Shown: positions 1 through 64,000 of the stretch, one piece after another
Layout: every line of letters starts with the position of its first letter
Numbering within the stretch: the first letter of the stretch is position 1
Source of the DNA: Isurus oxyrinchus
Lineage: Eukaryota
Direction of reading: 5' to 3'
DNA length: 64,000 bases
NCBI GenBank assembly: GCA_026770705.1
Contig: JANJGN010000030.1
Location: forward strand, 24,738,001-24,802,000
Position numbers and translations under genes: made by a program
Notes under the pieces: model-generated
The model's input: the letters and a program-made list of their open reading frames with translations, nothing else
What the model was told of the DNA's origin: nothing
The model's database searches: none

Positions 1-109
1 GTACTGACCAATTTCAGCTCTATCGCCACACAAACCAAGGTCAGTTAGCCCAGCACAGTCAGAGGATTGTGCTAGCCATTGTGGCTCAACTAATCCCTGC
101 ACAAATCTC

Positions 110-534
110 NNNNNNNNNNNNNNNNNNNNNNNNNNNNNNNNNNNNNNNNNNNNNNNNNNNNNNNNNNNNNNNNNNNNNNNNNNNNNNNNNNNNNNNNNNN
201 NNNNNNNNNNNNNNNNNNNNNNNNNNNNNNNNNNNNNNNNNNNNNNNNNNNNNNNNNNNNNNNNNNNNNNNNNNNNNNNNNNNNNNNNNNNNNNNNNNNN
301 NNNNNNNNNNNNNNNNNNNNNNNNNNNNNNNNNNNNNNNNNNNNNNNNNNNNNNNNNNNNNNNNNNNNNNNNNNNNNNNNNNNNNNNNNNNNNNNNNNNN
401 NNNNNNNNNNNNNNNNNNNNNNNNNNNNNNNNNNNNNNNNNNNNNNNNNNNNNNNNNNNNNNNNNNNNNNNNNNNNNNNNNNNNNNNNNNNNNNNNNNNN
501 NNNNNNNNNNNNNNNNNNNNNNNNNNNNNNNNNN
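110..534. other. Assembly gap (N run)
   Basis: Run of N bases; ORFs crossing it are artefacts. Confidence 1.
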
Positions 535-539
535 TGTGA

Positions 540-870
540 CAGAGCATGTGAGAGTATAGAGAGAAAGAATGAGACAAAGAAGAGAGTGTGTTTGGGAGCA
601 AGAGAGTGAGAGAGAGTGAGAAAGTGTGAGAGAGTATAGAGAGAAAGTAAAAGGAGAGAGAGCGAGAGTGTGAGGGAGATTGAGGGAAAGAGTGAGGTCA
701 GAGAGAGTGGATGAGTGAGGGAGGGAGGGAAAGCATGAGAGAGAGAAAGAGAGGGAAAGAACGATAGTGAGTGAGAGAGGAAGAGAAACAAAAGAGAAAT
801 TGTGTGCATGTGTGAGAGAGAGCCTGAAAAAGAGGGAGAAAGAGCAAGTGAGTGAGAGAGAGAAAGGGAG
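540..870. repeat. GA-rich degenerate microsatellite
   Basis: (GA)n/(GAGT)n low-complexity sequence flanking the gap. Confidence 0.9.
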
Positions 871-1479
871 GCATTAGAGTCATCTTGAAAAGAAAGATTA
901 CTCTTCAAATGATTTGGGCCGGGACCCGCCATGAAGGATGTGGCAGGTCAACCAAAAGCCCATTGACCTTTGGCAGGACCAGATGATCCTGGCGGTGGGC
1001 GGGGCTAGAAAATCTCGCCTTCATTTAAGGGCAAAAACACTTGGTTTGGTATTCGGAGGTGAAGTGGCCAAATCAATGCAGAGCAGCCTCACCACCAAAA
1101 AAAAAAGGAAAAACAAAATACTGCAGATGCTGGAAATTTGCAATAAAAACAGAAAATGCTGGAAATACTCAGCAGGTGTGGCAGCATCTGTGGAGAGAGA
1201 GAGAGAGAGAGAGAGTCAACACTGGCTGAATTTACCTGATTGACTCACAATCCTGTGGTCGGCCTCAATCCCAGGTGGGAACCCAGAAGTGGCCACGGTG
1301 GGAGATAGGCCTCGATCTTCCCAGAGGCGAACAATTACAAAACCGCTTCCAAAAGACTTATCCAATTATGGACAAGCGATGGAGCAGGGTCATTGGGTTT
1401 TTATCGGGATATCTTATTAAGGGAGGAATGTGGGGACTTTAATCATTGAACAGATAACTTAGAGGGAGAGCCTAAGGAT

Positions 1480-2160
1480 AGTTAGTGTGCAGATACTTCC
1501 CTGAGAGGGGCTGCGACATCAGTCAGTATACACGTATCTCCCTGAGGGGGGGGGGCGCGGGAGCTGAGACCCCAGTCAGTGTACATGTATCTCCCTGAGA
1601 GGTGGATTGAGACAGTCAGTGTACACGTATCTTCCTGAGAGGGGGGGTGGGGGCTGAGACCCCAGTCAGTGTACATGTATCTCCCTGAGAGGTGGATTGA
1701 GACCCCAGTCAGTGTACATGTATCTCCCTGAAAGGTGGATTGAGACAGTCAGTGTACACGTATCTTCCTGAGAGGGGTCGGAGGGGGGGTGTTGCTGAGA
1801 CCTCAGTCAGTGTACATGGAGCTCCCTGAGAGGTGGATTGAGACAGTCAGTGTAAACGTATCTCCCTGAGAGGGGGGTGCTGAGACCACAGTCAGTGTAC
1901 ATGGAGCTCCCTGAGAGGTGGATTGAGACAGTCAGTGTACACATATCTCCCTGAGAGGGGGGTGGGCGCTGAGACCCCAGTCAGTGTACATGTATCTCCC
2001 TGAGAGGTGGATTCAGACAGTCAGTGTAAACGTATCTCCCTGAGAGGGGGGCGCTGAGATCACAGTCAGTGTACATTTATCTCCCTGAGAGGTGGATTGA
2101 GACAGTCAGTGTACACGTATCTCCCTGAGAGGTGGATTGAGACCCCAGTCTGTGTACTGA
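1480..2160. repeat. Minisatellite, ~37-45 bp variable unit
   Basis: Repeated cagtcagtgtacaYgtatctccctgagaggtggattgaga with G-run variants. Confidence 0.9.
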
Positions 2161-2385
2161 TATGTGAAGCTCATTACCCAGTTGGTATAAAGTCTTGCCA
2201 TTTCTCCCTGAGGAGTGAGCTCTACTGGAAAGATGACTGTTTGAGTTTCAGATGAGGACCAGCTGGTAAGGGCCTGTACCACCACAAACGTGCCAGCGCC
2301 GTCCAGGCTCAAACTCGGATGGGGTATTGGGAGATTCAATGGTCCCGTGTAACCAGAACCCAGTAACTCTTCCGAAGACCAGACA

Positions 2386-4180
2386 GGGGGGCGGAATCAT
2401 CCTGGCTTTGCACTAAGTGTGGAAGCGGGCGGGTGAAACGATGTTTTACGCACTGGCCACAATGGCGGCTTTTCACACCGTATCGTCTGAAACTCGCCAC
2501 ATTAATTATGCATTCCTGGGGAACACGCTGTTTCCATGGAGGGTGGGCTCTCATTCGCTGACCACACCATAACCTCGCTGCTTCATCACACCGGGCACCA
2601 TATTGAAATTCCAGCCACGCGCACACCTCTCAGCGCTTCCAGCCCAGGACTGCTGCGTGGAAGACAGGACAGCCCCAAAAGGCAAAAAGACTACAGCCCC
2701 CAGGCTCAATGATGCGCTCCTCGTAGCCTTTTGGATGCTGTGGAGGTCTGCCACGATGTCCTCTACCCCTGCTCTGGCCACAGGAGGGGCAGTGGCATCA
2801 CCAATCCAGCATGTTGGCAGCGGTGGTCAGCATCAATGCCTTGCAAAAGAGGACAGCCACCCAGTGCCGCTACAGGGTGAATTGTCTCATCCATTCCGCC
2901 AGGGTAACTCACTCTTCTCATCGCTCTCAACTTACACACTCCCAAACCCATCACACACCCACAGGGATCTCACACCTCAAGGGACAACACCACTAACTCT
3001 CACGCACACCCTCACATCCCCATCAGGCTCGTACCCTCTGGAACTCACATCCTCATCCTGTCCATGGCTCCGCTCACCACACAAACATTCCACTCAGTGC
3101 CCTGTGTCCTGCTCACACTCTCTTCATCTGTTTCCATGCAGGAGAAGCTGGCTCACATCGGCAAGAAGAGGCCCCAGATCAAGGGTGGAGAGGCCCACAT
3201 TAGGCCCCTCACTCACTTTGAGGAGCGTGCCATTGCACTGACTGGTGCGGACATGGACCATGCCTGGGGGGGTGGGGTGATGGTTGTGGGGATTCCTTGA
3301 CAACATCCCTCTCTCAATGCAACTGTGAGTGCTCTCTCTCTCTCTCCTGCTTTTGACTCTGCTGCCGGGCCCTACTTATCTCTACTTTGGTTCACAGGGA
3401 GCTCTGCTAAGTGACCAACACCCTCAGCCAGCCAGTCCCTCAGCTCCATCCATGTCCTCACCACCAGCCAAGAGGACACTTCCTCCATTGAAAAGCTGGA
3501 AATAAGCAGCCTGGAAGACCCATCACAGCGCTTACCCACACCCTCCACCAGCGCAGAGACACACACCTCGGTGGGACCTAGATCTAGAACAGGCTCGAGT
3601 TCACAATCCGGTGGATACGGACACATGTCCGCAGCAGGAGGAGGCAGGTTCAGCCGAGCTCCCCAGCACTCGGAGGGCTGCTGGGGAAGAGGCGTCTGTG
3701 AGGCCCGAGTCAGGTGATGAGCCTCCAGCTCACCCTGGAGAGTCAGCAGAAGGCAGGAGAACATCACGTGGAGCTGTTGGAAACCCTCAACAGGGTGGCA
3801 CGTGAGTCGGAGGAGTGAGTCTGCCTGCTCTCTGATGAAGTGGTGCCCACATGTGCTCATATGGAGGTCTCCATGGGGAGGATGGAGCAGAATGTGGAGA
3901 TGCACACAGACCTGCACTCCATCGCGGGAGCCGTGAGTGAGTTCCTGCAATGGCGACACGAGAGGGAAATGGGGCATCTCGACACCCCCTCCAGGTGCTG
4001 CTTCCCCTCAAGGAGTCAGGCTGGGGCCCCCAGGCACCCGAAGGGAGGAGGAGTGGCAGCTGGAAATCCCTAGGTCATCCACTCAGGAATTTCAGAGGCT
4101 GTCCTTTCCCTCAAAGTCCCCTTTGCCAGTGAGACCCTCAACCTCATCCTCTGTCACTGCAGAGAGTGCAGCTGGCCAAT
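2386..4180 (+). mobile_element. Degenerate PIF/Harbinger-like transposon remnant with intron-containing Myb/SANT-like (MSANTD4/NAIF1-type) gene
   Basis: Frameshifted peptides APRLND..LLDAVEVCHDVLYP..AAVVSINALQKRTATQCRYRVNCLIHSAR (donor gtaact after 2903) then EKLAHIGKKRPQIKGGEAHIRPLTHFEERAIALTG (acceptor before 3142); gggggcggaatc TIR-like start. Right boundary approximate. Confidence 0.7.
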
Positions 4181-4479
4181 GACTGATTCTGGAGGGAGAA
4201 GAGTGTGTGTGTGTGTGTGTGTAGCAGGGCCTTTCGGAGCCTCGGGCAAGCACTCTCCATGCACGCGGACCCTTCACTATTCACACTCACCTCAGTGTCC
4301 GGAGCATTTTCAATGCTGCCTGCTGGGGTTCACTTTCAGTTGTCCATCTGAGCTGACCTGTATCTCCTCCCACCCACTGATCACACTCCCATGCAGCACC
4401 TGATCTCGTTCACCATGACTGTCGTTCCACTTTCGATTTGAACATCATGGTCTGGATTCGCTTTTTCGTGCGGTCCTCC

Positions 4480-5550
4480 ATCTTTTCCCCTCCCCCAGTT
4501 ACCCATTTCCTCTCCCCCATCACAATTGGCCCCCAGCTCTGGGCATCACCTTCCACCTCCCCTCCGTGACCTACCAGCCACAACCCTTTTCCTTTGGGAA
4601 TGTCCAGGTGAAAGTGAATGTTCCCTTCCTTCCCTAAAATCCCATCCCCACCCACATTCACCTTCCCGACCTTCTCCTTCCCACCCTCAAGTGTCCGTGT
4701 CTGCCCCCAAGTCCCCGCCAACCACCCTTGCCACCCCTTCTACCACTGCAGTCGAACCCTTACCCTCCCATCCTATCACCTCAATCTGCCCTCGGTCATT
4801 CTCACCAATCCCTCATACCACACCCACCCTCAATTCGCTCCCCAGAGCGTAGTCATGGACCCATGAAACCCCTCCCTGGACATCTGCCCCACCATCCCCT
4901 TCCCCCTGGAACCTCTTACCCACTCTGGTCCCTTTCCCACCCGGTTACTCTCTCCCCGTCCAGACCCCTCCCCCCCGGAATCCCTTCCCCTCCGGACCCC
5001 TTCCCCCTGGAACCCCTTCCCTCTCACTGGACTCCTTCTCCCCTTCTCCCCTTCAGACCCCTTCCCCTGGAACCTCCTCCTCTCCTTAGCCTCCCGGCCA
5101 CCATCCCCTTCCCCTGGCCCCCCACCCCCACTTAGTCCCTCCCCCTTCCTGACTCCCTCAGACACCCTTACTTCTTCTGCCACCCTTAGTCCTCCCCCCC
5201 CTCCCGACTCCCTCCTCCAGCCTTACCTCTTCCTCCAGCCTCATTTCTTCCCCCAGACTTACTCCTTGTCCCCTCCCAACTCCTTCCTCCACCCTTACTT
5301 CTTCCTCCACTCTTACTCCCTCCAGTGTCCGTACTCCTTCCTCCCCCCCCCCCCCGGACTCCCTCCCCTCTCCACACTCCTTCCCCCTTCCCCGGACTCC
5401 CTCCCCTCTTCGTACTCCTTCTTCTCCCTAGACTCCCTCACCTCTCTGCACTCCTTCCCCGCTCCGAACTCCTTCTGTAATACCTTCCACTCCGCTAACA
5501 CTTACCTCTCCAGTGGCCATCTTCTCTTCTGTTACCCTGTCCTCCCCCGT
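4480..5550. repeat. C/T-rich low-complexity tract
   Basis: Polypyrimidine (plus strand) with imperfect cccttccccctggaa repeats. Confidence 0.8.
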
Positions 5551-5764
5551 ATTTCCAGTTACCCACGTTGGTGTGGGCCCTAGGGTCACATGTAGGCCGG
5601 AACAAATGGCAGATTTATTTCCCTAAAGGACATTAGCGACCCTGTTGAGTAGTTTGATGGGTCTGTTGATAATTAAATAGCTCATTCACATCTGCCATGG
5701 GGGCCCATGTGTTAGTGATATTTCTACTCAATGATACACAGTAATTATCACCTCCCCAACTGAG

Positions 5765-5770
5765 TTTATT
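5765..5770 (-). promoter_or_regulatory. Candidate polyadenylation signal (AATAAA) of the unnamed coiled-coil gene
   Basis: tttatt on plus strand, ~180-260 nt past the candidate stop codons. Confidence 0.45.
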
Positions 5771-5950
5771 GTAAATGTTTTCTATTAATATATAACATGC
5801 AATTACACACACTTTCACCGCTCATTATGAAGAAGATACAATTAATTACAGACTATTATTCATACATGGGGTGAGACCAGCACACGCTACCTGTTGCACT
5901 ATCTATGGCCACCCTCCAGGATTCTCTCTCAACTACATACTTGGCGTCTG

Positions 5951-5975
5951 TTAAATATTGCCAATGAGCAACTGT
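5951..5975 (-). CDS. Unnamed coiled-coil gene, candidate terminal coding exon ((R)QLLIGNI*); alternative candidate 6030-6048 ((R)RHRMK*)
   Basis: Acceptor attctttttcag, phase 2 matches exon 7364-7504; downstream AATAAA. Confidence 0.4.
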
Positions 5976-6404
5976 CTGAAAAAGAATCTACAAATAATTC
6001 CCAATTACTGACCTGCGTGACGACAAATGTCACTTCATTCTATGACGTCTGAAATTGATTGCAAGTAATGTTAACACCTCATGCTCAAATCTCTCTGTGT
6101 CCTCGTCTTTCACTGTCTCTGTAACCTCCAGCCTTTTGGCCCTCTCTGCGTTCCGCCAATTCTGGCTTCTCGAGCATCCTCGATTTCCTTCGAGTAAGGA
6201 CGGCTGTGCCTTCAGCTGCCCATTCCATCCACAAATCTCTCTTTCCTCCAATAAAGATGCCCCAAAAACCTACCTCTCTGACCAAACTTTCGGTCACCTG
6301 TCCTAATATCTCCCCACGTAGCTTGGTGTCAAATTTTGTCTGATAAACAGTGCTGCAAAGCGCCTTGGGATGTTTTACTACACTAAAGGCGCTACATAAA
6401 TGCA

Positions 6405-6665
6405 ATAAGAACAGCTGGAAAAATCTCAACAGGTCTGGCAGCATCTGTGGCGAGGGAAACAGCGAACATTTCAAGTCCAATATGACGCTTCTTTTGAACT
6501 GAAGAAGAGTTCTATTCTCCGAAGGGTTCTCAGTTCCAAAGGAGAGTCATATTGGACTCGAATCTGTTTCTCTCTCCACAGATGCTGCCAGACGTGCTGA
6601 GATTTTCTAATATTTTCGGATTTTATTTTAGATTTCCAGTGACCGCAGTATATTTCCTTTGTTTT
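6405..6665. mobile_element. Palindromic Penelope-derived short element (aaatgctggaaa..cagcatctgtggagagag family) with decayed hammerhead-like arms
   Basis: Left arm ctggaaaaatctcaacaggtctggcagcatctgtgg mirrored by ccacagatgctgccagacgtgctgagattttc; inner gagtcatattggactcgaa stem II-like motif on both strands. Related copies at ~1110-1220 and 13340-14130. Confidence 0.6.
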
Positions 6666-7363
6666 GCTCTATAAATGCGAATTGCTGTTGAATGATTAAT
6701 GCACTCATCACATCTGGTGTTTTAACAATGTGTTAACTAGAGTTGCCAACTATTCCTGGAGGTTTCATCACATGACTTATCCTCACGCTCCAGCCATTAG
6801 TCGGCCAACACATCCATCCTTGTGACACGATGCCTCCCTAAGCCAATTGGAAAGCAAAAAGACTCATTACCCAATTGGATGATGCTTGACTGTCAGTCAC
6901 ACAACCTTTCTCCCCCACTATTTTCAATATTTTTATAACTGGTAAAGAAAAATGTTCAAAGAAAATGACAAACAAAATCAATCTCTTTCTATGACCGGAT
7001 GACTTTTTTCTCCAGGGTTGAACGCACAGCAGTGTCCTGTAGATTGATTTTCATTTTCTGCAGGCTCCAGGCCAATTCTGGAGGGTTGGTAACCCTAGTG
7101 TTAGCCTATGTATTTTCATGCCTTTATTAAAATGATGGAGAGTGTGAGGTGGGTAAGAGTGCATTGAGTATGAACACAATAATACCACACCCGTAATTTC
7201 CAGCCTCTTAAAATGTGGTTTATTGTTGGGTTTAGGATTATTCTCAAGGGACATAGTCTGGTATCAACCCTTTCCAGTAGAACGTGGAGAGGGTTTTTGG
7301 ATAGAAGGCTCAGGCACTATGAAGGGAACCATATTTATTTGTAAATAATTCGGGTTGACTGAC

Positions 7364-7504
7364 CTTAAGTATCTTTCCTCAATGCTCTGCTGGTTTTTCC
7401 TCCTCTCCAGGAGCTTCTGGATGTTCTCAATTAACGGCTTGATATGGCCCAGATTGTGGACGTTCTCTTGGATTTGATCAAAAACTGAAAACATCCTCTT
7501 TGAG
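7364..7504 (-). CDS. Unnamed coiled-coil gene, exon (SKRMFSVFDQIQENVHNLGHIKPLIENIQKLLERRKNQQSIEERYL)
   Basis: Pyrimidine-rich acceptor cattag, donor AG|gtcagt, 141 nt, phase 2-2; only this frame is open. Confidence 0.7.
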
Positions 7505-7649
7505 CTAATGCCAGGAAGAGATGGAAAATGGAACAATTTTGAGCTTTGCCGGCGAGTTACCACAGGGTAAATTTTTTGTAAAACTCGCTTACTTTCTCTC
7601 CTCGAGCTGCCGTTGGTTGAGCACAGTTGGCCGATCACTGATATTTCGT

Positions 7650-8280
7650 ACGTATGAACATGCATATGAATTAGGAGCAGGAACAGGCCATTCGGCCCCT
7701 CGAGCCGGCTCTGCCATTCAACAAGATGGCGGCTGATCTGATTGTGGCCTCATGACACATTCCCGCCTATCTGCGATAACCTTTAACTCCCTTGTTAGTC
7801 AAGAATCTACCTACCACTGCCTTAAAAATATTCATTGACCTTGCTTCCACTGCTCTCCGGGGAAGGGAGTTCCACTGACTCACGGCTCTCTGAGTGAAAA
7901 ATGTCTTCATATCTTTGCCTTAAATGGGAGACCCCTTATTTTTACACTGTGTCCCCTAGTTCTAGCCTCCCCCACAAGGAGAGACATCTTTTCACCCTGT
8001 CATGCCCCCTCAGGATCTTATATGTTTCAAAAAGACCACCTCTCATTCTTCTAAACGTCAATGGATACAGGCCCAACTTGTCCAACATTTCCTCATAAGG
8101 TAAACCCCTCATCCTGGGAATCCGTCAAGTGAAACTTCTCTGAACTGCTTCTAATGCAATTCTGTCCTTTTTTTAAATAAGAAACCCAAAATTGTACACA
8201 GTACGCTAGGTGTGGTCTTGCCAATGTCCTGTACAACTGTAGCAAAACATCCCTACTTTTATATTCCCTCCCCCTTTCCA
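7650..8280 (-). mobile_element. CR1-type LINE 3' fragment
   Basis: RT C-terminal peptide YKSRDVLLQLYRTLARPHLAYCVQFW plus typical 3' tail. Confidence 0.85.
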
Positions 8281-8739
8281 GGCGGCCATTTATCATGTGC
8301 GTGTCAACAGACTATTCAACTGCTGAATGCATCACACTCGAGCCAGAACCTCTTCTTATCAACATCCAAGTGAACTTTGTCAGTGAATGGGATTGGAAAT
8401 CCTGGCTAGTTATTTCCCCCTCTTCCCCTAGCTCCAGGGCAGTTGTTGTTACCACCACCAGAACTCCAGCTGAAACCCGCTATCCGCATAGGCCAGGGAT
8501 TAAAGCTGGAAGCCTTCTGGTCTTTTGAAGTCAGGACTACACCAGGCAATGCTTTCAGCCACTGGGGTCAGGAATTTGAGAACGTTTACTCCAAATGTGA
8601 ATTTGAGTCAAATGTGCTGTGTTGCATTAGGATTTACAGTGATGTCGATGTCGGCTGTCCCTCAATTCAAGGATGGTATCTAGTCAGGGTTACAAGTTTC
8701 TAGCATTTGTATCACAGAAACTATGCATGACTATTACTG

Positions 8740-8950
8740 TTGTGATACACCTTTAAATAGGTATTGTTATGTTGTGGTACACCTTTAAGTGGGCATGGTC
8801 ATTTTGTGGTACACTTTTAAGTGTGGTACACCTTTAAGTAGGTGTTGTTATGTTGTGGTACACCTTTAAGTGGGTGTGGTCATGTTGTGGTACACCTTTA
8901 AGTGGGTGTGGTCATGTTGTGGTACACCTTTAAGTGGGTGTGGTCATGTT
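8740..8950. repeat. ~31-bp minisatellite
   Basis: ggtgtggtcatgttgtggtacacctttaagt repeated. Confidence 0.9.
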
Positions 8951-8984
8951 GTCTGTACGCATCACCGGAGGGAAATGATACAAT

Positions 8985-10895
8985 GGGCTGTATCTTCGAG
9001 GAGTTACAGTCAGTATCGGGCTGCCCCCTCCACTCCGATTCACTTACGTTCCCCGGAGCTCCACATTTCTCACCTGGTCTTCCGAACCCGGTTTCCTCAG
9101 AATTTGGGAGTGTACCTGTCCTGGGAGTCCTTCCTTCGTAGCGCAGGATTGTCGGAGAAAAGCCCCCTTTTTGACGGCGCTGGCTGCTGTATTCCGGTAA
9201 GTTTAAAGGTCCCAAAGCCACTTTGAAAAACTACCGAGAGAAGGTAAGTGGGTGAGGGGTAGGGCGGCAGGTGGGTGGGTGAGAGGGGGTAGGGCAGCAG
9301 GTGTGTGGGTGAGGGCTTAGGGCGGCAGGTGGGTGAGAGGGGGTTGGGTGGCAAGTGGGTGGGTGAGGGGGGTAGGGTGGCAGGTGGGTGGGTGAGGGGT
9401 AGGGCGGCAGGTGGGTGGGTGAGAGGGGGTAGGGCAGCAGGTGTGTGGGTGAGGGCTTAGGGCGGCAGGTGGGTGAGAGGGGGTTGGGTGGCAAGTGGGT
9501 GGGTGAGGGGGTAGGGTGGCAGGTGGGTGAGAGGGGGTTGGGTGGCAAGTGGGTGGGTGAGGGGGTAGGGTGGCAGGTGGGTGGGTGAGGGGTAGGGCGG
9601 CAGGTGTGTGGGTGAGAGGGGGTAGGGCGGCAGGTGTGTAGGTGAGAGGGGGTAGGGCGGCAGGTGGGTGGGTGAGGGGGGTAGCGTGGCAGGTGGGTGG
9701 GTGAGGGGGTAGGGTGGCAGGTGGGTGGGTGAGGGGGTAGGGCAGCAGGTGGATGGGTGAGGGGGGTAGGGCGGCAGGTGGTCGAGTGAGGGATTAGGTG
9801 GCAGGTGGGTGAGTGAGGGGGTAGGGCGGCAGATGGGCAGGTGAGGGGTAGGGTAGCAGGTGGGCGAGTGAGGGGGTAGGGTGGGAGGTGTGTGGGTGAG
9901 GGGGTAGGGTAGCAGGTTGATGGGTGAGGGAATAGGGTGGCAGGTGTGTGGGTGAAGGGGTAGGGTAGCAGGTTGATGGGTGAGGGGATAGGGTGTGTCA
10001 GGGGTAGTCAGGTCGGGGGGGTTGGGGGGGGGGGGTGGTTCGGTGGGGTAGTTGGATGGTCGGGAGGGTAGTTGGGGGCTCCAGTGGGGAGATGGGAGGT
10101 TAGTAGTATAGCTACCCAGGATATATTTCTCCATATCCTTGTAGAGTAACACAGTGCCACAGTGAGTGACTTTGGCTGTGCCTTCATTCACGTAGGACAA
10201 ATCTGACAGAAAATTGACCAGTCTTTGGAACAATAAATTCAACACCTATAGGGTTGTTGAATTTATAGGGTGGGCATTTTAAACGCAACAAGACCCTCCT
10301 AACTTCATCCACTTTGCTTCTGGTTCCATCTCAGAAGTAGGCTCTCCGCTACCCCAGGCTGGTAGACTTGGCGCTATCTCCCCTGGAGCTGGCTGATGAC
10401 GCAGGGACTGGGGACAGACTACTGGGCTGCCCCCCTTTTTGGAGGGGAGGCTCACCGTACTCACCCAATGATGGCGCAGTTCCTTTCTTGACAGCGGTTG
10501 TTCCTGCTGCCTCTTCTTCCAAGTCTGCAGCAGGCTGAGGTTTGCTGGGCTCTGGTGCAGATTGGTTGCTGCTGGGTTGTCTCTGTCTGTCTCCATAGAT
10601 TCGTCCTTCACAGCTGCCTGGGACTGAGTGCGGGCTGGGGTTGGGATTTGGGATTGGGTAATCCTTTTAACTTTTCCAGGGTAACTATTCTGCAAAATGA
10701 GTCGGAACCATCTGAAGTCTCCAACTCTAACTCAGAGTTTCTGAGGGTTCCGGATGCAGGGGTCAGGTCCATCGGAAGTCCAAACTTCCCAGACAATTCC
10801 CGCGTAGCTTGTGCTTTCGGACGTCTGAGGGGCATCTTGGGGGGTATGACCATCGGGAGATCGGAGGTTCTGTGATGTATCCTGTGATTCAGCCT
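8985..10895 (-). mobile_element. Non-autonomous TIR (Harbinger-like) element with G-rich internal tandem array and captured gene fragment
   Basis: Ends gggctgtatc / gattcagcct; both arms align by eye with a second copy at ~25367-26540 (shared ctctgagttagag, cctgggta, aaacttacc, aggaaggactcc); internal gggtgaggggtagggcggcaggt array 9245-10060. Confidence 0.7.
10123..10660 (-). pseudogene. Frameshifted fragment of a ZNF638/MATR3/RBM20-family gene (C-terminal matrin-type zinc finger)
   Basis: Across small frameshifts reads EPEAKWMK..FKMPPYKFNNPIGVEFIVPKTG-FCQIC--YVNEGTAKVTHCGTVLLYKDMEKY, matching the family motif GxEFVVPKTGFxCxxCxLFYxNExxAKxxHC. Confidence 0.8.
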
Positions 10896-12787
10896 TAGTC
10901 TCAGTTTGTTCTGAGGAAGATACTGCCTCAGGCACTTGTACAAGGTCTCCAGCTTTGTAATGTTGCTTCCCACTTCTCAAATCCTTAATAAAGGAATCTA
11001 AGTATTTCTGTGTTAACCAATTCCTTGTGAATTGTTGGCACCTCGACGTTTATCAACTGAGCACAAGGAGAAGAAAAACGCAACAATTATAGCTTGCATT
11101 TATGTAGCGCCTTTGTCCAACAGCGCTTCATGGGCGCATCGGTGGTGGATTAGATTTCGCTCAGTGAGTCCGAGTTGCCGTGGCAACAAGCAAGCCCGGA
11201 GCTATGGATAGCGATGGCAGAGGCTCCAATTTTCTTTCCATCACCTGGCCGACCGGGATGACGTTGGTGGCGGAACGATCATGTGTTGGGAGGAGTTGAA
11301 GTTGATAATCAACCTGTTTGGCCACATTATGTAGACGTGCCTTCCTCGGCCCTCAGGGGCTGAGGTGGGATTTGAACCCAGAGCTTCTGGCTCCGAGGCA
11401 GGGACAGTGCCCACTGCGCCACAAAGCCCCTGAATGTGAGGGTTACCAATCAAAAATTTGACACTGACCCACATAAGCGGATATAAGGACAGGTGACCGA
11501 AAATCTGGTCAAAAAGGTAGGTTCTAGGGAGCACCTTAAAGGAGGAGAGAGAGGCTGGGAGATGTAGAGAGGGAATTCCAGAGCTTAGGGCCTAGGCAGC
11601 TGAAGGCCCAGCTGCCAATGATGAAGTGATTAAAATCATGGATACTAAGATGAATTATGGGAGTACAGATATCCCAGGGGATTCATTGCCATATTTTCTC
11701 CCATGACACTCCTGTGAAGCATTTTTGGGTGGTTTATTACATTAAAGGCACTACATAAATATAAGTTGTTGTTGGTTGTAGCTGGAGGAGATTACAGAGC
11801 TAGTGAGGTGTGCGAGGGCCATGGAAGGATTTGAAAACAAAAGTAGGAATGTTAAAAATTGAGGCATTGTTTAACCGGGAGGCAGTATAGGGGAGCTTAG
11901 GGGTGGTGGATGAATGGGACCTGGTGCGGGTTAGGTCACAGGCAGGAGAGTTTTGGATGAGTCAAGTTTAAGGAGGGTAGAAATTAGGTTGCTCAAGATT
12001 GCATTAGAACAATCAAGTCTAGCAGTTACAATAGCTGTGAGCTCTACCACCTAGAAGGACAAGGGCAGCAGACACATGGGAGCACCACCACCTGGAAGGT
12101 CCCCTCCAAGACACACACCATCCTGACTTGGAAATATATCTCCGATCCTTCACTGTCACTGGGTCAAAATCCTGGGACTCCCTCCCTAACAGCGCTGTGG
12201 GTGTACCTACACCACAGGGAGCGCAAGAATGTGTCTCATGCACCAACACCTTCTCAAGGGTAGTTAGGGAGGGACAACAAATGATGGCTTTGCCAAGGAT
12301 GACATCCACATCCCAGCAACAGGATAAAAAGGCGTGGATGTGGGGCCAGCCGCAGATGAGCTGAGGCAGGGGTGGAGTCAGTTTACATTACAGAGATGGA
12401 AATTGGAAGCCTTAGTGATGATACGGGAGTGTGGCCGGAAGCTAGTCTCGGGGTCAACTCCGACATCAAATAATGCGAAATGCAAAACCTCACGTCAACA
12501 ACAGCTTGCATTTATATAGCGCCTTAAGACGCTTCACAAGAGGAATCCTCAAACTTTAACATCGACCGCACAAGGGGACATTAGGACAGGTGAAAAAACG
12601 TTTTAAAGACCACAATAGATTTTTTTTTTTGTTGGGCGCAGGTAGCCAGGAATGTGGAGGAAAGGCCGGTGAATGGGGTTGAGGTGCAGATCAGCCATAA
12701 TCTAACTGAATAGCAGAGCAGGTTTGGGAACGGCCTTCTCTTGTTCCCAATGTCCCTCAGGATCAGAGTGCAGTGTAGTGCCCCCAC

Positions 12788-12853
12788 CCCCTCAGCCACT
12801 GCATTGATGACTTGTGACTTTCTAAAGATTGTTCATGTTGAGAGAACACTCGG
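12788..12853 (-). CDS. Unnamed coiled-coil gene, exon (RVFSQHEQSLESHKSSMQWLR)
   Basis: Good acceptor tccttcttattgttcag, phase 2-2, 66 nt; donor GG|gtgggg is weak. Confidence 0.55.
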
Positions 12854-12984
12854 CTGAACAATAAGAAGGAAAGTTAACTGTTCCCTGTTGCATTCCCCAT
12901 GGCAACACCTCTACCAGAGTCCACTTGCCAACCAATCAGCACCCTCTTCTCATGCAGTAGAAATTGTTGCTCCCTTTGAAATAA

Positions 12985-15035
12985 TCATGTTCAACTAATT
13001 TATTAAGAGTTTTTTGAGTAAGTAACCAGCAAGGTGGATAGAGGGGAACCTGCAGATGTGGTGTATTTGGATTTCTAGGAGGCATTTTCTAAGGTGCCAC
13101 ATCAAAGGTTACTACATAAGATAAGATTACACGGTGCAGAGGGTAACATACGGAGAAAGGATTGGTTGACTAACAGGAAGCAGACAGTAGGGCTAAATGG
13201 TCCGTAGCAAGTGGAGTGCCACAGAGGTCAAGTGTTGGGGCCTCATGTATCTGCAATCCACATTAATTTCTTGGGTGAAGGGATCATATGAATGTATGAT
13301 AGCTAAATGTGCTGTGTATACCCAGCTAGGTAGGAAAGGAACAAAAACAGAAAATGCTGGAAAAACTCAGCAAGTCTGGCAGCATCTGTGGAGAGAGAAA
13401 AACTCTCTCAAGGATTTTCCCCTCGGCCATTTGGGGGCGGGGCCCGCTCGCCGAGGGGAAACTGACGTCGGGAAGAACCCCCGACCTCATCCCATTCCAG
13501 TTAAATTTTCAGGAAGGCAGGCAGACAGCCAAGTCAGCCTTCAGACCTTGTTAAGGCCCCTGCCCGTCCAAGCTTAAGGCTGTCAGGTAGGCCAGGAACC
13601 CCAGCGGGCTCCAGATTATTCATGAAACTTCATCCACTGGCGGGATGAAGTTTCATGTCCGTTTTTAAAAAATTTAATAAACTTTATGTGTTTCTTATTA
13701 ACATGTCCCATCTCGTGTGACATTATCACATGAGGGGGACATGTTAATAATTTTAATATCTCTCTATTTTTTGACTTTTCTTACCTGTCAGTAAACTCCA
13801 TGAGACAGGACTTTGCCTCAGGGAGCAGTGCGCACTTTGACAGTTGGGGATTCCCTCCCTCACAGAACAGGAGGCGCATAGCGCTTCCCGTCGGGCAGGC
13901 CGCTGGGCGAGCCTTAATTGGCCCGCCCACTCAAAATGGCGGCGGTCCCCGTTTCGGCAGCGGGGGTTGGCTGCCCGCCCACTGCCAAGCCGGTGGGGTC
14001 CGCCCACCCACTAAGGTCAAAATTCTGCCCTCTGTTTCTCTCTCCACAGGTGCTGCTAGACCTGCTGAGTTTTTCCAGCAGTTTCTAATTTTGTTTCAGA
14101 TTTCAAGCACCCGCAGTATTTTGCTTTTATCTTAGGTAGGAGAGTAAGCTGTCTTGCAGAGATAGAGAATCTGCAAAGAGATTAGACAGGTTAAGTGAGT
14201 GGGCAAAAATTTGGCAGATGGAGTATAATGTGGGAAAATGGGAACTTGTCCACTTTAGCAGGAAGAATAGAAAAGCAGTTTGCTATTTAAATGGAGAGAG
14301 ATTGCGGAATTTGGTGGTGCAGAGGGATCTGGGTGTCATGGTGTATGAATTAGAAAAGGTTGGTATGCAGATACAGCAAGTGGTTAGGAAGGCAAATGGG
14401 AATGTTGGCGTTTATTGCAAGGGGAGTGGAAAATAAAATTAAGGACATTTTAATGCAGCTGTACCGGACCTTAATTGATGAGACCACATCCTGGAATATT
14501 GTGTACAGGTTTGGTCTCCTTATTTGAAAAAATATATAATTAGGTTAGAAGCAGCTCAGGGAACATTCACTCGTCTCATTCCCAGAATGAGGGGCTTATC
14601 TTATGAAGAGAGGTTGAACAGGGTAGGCCCGTCCCCATTGGAGCTTAGAAGAATGAGAGGTGATTTTACTGAAACATCTAAGATCCTGAGGGGATTTGGT
14701 AGGGTAGATACCAGGAAGATGTTTCCACTTGTGGGGGAGACTAGATCTAGGGGGACACGTAAGAGGTCTCCCTTTTAAAACGGATGTGAGGAGAAATGTT
14801 TTCTCTCAGAGGGTCGTTAGTGTGTGGAATTCTCTTCCCCAGAGACAAGTGGAGGATGGGTCACTGAATATATTCAAGGCTGAGTTAGACAGATTTTTTG
14901 ATACACAAGGGAGTCAAGGGTTATGGGGACAGGCAGGAAAGTGGAGTTGAGACCACAAGCAGATCAGCCCTGATCTTATTGAATGGTGGAGCAGGCCTGA
15001 AGAGTCAAATTGCCTAATCCTGCTCCTAAGTCCTA
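12985..15035 (+). mobile_element. CR1-type LINE RT fragment interrupted by nested palindromic element (13340-14130), itself containing a TIR element (~13410-14030)
   Basis: VDVVYLDF-like motif near 13055; MEYNVGKWELVHF..RDLGV..; RRMRGDFTE; 3' tail near 15030. Confidence 0.85.
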
Positions 15036-15061
15036 TGCTGAGATTTGGTATTCTTGCCTTT

Positions 15062-15097
15062 CTGTCCTGATGAGTGCAAGATGAAAAGCTTTGACAG
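15062..15097 (+). ncRNA. Minimal type I hammerhead ribozyme motif (Penelope-derived)
   Basis: ctgtc-CTGATGA-gt gcaag at-GAAA-agct-TT-gacag: perfect 5-bp stem I, short stem II, palindromic AAGCTT stem III. Confidence 0.7.
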
Positions 15098-15277
15098 CAT
15101 GTCTCTTTTTTCAGCAACTCTCAAGCTCTGTACTACTGAGCGACTAGAAGGACAATTGTTAACGATGCCCAAAGGAACTGGGAACTATCGTTCCAGTATA
15201 AATCAATATAACAGCACTTCCAGCACGTGAGGGGAGAGAGGAAGGAAAGGCACTCACGTATTTAAAAAAATACTCAC

Positions 15278-15472
15278 GTATTAGCAATACTGTCGACCTC
15301 TCTTTTCAATTCTTGGATCATCTGTGTCGTGCGTTGATGCTCCCTCTGGGTACGCTCCCACTGCTGGTTAAAGGCTTCAAATTTGCCATCAAACTGGTTC
15401 AGGATCTTCAGCCTGTCTCGCTGTTGGGCGGTTTTGCTTTGATACTTGTCAATGACATTATCCAGGCTCTCC
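15278..15472 (-). CDS. Unnamed coiled-coil gene, exon (ESLDNVIDKYQSKTAQQRDRLKILNQFDGKFEAFNQQWERTQREHQRTTQMIQELKREVDSIAN)
   Basis: Acceptor tttatatgcag, donor AC|gtgagt, 195 nt, phase 2-2, heptad-like. Confidence 0.8.
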
Positions 15473-15842
15473 CTGCATATAAACACAGCCGCATGGTTTA
15501 TTATCCTAAAGGAGTGCTTTAGTGAAGAGCTGCCCCATTAGCACTAAAATCTCAGATACAGCGATTATAGTTCTCCAAACAATCTTGACTTGAAGTTTCC
15601 GCCCTTTGCCACATCCTGAAGTATCAGCACAATCCTTTATTGCTGTCAGTTTTTTAATAGGAACAAGGATGAGGCTGTTCAGCTGCTCGAACCTGCTCAA
15701 GCATTCAATGAGATCATGGCTAATCTGTATCTCAACTCCATTTACAAGCCCTTTCTCTGTATCACAACACCCTTACCTAAAATATCAACCAATCTCAGTC
15801 TTGAATGTGCCAATTATCTCCCCCAGACTTCCAGGTGTCTAC

Positions 15843-15923
15843 TCTTTGAAAAGCTCCCTGATCTCCCTCCGAGAGACTTGCTCTAATTTAACGGCATCTT
15901 TCAAGACAGCAGCCAGGCAAAAG
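15843..15923 (-). CDS. Possible extra/cassette exon (FCLAAVLKDAVKLEQVSRREIRELFK)
   Basis: 81 nt, phase 2-2 and in frame; acceptor aaatctctag, weak donor GA|gtagac. Confidence 0.4.
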
Positions 15924-16077
15924 CTAGAGATTTCAAAGGTGCTGCAGCTAACCAAGAGGATGTCAGGCAACTGGGTGGATTGTTATCATGCACAGCAAAA
16001 GACACAACAATATTAACTTCAGGTTCACTCTACGAGGTGTTAAAATAATCCTCAATTTCGAGAATTTTTTTAAAGAC

Positions 16078-16430
16078 AGGCCCTGCGCCCACACACTCCG
16101 GGCGCAGGCCCCGCGCCCACACACTCCGGGCGCAGGCTCCCCCCACACACTCCGGGCGCAGGCCCCGCGCCCACACACTCCGGGCGCAGGCTCCCCCCAC
16201 ACACTCCGGGCGCAGGCCCCGCGCCCACACACTCCGGGCGCAGGCCCCGCGCCCACACATTCCGGGCGCAGGCCCAGCGCCCCCACACTCCGGGCGCAGG
16301 CTCCCCCCACACACTCCGGGTGCAGGCCCCGCGCCCACACACTCCGGGCACAGGCCCCGCGCCCACACACTCCGGGCGCAGTCCTTCCTCGTATACTCTC
16401 AGCACAGGCCCCCCTCACATGCTTGCAACA
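16078..16430. repeat. GC/CpG-rich minisatellite (~27-29 bp unit)
   Basis: cccacacactccgggcgcaggccccgcg repeated. Confidence 0.9.
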
Positions 16431-16773
16431 CAGGCCTATTGTGCAGTCCCTCTGATTCTGGCCTCCCTTGCAGGCCTTCCAGTAGAGGCCTCTCTCGTAT
16501 ACCCCGTGAATATATTTGATATCTGAGTAATATAGAGATGACACTAGTTTCTAAGTGCGCAACAGGTTTATTTACAGTGCTTTAAAATATCTGCAATCAC
16601 AAAATATCCACCCTTATGTTTACTGCTCAGCTGAAGTAGCCGCTGTAATGTAAGTTGACTTCACTCTGAACACAGCCAGACTTAACCAATCAGGCCCAGT
16701 AAGCTTAGATCAGTTACCAGATTCACATGATCAAACGCAGAACAATTAAACCATTGAACACTACAAGGCCCAC

Positions 16774-17051
16774 CTCACGGTCTCTAGCATAATCGGTGAG
16801 ATGTTTGGCTCTTTCTCCCCGTGATTCGACGAGGTGCCAGGCAAGTTATTCTTTTCCTTAATTTCGTTTAACTGTGACGTAAGCACCTGTCTCAAGTCAC
16901 TTATTGACCGTGTAATCTGTTCCAAAATTTGCAGCGGTGGGTTGCCGGATCCAGGTTGTTTTCCAGCTTTCCTCTCGGAAGTGCCAGCGAACCTATCCTC
17001 TGACTCTTTTCTCGAGTTGTCATGCTTCTGGCACCGGTTCTTCAGTTTCTC
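16774..17051 (-). CDS. Unnamed coiled-coil gene, exon (EKLKNRCQKHDNSRKESEDRF..LQILEQITRSISDLRQVLTSQLNEIKEK..PIMLETV)
   Basis: Acceptor ttctctgtcccag, 278-nt open frame, donor AG|gtgggc, phase 0-2. Confidence 0.8.
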
Positions 17052-17689
17052 CTGGGACAGAGAATGACTAATTTACTTAATTACAGTGCGACATGGTATG
17101 TTCCTAAAAGGGCATTTAGCACCCCTCTGATAAGAACATAAGAAATAGGCCATTTGCCCCCTCAAGCCAGATCCACCTTTCAACAAGGTCATGGCTGATC
17201 TGATTGTGGGCTTAATTCCACTTTTCTTGCTGTTCCCCCCATGACCCTTGACTCCCTTGTAGGTCAAAAACCTGTCTAATTCAGCCTTGGTCATATTCAA
17301 TGACCCAGTCTCCACTGTTCCCTGGGGTAGCAAACTTCAAAGGTTAATGACCCTCTGAGAGAAGAAATTCCTCCTCATCTTTGATTTAAATGGAAGACCC
17401 CTTATTTCAAAGCCAACCCCCTAGATTCTCTGCTACCTCATCAAGATGATCATGTTCCTGTGTTTGCAAGTGTTGGAGTCACCTCAGTCAAGCTCTCAAG
17501 TCTGTTACCATTCTAATTCCAGGAGGGGTTATTGGATGGCCATCAGAAGTGGGAGCCATGGTGATATATCTCCTCCCTGACCCAAACTCATCGCAACCAA
17601 TTGCAGCATTCCAATTCTCACCCTGGTGGAAGGTGACATGCTTGGAACAATCTACTGGTGAGGTCTGAAACAGGCTGGCCTAGTGAAAA

Positions 17690-18090
17690 TGGCTCTGGTG
17701 CACATAGTAATGGTAATGTTAATGGACTAGTGATCCAGAGATCCAGGCTAATGCACTGGGGACATGGGTTCAAATCCCACCACAGCAACTGGTGGAATAT
17801 AAAATGCAATTAATAAGAAAAAATAATCTGGAACCGAAAGCTAGTCTCAGCAATTTTGACCATGAAGCCATTGTCGATTGCCATAAAAACCCCATCTGGT
17901 TCACTAATGTCCTTTAGGGAAGGAAATCTGCTGTCCTTACCCAGTCAGGCCTACATGTGACTCCAGACCAATGCCATTGCACCTTAACTGCTCTCTGAAA
18001 TGGCCTAGCAAGCCACTCACTTCAAGGGCAATTAAATATGGGCCACAAATGCTGGCCTTGCCAGTGCCTCCTGCATCGCTTGAATGATTT
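17690..18090 (+). mobile_element. V-SINE/HE1-like tRNA-derived SINE
   Basis: B-box ggttcaaatccc, central ggaaggaaatctgc..ccttacc domain, tail shared with HER1-like LINE. Other copies at ~22150-22515, 27800-28175, 47640-48100, 53800-54060. Confidence 0.75.
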
Positions 18091-18924
18091 TTTTCAAAGC
18101 ATGTGTTACAAAGTATTCATGTCTGGTCAATTACATTGTTAAGGCTAAGAGAAACAGGTGATGAGTATTAATTGTCTTTGAGCACATATAAATAAGGGAC
18201 ATTCCACAATCAGTGGGCATCACAGCGGCTGGGGTGCATCATCACCCTCAGGAACAATGTTTTGGTTTAGTTAGTTAGGTTTCCTTTGACACTTTGATTT
18301 TCTGTTGTGGTGCCCCACCAGGGGGTGTCATCCCCTCTCATTTATAGATTTTTGTTTGATTTATTGATCTGGTTTTACTGAAAAGAGTATAAATAGGGAT
18401 ACCCCTTAAGCAGCTGTTACTTAGTTAATTAGTTTATTTGTTTTTATTGGTTTAAAAAGAGCATCTAAATAGGGGACATTCCAGGATTGGTGGGCACTGT
18501 GGGGGCTAGGGTGCATCATCACCCCTGGAGACAATATTTTGATATGATTTTGAAAGTTTCCTTTCACGTTTTTGTTTTAGTTACAGTGCCCCACCAGGAG
18601 CTATCACCCTCTTTGATTATTATTATTTGATCATTTGTTCTTTTAAAAGAGACTATAAATAGGGGACAGCTGGGACACTGGGCTGGCGGGAGGAGAGCTG
18701 TGAGACTGAACAAGTCAATAAACTCAAGAAAGAAAAGCTCTGTGTCTTGGTTTCAACTTCACCAACTGACTTGGATTCTGTTAACACAAAGGTAGCTTTT
18801 GCTTGTGTTGTTGAGAATAGAACACACATCTTGATATTTAGTCTGTGATGGGTCAAGACATGCAGGAGTATAAATTGACCTTGACTGTTAGTGAGTCAGC
18901 CTGTTTTATACTCTGCCCAATTTT

Positions 18925-19470
18925 TATTGCCACTGGGTAGTACTGAGTAGCATTCTTGCCGCTGATGCAGAAGGTCAGAGGTTCGAGTCCCACTCCAGAG
19001 ACACAAGTGCAAAGCCTGGGCTGGCACTCCCAATGTCAGTAGGGAGGGAGTGCTGAACTGTTGAAGGTACTGCCTTTCAGATGAAATATTAAACAAAGGC
19101 TCTTTTTCCCTCTTGTGTGTGCACGTTAGAGATTCCATGGAACTACCCAAAGTCAGCAAAGTTTTTCCCCAGTGTCCCAGCCAATATTCATTCCTCAGTT
19201 CACATTGAAGGAAACACATTAGCCATTTATCATATCGCTGAGATTACAGTCATTTAAGCCAAAAGTAGTTAAAATACTTCAAAGCTAAAAATGAAATCTG
19301 CACCATCCAGTTAAACCTCAAAGGCCTTTTCAGGGAGGTGAACAGGTCTTAATCCATGGAAACATAGTGCAGGCTATGCTTTCTAATTTGGTACAAGTGG
19401 GATCTTGCTGTGCGCAAATTGGCTGTCACGTTGCAACGGTGGATAGACTTCAAAAAGTGCTTCGCTAGTT
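18925..19470 (+). mobile_element. Deu-domain SINE (SacSINE1/AmnSINE1-like)
   Basis: ggttcgagtccc B-box, gccaatatt..cctca, cttgctgtgcgcaaattggctg motifs. Other copies at ~25160-26720 (split), 36140-36400, 37090-37430, 37790-38170, 55715-56630 (split), 61250-61500. Confidence 0.7.
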
Positions 19471-19677
19471 GTGAAGCGTTTTTGGGGATTACCAGAGAAA
19501 AAGAAGCGAAAAATCGCGTGGAGTGCAGGAAGGGGTGACCGATTTGCTGCCTTCTACTTTGTGCCCGTGCCTGTAATGAACTGAAGCACTAATTCAGACA
19601 ATAGGCACTCAACCTTTACCAACATAATACATTTAGAGATAGGACATATGGTAGCTCAGATAATTCTTGCCACCTAC

Positions 19678-19749
19678 TTGAACAGCCAGTGACTTCTGCT
19701 GCAAGGTGTCATTCACTACTTCCGCTGTGGGCCTCTGTTTACAATTTTC
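19678..19749 (-). CDS. Unnamed coiled-coil gene, exon (ENCKQRPTAEVVNDTLQQKSLAVQ)
   Basis: Acceptor ttttgtcaccag, donor CAA|gtaggt, 72 nt, phase 0-0. Confidence 0.7.
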
Positions 19750-20329
19750 CTGGTGACAAAATCAGGAACAGGTTAGGCAGCCAGTCAGACGTTTAACTAA
19801 CCAGCCGGTAAGCTAACCAGCTGGCCTTTCAACCAATGAATCAGCGGGGCAAATTTATCTCCACAATCCTAGTACTTAAATGATGCAACAACAATAGAGT
19901 TGTTGCCCAAAGTGAGAAATCGCTATCAAGTCACTCGGGAACACAGAGCTTTAATGTTGCTGAAAAGAGAGACATGTTGCTGAAGCTTTTTGTCTTCCAC
20001 GTATCGGGAGAAATGCAGGAATGCCAAATTTCAAAGGGACACAACAATTTATATTAGAGGTGAAAATGGATGGCAAGTTGACCCTGATTGGCCATGGTGT
20101 TCCCATGGAGCCATCTAAATACAAGTTGCTGTTAACAGAATGTGCCAATTATTTCAGGTGAAGGCGACGCTGCACTGCCTTAACCCACCTGTAAATATAA
20201 CGTGCCCAGGTTTGCTGGAGGACCACAATTTGAAAGTATTTTATTAACTGTAAAGCATTTTGGGATGTCCTGAGGTTGTGACAGATGCTATATAAATGCA
20301 TGTTTTTTTTTTTAGCTTCACCACCGTAC

Positions 20330-20413
20330 CTCAAGGAATAATGAATTACACAGGATGGTTCTTCTGTCACTCTCCAGCTTGTTTAGTAAGTTTTCCAGCT
20401 TCTTGTGTTTCCC
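20330..20413 (-). CDS. Unnamed coiled-coil gene, exon (GKHKKLENLLNKLESDRRTILCNSLFLE)
   Basis: Acceptor cattgtcaatag, donor GAG|gtacgg, 84 nt, phase 0-0. Confidence 0.7.
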
Positions 20414-21044
20414 CTATTGACAATGATCAGATGCCAAGTTAATTAACTGCCCGTCATTCCCTTGTTTCAGTCTCTTTTTTTTTCTCTACCTCTAATTTTT
20501 GTCTCTGATTTTCTCCTTTCTGGTGGGTGACTGAGTGACCATTTTTTTTTTTGGGTTGTGAGCCAGGCGTCTCCTGGCTGAGCTTTCCCCTTCCTCTATG
20601 CCTAGGATGAAGAAGCCAACTTGGCTGGCATCAATTATCTCAGGGCAAACCAAAAGCTGTGTAGCCCAGTGCCACCCTGAACCTACTGAACCATCAGGGC
20701 TACTGTACCCAACAATTGCTACAGCTCATATACTACTCATTAATTAATTAACTCTATTAATAAAACTTTCTGCTTTGTCTTTCAGTCTTTATCGTCCATT
20801 TAACTGACCCTATTGCATGGCCTGTTGTGTATGTTATATATTTGATTTTCATCAGTGCTTTGCGGAGATGACATTAAGTTCCAAGTGTGCAGAAACCTTA
20901 TTTACTGAGTTTTATACATGTCTAATCCATTGTTCAGCTCGGATTCTAGCGGCTTCTGGGTTTCTACTTACTTTTCTCTGAGTCCACACCTAGACTTAAC
21001 CAATCAAGCGCAGTGAACATTTTTCAGTTACCAGACTCTCATAG

Positions 21045-23059
21045 TCAAACACAGAAGAATTGAACCAGTGAATGCTACACTGACCATCCAGTCATTTACA
21101 TTACCTATCCATCTACTCTCCTGCCTGGAATGATCTGTGAATCCATCATTTATTGCCCAGGGAGAAAGGAGGTCTTGTAAAGAGAAGACTAGTTGATCCA
21201 ACAAATCCATCCCTCTTTGACTGATCTTGACTGCCAGTTCCCAACTCCTCCCATATGCCGCCTCCCCTCTTTCTCTACACTGCGCTTAGTTGTCTGTTGT
21301 AACGACTTCTAATCATCATTTCTACAGCCTTTCCTTGAGATTAGATAATATGATGGCCGGCACCCACTCCTTAGAGAATTGGCACAGAGGCCAAGCTCTC
21401 TCATCTTCCAGCCTCTGTTAATTTCAGCTCATCCAGAATTCTGCTACCCATATCCCGACTCGCACCAAGTCCTGTTCACCCATTACCCCCACAATGTGCT
21501 TGATGACCTTCATTGGCTTGCAGTCCACAACACTCTGCCCTCCTCCAATTCTGGCCTCTTGCACATCCCTGATTATCACTCTTCCAGTCTTGGTCACCAT
21601 GCCTTCAGCTGCCAAGGTCCTAGGTTCTCTGGAGTTCTCTCGTTACATCTCTCTGCCTCTCTACCTCTTTGACTAAGCTTTTGGGCTCCTAATCCTCATA
21701 TCTCCTTCTGTGACTCAGTCTCAAATTTTATATGTTAGCGCTCCTGTGAAGAGACTTGGAATATTTTACTAGTTTAACGGCGCTATAGAAATACAAGTTG
21801 TTGTTGTATGGGACCTAGGCGCTCACTGCAGGCAGCAAGTACAGGGAGTCTGAAAATCCAATCCTAAAATTGTACACGAGGCTCATTTTGCCCCTCAGAT
21901 TCAGTTTAACTCATGCATTTCAGAACTAGAATGACAGAATTTTACTGCTCAGCAACAGGCCATTCGGCCCATCTGATCCATGCTGGCATTTATGCTCGAC
22001 AAGAGCTTCCTCCTAGTCTTACCCTATCAACATGTCCTTCTATTCGTTTCTCCCTCATGTGTTAATCTAGCTTCTCCTTAAACACAATCATGCAATTCGC
22101 CTCAGTTACTTCATTACTGCTACGCCAACATCTGCCCTTAATGTCACTGAACCAATAATCTAGTAGGCCCAACTAATGCCCTTGGGTCATATGTTTGAAT
22201 CCCACTAGGGCAGCTGGTGGAATTTAAATTCAATTAATAAATCTGGAATATAAGGCTAGTTTCATGGTCACCATTACTGAGACTATTACCGATTGTTGTA
22301 AAACTCCATCATCTGTTTCATTAATGCCCTTTAGGGAAGGAAATCTGCCATCCTTACCTGGTCTGGCCTACGTATGACTCCAGACCCACAGCAATGTGGT
22401 TGACTCTTAACTGCCCTTTGAAATGGCTGAGCAAGTCACTCAGTTCAAGGGCAATTAGGGATGGGCAACAAATGCTGTCCTTACCAGTGACTCCCACATC
22501 CCATGAAAGAATAAGGAAAAAGGAATGTGGTAGCAAGTTCCACATTCTTTGGGTAAAAAAAGTTTCTCCTAAATTCCCTATTGAATGTATTAGTGAGTAC
22601 ATTAAATTTTTTTGTCCCCAACTTTGAACTCCTCCATAAAGGGAAGCCCTTTCTCTACATCTACCCTATCAAACCCTCACACAATCTTTAAAAACTTGTA
22701 TCAGGTCACCCCTCAGCCTTCCCTTTCCCGGGGAAAGGTTCAATCTTTCCTGATTCTTGTAACCTCTCAGTCCTTATAAGTCTTGAATGCTACATTGAAC
22801 ACTACACTGCCTATCCTTGTATGCACAATGTAGAGAAAGAGGGGAGGGGGCATATGGGAGGAGTTGGGAACTGGCAGTTAAGATCAAAGAGGGATGGATT
22901 TGTTGGATCAACTAGTCTTCTCTTTACAAGATCTCCTTTCTCCCTAGCCAATAAATGATGGATTCACAGATCATTCCAGGCAGGAAAGTAGATGGATAGG
23001 TAATGTAAATGACTGGATGGTCAGCGTAGCATTCAATGGTTCAATTCTTCTGTGTTTGA
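21045..23059. repeat. ~235-bp inverted repeat pair (21045-21279 / 22829-23059)
   Basis: Arms are near-exact reverse complements (e.g. agagaagactagttgatccaacaaatccatccctctttga). Confidence 0.9.
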
Positions 23060-23329
23060 TATCACCCTTCATGACAAGTAATCTTTGTAAATCTTTTTTT
23101 GCCCTTTTTCCAATGCCTCTTTATTAATGTAATATTGAGATATGATCTGAGCACAATACCCCCAGTGTGGCCTAACCAAGATTCTGGACAAGCTTACAAT
23201 AGCTTTTCTGTTTTTGAATTCTATTCCTCCAGTCCCTGTCAGACCTGCCTTCACATTCTTAATTTGTCACTCCTAGAATTTACTAAATGGTCTGATTTGG
23301 ATCAATTTGAATTCTGGCTTATTGCTTAC

Positions 23330-23407
23330 CTCTAGTTTTTGAGTGTATTCCTTCAAAGAGTTAGCAGCATTTTTACTCTTCTCAACCCTCTCCAGAAAGA
23401 TTGCACA
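23330..23407 (-). CDS. Unnamed coiled-coil gene, exon (CAIFLERVEKSKNAANSLKEYTQKLE)
   Basis: Acceptor ctttccttgcgacttgcag, donor GAG|gtaagc, 78 nt; only phase 0 is open. Confidence 0.75.
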
Positions 23408-24354
23408 CTGCAAGTCGCAAGGAAAGAACATGAGAAATAGGAACAGGAGTAGACCATTCAGCCCCTCACATCCAATATGATCAAGGCTGCTCTTTAGTCT
23501 CAATCTCACTTTCCCACCCGTTCCCCATATCCCTTGATTCCTCGAGGAACCAAAAATCTGTCTATCTCAATCTTAAATATATTCGACAGTGGAGCATCCA
23601 CAACCCTCTGGTACAGAGAATTTCAAAGTTTCACAACCCTTTTAGTGAAGAAATTTCTCCCTCTTGCAATAAATGATTGACTCTTATCCTGAGACTGTGA
23701 CCTTGTGTTCTGGATTCCCCAGCCAGTAAAGGCCTTTCAGAGATCACCTCTCATTCTTCTAAACTCCAGAGAGTATAGGCCCAATTTACTTAGCCTCTCA
23801 TCCCAGCGACCAGTCTAATGAACCTTCACTGTACTGCCTCCCACGCAAGGATTTCCTTCCTTACTTATGGAGACCAAAACTGCGCTCAGTTTTCCAAGTG
23901 TGGTCTCACCAAATTCCTGTATAATTGTAGCAAGACTTCTTTAATTTTGTGCTCCAATCCCTTTGTAGTAAAGGCCGTTTGCCTTCCTAATCGCTCTCTG
24001 TAGCTGTGTGTTAACTTGCTGTGTTAAAGATTTTGCCACACCCCTTTTGGCTTCAGAAATTAAACCAAATGTTTTGAGTGCTTGCAGCCAATCAGATTGA
24101 CTGAAGACATCGCCCTAGAGTTAGGGTTGCCAACTCTGGTTGGATGTATTCCTGGAGATGACATCACATGATCTCCTGCCCCCAATTGCCCCACCCTACA
24201 CCCCCGCTATTGGTTGCCTAACATGCCCATACTTGTGACAAACCAACTCCTTGCACCAATCAGTACGTGCATAGGCTATTCCTCATCTGATTGGATGATT
24301 TTGACTGTTGGTCAAACAGCCTTTTATTTGGATATTTTTACTACTAATGCACAG

Positions 24355-24680
24355 ACGTCACTGTGAGGCTAGTAGCTACAGGACTCACTGTGGCCTCACA
24401 GGCACAGGCCCTATGGTGAGGCCTACAACTACAGGACTCCATGTGAGGCCCTCACAGGTACAGGCCCCACCGTGAGGCCTACAACTACAGGATTCCATGT
24501 GAGGCCCTCACAGGTACAGGCCCCACCGTGAGGCCTACAACTACAGGACTCCATGTGAGGCCCTCACAGGTACAGGCCCCACCGTGAGGCCTACAACTAC
24601 AGGACTCCATGTGAGGCCCTCACAGGTACAGGCCCCACCGTGAAGCCTACAACTACAGGACTCCCTGTGAGGCCTTCACA
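24355..24680. repeat. ~59-bp tandem repeat
   Basis: gtgaggcctacaactacaggactccatgtgaggccctcacaggtacaggccccacc repeated about 5 times. Confidence 0.9.
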
Positions 24681-24787
24681 GCCTGAATCTGGAGCTTGTA
24701 CCTTGCGCTATATTTTCCAGTTTTCATCCTTTGCTGGCACCATTCTTGGGCGTTCTTTGTTTCTGTTTGGTTAAAAAAAAAACCTAC

Positions 24788-25004
24788 CGGACTGACACTG
24801 AGCTGCCTGCTGGCCCATGGCACCTTCATATCTTCTGCTCCCGTGACTGGAGACTGGCATTTCCTGGAATCCAAACTCTCCGCGCTATCGGTAGACTCCT
24901 TGTCACAGGATAAGTTGAGGGCGGACACGTTGGTGGATGCAGCAGATCGCCTCAGCTCTGGACAGGAGAGCTGTGCATCATCAATTATCTTATTGCGTTC
25001 AGTC
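24788..25004 (-). CDS. Unnamed coiled-coil gene, exon (TERNKIIDDAQLSCPELRRSAAS..WASRQLSVSP)
   Basis: Acceptor tttttatttccctag, donor CCG|gtaggt, 217 nt, phase 2-0, matching both neighbours. Confidence 0.75.
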
Positions 25005-25366
25005 CTAGGGAAATAAAAATTAAGGTAGCAAGCTAATAGTTTGGAGAAGATCACTGCCTTCCATTTTGCCCCTAGCTCTCTTATCAGTCATGTTCAAATC
25101 CCTTGTTGAAGTGGGCAAGAGATGAGATCCTAAGATTCTACCAGTTGCAAGGGTAGCTGTTATAGCTGTGGTTCAGTGGGAGAGACTTGAGCATAAATTC
25201 TAGGCTAACACTCCAGTGCAGTACTGAGTTGAGACATTAGACGCCCTATCTGCCTGCTCACGTGGATGTAAAAGATCCCATGGCACTATTTTGAAGAGGA
25301 TCAGGGGAAATCCCCCGGTACCCTGGCCAATATTTATCCCTCAGTCAACATCGCTAAAATGGATTG

Positions 25367-26540
25367 ACCCAGGTCTTCCAGGCTCGACATTCCCTGGAAG
25401 GTGCACTATGGGACCCCTCGGGAGCCCCAACACAAGGACTCAGTGGGAATTGCCCAGGATGTTTCAACTTCTGATAGGCAATTCCGCTGCTCCCGGGGGC
25501 CCTCTGGGAAAAGTCTCCAACTCTGAGTTAGAGTCAGAAACTTTGGAGAGCTCCCACTCACTAACCTGGATAGTTCCCAGGGAATGTTAGAAAAAAATCC
25601 ATGTCAAACTCCTGGGTAACTAGACAACTGACCCCCCCCCCCAATCCGGACTCCCCACTGATAATCCCTTGATCTCCCAATCTCCATCCTCCAACTCCCT
25701 CGACCCTCTGACACTCCCCCCTCCAATCCTCCAACTCCCCTCCAGCCCCGCCCTCCGATCCTCCGACTGCTCAATGACCCTCTGACTAACCCCCGCCCCT
25801 CTGACTAACCCCCGCCCCTCTGACTAACCCCCGCCCCTTTGACTCATCTCCTGACTCTCTGACTCCCAACCCCGGCCCTCCAATTCCACCCCCCCCACCG
25901 ACCCTCTGACTCCCCTCAATCTTCTGACTCCCAACCCCCCACCCTCCGACTCACCCCCTGCCCCTCGGACACACCTCTTGACTCTCTGATCTCCCCCACC
26001 AAACTCTCCGACTCCCAATCCCGGCCCTCCGACTCCCTCTGACCCTCCAATTCCTCCCGATCCTCTGACCCCTCCTCCGACCCCTGGCCCTCTGACTCCC
26101 CTCTGACCCTCCAACTCACCTCTGACCCCGTGGCTCCCCCCTCTGACACCCCGACCCTCTGACTCTCCTCCCACCCTCCGACTCCCCCACTGAGCGGAGC
26201 TGACCTGACATCACTAATCACCCAGCTGGCACTTACCCACCCTGCCACCTATTACCCTGCCCCTTTACCCACTCTGCCCATTTAACCTCACTCACACTCA
26301 TTCACTAACGCACTGAAGAGCTATTTAAATCCCCCGAAGCTTATCATTGTGTTAGTGAATGAAAACTTACCAAAAAAACAGCAGCTAGTGCCATAAAAGG
26401 GGGCCACGGTTTGGCTTCCCCTGATGATCCTGCACTGCGAGGAAGGACTCCGAGAACAGGCGTGCTCCACGTTTCAGAAGGGGCCTGATTCGGAAGTCGG
26501 GGGCAGAACTGCGGCGATCCAACATTGTGCAAAGGAAATA
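25367..26540 (+). mobile_element. Second copy of the TIR element family seen at 8985-10895 (no captured fragment), nested in a Deu-SINE
   Basis: Shared arm sequences and C-rich internal array; SINE sequence resumes after ~26545. Confidence 0.65.
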
Positions 26541-26967
26541 GGACCAGAGTGGTCATCCAGTGGGGTTGCCACTGCTCGGAAGGTTCACCCATTATCTGCT
26601 CATTGTCACCTCCTTGTTTACGGGAGCTTGCTGTGCACAAATTGGCTGCCCCATTTACTTACGCTATAACAGTGATTACGCTGTGTAAAGTGCTACATTG
26701 GCTGTTCTAGTGCTTTGGGGCCCATCAGCTAAAACAGCAGCTTTCCTTATTTTAGAACCTTGATGGTCTTGTAGGTGTGTTCGAATAACTAACTCCTGCT
26801 CCCACGAGGAAGTGGAAAGGAGAAAGACTTGCATTTCTCTAGCACCTTACACTGAGGTTGAGGGAGCAAGTGTACATCCTATTAGCGATTTGAACACCTC
26901 TAGAGGACCATAAAGACTTTAAAATAAGGGAAGCTGCTATTTTAGCCGATGGGTATGATATAACATG

Positions 26968-26987
26968 TAGACCACTAGGTGGCAGTA
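26968..26987 (+). promoter_or_regulatory. CTCF-like motif
   Basis: tagaccactaggtggcagta matches the CCACYAGRKGGCRS core. Confidence 0.5.
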
Positions 26988-28199
26988 TACTCCCATTGGC
27001 GAACCCACCCAGAAGCTGGAAAGGTAGAACAGACGTATTAAGTGAATAGAATTCAAATTTGAGTGAAAGGTTTTACATAAATGAAAAAGCTGATTCTCCC
27101 CCGATTGGTCAAAAAGATCGAGCGAGTCAAAAAGACTGAGATGTTTTTACTGTTATAAAGTCAGACATTTAAAGGCAAATTGTTGGAAGTTAAACTGGTG
27201 GCAGCACAAAATTGCATGAATCGATATTGAAAGATGGACTCACTCAGAGAATGCAGGTATTGACAATACGTCATGCGTGTGCATTATAGGAATCATTTCT
27301 GAGGCTCGAGTGAAGCTACCTTGGCCTGGATTTTGGGTTCTAAGGGCAGCTTACTCCCAATTAGTGAGAAATAGGCTTTGCACAAAGGAGGTGATATTAG
27401 GACAGGTGATGGGAAACTTGGCCAATGAGCTAGGCTTTAAGGAGGATGGACCAAATGGCCTCCTTTTTTGCTGTAACGACTCTATGTGGAGAGGTTAAGG
27501 AGGGGAATCCCAGAGCTTACAGCTTAAATGACTGAAGCCACAGGCAGCAAGGGTGGAACGAAAGAAATGGTGGACCATAAGTTGCCAGTCACTGAGACAG
27601 AAAATAGAGACAGGTTCAACAGACATCCAAGTACGTTATGTAGAAAGAGGGGGGGGTGGAGAGATACAGAAAGGAGCTGAGAACCAGTGTTTGAAATCAG
27701 TCAAAGAAAGATGGATCCAATGGCCAAGGTTGGAGAAACGAAGGCGGAAACGTTGACAAATTTCTAGCCGAATTTCCCTGCACCTGAGTTTGGGGAGACG
27801 ATGTTGAAATGTCACGGGACTAGTAATCCAGAGGCCCGGACTAGTGCTGTGGGGACATGGGTTCAAATCCCTCCACAACATCTGGTGGAATTTACATTCA
27901 GTTAATAAATCTTGAATTGAAAGCCAGTCTCAGTGATGGGGTGACCCCATGACACGTAGACCATCTGTTGTTAAAAACCCACCTGGTTCACTAATGCCCT
28001 TTAGGGAAGGAAATCTGCCATCCTTACCTGGTTTGGACTGCACGTGACTCCAGACCCCCACACCAATGTGGATGGCGCTTAACTGCTCTCTGAAATGTCT
28101 TACCAAGCCACTAGGTCAAGGGTAATTAGGGATGCTGGTCTTGCCAGCAATGTCCACATCCCATGAAAGAATAGAGAAAAAAAGAATCACATCACTGTT

Positions 28200-28520
28200 T
28201 GCTAGTACAACACTTGAGTATTGCTGGAAAGGGAGACATGTAGAAGCTTTTCGTCTTGCACTCATCAGGGCCAATATCAATATAAGGGGGAAACAACAAT
28301 TTATACTGTATGTGAAGAGTGCTGATTAGTTGGCAAGTGGACTCTGATTGGAAGAGGTGTTGCCATGGAGAATTCATGATGGTGATGGTGACTGACAGTT
28401 AACTGCCCAGCATTGTTTGGAAGTTAAACCAGTATAAATTGTTGTTTTCCCCTTTTTTTAAGTGCCCTGATGAGTGCAAGACGAAAAGCTTTGACATGTC
28501 TCTTTTTTCAGCAACACTCA
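28200..28520. mobile_element. Palindromic element with two outward-facing hammerhead motifs (minus 28241-28270; plus 28463-28496)
   Basis: Both arms carry CTGATGA gtgcaagac GAAA agct T(C/T) with intact G-C stem II closing pair. Confidence 0.75.
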
Positions 28521-28836
28521 AAAAGAATCACGGTGGGTGGGGACCTTTTGTCACATTTGCCCTGCAGAAATGTGCAAAATGGGTGGAAATTTGGTGTAAG
28601 GTGATCTCTGCCTGATGGTGCGATCCAATTTGCGGAAATCAATTTGGGCATCAGTAACCCTGCTCTGTAGCGTAAGTCGAAATTTGTTCTGCAGCAGGAA
28701 CCTAACCTGGACATGACTGCTGTGTGCAAAAGGGAGAGCAGTCTTTACCCTGCACAAACATCCCTTAGCCTAACGACTGCTTAGCATCATTGAACTTTAG
28801 AAGCCATCAAAGTGAGTCGATAAAGCCACTTAATAC

Positions 28837-29037
28837 CCGTGGAAGGAGACGGACTTTTTCTTCTTGGTGAAGAGCCATTTTTTCTCTTTCTTCGTGTGCT
28901 CGAGGTTGATGCCTGACATGTCTCCTTTGCATCTGATCTGCTCCTGACTGGTGTTCCGGTGCTGGCTCAGCTCGTCGGACTGCCAGATTGTTTTGAAGAC
29001 AATCTCCGTCATTCTTCGAGGCCTCACTGTCTCGATG
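28837..29037 (-). CDS. Unnamed coiled-coil gene, exon (IETVRPRRMTEIVFKTIWQSDE..KKEKKWLFTKKKKSVSFH)
   Basis: Acceptor cctcaccctctcactccag, donor GG|gtatta, 201 nt, phase 2-2, strong C/G third-position bias. Confidence 0.75.
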
Positions 29038-29141
29038 CTGGAGTGAGAGGGTGAGGAAGTGGCTGGCGGGGCAAGGCAGCGAGTTGGGATGGGTGTGGCC
29101 AGGAAAGAGATCCACTCAACTTAATCAGTGGGTTAACTCGC

Positions 29142-29182
29142 CTCACATTTTCTTTACTTGCTCTGGTAAGGAACGCCTCCAT
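29142..29182 (-). CDS. Unnamed coiled-coil gene, candidate first coding exon (MEAFLTRASKENV)
   Basis: ATG with G at +4; in-frame join needs the GC donor AG|gcgagt and a 104-nt intron. Alternative start is the MTEIV Met in the next exon. Confidence 0.45.
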
Positions 29183-29313
29183 CAACGGCCCAGGAGAATT
29201 CCTTTCTCACAGGAAGAGAAACAACACAGAGAACAATGGGTCATGATAGCAGAAGCAAATCTCATAACAGTGGAAAGAACATAGAGATTGAAGTTCCATA
29301 ACAGCCGAGAGAA

Positions 29314-29595
29314 TGCAGGAAGTGACGCATCACAATAGCATAAAGAACACAGGAAGTGATGCGTCACAATAGCATAAAGAACACAGGAAGTGATGCATCA
29401 CAATAGCCTAAAGAACACAGGAAGTGATGCGTCACAATAGCATAAAGAACACAGGAAGTGATGCATCACAATAGCATAAAGAACACAGGAAGTGATGTGT
29501 CACAATAGCGTAAAGAACACAGGAAGTGATGCATCACAATAGCGTAAAGAACACAGGAAGTGACGCGTCACAATAGTGTAAAGAACACAGGAAAT
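29314..29595. repeat. 34-bp VNTR, 8 full copies, each with caggaagtgaYgcRtcac
   Basis: Units start at 29317, 29351, 29385, 29419, 29453, 29487, 29521, 29555. Confidence 0.95.
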
Positions 29596-29669
29596 GAGGT
29601 GTCTAGGGAGGCCAGACATCTGTTTTTTTTTAGTGGACAGTCCAGCTTTAACCTGAACTGCCACTATCC

Positions 29670-30420
29670 AACAAAAGGCTAGTATGCAGGAACAGCAGGC
29701 AATTAGGAAAGCTAATAGAATGTCATCATTTATTATGAGGGAAATTGATTACGAGAGTACGGAAGTTATGCTCCAGTTGTACAGGGCACTGGTGAGACCA
29801 CATCTGGAGTACTGTGTACAGTCCTGGTCTCCTTATTTAAAGAGAGATGTAAATGCATTAGAGGCAGTTCAGAGATTCACTAGACTAATACCAGGAATGG
29901 GAGGGTTTTTTTCATTCATTCATTCATGGGATGTGGTCCTTGCTAGCCAGGCCAGCGTTTATTGTCTTTGAGGAAAGGCTGGACAGGTTAGGTTTGTATC
30001 CGCTGGAATTTAGAAGATTAAGAGGCAACTTAATTGAAATCTTTAAGATCCTGAAGGGCCTTGACAGGGTGAATGTGGAGAGGATGTTTCCTCTTGTGGG
30101 AGTATCTAGAACTAGGAGTCACTGTTTAAAATTGAGGGGTCGGTCATTTAAGGCAGAGATGAGGAGAATTTTTTTCTCTCGGAGGGTTATGAATCTTTGG
30201 AACTGTCTTCCTCGAAAGGTGGTGGAAGCAGAGACTTTGAATATTTTTAAGGCAGAGCTAGATAGATTCTTGATTAACAAGGGGGTGAAAGGTTATCGGG
30301 GATAGGCAGGAATGTGGGGTTGAGGTTATAATCAGATCAGCCATGATTGTATTGAATGGCGGAGCAGGCTCAAGGGGTGGAGCCTGCTCCTAATTCATAT
30401 GTCCATATGTCCATATGTCC
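29670..30420 (+). mobile_element. CR1-type LINE 3' fragment
   Basis: AIRKANRM..LQLYRALVRPHLEYCVQSWSP..; RRLRGNLIEIFKILKG. Confidence 0.9.
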
Positions 30421-30738
30421 ATTACGAGGTGGCTTCACATCTGGTATTTTGACCCTTAGTCCACTTACCTTAGCCTGTGTTTATTCTTTTCTCCATCTGC
30501 AGCAGTATCAATGCATGGAGCCCAAAAACAGGGTTGTATTCATAATTTTTTCCCACCCCTGCCCCTCTTGTTGTCTCTCAAACAATCCTGAAACTCCAGA
30601 CATGATGACGTCAATGTGCAAATGATTACATCACCACATGCATGATGATGTCACCTGTACTTGATGGCATCATCCCATGTGCGATGACATCATTCCTTGC
30701 TACAGTCTTTGGTTGTGGTGGTTTCTGGTGCTGGCCAC

Positions 30739-31245
30739 TGTAATATTCAATTGTTTGGTGTTTGATTATTTGTGCCTGTTAACTGCTCTGTGTGTTGTTA
30801 GTCAAGCCTGTGGGTGTAGTTAGTGAAGCAGAAACTAAACTGAAAGCGAGGAGCTACAAGCACAGGAGGGCAGACATTTAAAGAACACCATAAATAAAGC
30901 TCCTGTTTAGGCAAGAAACTGGAGTGTCATCTCTGCATATCTCCAAGGCATAAGATGTAACAACTGTTGACGAAATGGAGAATAATTTACATTTACTGGT
31001 TTTAGCATTTTTTCTTTCATTGCTGGGACATCCACCCATGCTACTGGATCGATGGATTTCAGATTTCAGCACCTATTCTCTCGCTAGGGGATGGATAGTC
31101 CACATGTAGTAGCAACTAGAGGGTGATACTCGCACATTGTCTTGGAGCAGAAGGGCAGTGAATATTCAAACGGCTCTCACATGATACATCCACATTTGAT
31201 ACGGCTGGAAGTGGTCTCGAAAAATTCTTGGGCCAAAAAAGGGAG
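30739..31245 (+). mobile_element. Decayed Ty3/Gypsy 5' LTR plus start of gag
   Basis: LTR with aataaa ending ..gtaaca (~30962), PBS-like actgttgacga, then FLSLLGHPPMLLDRWISDFSTYSLARG..RVILAHCLGAEGQ*IFKRL. Confidence 0.6.
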
Positions 31246-31257
31246 TTCAGAAAGTTG

Positions 31258-31310
31258 TTAAGTGCCTAATCTGAAGATGAGGTGCTGTTCCTCCAGTTTG
31301 CGTTGGTAAC
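31258..31310 (-). mobile_element. Penelope-like element fragment (end of GIY-YIG ORF)
   Basis: Peptide QRKLEEQHLIFRLGT typical of vertebrate PLE C-termini. Confidence 0.65.
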
Positions 31311-32077
31311 TGATATCAGTTAGTCCAGCATGAAACATAAATCGAACAAGGGTTTTGGGTTCATCTTCATGGTCTGACTGAGCTACTGGGAAACTAAACT
31401 TCATTCTGATTCTAATACGCTGCCTATCTGAATCTTGGTTAGAACAACTGAACAATACAGAAACAGGCCATTTGGCCCATCGGCCCCATGCTGGTGGTTT
31501 TTGCTCCACATGAGCTTCCTCCCACTCTACTTCATCTCATCATCCTATCAGCACAAGCTCCTATTCATTTCTCCCTTGTGAGTTTATCTGGTTTTCCATT
31601 AAATGCATTTATATTATTCACCTCAACCACTCCATCTGGCAGGGTGTGCCCACCATCTCCTGTGTAAAGAATTTCCTCTTGAATTCTCCACATTTATTTT
31701 CGTCTCCTCCACATTTTGGAGATACCTTCTCTACATCAGTCTTATTGCACCGTTCATAATCACATAGACCTCTATTAGGCCACGTCTCAGCCTTCCCTTT
31801 TCTGGATAAAAATGCCTCAGTTGGTTTGTTCTTTCACGATTTTCTTTGGTAGATTTTCCAGTTAGTAATTTTTCTTTATTAATGTTATGTTATAAATGTG
31901 TATTATGGCTCCATCTGGCTAATATTCAAGTAATAAGACTTGGTTGCATTATTTGGGTGCCTTAAAGACAGTAATGTCAGTGTAACGTTACTTTATTACA
32001 ATAATGTCAGTGTAATTTTTTTCTTCCTTGTTTATTATTGCAATGTTCACGTCTCACTCAGAGTTTTAGTGTATAAA

Positions 32078-33205
32078 TTGTTACAGTCTCCATAGAGACT
32101 GATATATCGGTTTAAAGAGAAATTTAAACTTGCAGTTCTTCGCTGAAAGGATGACATGTTAAGATTTCGTGTGTCATGAAAAGCCTATCACTGCCATGAA
32201 TTACTTATGGGCACACTGAGCTTTTTAAGGAAAACGTGCATGTTTTTAAAGAAATATAAGCAAAGACACTGAGCAAAAGCTGGCTGACAATGTAAAGTGA
32301 CCACTTTCTGGAAAATTCCTATGTGAATTACGACTTGACAGACCTGTCCTGAGAGAACATGGGATGTTGCACCAGAAAAGGTGTCATAGCCTTTTTCAAG
32401 CAGGGATACTTGAAAGGGAGATAGGAAAGATGCTGAAGACTGAACTTAAATCTCCTGTGGTTGCAGAGACAAAAGACTGATTTGCACCTCTCAGCAGTTA
32501 GCCAAAAATCCATCTCCTGTTGATTTATATCTCCAGAATGTATAAATAGTTCTGAGATGAATGCAAAATGCTTATTTCCTCTCATGGAATACACAGGGGA
32601 AAAAAGGGTTGAAAAGCTGGTGTGCTAGTGTGACTGTGTGTGACAGCAAGCAGAAGAACAAACTAATAACCCCCCAGCGGCTTACAAGTGAAAGATCTCT
32701 CTCTCTCTTTCTCTCTCTTTCTATTGCTGGAGGCAAAGCTCAGCAAAAGCTATAATCTAAAGGAAATAGGACAGCCTTTCAGCCACCCTGCAGAACCAAG
32801 CATCTCCAAAGCTAACTGCAAAACCACCAAAGTCAGTTCTACTGGAATCACCCAACCTCATGGCTGCAATGTACTGCCATCTACACCTCACGGACAAGCC
32901 AAAGACTGATTCGTATTTTTAAAGACTTTTATTTGGACTCTTAACTTCTCATTTCTGATCTAGGTGTATGTGTGTTGTGTTTTTATTATTTTTTCTTGGG
33001 TTTCAGTAACTAATAAACTTACACTTTCTTTGACTCAAGAAAACCTCATTAAATTGACTCCTTCTTAAAAAAAAAACACACTTGGACTGGGAAAAGGTAT
33101 CCGCAGGGGAAGGGATGCCTTTCAAATTAACCTCGTTGCGACCAACTGAGGGGGTTGAGTAAAGAAGGGGAGCCAGCTCATTCCTCCTCACCCGAGAGCA
33201 TAACA
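32078..33205 (+). mobile_element. LTR-like sequence (ERV/Gypsy)
   Basis: aataaa at ~33011, ends ..cataaca followed by PBS-like tggggtcc; 5' boundary approximate. Confidence 0.5.
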
Positions 33206-35090
33206 AAACTGGGGTCCCTTTCAGGAGGTTAATATATTGGGGGGCCTCGGGGTTGTAACACATGTTTTAAAAGAACTTTTACTGTATCAATGACTAAAGG
33301 CAGAACACTATTAAGTAAACACTATTTCCTTTCTCATAGGAAACTTGTTCTTTAAAATACCAAACGGTTTGCCCTTTTCTGCTTTTAATGAGAACCATAA
33401 ACCTCAATTCTGTTACGTTACTTGGTCCCTTAAGTGGACATCTAATCTCTTGGAATCAATCCAAAGTGTTTCGCAGCTCCCGATGGGTTTACTTCTGTTC
33501 TTTTTCTTTCCCAATATTATCTTCCACTGAGAGAGTTTTCCTGGGGATTCCCCCTTGAGCTTCAGCAAGGCCAATCCCCCAGCCTTGTTTTAACTCCTCA
33601 CGAGGCCGATCTACAAACTGAGTGCAAGCTCCCACCCTTAGTCCATGTGGTGAATGGTAGAGTCAGCATTTTCTCTGCCCAAGGCCTGGTTAACATCTAT
33701 CTCTTTTTTTGTGACCAACTCCCAGTCAGCTGAAGGTCCCCCAACACCAAACTGCAACTTCCACTCTATCTGTGGATACCTCTGGGTTTTTAGGGAAGCC
33801 TATAACCTGATCTCAAAATGGCCTCCTCTACCCTCCTCCCCATGGCAACAGGAAACACACTAACCTTATATCTAAGTAGAAATATTAATCAGCTATCTCT
33901 GATCACCACTGTTTTTCATCTTAGAAACTAAGGAACACGTTCCAGCACAACTATTTACAGTTTGATATTGATAACACCTTTCTGGATCTTAGAAGACTTG
34001 TGGTCTTTTTACTTTGGACTTAGAAAGAGCTTTCATTGTCCCCAAGTAAAAATTTGGCACTTCCCTTTCAATAACACAATTTGAGTCTTCTTATGATCTT
34101 TAACAATTAAACCTCCCCGAGTTTACCATCATTAGCTGCAGATAACATCTTGAGGGGTCTTGACAGGGCGCATCTGGAAATGATGTTTCCTCTTGTGGGA
34201 GAATCTAGAACTAGGGGGGGTCACAGTTTTAAAATAAGGGGTCACCCATTTAAGACAGAGATGAGGAGAAATTTTTTCCCTCAGAGGGTCATGAGCCTTT
34301 GGAACTCAGTTCCTCAAGAAGTGAGTGGAAGCAGAGTCTTAATACTTTTAAGGCAGAGGTAGATAGCCTTGATCAGCAAAGGTGTGAAAGGTTATATGGG
34401 TTGGGTGGGAATGTGGAGTTGAGGTAACAATCAGATCAGTCATGATCTTATTGACTGGCGGAACAGACTCAAGGGGCCGAGTGGCCTACTCCTGCTCCTC
34501 ATTCATATGTTCGTATTTAATCTACATTTACAGATACAGCCCCAAACTATGATAATCTTATCAACCAAAAAATATAGTCCTAAAGCATAACAATCGTGTA
34601 AAGCTCACACATGTAACAAAATAAAGGAACAAACAAAATCAGATGTCCCAGGGAGATTGGAAATTTCCTGAACCTGCCAGCAGTCTAAGGGTTAAATTGT
34701 AATGGCCTTACAAATTAATCGTTCTACTTGTTCAAAGGAAAATACCAAGATTTAACCTCTTTACAGAGTCAAAAGATGCAGTTTACAATGCAAGAAGAAG
34801 ACATTCAGCCCATTATCTCTGTGCTGGCCCTTTGCCTCGAGCATTTCTTGCTCTGCACCAGCCACCCTACACACACAAGTACAAAAAGCTTTGCAACAAC
34901 TGTGATTGCGAGCTTCCAGCTTGGGAAAGGAGGGAACCACATCGGGATCAGGAGTTCCAGACTCAGTCCCACGGGACTGGAATTTAGCCTTGGCTTGTTG
35001 TGCATGATTGGACGGCGAAGTTAAGGACCCTGGCACTCACAGTGCGACTCCACGGTTAACGTTGGTGAGGCTGTTTTCATTATCGAATAG

Positions 35091-35122
35091 TTATGGCTTG
35101 CTGTCTTTTTTAGATGAAGGAC
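35091..35122 (-). CDS. TRPM4: TRPM4-like channel, terminal coding exon ((G)PSSKKDSKP*)
   Basis: Acceptor ttttttttctaacag, phase 1 matches previous exon, TAA at 35091-35093; resembles the short GSKD* end of mammalian TRPM4. Confidence 0.75.
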
Positions 35123-35842
35123 CTGTTAGAAAAAAAAGTAATAACTGAAGAACCTAAAGAATGATTCTAAAGAGTCATCAACCAAGATTGATAGGTTTAT
35201 TTTGGGTAAGAGTATTAAGGGTCACGGGACCAAGGCAGGCAGATGGAGTTAGGATATGGGCCAGGCTGATGGAACAGGCTTGAGGGGCTGAAGAGTCTCC
35301 TCTGGGTGTTCCATGGCAGTGGGATGCCTCATCAGCATTGTGAGATGGCAGCAAGTCCATCTGTGCCCCCAGTGGCATGGGCAAAATCACTCTGCCCGTA
35401 TGTGCGGCATGCCTCCCACTCTAGAACAATTAATTCCTCACTAGGATGGGGCGTATTCCTGGAGGTTTTGTCCCATGACCTCCATCTGTGCCTCGCCCCC
35501 TCCCCCTCCAACACGTTCACCCCACTGGTCCATCCTCCAAACACCACTGCCTTCCCACGGCCAATTGCAAAGGTCTGTTCAGCCCTCCGTTATCCAATTG
35601 GATTCTCGCGTGTTCCACGCCTCCAATTTATTTTGGTTAATAAATAACTGCATGCAAAAAATATATATATTTTTTTTAACGAGACTTCATTTTCTTCTGG
35701 ATGTTGCTCATAGAAGTGGCAAGGAGATTAATCTTTAATTCCTTGGACATTCCATGACACTCATGGAGGGTTTCAAACATAAGCAACTAAGTCCTTCCAG
35801 ATCCATTTGAGGGGGTGTCATTTCTTATGATATTTATGGTAC

Positions 35843-35936
35843 CTGTAAATGTGGGCGGTGCTCTGCTGTTCCTGATGAGGTCGCTTTGCAGTAAGGACTC
35901 TGCCAACCACTTTAAGGCTTCAGTGCAGTAATCCAC
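35843..35936 (-). CDS. TRPM4: TRPM4-like exon (VDYCTEALKWLAESLLQSDLIRNSRAPPTFT), end of C-terminal coiled coil
   Basis: 94 nt, phase 0-1; aligns with human TRPM4 [21 protein letters not shown]. Confidence 0.85.
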
Positions 35937-36480
35937 CTACAACAACAACAACAACTTACATTGATACAGCACCTTTAAAGTAGTAAAACACCCCAAGGCG
36001 ATTATCAAACAAAATTTGTCACAGGGCCACGAAGGAAAATGTTGGGACAAGTGGCAAAGCTTAGACAAAACTGTTGGTTTTAAGGATCCCCTCAAAGAAG
36101 GAGAGAGAGGCAGAGTGTTAGGGAAATGAAAGAAGGATTTGCATTTATACAGCGCCTTTCATGACTGCAGGACATCCCAAATTCCTTTCCAGCCAATGAA
36201 GTACTTTTGAAGTGTAGTGAACTGTAGTTATGTAGGAAATGCAGCAGATAATTTGTGCACAGCAAACTCCCACAAACAGCAGCGTGGTCAAGAGCAGATA
36301 ATCTGCTTCAGTGATATTGATTGAGGGATAAGTATTGGTCAGAGCATCAAAGGAATCCACTGCTTCCCTTCATGGGATCTTTTACATTCACCGGAAAGAG
36401 TAGATGTGAACACTTCATTTGAGCCCCTCTCATTTTGAGCATAAACATATGCACTTGAGGATTGCTGAAAAAAGAGACAT

Positions 36481-36518
36481 GCTATCAAAGCTTTTCATCT
36501 TGCACTCATCAGGACAGC
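36481..36518 (-). ncRNA. Minimal type I hammerhead ribozyme motif, sense to the TRPM4 intron
   Basis: gctgtc-CTGATGA-gtgcaagat-GAAA-agct-TT-gatagc, 6-bp stem I with one G-U pair. Confidence 0.7.
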
Positions 36519-38404
36519 TTGCAAGATATTACCAAATAGTAACGGGGAAAACAACAATTTATACAGCTTGAGAAGAGAATGCTGATCTGTTGGCAAGTGG
36601 ACTTTGATTAGTGGAGGCGTTGCTGTGGAAAACATAGCATGGAACAGTTAACTGTCCAGCTTTGCTCAAATTCAAACTGAGCAATTCGACTCTGATTGGT
36701 AAAGGGATTGCCCTAAGGAATGACCAAGGGAATGGCTGTTCCCTAAGCTTTTGTTATGCAATTCTCAGCAAAAGAATTCTGGGACCGGGGGCCTGTGCAG
36801 CTGACGGCATGGGCTGCCTATGGTGTAGCCAATGGAGTTTGATGCGCAAGAGGTGATGTATCAGGAATCTGTCGGAAAGAGAAGAATAGCTCAATCTCAG
36901 GCAGCCAAGGCAGAACTATATCGTTGTAGCCACTTTAATCCCACCTATCTCACCCCAAACCTCCCTGATCCCCCAACCGAGTCTTTTATTGAACTGGAAA
37001 ATGTAGTTAAAACTCAAGGCGATGTTAAAATGAGTGAGAGAAAGGATAAGGGAAATTAAGAGGTAGTGAGTTTGAAAAGGATATTTGGAGAGTACCTCAG
37101 TGCAGGGAGTGCTGCATTGTAGGATGTTCTGTCTTTCAGATGAGATATTAAACCCAGGCCCCTTCTGCCCTCTCAGGTGGACATGCCAAAGATTCCAAGA
37201 CATAATTCGAAGATCAGGGGAATTCTCCCGGGTGTCTTGGCCAATATTTATCCCTCAACCAACACCACTAAGAACAGGTTATCTGATCATTATCACGTTT
37301 ATTGTCTGTGGGAGCTTGCTGTGCACAAATTGGCTGCCACATTTCCTAGATTATAACAGTGACTGTACTTCATTGTCTGTGAGGCACCTTGAGACATCTA
37401 GAGTTTGTGAAGGACACTATATCAATGTCTTTGTCTTTTCTTTTATGAGTGGATAAGGAGAGATGACAAATAAAGACGTTAGCAGCCATCTCATTGCTAA
37501 CAACCTGTACAAAAATAGTACGAGCAGGAATGCAACATAGAGGCATTAAATCTTTCTACAATCAGAATTTTTATTTTAATAGTCTCCATAAAGCCCAAAA
37601 TCATTCAAGAAAAAAAAAGACTTGCATTTATATCGTACCGATCACAACGGGCCAATCACAAGGGCCACGGATTACAATAGATAGGCGCTTGATGGCCAGC
37701 ATGGACACAATAGGCCAAAGGGCCTGTTTCTGTGCTGTATAACTCTATGACTCTATGACAACCATCGGAGGGTTATATAAATGCAAGCCCCAAAACGCTT
37801 CACAGTCAATGAAGTACTTTTTAAAGTGTGGACACTTGTAACGTAGAAAACATGGCAGCTACTTTACTCACAGCAAAGTCCCACAAACAACAACGTGACA
37901 ATGACCAGATAGTGTTTTTGCGATGTTGAGTGAGGGATAACTGTTGGCCTCTGAGGAGAATTCCACTGCACTTCTTCAAAATAGTGTCATGGGATATTTT
38001 ACTCCCATCTGAGGGGGCAGACAGGGCCTCAGTTTAACATCTCGTCTGAAAGACCGCACCTCCGACAGCGCAGCATTCCCTCAGTACTGCACTAGAGCGT
38101 CAGTCTTCATTGTTGTGCCCAAATCCTGGGGCAGCACTTGAACCCACAACTTTCTGACTCGGAGGTGAGGCTTTGTTATTGCTCCCTTATCTGAATCTCA
38201 CACTTTATGGGATGTAAGAAATAACTTGAAGTTTAATTCTTAACTTTAGCCTCCAACCTGTCCCCATCCCAACCTTTCTCATTTTCCCTTCTTTCTTTTG
38301 TTTATGGGACTGAAAATGTGAATACAGTCCCCAAATTCTTCTTTTGATAAAACACCATCACGCCATTGCCTACCCATTCTTCCCCAGGGCTTCAAACTCT
38401 AGAA

Positions 38405-38666
38405 TGTTGTGATGTGATGTACATGTACCTTTAAGGGTACATACTTTGAACTGCTGCCAATCATTTCCAGTGAGACAGGATGTGATGTATTAGTCCCTTG
38501 GCTCTGAACTCAGTCTACAGCAGCAGCTCGTAGAAGTCAGACGTGCATACTCAGCTGTCCAGTTAACACTGTATATGGTTCACTGTCTAATAAAGAACCC
38601 ACATTATTGTTTTACCAATCCTTGTCAAATGATTGGTATGTTTACGTCAAATAGAAGAATGTAACA
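38405..38666 (+). mobile_element. Solo LTR with 5-bp target-site duplication
   Basis: TGTTG..TAACA flanked by tagaa on both sides; internal aataaa; related copy at 41334-41648. Confidence 0.75.
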
Positions 38667-39224
38667 TAGAACATCATCCTTTCCTTGGTCTTTACCTATT
38701 CTGGATCTTGATACCTAGGCTTCACTTCCCTATTATCTTCCCTGTTTAGAGTTTGGCTAAGGGAGATTGGATCAACAGGCAGTATCATGTCTCTCAGTTA
38801 GAAGGTTGTGGACTAACACGCATATAGACATCCATAGCACCCACATATGTATGAACGCCCTTGTGTACACACCCACATACACAGAGACAGACTTCAATGT
38901 GAGGAGAAATTCCAGTTTAATAGGGGAATGACTGCTCTCCTCCATAAGTAATGAAACCAAATGATATTCGCAGATATGGGGTGGACTTTTATGGCCCCAT
39001 TGCAGCAGGAGTGGGGCTATAAAATGGGGTGGGCCATTCAAAAGTCAATTGACTTCGGCAGGACTGTAAAATTCCGCCCATGGTGTGTGTGTGTGTGTGT
39101 GTGTGTTTGCAATTCAGTAACTGGATAGGAACACAGGCATTTTCCTGCGTTTTGCCAAAAGAGGAATTTCAGATGTGAATGCTTGCTCCTGTGTTTCCAC
39201 CAGAGTTTGTGCAATTGATCTTAC

Positions 39225-39297
39225 CTGTTTTTCGAGTACCCTCAGCCGCCTGTCATGCTCTCTGATGTCAGTTATGTAACTTAAAACACTGTCAACC
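39225..39297 (-). CDS. TRPM4: TRPM4-like exon (VDSVLSYITDIREHDRRLRVLEKQ)
   Basis: Acceptor tttgtttccttag, donor CAG|gtaaga, 73 nt, phase 2-0; coiled-coil region. Confidence 0.9.
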
Positions 39298-40101
39298 CTA
39301 AGGAAACAAAATGAACTGTCAGTTAACAAGCGCTGAAACTGAGTCTTGGGGAGCTGTCACTGTGAGGCCTTTGCATTCTGTCTCTCCCTCACTTCCAGCC
39401 CTGGGAACTCTGTCCCTTCCAGCCTTCAAGCTCTGGGAATCCTGGGAACGCTCAACCTCCTATCCCCATGAGCTGGCCGTTTGGTTTATGCTGGCTGGGT
39501 TGCCTGAATGAATCTGACTCGGAGGCAATGGAGTTGTTGAATGTTAATGGAGCAAGAGAGAGCGAGTGGAAATCCAAGACGCGCTTTCAGTTACCTGTGC
39601 CTATTTGTTATGGGATAATTGTTGCACGGGTTAATACTCAAGACTGAGTTAGACAGATTTTTGATTGACAAGGGAGTCAAAGGTTACGGCAGGCAGGCAG
39701 GAAAGTGGAGTCGAGGCCACAACCAGATCGGCCATGCTCTTATTGAATGGCGGGGCAGGCTCAAGGGGCCGAATGGCCTACTCCTGCTCCTATTTCTTAC
39801 GATCTTATGTTTTTATGACCGTTCTTTAGGCAATCCGGGTAGCCCTCTAAAACATTAGCCTCATGTTAATCAGGGGCTTAACGCCTATTAAAGGAGCCCT
39901 TTCCCTGCCCCTCCCCCTCAGCCTACGCCAAACTGGGTTGCCCTGAGCTCGGGTTTTTCCCAGAGTCGGACAAGCTTTCTGATCCCGTTGTGCTTCGCTT
40001 CCCCCTTCTGCTGATCTTAACCCACCAGGATTTTTGTAAGGGAATGACATGAAGCTATTAGTGTTATTGGAAGTTTATTTTTTTACATAGAGATTTAGTA
40101 A

Positions 40102-40124
<23 letters not shown>

Positions 40125-40136
<12 letters not shown>

Positions 40137-40805
40137 TTAATTGGATTAAAGCCAGGTTGTCTGGGTGCTTTGATGTATAGTAGTTTTGAGATGTAAACAA
40201 TAAGGTAGAGTGCATTTTTATTTTGTTCAATAAAGCATTCATGAGTGGGAGTGAAATCTTGCACCTAGTTAGGAGACAGCAAGCAACATTTATATTACTC
40301 ATAAAATTGGTACAATGGAAGGAGTTCAAAGGGGCTGGTGATACAATGGGAAGTTACTTTCAAAGTGGAGTGTTGGGTATAACAGAAGGGAGTTTGTGTG
40401 TGCAGAGCAGAAACATGTAAGATCAAAGCAGCTGTAAGCCTACAACTGTCTGCAAAGGAACCAAATTGAATGGAACCTCATTTTGAATTCGTAAGGTGAA
40501 AATGCTTTGCCTGGTGTCTGGTTAAGTCTATTGGGTTATTGTTGCCTTAGTGGAGATTAATTTGGGAATTTGTTAAAGTTATGATAGTCATAAATTGTAG
40601 CCATGTGTACATGTTTAAGTTGTTGTAAATTAATAAATGTCTCATTTAGTTTGATATAAAAACCTCTCAAGAACTGGTGGTTTTATTCCTGAATTCAGAG
40701 CTGCATCGCAAACATACCAGTTGAAAATATAGGTTATGACAGTTGTTTAAAGTTTCCCTCTGGGATTTCCAATAACTCAGCCTTTACCAACTGCTGGGTC
40801 ATAAT
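40125..40805 (+). mobile_element. Solo LTR-like element
   Basis: aataaa at ~40632, LTR-like end ..gggtcataata; boundaries approximate. Confidence 0.45.
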
Positions 40806-41333
40806 AGGGCTACTGTCAGAAATGGAATCCTCCCCTCTGATGAGCTACTTGGGGAAGGCTGAAAGATGCCAACAGCTCTTCCCAAAAATGGAGGTGAGGC
40901 TCTCATTGTACCCCCACCTTTGGGTGCATTCTCTCCTCACAGCAACAAGCCTTGGCCCAAAATTCAGCCCTGATGGAATTCTAGTCCTGAGATCTACATA
41001 AATCTCTAAAAGTTATTACTAAGGCCACTGTTAGGAAGTGCATTTATTAAAGGCATATTGGGGTTCAGCACAGAGTCATTAGGGTGATATCAGGAATGAG
41101 AGGTTTTAGCTGTGACGAAAGGTTTGAAGAGTTGGGTCTTTTCCACTAGATTGGAGAGGGTTAGGATTAGGGTTGGGAGGAATCTATAATGATTTTAGAA
41201 ATTCTGACACATTTTGTGAAGCTAAATGGACTGTTTCCACAGGTTAACAAATTAGTAACCTTCAGCTGATGCCTAGCCCCTCAGGAATGAAAGGAAATGT
41301 TAGAAAAGATCATTTCACACTGAGGGTAACTAG

Positions 41334-41648
41334 TGTTGCAATACAATGTGCATGGACCTTTAAAGGAATGTATCTTAAACTGCTGTCAATCACTATACAC
41401 CATGAGACAGGATGTGATGTAAATTCCCATGACCCTGTAGACAGAATACAGCTACCCGAGGTTGCTCGTCAGAGGGGAGGATACAATTTCAGATAGTGGC
41501 CTGGTCAAATATGTCTACATAGCCTCCCAGTTACCATTATCTGTATATAGTCTTATCTTCACCTTTTCTTCACAATGAACCCACATTATTGGTTTACTAA
41601 TCCTTGTTATATGATTGGTACGTTTACGATAAACAGAAGAATGCATCA
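41334..41648 (+). mobile_element. Solo LTR (same family as 38405-38666) inserted in a CR1 fragment
   Basis: Shared acctttaa, gagacaggatgtgatgt and aacccacattattg motifs; TG..CA ends. Confidence 0.65.
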
Positions 41649-41749
41649 ATCAGACCTTGGAATACTTTACCTCAAGTGGCTGTTGAGTCAGAGATTATAA
41701 AGTTATTTAAAAAGGTATTGAGTGAGTAATTTAAAAGAAAAGAATATTT

Positions 41750-42460
41750 TTTTATTCATTCATGGGATGTGGGCATCGCTGGCTAGGCCAACATTTATTG
41801 CCCATCCCTAATTGCCCTTGAGGTGGTGGTGAGCTGCCTTCTTGAACCACTGTAGTCCATGTGGTGTAGGTACACCCATAGTGCTGCTAGGGAGTGAGTT
41901 CCAGGATTTTGACCCAGCGACAGTGAAGGAATGGCGATATATTTCCAAGTTAAGATGGTGAGTGGCTTGGAGGGGAACTTCCAGGTGGTGGTGTTCCCAT
42001 CTATCTGCTGCCCTTGTCCTTCTAGATAGTAGTGGTTGGGGGTTTGGAAGGTGCTGTTGAAGGAGCCTTGGTGAATTCCTGCAGTGCATCTTGTAGATGG
42101 TACACTCTGCTGCTACTGTGCATTGGTGTTGGAGGGAGTGAATGTTTGTGGATGTGGTGCCAATCAAGCGGGCTGTTTTGTCCTGGATCTTGTCAAGCTT
42201 CTTGAGTGTTGTGGGAGCTGCACTCATCCAAGCAAGTGGGGAGTATTCCATCACACTCCTGACTTGTGCCTTGTAGATTGGGGACAGGCTTTGGGGAGTT
42301 AGGAGGTGGGTTACTCGTTGCACGATTCCCACCCTCTGACCTGCTCTTGTAGCCACAGTATTTATATGGCTGGTCCAGTTCAGTTTCTGGTCAATGGTAA
42401 TCCCCAGGATGTTGATAGTGGGGGATTCAGTGATGGTAATGCCATTGAACATCAAGTGGT
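41750..42460 (-). mobile_element. HER1-like (CR1/L2 group) LINE 3' fragment
   Basis: FNGITITESPTINILGITIDQKLNWTSHI..YKAQVRSVMEYSPLAW; other copies at ~46395-47070, 57915-58210, 60475-61050, 62870-63090, 12040-12320. Confidence 0.85.
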
Positions 42461-42941
42461 GATGGTTACATTCTCTCTTGTTGGGGAAATATAATATAAA
42501 TGGATAACCAGATAGAGCAGGAAAATGGGATTGGCCCTGTTGGCATTTGTTAGATGAGCCACACGGCCTCCTTCTGTGCTGTAAATCCTGTTACTCTTTA
42601 CCTGGTTCCTTGACTATGATAGAACTAGGAATTGAACTTGAAACTGATGAAAAGAGAGACTTGTTGGGGAAGCTTCTCATCTTGCACTCAGAATTCCAAA
42701 TTTCAAACAATCACAACAACTTACAGTACGGGTAGTATAAATTGCTGTGAGCATTTGAAATTCGGTATTCTTGCATTTGTTCTGATGTGTGTGAGACAAG
42801 AAGCTTCAGCAACATGTTTATCTTCTCGGCCACATTCAAGAAGTTGAGACTTCCTAATCTGTTTGCTCATATTTCTTTCTTTGCGTTTTTTTGATGTCTT
42901 GGACCTCCCTGTAATGAGAACATCAGTATCTGCACCCTCAC

Positions 42942-43074
42942 TTTTGTGCAGTCCTCTTCAGCTGCTCGATGTTGCTTTCTCGTTTGATTCTGTTGCGGGA
43001 AACTATGTAGTTCTCTTTCTGCACCGCTTCCCAAGTCATCAACCTATTGGTGACAGCCTCTGAGAGGTCCATTC
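42942..43074 (-). CDS. TRPM4: TRPM4-like exon (MDLSEAVTNRLMTWEAVQKENY..EQLKRTAQ), C-terminal rib helix
   Basis: Acceptor attttcattccag, donor AA|gtgagg, 133 nt, phase 1-2; TWExVxKEN motif. Confidence 0.92.
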
Positions 43075-44168
43075 CTGGAATGAAAATGAGACCGTTATTC
43101 CCTTCCCTCCGAGCCATAGATCGTCGGTAATTGGACAACGGGCCTGTTAGGAGGCTCCTGATCAAGCCGTTCAGGCCTAGTGTTGTCAACCCTGTCAGGA
43201 CTGACCTGGACAAAAATTACAGCAGCATTAAAAAAAAAGTTCACATCCTTTGAATATTTTTTGTTTATTAGTTAAAGCAATATTGGAAATGGGGGGAGAA
43301 AAAAAGGATATTTGACTGGACGGAGACAGTTGAAGATGAGAGGTCAAGTAATGAAACCTCCAGGAATATGTCCAACCAGAGTTGGTAACTCAGGTCAGGT
43401 CCCATTATAAATGATCAAAATAGGAACTCGAATGATTTATGTCACTGTTCATTTCTCTGCTGATTAGGGAGATGGGTGAGCAATGGAAAAGCTATTTACG
43501 TTTTACCGTTAATTTACCCATTCTTAGGCTCAGTCACTGATGTGCCCCAACAACTTGCCTTAACCTCACTCTCAGTTTAATATTTCCACTAGAGGTGGCT
43601 TTGTGGCCGAGCACAATTAGTGCTGGGACTATGTTCAAAGGGAGTGAGGTTGAAACCAGTTCAAACTCATTGCAGCTAGGATCCTTTCATCTGGGATGGA
43701 ATGGAGTTCCCTCCTGTCAGTCTAGGCCAGAACTAAATCCAGGTGAATTCCCATTTAAGCAGATCCTGGTGTCTCAGTCCCGGTGAGGTACAAGACTGGA
43801 GTCCATCTACCATCCTGGTAACCACGTGATTCAAGAATAGCGGAGTTGTTGACTAATCACAGTGGTCAATCTCAATCAATGAGTTACAAACAGACCCAGA
43901 CATGAGGTGAGTAAAACCCCCAGTGATGGAGAACTTTGGGAACCATTTGGACTTAAGACCAAAGTCATCTGTTCCCCATGCTACATGATGCCTCAATTAA
44001 CTCATATTCCAAAACATTGCATTTTGAAAGGAGTCTATTGAATGTCCATTTGAATGGTTTAATACTAACAGCACTCACAGTCTCCCTAGGGAGCTTGTTA
44101 CATAGATCGATCAAGCGTAGATAGATTGATAGATGGATTGATCATTCGACTGCTCACTCAGAGATGTT

Positions 44169-44937
44169 GGGTTGGATTTTACGTTTCTTGGCGGGGTGAG
44201 AGAGGCGGAATGGAAACTGGTCAGCTCTGTCCTTCCCCCGACATCTCTGTGCATCCAATCAAGCATCCGATGGCCAATTCGTAGCCGTCCAGCAAAAAGG
44301 AGGCCAATTAGAGGCACAAAGAGGAGCTTTGCGCCCAGTCTGGATTGTAGGCCGGGTCTGTCATGTGACCGAGGGCTAATGCCGCAAACAGGAAGTCGGT
44401 CAAGGATAAAGTTGTGAAGGCCCCCTGTCTCTGATTCGGTCTTTCTTTTTTTACCGAAGGCGCGAAAAGTATTTTTAAAAAAAGGAAATGCCATTTAAAA
44501 AATTGCCACTTCCCCCGGTGGAATCCTGCTGCTACATTCAGTCGCGGTCCCAGTGCCTGGCCTTTCCTGTGGTACTTGTGCTGCCTCACCTTCAACTGCT
44601 GTAAAACAATCCCAAACTTTCTCACGTCCGCCCACCTGGAAGATGCAGCGGGAAGTGAAAAGTTGCAGACGATTGGGTCGTTAAAATGAGCTCAGTAACT
44701 TGCTAATTAGCCGTGTCAAAATGGTGGGCGGGATCGCTGATTTCCACGCCCGCTCGCCTTCTGTAACTTGGGAGACTGGCGTCACGCCAGTTTTATTGCC
44801 AATACAACAGCATCAAGCCCTATCACACATTCGCGTGGTGAGGGTGGGGGTCAGCAGGGCGGAGTGGTGGGGGGGGGGGGGGGGGGGGAGCGGTTGGTGG
44901 GCTGTCGTGCCCCATTTGCAAATGTAAAATCCAGCCT
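44169..44937. mobile_element. TIR-bounded MITE-like element (Harbinger-like)
   Basis: gggttggatttt .. aaaatccagcct inverted ends; similar ends at 59901-61249. Confidence 0.6.
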
Positions 44938-46049
44938 ATTTCCCCAGATTGGTTTTGAATTTACTCCCACTTTGAGGACAGGCCGTGGCTGGAGAAGGTG
45001 AAACAGCTTGTTCCTGACCTACATTCCCATTAATATGTGTCTCCTTTGCTCAATACCAGGTCCACTATTCATTTGATCCATCCTATTTCGTTCAATAATA
45101 TTAAAGGGGAACTTTAGTGATGAGGAAATTGGTGCAGCGCTAGGTGCTTTCTGTCAGCCTCCCACCTGTGTAAAAATAATATGCATTATTCCACCCCTGT
45201 TCCTTAATACGATTATCATCCTGAAATTTGAGGCCCTTCGCTCCAATGGTCATTGACACAGGTTGAGATTCACTCCCTGACAGGCCCAAAGCCGACCCTT
45301 ACCCGCCAGTGATGGTGAGTCCTGAGTTGCTATCCTGTCACGGTCGAGACTGGTCAACAAATCGTTGAATGGTTACAGCACAGAGGGAGGCCATTTGTCC
45401 CATCATGTCCGTGCTGGCTCTCTGCGAGAAAGGGCAACTCCCCTAGCCCCACTCCCCTGCCCTTTCCACCCAGTCCTGCATTTTTCTTTCCCTCCTCTAC
45501 AGGTGCTTCATCCAAATCCCGTGTGAAAGCCAGGATTGAGTCTGCCTCCACCACACTCTCAGGCCGCGGTTCCTAACCGCTCGCTGCGTTTATAAAAAAA
45601 AAGTTTTTCCTCATGTCGCCTTTGGTTCTTTAGCCAATCACCTTAAGTCGGTGTCCTCTGGTTCTCAATCCTTCTGCCAATAGGAACAGCTTCTCCCTAT
45701 CTACTCTGTCCAGACCCCTCACGATTTTGAATATTTCTATTAAACCTCCTCCTGCTTTCACTTGACAGAATCTACTTTTCATTGGGGTGGGAGTCAGCGG
45801 TGAGGGTGGGGGGAGTCAGTGATGAGGAGCTGTGTGTGATTTGAAAACTCCTCGAGGGGCTCTTGACTTCAACCTGGGCAACTAGCTCAGCGCAGGCCGG
45901 GGATCGCACCCAAACCATTCCTAACCCATTCTGCCCCAGTATAGTGCCAGATGGCGCACTTTACACAAAGGGATTTGCTGCTCCCAACATTACCCTTCCT
46001 GGCTCAAGTTCCTGCTGCTCATGTGGTTTGCTGCTGGGACATGTCTTAC

Positions 46050-46231
46050 TGAAGAGTGTGCCCTTCACGGTCGGGACCTTCCGGATGTTTCTTTTGATGA
46101 AGATGTGGATGTGGCTCAGGATGATGAAGGGTGGAGCGAGGGCCGGCCGTTTGTGATATTCCACAATTAGGTTGTACCGCTGGAACTTCCAGTAGATGTC
46201 ACTCTTTTCCTGAACTTTATTGAAGGTGTAA
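46050..46231 (-). CDS. TRPM4: TRPM4-like exon, TRP helix ([40 protein letters not shown]..)
   Basis: 182 nt, phase 2-1, canonical splice sites; TRP box WKFQR. Confidence 0.95.
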
Positions 46232-48786
46232 CTGGGAAAGACAAGAAGAAATGGGATACATCAAACCTACAGAACAGAAACAGGCCATTCGGTCCAATTG
46301 CTCCATGCTGGTAGTTTAATACTCTTCTCATCTGTCTTCTTCTAACCCTATCATTATATTCTTACATTCCTTTCTATTAGATTCACCTCAACTACTCCAC
46401 TATCAACATCCCGGGAGTTACCATTGACCAGAAACCGAACTGGACTAGCCATATAAATCCTGTGGCAACAAGAGCAGGTCAGAGTAATTCTGTGGTGAGT
46501 AACTCACCTCCTGACTCCCCAAAGACTGTCCACAATCTCCAAGGCACAAGTCAGGAGGGTGATGGAACACTCCCCACTTGCCTGGATGAGTGCAGCTCCC
46601 ACAACACTCAAGAAGCTTGACACCATCCAGGACAAAACAGCCCCACTTGATTGGGACCCCATCCACCACCTTCAACATTCACTCCCTCCACCACAGACGC
46701 ACAGTAGCAGCAGTGTGTGTGCCATCTTCAAGATGCACTGCAGCAACTTACCAAGGCTCCTTTGACAGCACCTTCCAAACCTATGACCTCTACCATCTAG
46801 AAGGACAAGGGCAGCAGATGCATGGGGACACTGTGACCTGCAAGATCCCCTCAAGGCCACAAACCATCCTAACTTTGAACTATATCGCCGTTCCTTCACT
46901 GGCGCTTGGTCAAAACCCTGGAACTCCCTCCCTACCAGTGCTGAATCACAGAATCGGCCCATCATGTCTGCACTGTGGGCGTGCCAACGCCACCTTCTTA
47001 AGGGCAGTTAGGGATGGGCAACAAATGCTGGTCTTGCCAGCGATGCCCACATCCTGTGAAAGAATATAAAAATACAGCCCCTCTCGCCTGTTCAACTACT
47101 TAACGACATCATGGCTGATCTGTGACCAAACTCCTCACACTTGCCTTTGCCTCATATCACTTTGGTTAACAAAAATCTATCAATCTCAGGTTTAAAACTA
47201 ACAACTGATCCAGAAACTGAGTGCTGTTTGATGAAGAGAGTTCCAAGTTTCTAGCACTCCTTGCATGAAGTAGTAGTTCTGAATTTCATTCCTGAAAGGT
47301 CTGCCTCGAATTTTTAGGCAATATCCTCGAGCCTGACCCTCCCCAATCAGCAGAAATAGTTTCTGTCAAACTAACCTATCAGTTCCGCTTAATATTTTGA
47401 AAACATTGATCGAATCCCTCTGAAATCTTCAAATTCCAGGGAATTCCAGTGGTGTAACCGCTTCTCGCAATTTAACCCTTGAAGTCCAGGAATCATTCCG
47501 ACATCATTTTCAACACCTCTAGCAGATGTCCTCTTAACTCCCCACGTTCTAGGAGAAAGAGCCCCTCAGTTTCTCATTGCTGAGCTGCAGCACTCAGTCC
47601 CAGATACCAACTTTAGTGAATCCAGTATACTCATGACCAAGGGAGGTGATGGCTTAGTGGTATTATCACTGGACTAATGTTCCAAAGGTGCAGGGTAATT
47701 CTTTGGGGGAACCTGGGTTCAAATCCCACTGTGGTAGATAGTGAAACTTGAATTCAATTAAAAAATCTGGAATTAAAAGTCTGGTGATGAGTGTGAAACC
47801 AGTGCCCAAACTAATCTGGCTCACTAGTGTGATGGAGAGGGAAAGAAGCCATATTCCTGAAGGAGGACAAGGGGGAGGATGTCACAACATGAGAAGGAAT
47901 GGGACTGGGGGCAGATTAATTCCTGGAGTCTAGCACCCAAGGACCTACAGTGTGTCCCCACCTTCATGTGGGGGAGATTTAGGTCAATGAGAGAAATTGT
48001 AGTTGGGGGAAGGGAAATCTGCCACCCGCAGGCCTACAAGTGACTCTTAAAATGCCCTTTGAACAAGGGCAATAAATATGCCCACATCTCATGAACAAGC
48101 CAGTTGGTCCAAGCTGCATTCTAGTCACTGGCCCAATATATGATCCGGTGGGTTAGTTTGTCTCTTATTCCAAGAGCAGGATTGTGTTTTGGTTCTTGGG
48201 CTGTGGTCGACACTAATACAACCACCTCGTGTTACCATGAACATCGAAGTAAACTTGAGCACCAACCATATGGTGTGAGCCTGTGAATGTGTGTAAACAC
48301 TGGTAAGGATGGTAGCTTCTCTTCCCTGAAGGACATGAGTGAGCAGCTGAGTTTTTAACAACAAACTGACAGTTTCATGGTCACTTTTACTGACGCATGT
48401 CTTTTTCTAATGTCTAGATTTTTTAAACTGGAATCCAAATTCTCAAACTGCCATGGTTGGATTTAAACTTGCCTGGATTATTAGTCCAGTAACGTAACCG
48501 TTATACTTCCCTGCTTCCTAATGGGGAACAGCATTGGGTATCGGTGCATGTGATTGGCAAGGCAGCAATCTCCTGAAGCACTAATTGCTGCATAGGAATA
48601 GGAGGAGGCCATTCAGTCCCTTGAGCTTGTTCTGCCCGCCACTTAATTAGATCATGGCCGATCTTATCCTTAACTCCATCTTACCAGCCCTAGTCCCGCC
48701 ACCCTTGCCCGATTAAAAGGAAACTTCCTGAGCTGACGCCAGCTACCTCGGCCCAGATGGAGTGTCCGTCTTGGCTAAACTGTTAC

Positions 48787-48952
48787 CTGAACATGGCGAT
48801 GAGCAGATTGACCAGCAGGATGTTGGCGACCAGGAGGAAGATGGTCAGGAGCAGGATGACCAACCAGTTGGCATAGGCGTTGGTGCAGGGAGACAGCTCA
48901 TCTTCCAGGCCTGTGGTGAGGTTACCCGTGCATTTGGAGTGAAACCGAGCAG
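48787..48952 (-). CDS. TRPM4: TRPM4-like exon, outer pore loop and S6 ([46 protein letters not shown])
   Basis: 166 nt, phase 1-2; [16 protein letters not shown] as in human TRPM4. Confidence 0.95.
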
Positions 48953-49799
48953 CTGGCATAGACAGAGGGACAAACGATGGTTAATGGAAAAATGAGATGG
49001 TTGTGAGGCAAAGGATGGCAAAAGAATAATGCGAGATAGGGAGACAACAAAGGTGAGTAAAAAGGAACATAGGAACAGGAAGAAGGCCATTCAGCTCCTC
49101 GTGCCTGTTTCACTTTCCAATTAGTTCACGGCTGATCAGTATCTTAACTCCACTTACCCACCTTGTTCCAAAAGCCTTGATACCTTTACCTAACAAAATT
49201 CTATCAACCTGAGCTTTGACATTTTCAATTGACACCCCCTCCCCACAGCCTTGGAGGCTGCAGAGACTTTCAGACTTTCACCCTTTGTGTGAAGCAGTGG
49301 TTCCAGATTGGCCTGGTCCTAACTTTAAGATTCAGCCTTCCTCTTCCCACTAGAGGCAAAGGTTTCTCTCTGTCGACACAATCATCTTCAGCACCTTACT
49401 TAGATCGCCCCTTAATCTTCAAGACTCAAGGGAAAGAAGGCTTATTTTTGCAACCTGTCCTAACTTAACACCTTTGGCGCCAGTGTCTTTCTGGTGAATT
49501 TGCACTGCAATACAATACATCCTTCCTGAGGTGTGGTGCCTGGAACACGATGCATTGCTCTACATGGGGCATGATCAGGGCTTTATTTAACTTCAACCCT
49601 TTTATATTCCAGCTGCCTTGGGTTAAAGGCCTCCATTAGCCTTTTTAGCTGTTTTCCTGCACACAGACTCAAACATCAACAGACTGACTGCTGTATGACC
49701 CCCCCCTGTCTCCGTGGTCTACAGGCATTTCAGGCATGTTCATAAACATGGGTACACAGTGAGAAAGGGAGGCACCTCGCAGAAAGGAGTGTGCATATC

Positions 49800-49990
49800 T
49801 GCAAGTACATTTACACATACACATACAGACACACGCACACACGCGCACACACACACATGTATGCACAAACACCCAAACGCACGCACAAAAACACGTGCAT
49901 GTGAAAACACACAAAAACACACACACACATGTGCACACGTATATACACAAACACACACACGTTTGCACACGTACACACACACACTCTCAC
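49800..49990. repeat. (CA)n-rich degenerate microsatellite
   Basis: acac/gcac low-complexity run. Confidence 0.9.
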
Positions 49991-50246
49991 AACTCTGCCC
50001 AACAAATCCATGTCAGTGATTCTAGACCACATGAGCCTCCTCCCACAAACCAGCCTATCAGCACGTTACCTCAAATACTTCTTGAGGTAGCAAGTTCCAC
50101 ATTCTAACTACTCTCCAGATACAGAAGTTTCTCTGGAATTCCCCATGGGATTTATTAGTGACTATCTTACACGTAAAGTCCCAAGTTCTGGTCTCCCACA
50201 ATATTCCGATGGGCACACACATGGCAAAACAATAGCAATCTCTTAC

Positions 50247-50421
50247 CGTCAATTTCATCGAGTGGGATCTGCCCAAAGATCTGCAGGTAGGGTCGGTAGA
50301 AAACCCGGCGGAATATCCAGCTGACTCGGGTTTCAGTGTGGTACAGGAGTCCCTGAGTGGCCACCCCATAAGCCATGAGCCAGACACCCAGGAAGAACAA
50401 GAAGAAAAATACATCTTTCAT
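50247..50421 (-). CDS. TRPM4: TRPM4-like exon, S5, pore helix and selectivity filter ([42 protein letters not shown])
   Basis: 175 nt, phase 0-1; FGQ filter diagnostic of the TRPM2/4/5/8 group. Confidence 0.97.
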
Positions 50422-50559
50422 CTGGAAAAATCATGAAAATAAATTAAAACTGATGGATGAGAGATGCACACGGAACATGCACACTCAGGACCCTGACTCG
50501 TCACAGGCAATATCAAACTCTGAGTATGCCAGGCAGTGAGGGGTAATGGAGCTCATCAC

Positions 50560-52175
50560 TCACACTACACCCCTCCCCCGCCAAATAACACTCTCATATA
50601 CCCCACACCCGCCCCGGTAACACTCTCATATACCCCACAGCCCCAATGTAACACTCTCATATATCACACCCCTCACTGTAACACTCTGATATATCCCACA
50701 CCCCTCACTGTAACACTGATATATCCCGCACCCCTTACTGAAACACTCTCTGATATTTCCCACACCCCTCACTGTAACACTCCCTGATGTACCCCACACC
50801 CCTCACTGTAACACTCTGACATATCCCACACCCCTCACTGTAACACACTGATATATCCCGCACCCCTTACTGAAACACTCTGATATTTCCCACACCACTC
50901 ACTGTAACACTCTGACATATCCCACACCCCTCACTGTAACACTCTCTGATATTTCCCACACCTCTCACTGTAACACTTTGATATATCCCACACCCCTCAC
51001 TGTAACACTCTCTGATATTTCCCACACCTCTCACTGTAACACTCTCTGATATACCCCAGACGCCTCACTGTAACACTCTGACATATCCCACACCCCTCAC
51101 TGTAACACTCTGATATACCCCACACCCCTCACTGTAACACTCTGATATACCCCACACCCCCCACTGTAACACTCTCTGATATATCCCACACTCCTCACTG
51201 CAACACTCTAATATTCCCCACACCCCTCACTGTAACATTCTGATATACCCCACACCCCTCACTGTAACACTCTGATATATCCCACACGCCTCACTGTGAC
51301 ACTCTGATATATCCTGCACCCCTCACTGTAACACTCTGATATACCCCACACCCCTCTCTGTAACACTCTGATATATCCCGCACCCCTCACTGTAACACTC
51401 TGATATATCCCACACCCCTCACTGTAACACTGATATACCCCACTCCCCTCACTGTAACACTCTGATATACCCCACACCCCTCACTGTAACACTGATATAC
51501 CCCACACCCCTCACTGTAACACTGATATACCCCACACCCCTCACTGTAACACTCTGATATACCCCACACCGCTCACTGTAACACTCTGATATACCCCACT
51601 CCCCTCACTGTAACACTCTGATATACCCCACACCTCTCACTGTAACACTGATATACCCCACACCCCTCACTGTACACTGATATACCCCACACCCCTCACT
51701 GTAACTCTCTGATATACCCCACATCCTTCACTGTAACACTCTGATATATAACTCACCCCCCCACTGTAACAGTCTGAAATATAACTCACACCCCCCACTG
51801 TAACACTCCCATATATCTCACACCCCACTGTAACACTCTGATATACCCTACACCCCTCACTGTAACACTCTGATATATCCCACACCCCTCCCTGTAACAC
51901 GGTGATATTCCACACCCCTCACTGTTACACTCTTGATATACCCAACAATCCTCACTGTAACACTCCCATATACCCCACACCCCTCACTGTAACACTCCCA
52001 TATACCCCACACCACTCACTGTAACACTCCCATATACCCCACACCACTCACTGTAACACTGATATACCCCACACCCCTCACTGTAACACTCTCTGATATA
52101 ACTCACACCCCTCCCGATTCAGTTTGATATAACTCACACCCCTCCCGATTCAGTTTGATATAACTCCCACCCCTC
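50560..52175. repeat. ~29-33 bp minisatellite filling most of a TRPM4 intron
   Basis: cacccctcactgtaacactctgatatacccca repeated roughly 50 times. Confidence 0.95.
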
Positions 52176-52189
52176 ATTCTCTCACTCAC

Positions 52190-52322
52190 CATCTTCCCCA
52201 CGATGATGATCTTTGGGCCAAGCTGTTTGTTGACAGCGAAGATGTGAACCAGGCGAAAGGAGAAGACCATGAAGTCGAGGCACAACATGACGCGGCCCAT
52301 CTCGAACCAGGAGCTGAACATC
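52190..52322 (-). CDS. TRPM4: TRPM4-like exon, S4 and S4-S5 linker ([44 protein letters not shown])
   Basis: 133 nt, phase 2-0, donor ATG|gtgagt. Confidence 0.97.
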
Positions 52323-53615
52323 CTGCAAGAGCAACGGCATGAAACCCAGAACCGAGACTCGCACTCACTAAATGTCCTAGTGCCTGAGGGGCTACAGGAG
52401 CTGGAGACCACCAAAGGGGTCCCTAAGTTCAATCCGTGACCCCTATGAGGTTAGCTGGTCTCACTGGGGATAGCAGAATCTGTACAGCTATTAGCTGCTG
52501 GGGGGGGGGACGGAGTAGGGAAAAACTGTGAGAACGTTCTTAGTCTAGAACAAAGATGGAACAGCCAACGCAGAAGTTCTGCTTAATCCTACGAATCTTC
52601 CAAAACTTGTAAATGTTGATGTTCAGAGCAGTTTGTGTGTACTTTTACAAGCCACACAGATAGTTAGCATGCAGGTACAACCAACAATTAGACAATTGGC
52701 TAGGGAATTGCAGTACAGAAATAAAGAACCCTTACCGCGGTTGTAAAGGGCAGGGTTGCCAACCCTCCAGGCTCAGCCTGGAGTCCCCAGGAATTGAAGA
52801 TCAATCCCCGGGACCCTGCTGTGTGTGCAACCCTGGAGAAAGATCACCGGGACGTTAAAAAAAGATTGGGTTTTTTTTTTTAATGACATTACTATTGCTG
52901 TGGGTGTGTTGGGAGGAATTGCTCAAGCTCGTCGGCTGTGTTGTAAACACGTCTTCCTTGGTCATCAGGTCCCCCGGTGGGACTCGAACCCGGCACCTCA
53001 GAGGCTGGGACACTACCCACTGCGCCAAAGCGTTAGGATGCGTTTTTAACGAGCAGGCCTAGGCAGTCGCTCGCCGCCTGGTTAAGAAGAGTGGGCAGGC
53101 TGCCAAGGCTTGAGGCCCTCCAACAGTGACACATCGACAGCCTCACTGTCAGGAGGGGGAGATGGCAATGTCAGTGGAAGAGAGACAGAGAGAGAGGGAG
53201 AAAGTGCCTCAAGATGGAGGCAACCACTGAAGAACTTTTATAAATTTCTAAATTCAAAAAGACTCCAGCAGCCAGGCCATTGCTGTTGGAAGGGTAATCC
53301 CTCCAGTGGGCAGCCTGGAACTCTATGGCAGAGGTGGGTGTGGGTGCAGTATGTGGGCTGGGTGGGGGCGGGGGTCTTTCCTAGCTGGGGGGAGCAATAC
53401 CATCCCTCAACTGCCACTGGGGACCGCCCACCTTCCCATGGCCAGGCAGAGATGGCCTCAAGTAGGCCCCTTTAATTGGCCTAATAAGCTACCAGCCACG
53501 AATCAATGGGTAGCTCATGACCTCAAGAAGGAGTTGTTGCTGTTCATTCTATCTTGTGACCTGCTCTCTTTCCCTGCTGAATCCCCGTCCCTGCCAGAGA
53601 AAAATGGCCACCGAC

Positions 53616-53734
53616 CTGCAGACGACCCCAGCGATGAACATAAGGATGGCCAGAATGTCGCACTTGTTCCACATATCCTGATAATACAACTTCACCTTCT
53701 TCTTCATGGAGATATTCATGCTGACAAAGAAGGT
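53616..53734 (-). CDS. TRPM4: TRPM4-like exon, S2-S3 linker and S3 (TFFVSMNISMKKKVKLYYQDMWNKCDILAILMFIAGVVC)
   Basis: 119 nt, phase 0-2; WNxCD Ca2+-site motif. Confidence 0.95.
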
Positions 53735-54159
53735 CTACGGAGAGACAAGAGGAGCCGGCGTAACACAGATTTCCAGAATTACACAGCCAGTATCACAGGG
53801 GAGAATGGTAGCAGACTGACTATGTTACTGGATCAGTGACCTGAGTTAAATCCCAGTGCCAATTAATTTTTTAAAAAATGTGGAATTTAAAAGCTAGTCT
53901 CATTGATACTGATCCTGAATGGCTTGTTGTTAAAAACCCAACTGCTTCCTCAGGGAAGGGTCTGCCATTGGTACTCACTCTGGCCTACTTGTAAGTCCAG
54001 ACCCACAGCAACATGGTCGACTCTTAACTGTCCTCTGAATTGGCCTGGCAAGCCGGTCAGTTGTATCAAACCACTAGAGGAAAGTAAAAAAAAGCACTAT
54101 GGGTGTACCAACAGCACATGGACTGCAGCCATTCAAAATGGCGACTCACTATCTCTCAA

Positions 54160-54820
54160 GGCATCTGGAATGCTCTCCTTCATTGGCAGAGGTATAGAAT
54201 ATAAAAGTAAGGATATAATGTTGGAATTGTATAAAACACTGGTGAGGCCACAACTGGAGTATTGTCTGCAGTTCTGGTCACCACATTACAGGATGTAATA
54301 GCTCTGGAGAGAGTGCAGAGGAGGTTTACAAGAATGTTGCCAGGGTTAGATAAGTGTAGCTACGAGGAAAGATTGGATAGGTTGGGGTTATTTTCCTTAG
54401 AACAAAGAAGGCTGAGAGGTGACTTGATTGAGGTGTACAGAATTATGAGAGGAATAGATAGAGTGGACAGGATAAAATTGTTTCCCTTGGTGGAGAATTC
54501 TAGAACCAGGGGACATAGATTCAAGATAAGTGGCAGAAGGTGTAGGGGGGACATGAGGAAGAACTTTTTTAACGCAGAGGGTAGTGGGTGTCTGGAATTT
54601 GCTGCCCAAGTTGGTGGTAGAGGCAGAAACTCTAAACTCTTTTTAAAAGTACCTGGATCTGCACCTTAAGTGCTGTAAGCTGCAGGGCTATGGGCCGGGT
54701 GCAGGAAGGTGGGATTAGAAAGGGCACCTGGGTGTCCTCGGGCTGGCATGGACAAGATGGGTCGAATGGCCTCCTTCTGTGCTGTAACTTTTCTATGGTT
54801 CTATGGTTCTATGGTTCTAG
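54160..54820 (+). mobile_element. CR1-type LINE 3' fragment with (ttctatgg)n tail
   Basis: GIEYKSKDIMLELYKTLVRPQLEYCLQFWSP..RRLRGDLIEVY; further fragments at ~34150-34515, 57050-57590, 59500-59880. Confidence 0.9.
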
Positions 54821-55952
54821 GGCTGGGCAATAAACACCGGCCTGGCCAGCGAAGCCCACGACCCGTGAACACATTACTAAAAAAGGAGCCATGATCCTTG
54901 GCGGGTTCTTTACACAGGAGTTTGCAGATGTAGGACTGCGTGTCCCGCCCCTTTTACAGTTTTAACAAGAACATCTAGATATAAGGAACGAAATTGTTGG
55001 ATATATTATCATCTCTGGGTTTTGCATGTCAGTGATTAAAAGTTCGAGATTATCTGAACAGTGGTTATACAGTGACCCCTGTTGGAACGTTGCAGATGTG
55101 CAGGCAGGGTTGTGACGCTCCCTCCCGTGGCCTGAATTTACAGCCTGGCAGGCTGGTGCGTTCGGCAGGCCTGGGGAGAGGCCGGGAAACGGACTTCCGG
55201 CCACGATTGGCACCCCCCCTCCCCAACTCTACACCCCACCCCACCCACCCCCCCCCACTGCGATTTCACTCTGGCTGGCCGATTAACGACCAGCCCAGCG
55301 GTCGCCTGAAAATTTAGCCAAATGGAAACGCTGTCCACAGAAATTTATTTTTATTTTATTGCATCGCGGGAATCGTGATGAAAAATGTAAAGGCCGCCTG
55401 GCCGATTCTCCTGTCCGCCAACCATAATGTTGGTCGGGCTCCGTGAGATGACAGGCAATTGCGCCATTAATGGGCTGAGTTGCCCTCTTCATTGCCAGCG
55501 GGCGCGCTTCTGACTTTAACGTGTTCCTGTCGACCGAAATATCGCAGGGACACGGGGTGATGTCGGGACGCTCGCCCGTTGTCATCTCGCACGATTTCAA
55601 TCCCGACCAGCGTACGTTTCAGCCCCTTGTTACGGAATACCCCCACATTTGTAAGATGTACCCCGTGCCCTCTTGAGGCAGTTATTTCCAACATTCTCAC
55701 CCGTGACTCAGAACGACCATGGGTTCAAGTCACACTCCAGAGGCTTGAACCCCGTAATCCAGTGCTGAGGGAGTGCTGCCCTGTCGGCGGTGCTGTCTTT
55801 GAGGTGAGACTTTAAACCAAGGTTTTGTCTGCCTTCTCAGGCTGTAAAAGATCCCTTGGCACTATGTTGAAGTTCTCCTTCTTGACCTGGTCAATATTTA
55901 TCCCTTCAAATACATGGTACAGAGCTTGAATGTTGCTAAAAAGAGAGACCTG

Positions 55953-55988
55953 TTGTCGAAGCTTTTCATCTTGCACTCATCAGGACCA
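55953..55988 (-). ncRNA. Minimal type I hammerhead ribozyme motif, sense to the TRPM4 intron
   Basis: tggtc-CTGATGA-gtgcaagat-GAAA-agct-TC-gacaa; UUC cleavage triplet intact; left arm of palindromic element ~55915-56280. Confidence 0.7.
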
Positions 55989-58344
55989 ATGCAAGAATGC
56001 CAAATTTCGAAGGAACAAAACAATTTATACTACAGGAGAAAAGGGTGCTGATTGGTTGGCAAGTTGACTCTAACTGGTTGAGGCGTTGCCATGGAGAAAG
56101 CAACAGGAAACTCTGGGCTCCCCAAGCTCCCGGTAATTCAAAAAAGGCACAAGGTTTAAACCTATTCCTTTTGTTTGCAGAGAACGGCTCCATGTGGATG
56201 AATGTATGTCGCTTCTAGTAAGTGTAAGTGAGGCCGATGTGCTCAAGATGAAAAGCATTGGCAATCTGCGTCTCACGTGAAGAGCCTCCGGATGTTAGAT
56301 TCAGCTAAAGAAAAGAGTTATATAAATGCAGATTGTAGTTGGAAAAAAATACAGCATTTCCTTTCAAAGCAGGTCTGGCTTTGGTAAACATTTGGTTATT
56401 CTGAGTTCTGATTTTGGGTCTTTGGCTGAAAAGTGACCCCTGCTTTTCTTTTCACAGATGCCAATGGAGTTGCTCCGTAACTTACGCAGTTGTTCTGATT
56501 AAATTTTTGTGGGAGCTTGCTGTGCACAAGTCGGCAGCCACGTATCCTCCTTTACAACAGTGACTACGCTTGAAAAAGGAAAGCATTTCATCAGCTGTAA
56601 AGCACTTTGTAATGCCCTGAGGTAATGTAAGTCCTTTCCCAATTAGTTTGGTATTTTCTTTGCTCGTGACCTGGGCCAGCAGATGACAATATTACACTCT
56701 GCTCAATGATGGAGTTCCTACACGAGAGATACTGGTCACTCGTATCCATAATCCATCAAGCTCACCCTTCCTCCTCACCCAGTCTTGCCTTCACACCTCT
56801 CTACTGTGTCTTGATGGTAAAATTCCCTTCCATGACCTCGCACCCCCCCCCCCACCCACCCACCTCACCTCCCTATCTCTGGAACCTCCTCCAAGACCTT
56901 CTAAGCTCTTCCAATTCCAGCCTGTTGCCTATTGCTGATTTTCATCTGTCCACCATTGGCAGCCAGTTCTGCAGCTACCGAGAAGCTTACTTCTGGAATC
57001 CCCTCACTAAACCTCTCCAATTCTCTCCTCCTTTAATGCCTTCTTTGAACAAGCTTAGTGTACTGTGTGCTGTTCTGGTCGCCATACTATAAAATGGAAA
57101 TAGAGGCACAGGAGAGGGTGCAGAGAGGATTTACAGAGATGATCCCAGAAATGTGTGTGTTTACATATCAGGAAAGGGTTGACAGGCTGGGTCTCTTTGC
57201 TCTTGAAAAGAAAAAGGCTGAGGGGTGACCTAATCGAGGTCTGAAAGGTTTTGATAGAGTGGATACAGAGAGAATGTTTCCTCTTGTGGGGAAGAGCAGA
57301 ACTAGAGGCCGTCAATATAAAATAGTCAGCAAGAAACCCAATAGGGGATTGAGGAGAAACCTCTTCACCCAGAGAGTGGTGAGAATGTGGAACTGACTAC
57401 CACAGGGAGTGGTGGAAGCGAAAAGTATAGATGCATTTAAGGAGGGGGTAGACAAGCCTATGAGGGAGAAGGGAATAAAGGGTTACGCTGACAGATTTAG
57501 ATGAGGAAAGATGGGAGCAGGTTTGAATTGAGCAAAAATGCCAGCATGGTCTGGCTGGGCTGGATGACCTCTATCTGTGCTGTATCTCCTCAACAAGCTC
57601 TGATATCTTGCTTAGGTGGCTCCGTGTCAATACTTGGCAGATAACTGACCCTGTGAAGTGGCTTGGGATGTATTACTGTGTTAAAGGTGCTATATAAATG
57701 CACGTTAATGCTGTCCCTAACTATCCAAGACGCCAAACCGTGATGGAAATCAGTAATGGAGAACACAAGTCTCTCCAATCCCTAGCAGCCAATCCAATTC
57801 CTAACAGGGGAGAGACCCAGACCACAAAACTGACCCTAACTTGGGAGTAGTCACTAGTGCACTGGCCATCTCTTTCTCTCTCTTTCTCCTTTAAGACTTG
57901 TGTGGGAGGCAGAGTCCTTTGACAGCGCCTTCCAAACATGCAACCTTTACTACCTAGAAAGACCAGGGCAGCAAATGCATGGGAACACCACCCACCTGCA
58001 AGTTCCGCTCCAAGCCACTCACCATCCTGACTTGGAAATATATCTCCGTTCCTTCACTGTCACTGGGTCAAAATCCTGGAACTCCCTCCCTAACAGCACT
58101 GTGGGTGTACCCACACCACATGGACCGCAGCGGCTCAAGAAGGCAGCTCACCACCACCTTCTCAAGGGCAATAAGGCCTTGCCAGTGACACTCACATCTC
58201 ATGAAAGAATACAATGGAGAATTTCCAATTAGGTCGGGGGCACATTATTGGTGGGACATTACCTCAGCAGCTGTACCTGAAACAGTAAGGGTTCCTTTTC
58301 CCAATGTTAACATTCCCCACCTTGATAAGAACAGAATTTGCAAT

Positions 58345-58700
58345 TACTTGGTAGTACAGAGCTTGAATATCACTGAAAAGAGAGACATGTTGCTGAAGCT
58401 TTTCATCTTGCACTCATCAGGACAAATGCAAGAATGCCAAATTTCAAATAATCAAATTTATACTGCAGGAGATGAGTGTGCTGATTGGTTGTCAAGTCAG
58501 CTCTGACTGGCCAAGGCGATGCCAGGGAGAAAGAAATGGGGAACTATAGGCTTCCCAGGCTCCCGGGTAATTCAAAAAAGGAGTCAGGCTTGAACGTATT
58601 CCTTTGAAATTTGGCATTCTTGCATTTGTCCTGATGAATGCAAGATGAAAAGCTTCAGCAACACAACTCCCTTTTCAGCCATATCCAAGAGTTCACAAAG
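58345..58700. mobile_element. Palindromic element with two outward-facing hammerhead motifs (minus 58389-58426; plus 58625-58661)
   Basis: ~95-bp inverted arms, each with ttgtc-CTGATGA-N9-GAAA-agct-TC-agcaa. Confidence 0.75.
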
Positions 58701-58763
58701 GTAAATCTTTTTTAAAAACGGAGCCTGGACTGATTTCAGGCCTAACGGCCTTTTCCTGCATAC

Positions 58764-59004
58764 CTGCCGAATCTCCTCGAAGGCGAGTGTGAGGACCCAG
58801 AAGTACAGGATGAGCTCCATCCTGGACGGGCTCGCAAGTGGTAAATCCAAGATCAGGACGTAGGCAAAGAGAAACAGGAAGGCGAAATACATAATGACGT
58901 TTCCAAAGAACGAAGTGACAGGGGCACCCCAGAACTGCTTCCATCGAGTCATCCAAAATGGCCGTGCATTGCTGGGCTTCACCCTGACGTCAGCCTCACT
59001 TCCA
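58764..59004 (-). CDS. TRPM4: TRPM4-like exon, pre-S1, S1, S2 (..[52 protein letters not shown])
   Basis: 241 nt, phase 2-0, donor CAG|gtatgc; FWGAPVT motif and EEIRQ Ca2+ site. Confidence 0.95.
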
Positions 59005-61499
59005 CTGAATCGAACAGAGGAAAGGAACAGACTCAGAATCAACGTTTAATGACGTTCAGCTAAAGTTCACTGACGGTTGCCGTAAATGGCTCGATGCCCC
59101 TAACGAAAGCTTGAGCAATAATACTCTAGCCTCTGAGTCTCCACGGAGCGCCAAATGGCCTCCTTTATCAGTTCCAGCTAATCCTGAATGCCAACACCCA
59201 AAATGCTGGGATGGTCCTCGCTGGACAAACAACAGGAAGTTGTGGTGTTTTTTTTGGTTGTCGAATGGTTTCATGTGGGCTGAACTCGTATTCACATTTG
59301 TAACCCCTAATGCTTACTTGGCAGTCCTTGCTATTGCCAACCTGCAACTATGCTTTCTGGATGGAAGTAAGTGTGTTATCTCTATGGAGAGAGAATGTGC
59401 ACCACACAAACAAAGACCTATCTCTGTAGATTTCTGCAAAGCTTCTGCAAAAAGACTTAATAGTTAATATTATTATTAAAATGTTAATAGTACAGCCGCA
59501 CATCTGATTAAAACATATATGATCCTGAGGAATCTTGATCAAGTGGATACTTCCTCTTATGGGGGAGATTAGAACTAGGGGCACAATTTAAGAATAAGAG
59601 GTCTCCCTTTTAAAACGGAGACGAGAAGAATTTTTTTCTCTCAGACGGTCATTTGTCTGTGGAATTCTCTTCCCCAGAGAGCAGTGGAAGCTGGGTTATT
59701 GAACTTATTCAAGGCTGACTTAGATTTTTGATAGACAAGAGAGCCAAGGATTATGGAGGTGCAGACAGGGAAGTAGAATTGAGATCGCAGTCAGATCAGC
59801 CATGATCTTATTGAATGGCAGAGCAGGCTCGAAGGGCTGAATGGCCTACTCCCACTTCCAATTCCTATGCTCCTATGTTCTGTGCCATAAACGACTCCAT
59901 GGGCTGGATTTTATGCTCCCCTATCAGCGAGTTTGAAGGTGACTGGAGGGCTTATAAAATGCACTACATGTGGCTCACTCTACTGCCTACCTCACCCTGC
60001 TGCTGACCAGTTTCCCATTGTATGGGGCACATTGAAAGTGTTGGGCCTGCTCTTGGGCCAATTGAGGCCCTTAAGTGGCCACTTAATGGCTACTTATGGG
60101 TCTCATTCTGCCCCTGCCACTATTTTACCCGCGATAGGGAGAGGCCCACACTTAGTGGGCAGCCCGACAGCTTTAGCTGTCAGGCAAGTTGGGGTTAGGG
60201 AGGTGGTTGAACCTCCTTTCAGGGTCCTCTGTGCCCACCGGAGGCACCAGCCCCTGCCCCGACCACCCTAAGGTCATCCTTCCCCTTTACTCTCCCCCAA
60301 CCTCTCAAATCCGGCTCTCCACCACCCCCAATCCCACCCCCTCACCCGGACCTGATCGCGGTGAAACCCTGGGCTTAACGCTGTGTCAAGGTTCCTCCTC
60401 TACAGGGGCTGGCTGGAGTCCCAGTAGTGGCCACTGCTCAAACTGGAGCTGCTGGGACTCCAGAGGTTTTTTTAATATTCATTCATGGGATGTGGGTGTC
60501 GCTGGCTGGGTCAGCATTTATTGCCCATCCTTAATTGCCCTTGAGAAAGTGATGGTGAGCTGCCTTCTTGAACTGTGGCAGTCCATGCAGGTACACCCAC
60601 AGTGCTGTTAGGGAGGGAGTTCCAGGATGTTGACCCAGCGACAGTGAAGGAAAGGCCGATATATTCCCACGTCAGGATGGTGAGCAACTTGGAAGGGAGC
60701 TTCCAGGTGACGGTGTTCCCATGTGTCAACTGCCCTTGTCCTTCTAGACGGTAGTGGCCATGGGTTTGGAAGGTGCTGTCTAAGGAGCCTTGGTGAATTT
60801 GTGCAGTGCATCTTGCAGATGGTACACACTGCTGCTATTGTGCATTGGTGGTGGAGGGAGTGAATGTTGAAGATGAAGGATGGGGTGCCAATCAAGTGGG
60901 CTGCTTTGTCCTGGATGGTGTCGAGCTTCTTGAGTGTTGTGGGAGCTGCACTCATCCAGGCAAGTGAGGAGTATTCCATCACACTCCTGACCTGTGCCTT
61001 GTAGATGGTGGACAGGCTTTGGGGAGTCAGGAGGTGGGTTGCTGGCCATCTGATCGGGCAGGACTTCCTATTGAGATAGGGGCGGAAGTCTCACCTTGAA
61101 GCAATCAACACTGCTCCCAATGTTAAATTGCTGCAGGGCAGCCAGCAGTATTGTGGGCACTTTGCCCCTCCCCACGCCCCCCACATCACCCCGACTTTTT
61201 AGCCTGAGGGAGGAGAGTGGGGTCAACGGTGCCCCGTAAAATTGAACCCGATGAGTAAGAAGGTCAGGGGTTCAAGCCCCACTCCAGGATGCGATCTAGG
61301 TTGACATTTCAGTGCCATATTGAGGGAATACTTGGATAAGACATTAAACTGGGGCCCCATCTGCCCTCCCTGAGGTAAAACGTCTCCTGACACCATTCGA
61401 AGTGGGAGCAACAGATTCTCTCTGGTGCCCTGGGTGAATAACCCTCTGGGTGAATAACCCTCCCCACGAAACACAGGTTAACAGGCCATTCATCCCATT

Positions 61500-61860
61500 G
61501 ATTGGGGACCACACTCATCGGATGGATGACAGCCAAAGACCTGAAGACGTCCTGTGCTGTGAACTGGGCTCTGGGTCACGACCTGCTAGGCGTCTGCACC
61601 TCGGATAGGACACTTGCAAGCGAGGTAGGAAGACGTTGGTCATGGCCACAAGTCAGTTCGGGAACAGCTGCCAACAGCAGTAACCTCTGGAGGCCGACTG
61701 TTCAGGGGAAGAGGTGAGGAGAAACGAAAAGCTCAGCTGGCAGGGAAGAGGATCTGGGAAAAACACAGACCAGTGAGTCACGCACCTCCCCCAGCCCACT
61801 GCCTCCCTTTGCAGGAGGTGCAGCCATGCCAGAGTGGGTCACACCAGGTCATACTTAACA
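61500..61860 (+). mobile_element. RTE-type LINE 3' fragment
   Basis: Decayed HRMDDSQRPEDVLCCELGSGSRPARRLHL..TCKR, resembling the RTE C-terminus. Confidence 0.6.
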
Positions 61861-62532
61861 CAAAGTTGACCACAACGGCTTAAACCATCCCCGTTCCGCA
61901 GGCGGCCGGTGAACATCTCATTCCTTGGTGTTGGCTGTTGTGTTTCCTGTCTTACCGCGGTAGCTACACTTTGTGAACTGCGATCTGATAAAGAATATGA
62001 ATAGGAGCCTGTTTAAAATGTGGCCAACATCCCTTCGATGTCTCAGATTGATTTCTCGTCCAAGGGAGGAAGGGAAAGCGAAACTGAATTTCAATTTAAG
62101 CTTGGAAAAATGACTCTGCATTAATTTTGGAGTTAATGAGAGTGTTGGATGCTGCTATCACTGACTGTGGGAATCAGAGGAATCACTCAGTCCTTTCACA
62201 CAGTGGGATTCCTAAGGAGCACAGGCCATCTCACCAAGGTTACATTGCCATCAGCTCCCTCTGAGTCCTCTAACACTGAGAAGCCGCAATGTTGTGACAG
62301 CCAGGTCTTCAGCTCTCCAGGCCCTAAGCTCTGGAATTCCTCCCTTGAACCTCTCCCAGCCCTCTTACCGTCCATGTTATTGCCGGGTTTTAGTGAAGTT
62401 TCACTATTACCGTGCTTTCTAGCCTTACCGAATCTGGATGAAGCTTTGCTTCCCTATGACAGACTTGAGATAGTTGGTATAGTTTAGCTCCAAACAATTT
62501 ATTAAAAGCTATTTACAAAGCCCTCAGGGCAA

Positions 62533-62567
62533 GGGTTAGGGTAAGGGTTAGGGTTAGGGTTAGGGTA
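62533..62567 (+). repeat. Short interstitial (TTAGGG)n-like array
   Basis: gggttagggtaagggttagggttagggttagggtaa. Confidence 0.8.
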
Positions 62568-63160
62568 AGCGCATAGTATTCAGGACACCGACTATGCCAC
62601 ATCTAGCTCCCTCAGAGCCTCTCGGTCTTCTGGTTACTGATGTCACTCTTACACCATTAGTATCATCATGGTCTCATCGACATATCCATTAACCCATCAC
62701 TCTACACTCTCCTCCATTAAGATGCCCCTTAAAGCCTCTCTGTTTGGTCAAATGTTTGGTCAACTGTGCTAATATCTCATTTTGTGGCTCAGTGCTAACT
62801 TTTGTTTGTTAAGATTCATGTGACATGCCTCGGGATGTTAAAGGCGCTACATAATCGCAAGCTGTTATCAAACCCCCTCCAAGTTCCCGTCCAAGTCACT
62901 CACCATCCTGACTTGGAAATATATCGCTGTTCCTTCACTGTCGCCGGGTCAAAATCCTGGAACTCCCTCCCTAACAGCACAGTGGGTGTACCTACACTAC
63001 ATGGACTGCAGCGGTTCAAGAAGGCGGCTCACCACCACCTTCTCAAGGGCAATGAATACTGGCCCAGCCAGTGAGGCCCTCATCCCAAGAACAAAAGTAT
63101 ATAAAACAGCACATTGGACGGAAAGCAAAGAATGAATGAAATAGACAAAGTGCCACTGAC

Positions 63161-63253
63161 CAGGAGACCTCAGATGACTGAATCAATAAGTCACCATCAA
63201 TACTGTCCAAATCAGACACGGTCTTTTCTGTGATTTGCTCTTCTGTGCTGTTG
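63161..63253 (-). CDS. TRPM4: TRPM4-like exon, acidic pre-S1 linker (NSTEEQITEKTVSDLDSIDGDLLIQSSEVS)
   Basis: 93 nt, phase 2-2, acceptor tttctattacag, donor TG|gtcagt; resembles the SEE..DLDS linker of TRPM4/5. Upstream exons lie beyond the window. Confidence 0.75.
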
Positions 63254-63619
63254 CTGTAATAGAAACAGAAATGTTATTTACAGGTCGTGAAACATTTCTT
63301 CCTTGGGTGTGGCAGCCATCGTTAGCTGTCAAAGTCAGTCAAACTCTTCTCCTCTCCAGGAGCAGTAGGAGGTCATTCAGCCCCATCCAGCATCTACCAC
63401 CATTCCCTTAGATCACAGCTGATTTGCACCTTAACTCCACTTAACTCCTCAGCCCTGGAACCCTCAATGCCCTTAGTTAACAATCTACCTATCTCAGTTT
63501 TGACATTTCCAGTTGACCCCCACCCCCACCCCCCACTGCTGCTGCAACAGCTTTTTGTGGCAGGGAGTTCCAGATTTCCACTACCCATTGTGTGAAGATG
63601 TTCTCCTGACATCGCCCTG

Positions 63620-63960
63620 ACTCTTACTGGGGTTTGGTTCCCAGGACAGTGGCTGACATCTGGTAATGGTTGTTCTTCACCTGTGTGGTCTTCCAGTGCA
63701 AAGAGTTGTCCCTGACCGAGTGTTGCAGACTGGCACGTTCCAAGGTCCATGACTACGTGCTGAGGGACGCACTAAAGCTTGGGATGGCCACTGCAAAAGC
63801 CCAATGGGGAAAGGTCACTGTCTGAGACCTTTCAGCCACAGTGCACCGAGGGGCTGAGAACCGTACAGACCCCTTGGGCCATATGACTCACATTGAATCT
63901 ATGCAGCGCATACTACACGTATCACAATTGTACTGAAGCACCTCAGAGTGCAACATGATC
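63620..63960 (+). mobile_element. Tx1/L1-type LINE ORF2 3' end
   Basis: FQCKELSLTECCRLARSKVHDYVLRDALKLG..AKAQWGK. Confidence 0.7.
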
Positions 63961-64000
63961 TATGTAGATAACTTAAATATCATTGCACTGTCTGATTGTC

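Follow-up and report, generated by a model that had tools for sequence, protein, structure and literature searches.

The hammerhead-like repeats in this window (the whole stretch of 64,000 nucleotides analysed, from a lamniform shark) are very probably 5′-truncated 3′ ends of a coding Penelope-like retrotransposon (PLE) that carries a minimal hammerhead ribozyme; reverse transcription that stopped early probably left them behind, and they have likely stayed in the introns as inert passengers. They lie in introns of two minus-strand host genes: TRPM4a, whose 3′ coding exons occupy 35094–63258 (~48 kb more lie outside the window), and a testis-specific serine kinase substrate-like (TSKS-like) gene at 7339–29012, with eight of nine mapped coding exons in the window.

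A pattern search of the 64 kb for CTGATGA-(G/A)TGCAAGAY-GAAA-AGCT-TH detected seven near-intact cores (C3 at +15067, +28467, +58631, -28268, -36512, -55983 and -58420) and none in each of 100 shuffled sequences, confirming the seven recognisable copies of the first-pass annotation. The decayed copies that it had placed at ~19975, 42665, 42780 and 56235 were recovered by a model search at ~20007 (-), 42690 (-), 42783 (+) and 56235 (+), the last one weakly (E 0.0016; absent from the 10 matches of a second model). No hammerhead model was matched in an Rfam scan of the window, which returned 12 weak unrelated matches only. The conserved core CUGANGA / GAAA / UH was present in the seven copies and in the majority letters of 96 aligned copies. 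The family majority also contained the palindromic AAGCTT stem III region and a G10.1–C11.1 pair, as expected of the minimal type I hammerhead originally proposed. Variation had been attributed mainly to CpG decay, and ~40% of family copies were indeed changed at each CpG letter, giving G-U at 10.1–11.1 in many of them.

All cores were held by seven insertions (11 arms), four of them two-armed. The single stubs were a 3′ stub with tail at 15045–15145 (+), antisense in a TSKS-like intron (C3 15067; predicted cut after 15092 at a UUU triplet; G-U at 10.1–11.1); one at 19929–20110 (-), sense in a TSKS-like intron, with its core destroyed; and one at 36453–36739 (-), sense in a TRPM4a intron (C3 36512; predicted cut after 36487, UUU; G-U at 10.1–11.1; 5-bp stem I). 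A head-to-head insertion in intron 1 of the TSKS-like gene comprised a long sense arm with pLTR and tail at 28196–28432 (-; C3 28268, broken stem I) and a short inverted arm without tail at 28430–28521 (+; C3 28467), matching the other arm at 82 of 92 nt. A decayed head-to-head insertion had a left arm at 42634–42728 (-), its core partly deleted, and a right arm at 42733–42840 (+), its core mutated. The sense stub at 55917–56230 (-) in a TRPM4a intron contained the ORF end (the final 30 codons, encoding the GIY-YIG C-terminus, at 56230–56141), 3′ UTR/pLTR, a hammerhead (C3 55983) with a single mismatch in stem I and a predicted UUC cut site after 55958, and a tail; both its junctions were common to a related shark, and a probable, heavily decayed inverted arm followed at 56236–56274 (+; 30/37 nt match). 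The sense TRPM4a arm at 58348–58598 (-; C3 58420, first stem I pair broken) started in the last ~10 ORF codons, and its short inverted arm at 58603–58689 (+; C3 58631; 79/87 nt match) ended ~75 nt from a TRPM4a splice donor. A pLTR fragment of the same family, ending short of the hammerhead, was located at 12880–12982 (+).

Fold-back arises because an inverted second 3′ end sits at the 5′ junction of the insertion. It was strong in three two-armed insertions (z -13.9, -8.3 and -14.4) and absent from the 55917–56274 pair (z 0.59). The earlier description of inverted-arm, non-coding elements held for the arms of four of seven insertions, three of them folding strongly, but not for the fold-back of 55917–56274 or for the two arms with ORF codons. 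Burial of the hammerhead in the fold-back, also suggested there, was right for 58420 and 28268.

The Penelope origin of the repeats, as first proposed, was borne out by long copies, which read reverse transcriptase (RT), GIY-YIG endonuclease, a ~230-nt 3′ UTR with CCAAT and TATA motifs, hammerhead and a 50–60-nt end. These copies aligned over ~2 kb and bore RT motifs, RT and endonuclease being collinear, and the hammerhead lay 110–310 nt downstream of the endonuclease end on the same strand in 24 of 30 endonuclease-selected loci (+572 in one more). A 279-aa shark ORF piece had 50% identity over 96% to homologs (homolog range 45–50%), in which Pfam RVT_1 scored above and GIY-YIG below cut-off. 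Neither domain was detected when six pieces of the degenerate shark ORF were themselves scanned with Pfam; the RT/GIY-YIG identity of the shark ORF is read from homologs and visible motifs, e.g. the endonuclease CCHH motif with two Cys between GIY and YIG (VVYEF-QCQC-DARYVG ... KQH ... GQH in translations). In 52 of 114 ORF-start copies, the pLTR upstream of the ORF start spanned the whole hammerhead and extended ≥60 nt past the cut on its upstream side, and the pLTR after the ORF end was the same as that before full-length ORFs (partial tandem). In the window, C-terminal ORF codons opened the 55983 and 58420 arms. The insertion at 28196–28521 had a one-sided tail (a tail was found in 16/30 core-selected copies) and was flanked by a 12-bp target-site duplication (28179–28190 and 28520–28531, + strand), found for one of the seven window insertions, whose copies are old. 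Both features are known for PLE insertions from the available parts of PMC8557442 and PMC3846280.

The RT-endonuclease linker contained no zinc-finger-like motif in loci L063, L067, P0121 and P0123. According to the accessible text of PMC8557442, this motif marks Neptune and Nematis and is absent from Penelope/Poseidon. The parent element was probably of Penelope/Poseidon type, a clade set by the lacking linker zinc finger and not by a tree; the label “Neptune” was considered for the hammerhead family and rejected on reading the linker. The hammerheads had been linked to a Penelope ORF end at 31258, and this link failed: the ~60-bp endonuclease-end scrap (31244–31306, -) had no similarity to the hammerhead family and belonged to a different, Neptune-type PLE family, whose locus L084 has the linker zinc finger.

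The family comprised roughly 10^5 copies in the genome. Among 98 sampled copies, lengths were continuous from 41 to >1000 nt (median 236 nt), 39 reached the ORF, and 36, about a third, had an inverted partner. The repeats had been taken for a non-autonomous family, i.e. a retrozyme-like or palindromic mini-element spreading as a 220–370 bp unit. Such a unit would fit the 59/98 copies that were short and without ORF, the two-armed layout of 4/7 window insertions at 210–360 bp, and the PLE-derived retrozymes reported, in the available part of a preprint (10.64898/2026.07.22.740005), from vertebrates including one chondrichthyan. However, there was no common 5′ junction or length class, arm lengths were unequal from site to site, two window arms started within the ORF, locus L066 had the same layout with 1-kb ORF-containing arms, and head-to-tail tandems were absent among the window copies. 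With lengths continuous and long copies encoding RT and endonuclease, the non-autonomous reading is largely refuted and has hardly any chance of being correct. Truncation of a coding PLE is preferred: the element's enzyme would nick the target, copy its own RNA from the tail and mostly halt after a few hundred bases. The family appears to be old and no longer active, and no active young copy was seen. Copies were ~10x denser in the window, with 7 insertions per 64 kb, than in its flanks, where 400 kb contained 5 (p 4e-4); this excess is tentatively ascribed to selection of the window and to richer small chromosomes.

Stem I covariation, on which the first-pass annotation had staked its reading, was found at the fifth pair, between subfamilies. 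This pair was G-U in 101, U-A in 84 and C-G in 39 copies, with 257/310 paired vs 133 ± 8 shuffled, a count that stands for three to four subfamilies rather than for 310 events. At the four remaining pairs, variation did not exceed decay. The covariation between subfamilies therefore argues that the master ribozyme was under selection. In the 11 window copies, pairing was 75.7%, with no excess over shuffles (58/500), and therefore the covariation claim rests on the 310-copy set.

After insertion, the hammerheads decay neutrally, as fast as their flanks. Substitutions amounted to 60/941 (6.4%) in the core vs 466/5749 (8.1%) in the flank (p 0.07), so that the core was slightly better preserved; base-matched rates were alike. 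G12 was changed in 43/92 copies, and core, 4-bp stem I, 10.1–11.1 pair and palindrome were all retained in 8/131 unbiased copies and in no window copy. Exact ancestral 34-mers numbered 76 genome-wide, 30 of them ≤87% alike upstream. Helix II was 1–2 bp, beginning directly after A9, and loop II could pair with the bases that precede stem I in a 6–7 bp helix (pseudoknot). Purifying selection on the core at a host locus (RECK type), as judged from family-wide core/flank rates, was not detected, and all window copies had lesions.

Three sense intronic copies in TRPM4 had been claimed, and these were confirmed at 36512, 55983 and 58420. It was further proposed that they could pair through the palindrome and cleave their introns co-transcriptionally. 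In a wider form of this reading, sense copies dimerising via AAGCUU would cleave the pre-mRNA of TRPM4a or of the TSKS-like gene, either burdening the host or serving it as a domesticated regulator. In copies 36512 and 55983 the core letters are intact, as are most of stem I and a 7-bp upstream-loop II helix; 55983 and 58420 lie 2.4 kb apart within one TRPM4a intron, an arrangement common to a related shark; and amniotes are known to have domesticated hammerheads in introns (available part of PMC6155905). Of the 11 window arms, six lie in sense orientation within a host gene and five antisense, so that the window has no sense depletion. Each TRPM4a sense copy is also damaged: G-U replaces G10.1–C11.1 in all three, the cut-site triplet of 36512 is UUU, stem I of 55983 contains a mismatch, and 58420 has its first pair broken and a mean pairing of 0.999 to its own inverted arm. 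The palindrome duplex is just -4.3 kcal/mol, and 19 kb separate 36512 from the next copy. Minimal hammerhead dimers cleave weakly even when designed (PMC4209133), and the Anolis one depends on the element's protein (PMC11167929). The intron with two copies was spliced in related sharks, the joint 53734–58764 being found in RNA-type contigs from 2/4 runs of two studies. Only one related shark was shown to carry the insertions, and such contigs indicate that splicing happens, not that no fraction is cut, cut ends and levels being invisible in them. Because cores decay like flanks, the sense copies are damaged and the two-copy intron is spliced, host-intron cleavage is unsupported; judged from sequence, cleavage by the window copies is unlikely, and the dimerising regulator or burden is very improbable. 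The copies are better regarded as passengers, and host pre-mRNAs would not be cut meaningfully.

The ribozyme would instead have served the master element, where it likely cut tandem transcripts slowly, with the help of dimerisation or of a protein. In all main subfamilies, the predicted cut preceded the putative AUG of the ORF by 3 or 6 nt, and a different AUG, the one within the CUGAUGA core, was out of frame with the ORF. Two other arrangements were rejected: a splice donor behind the tail falls within the ORF reading frame, and an in-frame start ~160 nt upstream of the cut has a broken reading frame. Genomic 5′ ends were ~2–3-fold enriched at the predicted cut site, a borderline value. It is conceivable, if rather unlikely, that the master element used the hammerhead as a translation and template switch. 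Cutting would then strip the cap and the decoy AUG, yielding unit-length 5′-OH RNA beginning at the ORF, comparable to the translation that ribozymes drive in fungal viruses, and cut RNAs would sometimes be reverse transcribed, giving the 2–3-fold surplus of 5′ ends. If true, this surplus would document past cleavage in vivo, as fossils would; the literature found reports no such cleavage for PLEs. The predicted cut adjoining the likely start codon makes the family relevant to the in vivo role of the PLE hammerhead, and the abundance of old copies allows a statistical test of cut RNAs as templates. On this evidence, most intronic hammerhead look-alikes in sharks are debris of transposons.

This shark PLE hammerhead family of ~10^5 copies adds to an already known class. 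Minimal type I hammerheads of metazoan PLEs were reportedly treated by Lunse et al. in 2017. The min-HHRs of metazoan PLEs were described by Cervera and de la Pena in 2014 (PMC4209133). A literature search outside subscription papers and Repbase/Dfam found no shark example of such hammerheads and no description of the shark family; for a link of a PLE hammerhead to a start codon, it found a virus paper only. The min-HHRs of PMC4209133 have the same full core, 4–5 bp stem I, palindromic 15.2–16.2 region and G10.1–C11.1, and likewise occur as thousands of dispersed copies, with opposite-strand pairs 100–700 bp apart. An extra base between 9 and 10.1 and a long helix II, also described there, were not found in the shark family, whose stem II is 1–2 bp without a bulged base after A9 in the register used.

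As far as the available parts of PMC8557442, PMC11167929 and PMC3846280 go, EN+ PLEs (Drosophila virilis Penelope, Anolis PAc and Adineta Pen2a) share with the shark element the single RT and GIY-YIG ORF with CCHH, a pLTR that contains the hammerhead and promoter motifs, an arrangement in partial tandems, frequent and strong 5′ truncation, an inverted 5′ copy, a one-sided tail overlapping the ORF start and, at one window insertion, a target-site duplication. In Anolis PAc the start codon precedes the cut by 26 nt, whereas the likely shark start follows it by 3 or 6 nt. Closer in this respect are the type I hammerheads of fungal RNA viruses, e.g. PtFV1, which in the accessible text of PMC13725137 promote cap-independent translation, have a short helix II and cut 7 nt before the start codon, vs 3 or 6 nt here; they are viral, monomeric and tested in vivo, whereas the shark hammerhead is a predicted retrotransposon min-HHR with an inferred start. 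Non-LTR retrozymes, in the available portions of PMC7229834 and 10.64898/2026.07.22.740005, are likewise short dispersed repeats with a PLE-related type I hammerhead, but form non-coding head-to-tail tandems, whereas the shark copies derive from a coding element as variable stubs that occur singly or head-to-head.

A hammerhead-core scan of the 64-kb window recovered all seven copies listed in the first-pass annotation, here named by the position of C3 (+15067, +28467, +58631, -28268, -36512, -55983 and -58420), and a 25-nt pattern gave seven matches in the window vs none in 100 shuffles. Four further decayed copies, a class also proposed in that annotation, were picked up near 20007, 42690, 42783 and 56235 by a profile search; an Rfam scan of the window yielded no model matching these hammerheads. 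All window copies grouped into seven insertions. The proposed pairing as inverted arms held in part: four insertions had two arms with 3′ ends facing outward, and three of these folded back strongly (z -13.9, -8.3 and -14.4), but the 55917–56274 pair did not (z 0.59). Insertion density was ~10-fold higher in the window, which had presumably been chosen for this, than in its flanks (7 in 64 kb vs 5 in 400 kb; p 4e-4). One subfamily, with U-G as its second stem I pair, dominated locally (6 of 11 window arms and 4 of 6 flank hits on the same contig).

These repeats are old stubs of Penelope-like elements (PLEs) carrying minimal hammerheads, real and ordinary within a known class. Copies shared a 3′ end 50–90 nt beyond the core, had scattered upstream stops and reached ~2 kb, into reverse transcriptase (RT) motifs; long copies extended into the C-terminus of a GIY-YIG endonuclease, and of 30 loci selected for the endonuclease, 24 had the hammerhead 110–310 nt after the endonuclease end on the same strand. 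The 55983 arm opened with the last 30 ORF codons and the 58420 arm with ~10. Neither RT nor GIY-YIG was found by a Pfam scan of the degenerate shark ORF pieces; a 279-aa piece was 45–50% identical to unnamed proteins bearing RVT_1 and weak GIY-YIG matches. Among 98 tail-selected copies, lengths ran from 41 to >1000 nt (median 236), 39 reached the ORF and 36 were joined at their 5′ junction to an inverted partner. These lengths, and the long copies with RT and endonuclease, did not support the earlier view of a non-autonomous family. The 3′-end repeat (pLTR), spanning the entire hammerhead, preceded the ORF in 52 of 114 ORF-start copies, and contained promoter motifs at -217, -119 and -97 (CCAAT) and -71 (TATAAA) from the cut. 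The 28196–28521 insertion was flanked by a 12-bp target-site duplication (TSD) and had a one-sided tail; the remaining six window insertions had no clear TSD. This layout is that of endonuclease-positive PLEs, for which two papers describe partial tandems, an inverted 5′ copy and an optional tail (PMC8557442; PMC3846280); minimal hammerheads in opposite-strand pairs spaced 100–700 bp, and single ones derived from truncated PLEs, are described in another (Cervera and de la Pena, PMC4209133). One head-to-head insertion (L066:3110–5550) had 1-kb arms containing the ORF and meeting within 3 nt.

The RT-endonuclease linker lacked the zinc finger that Neptune and Nematis have, suggesting a placement in the Penelope/Poseidon clade. 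The Penelope ORF end at 31258 had been tied to the hammerheads, but this scrap (31244–31306) matched a different PLE family having the linker zinc finger and had no similarity to the hammerhead-bearing family. That second family (also at L084 and L092) was a Neptune-type PLE, whose pLTR carried a motif resembling a hammerhead, its core reading CUGUUGA.

The exact 26-nt core occurred 2202 times in the 4.98-Gb genome (reversed control, 0). Since it was kept by just 3 of 131 copies picked via other motifs, and 400 kb and 101 kb of flank gave 6 and 2 hits, respectively, the family size was roughly 10^5 copies. The family majority had a full core, G10.1-C11.1, a 1–2 bp stem II, an AAGCUU palindrome, a UUC cut triplet and a 4–5 bp stem I. 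Covariation of stem I was present between subfamilies: among the 310 of 350 ungapped cores with upstream context, the fifth pair was formed in 257 vs 133 ± 8 in shuffles, as G-U (101), U-A (84) or C-G (39). Such covariation represents few events in master elements, yet it shows selection there. In 44 of 71 copies, loop II was complementary to the bases before stem I over at least 5 bp, whereas a control position gave 3 of 71; this is a single inherited feature and showed no covariation. This 6–7 bp complement, found in all subfamilies (e.g. 55997–55991 and 55975–55969, minus strand), could form a pseudoknot within the active fold, or else a hairpin that covers the core and competes with that fold, as predicted for the monomer.

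After insertion the motif decays, with changes at 60 of 941 core letters vs 466 of 5749 in flanks (p 0.07) and similar base-by-base rates. CpG decay, suspected earlier, had removed G12 in 43 of 92 copies. Among 131 unbiased copies, 34 kept the core letters and eight the whole structure. Only 76 exact ancestral 34-mers were found genome-wide, and the 30 compared upstream were ≤87% alike; thus no young burst was seen in this set. Intact motifs seemed commoner on small contigs (18 of 76 on C28–C33).

All seven insertions were intronic, with six arms sense and five antisense to two minus-strand host genes: TRPM4a, from beyond the window to 35094, whose exon 46024–46227 was 100% identical to TRPM4a from two lamniform sharks, and, running from 29012 past position 1, a gene resembling the testis-specific serine kinase substrate. 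An intron of the latter held an inverted repeat (21045–21220 vs 22884–23059; 176 nt, 97% complementary, 1663 nt apart). Intronic minisatellites lay at 50555–51918, 9242–10022, 16049–16450, 29228–29635, 24394–24737 and 1507–2213 (units ~32, 28, 27, 34, 56 and 43/85 nt). Many RT fragments (41811–42590, 46381–47066, 60514–61090, 29657–30420 and 53891–54666) were presumably LINE-type, some forming inverted pairs inside TRPM4a introns.

As to cleavage of host introns, all three sense TRPM4a copies had G-U at 10.1-11.1; in addition, the 36512 copy had UUU at the cut, 55983 a stem I mismatch and 58420 a broken first pair. Predicted core pairing to the inverted arm was 0.999 for 58420, 0.96 for 28268 and 0.67 for 55983, although the fold of this last pair did not exceed shuffles; the palindrome duplex was predicted at -4.3 kcal/mol. 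Published minimal hammerheads cleave weakly even as dimers (PMC4209133), and the Anolis one solely with the element's protein; mutating the Anolis ribozyme left insertion in vitro unaffected, and none of the reads terminated at its cut (PMC11167929). DNA contigs from a related shark spanned both the 55983 and the 58420/58631 insertion junctions. RNA-type contigs from related sharks joined 53734 to 58764 in two of four runs from two studies (short side 29 and 120 letters). This joint shows that splicing occurs; it does not mean that no molecule is cut. The hammerhead end of the 58373–58440 subfamily also appeared in RNA-type contigs of high word depth (runs X2 and X4; one joint at depth 2252), which could be collapsed repeats, host UTR or an expressed derivative.

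The interest of these stubs rests on two leads, at genomic 5′ ends and at the start codon. Most templates were uncut: the cut was read through by 79 of 98 copies in one set and by 52 of 114 in another. After removal of three and five internal deletions, plus five more copies starting at the anchor, 5 of 16 and 7 of 52 copies stopping nearby started at -3 to +4, vs simulated expectations of 11% and 5.7% (p 0.025 and 0.027), a borderline 2–3-fold excess; starts within 3–4 nt of the cut occurred at L159, L170, L288, L324, L254, L143 and other loci. Reverse transcription of some cut RNAs could leave such ends, an improbable reading. However, the count windows were fixed after the data were seen, several junctions were blurred by letters shared with the inverted arm, the excess over downstream background was borderline (11 vs 6–7 expected, by hand count), and RT stalling at stem I would put 5′ ends nearly there too.

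Among 391 copies, an ATG began at base 4 after the predicted cut in 142, at base 7 in 117 and elsewhere in 57, and was lacking in 75. The frame it opened aligned with a homolog from residue 15 on, and 19 of the 37 copies having the ATG kept it in frame, the others being shifted. The likely AUG of the ORF would thus lie 3 or 6 nt past the cut (e.g. 55958–55952, minus strand; also L160, L187 and L188), with a difference of exactly 3 nt between three subfamilies and the fourth. The core ATG, 26 or 29 nt upstream of it, is out of frame because of that offset. In Anolis PAc the start codon is upstream of the cut, whereas the putative shark start is downstream (PMC11167929). In the virus PtFV1, the cut of a type I hammerhead falls 7 nt ahead of a start codon, and ribozymes of this kind promote cap-independent translation (PMC13725137); the spacing compares with 3 or 6 nt between the predicted cut and putative start of the shark PLE.
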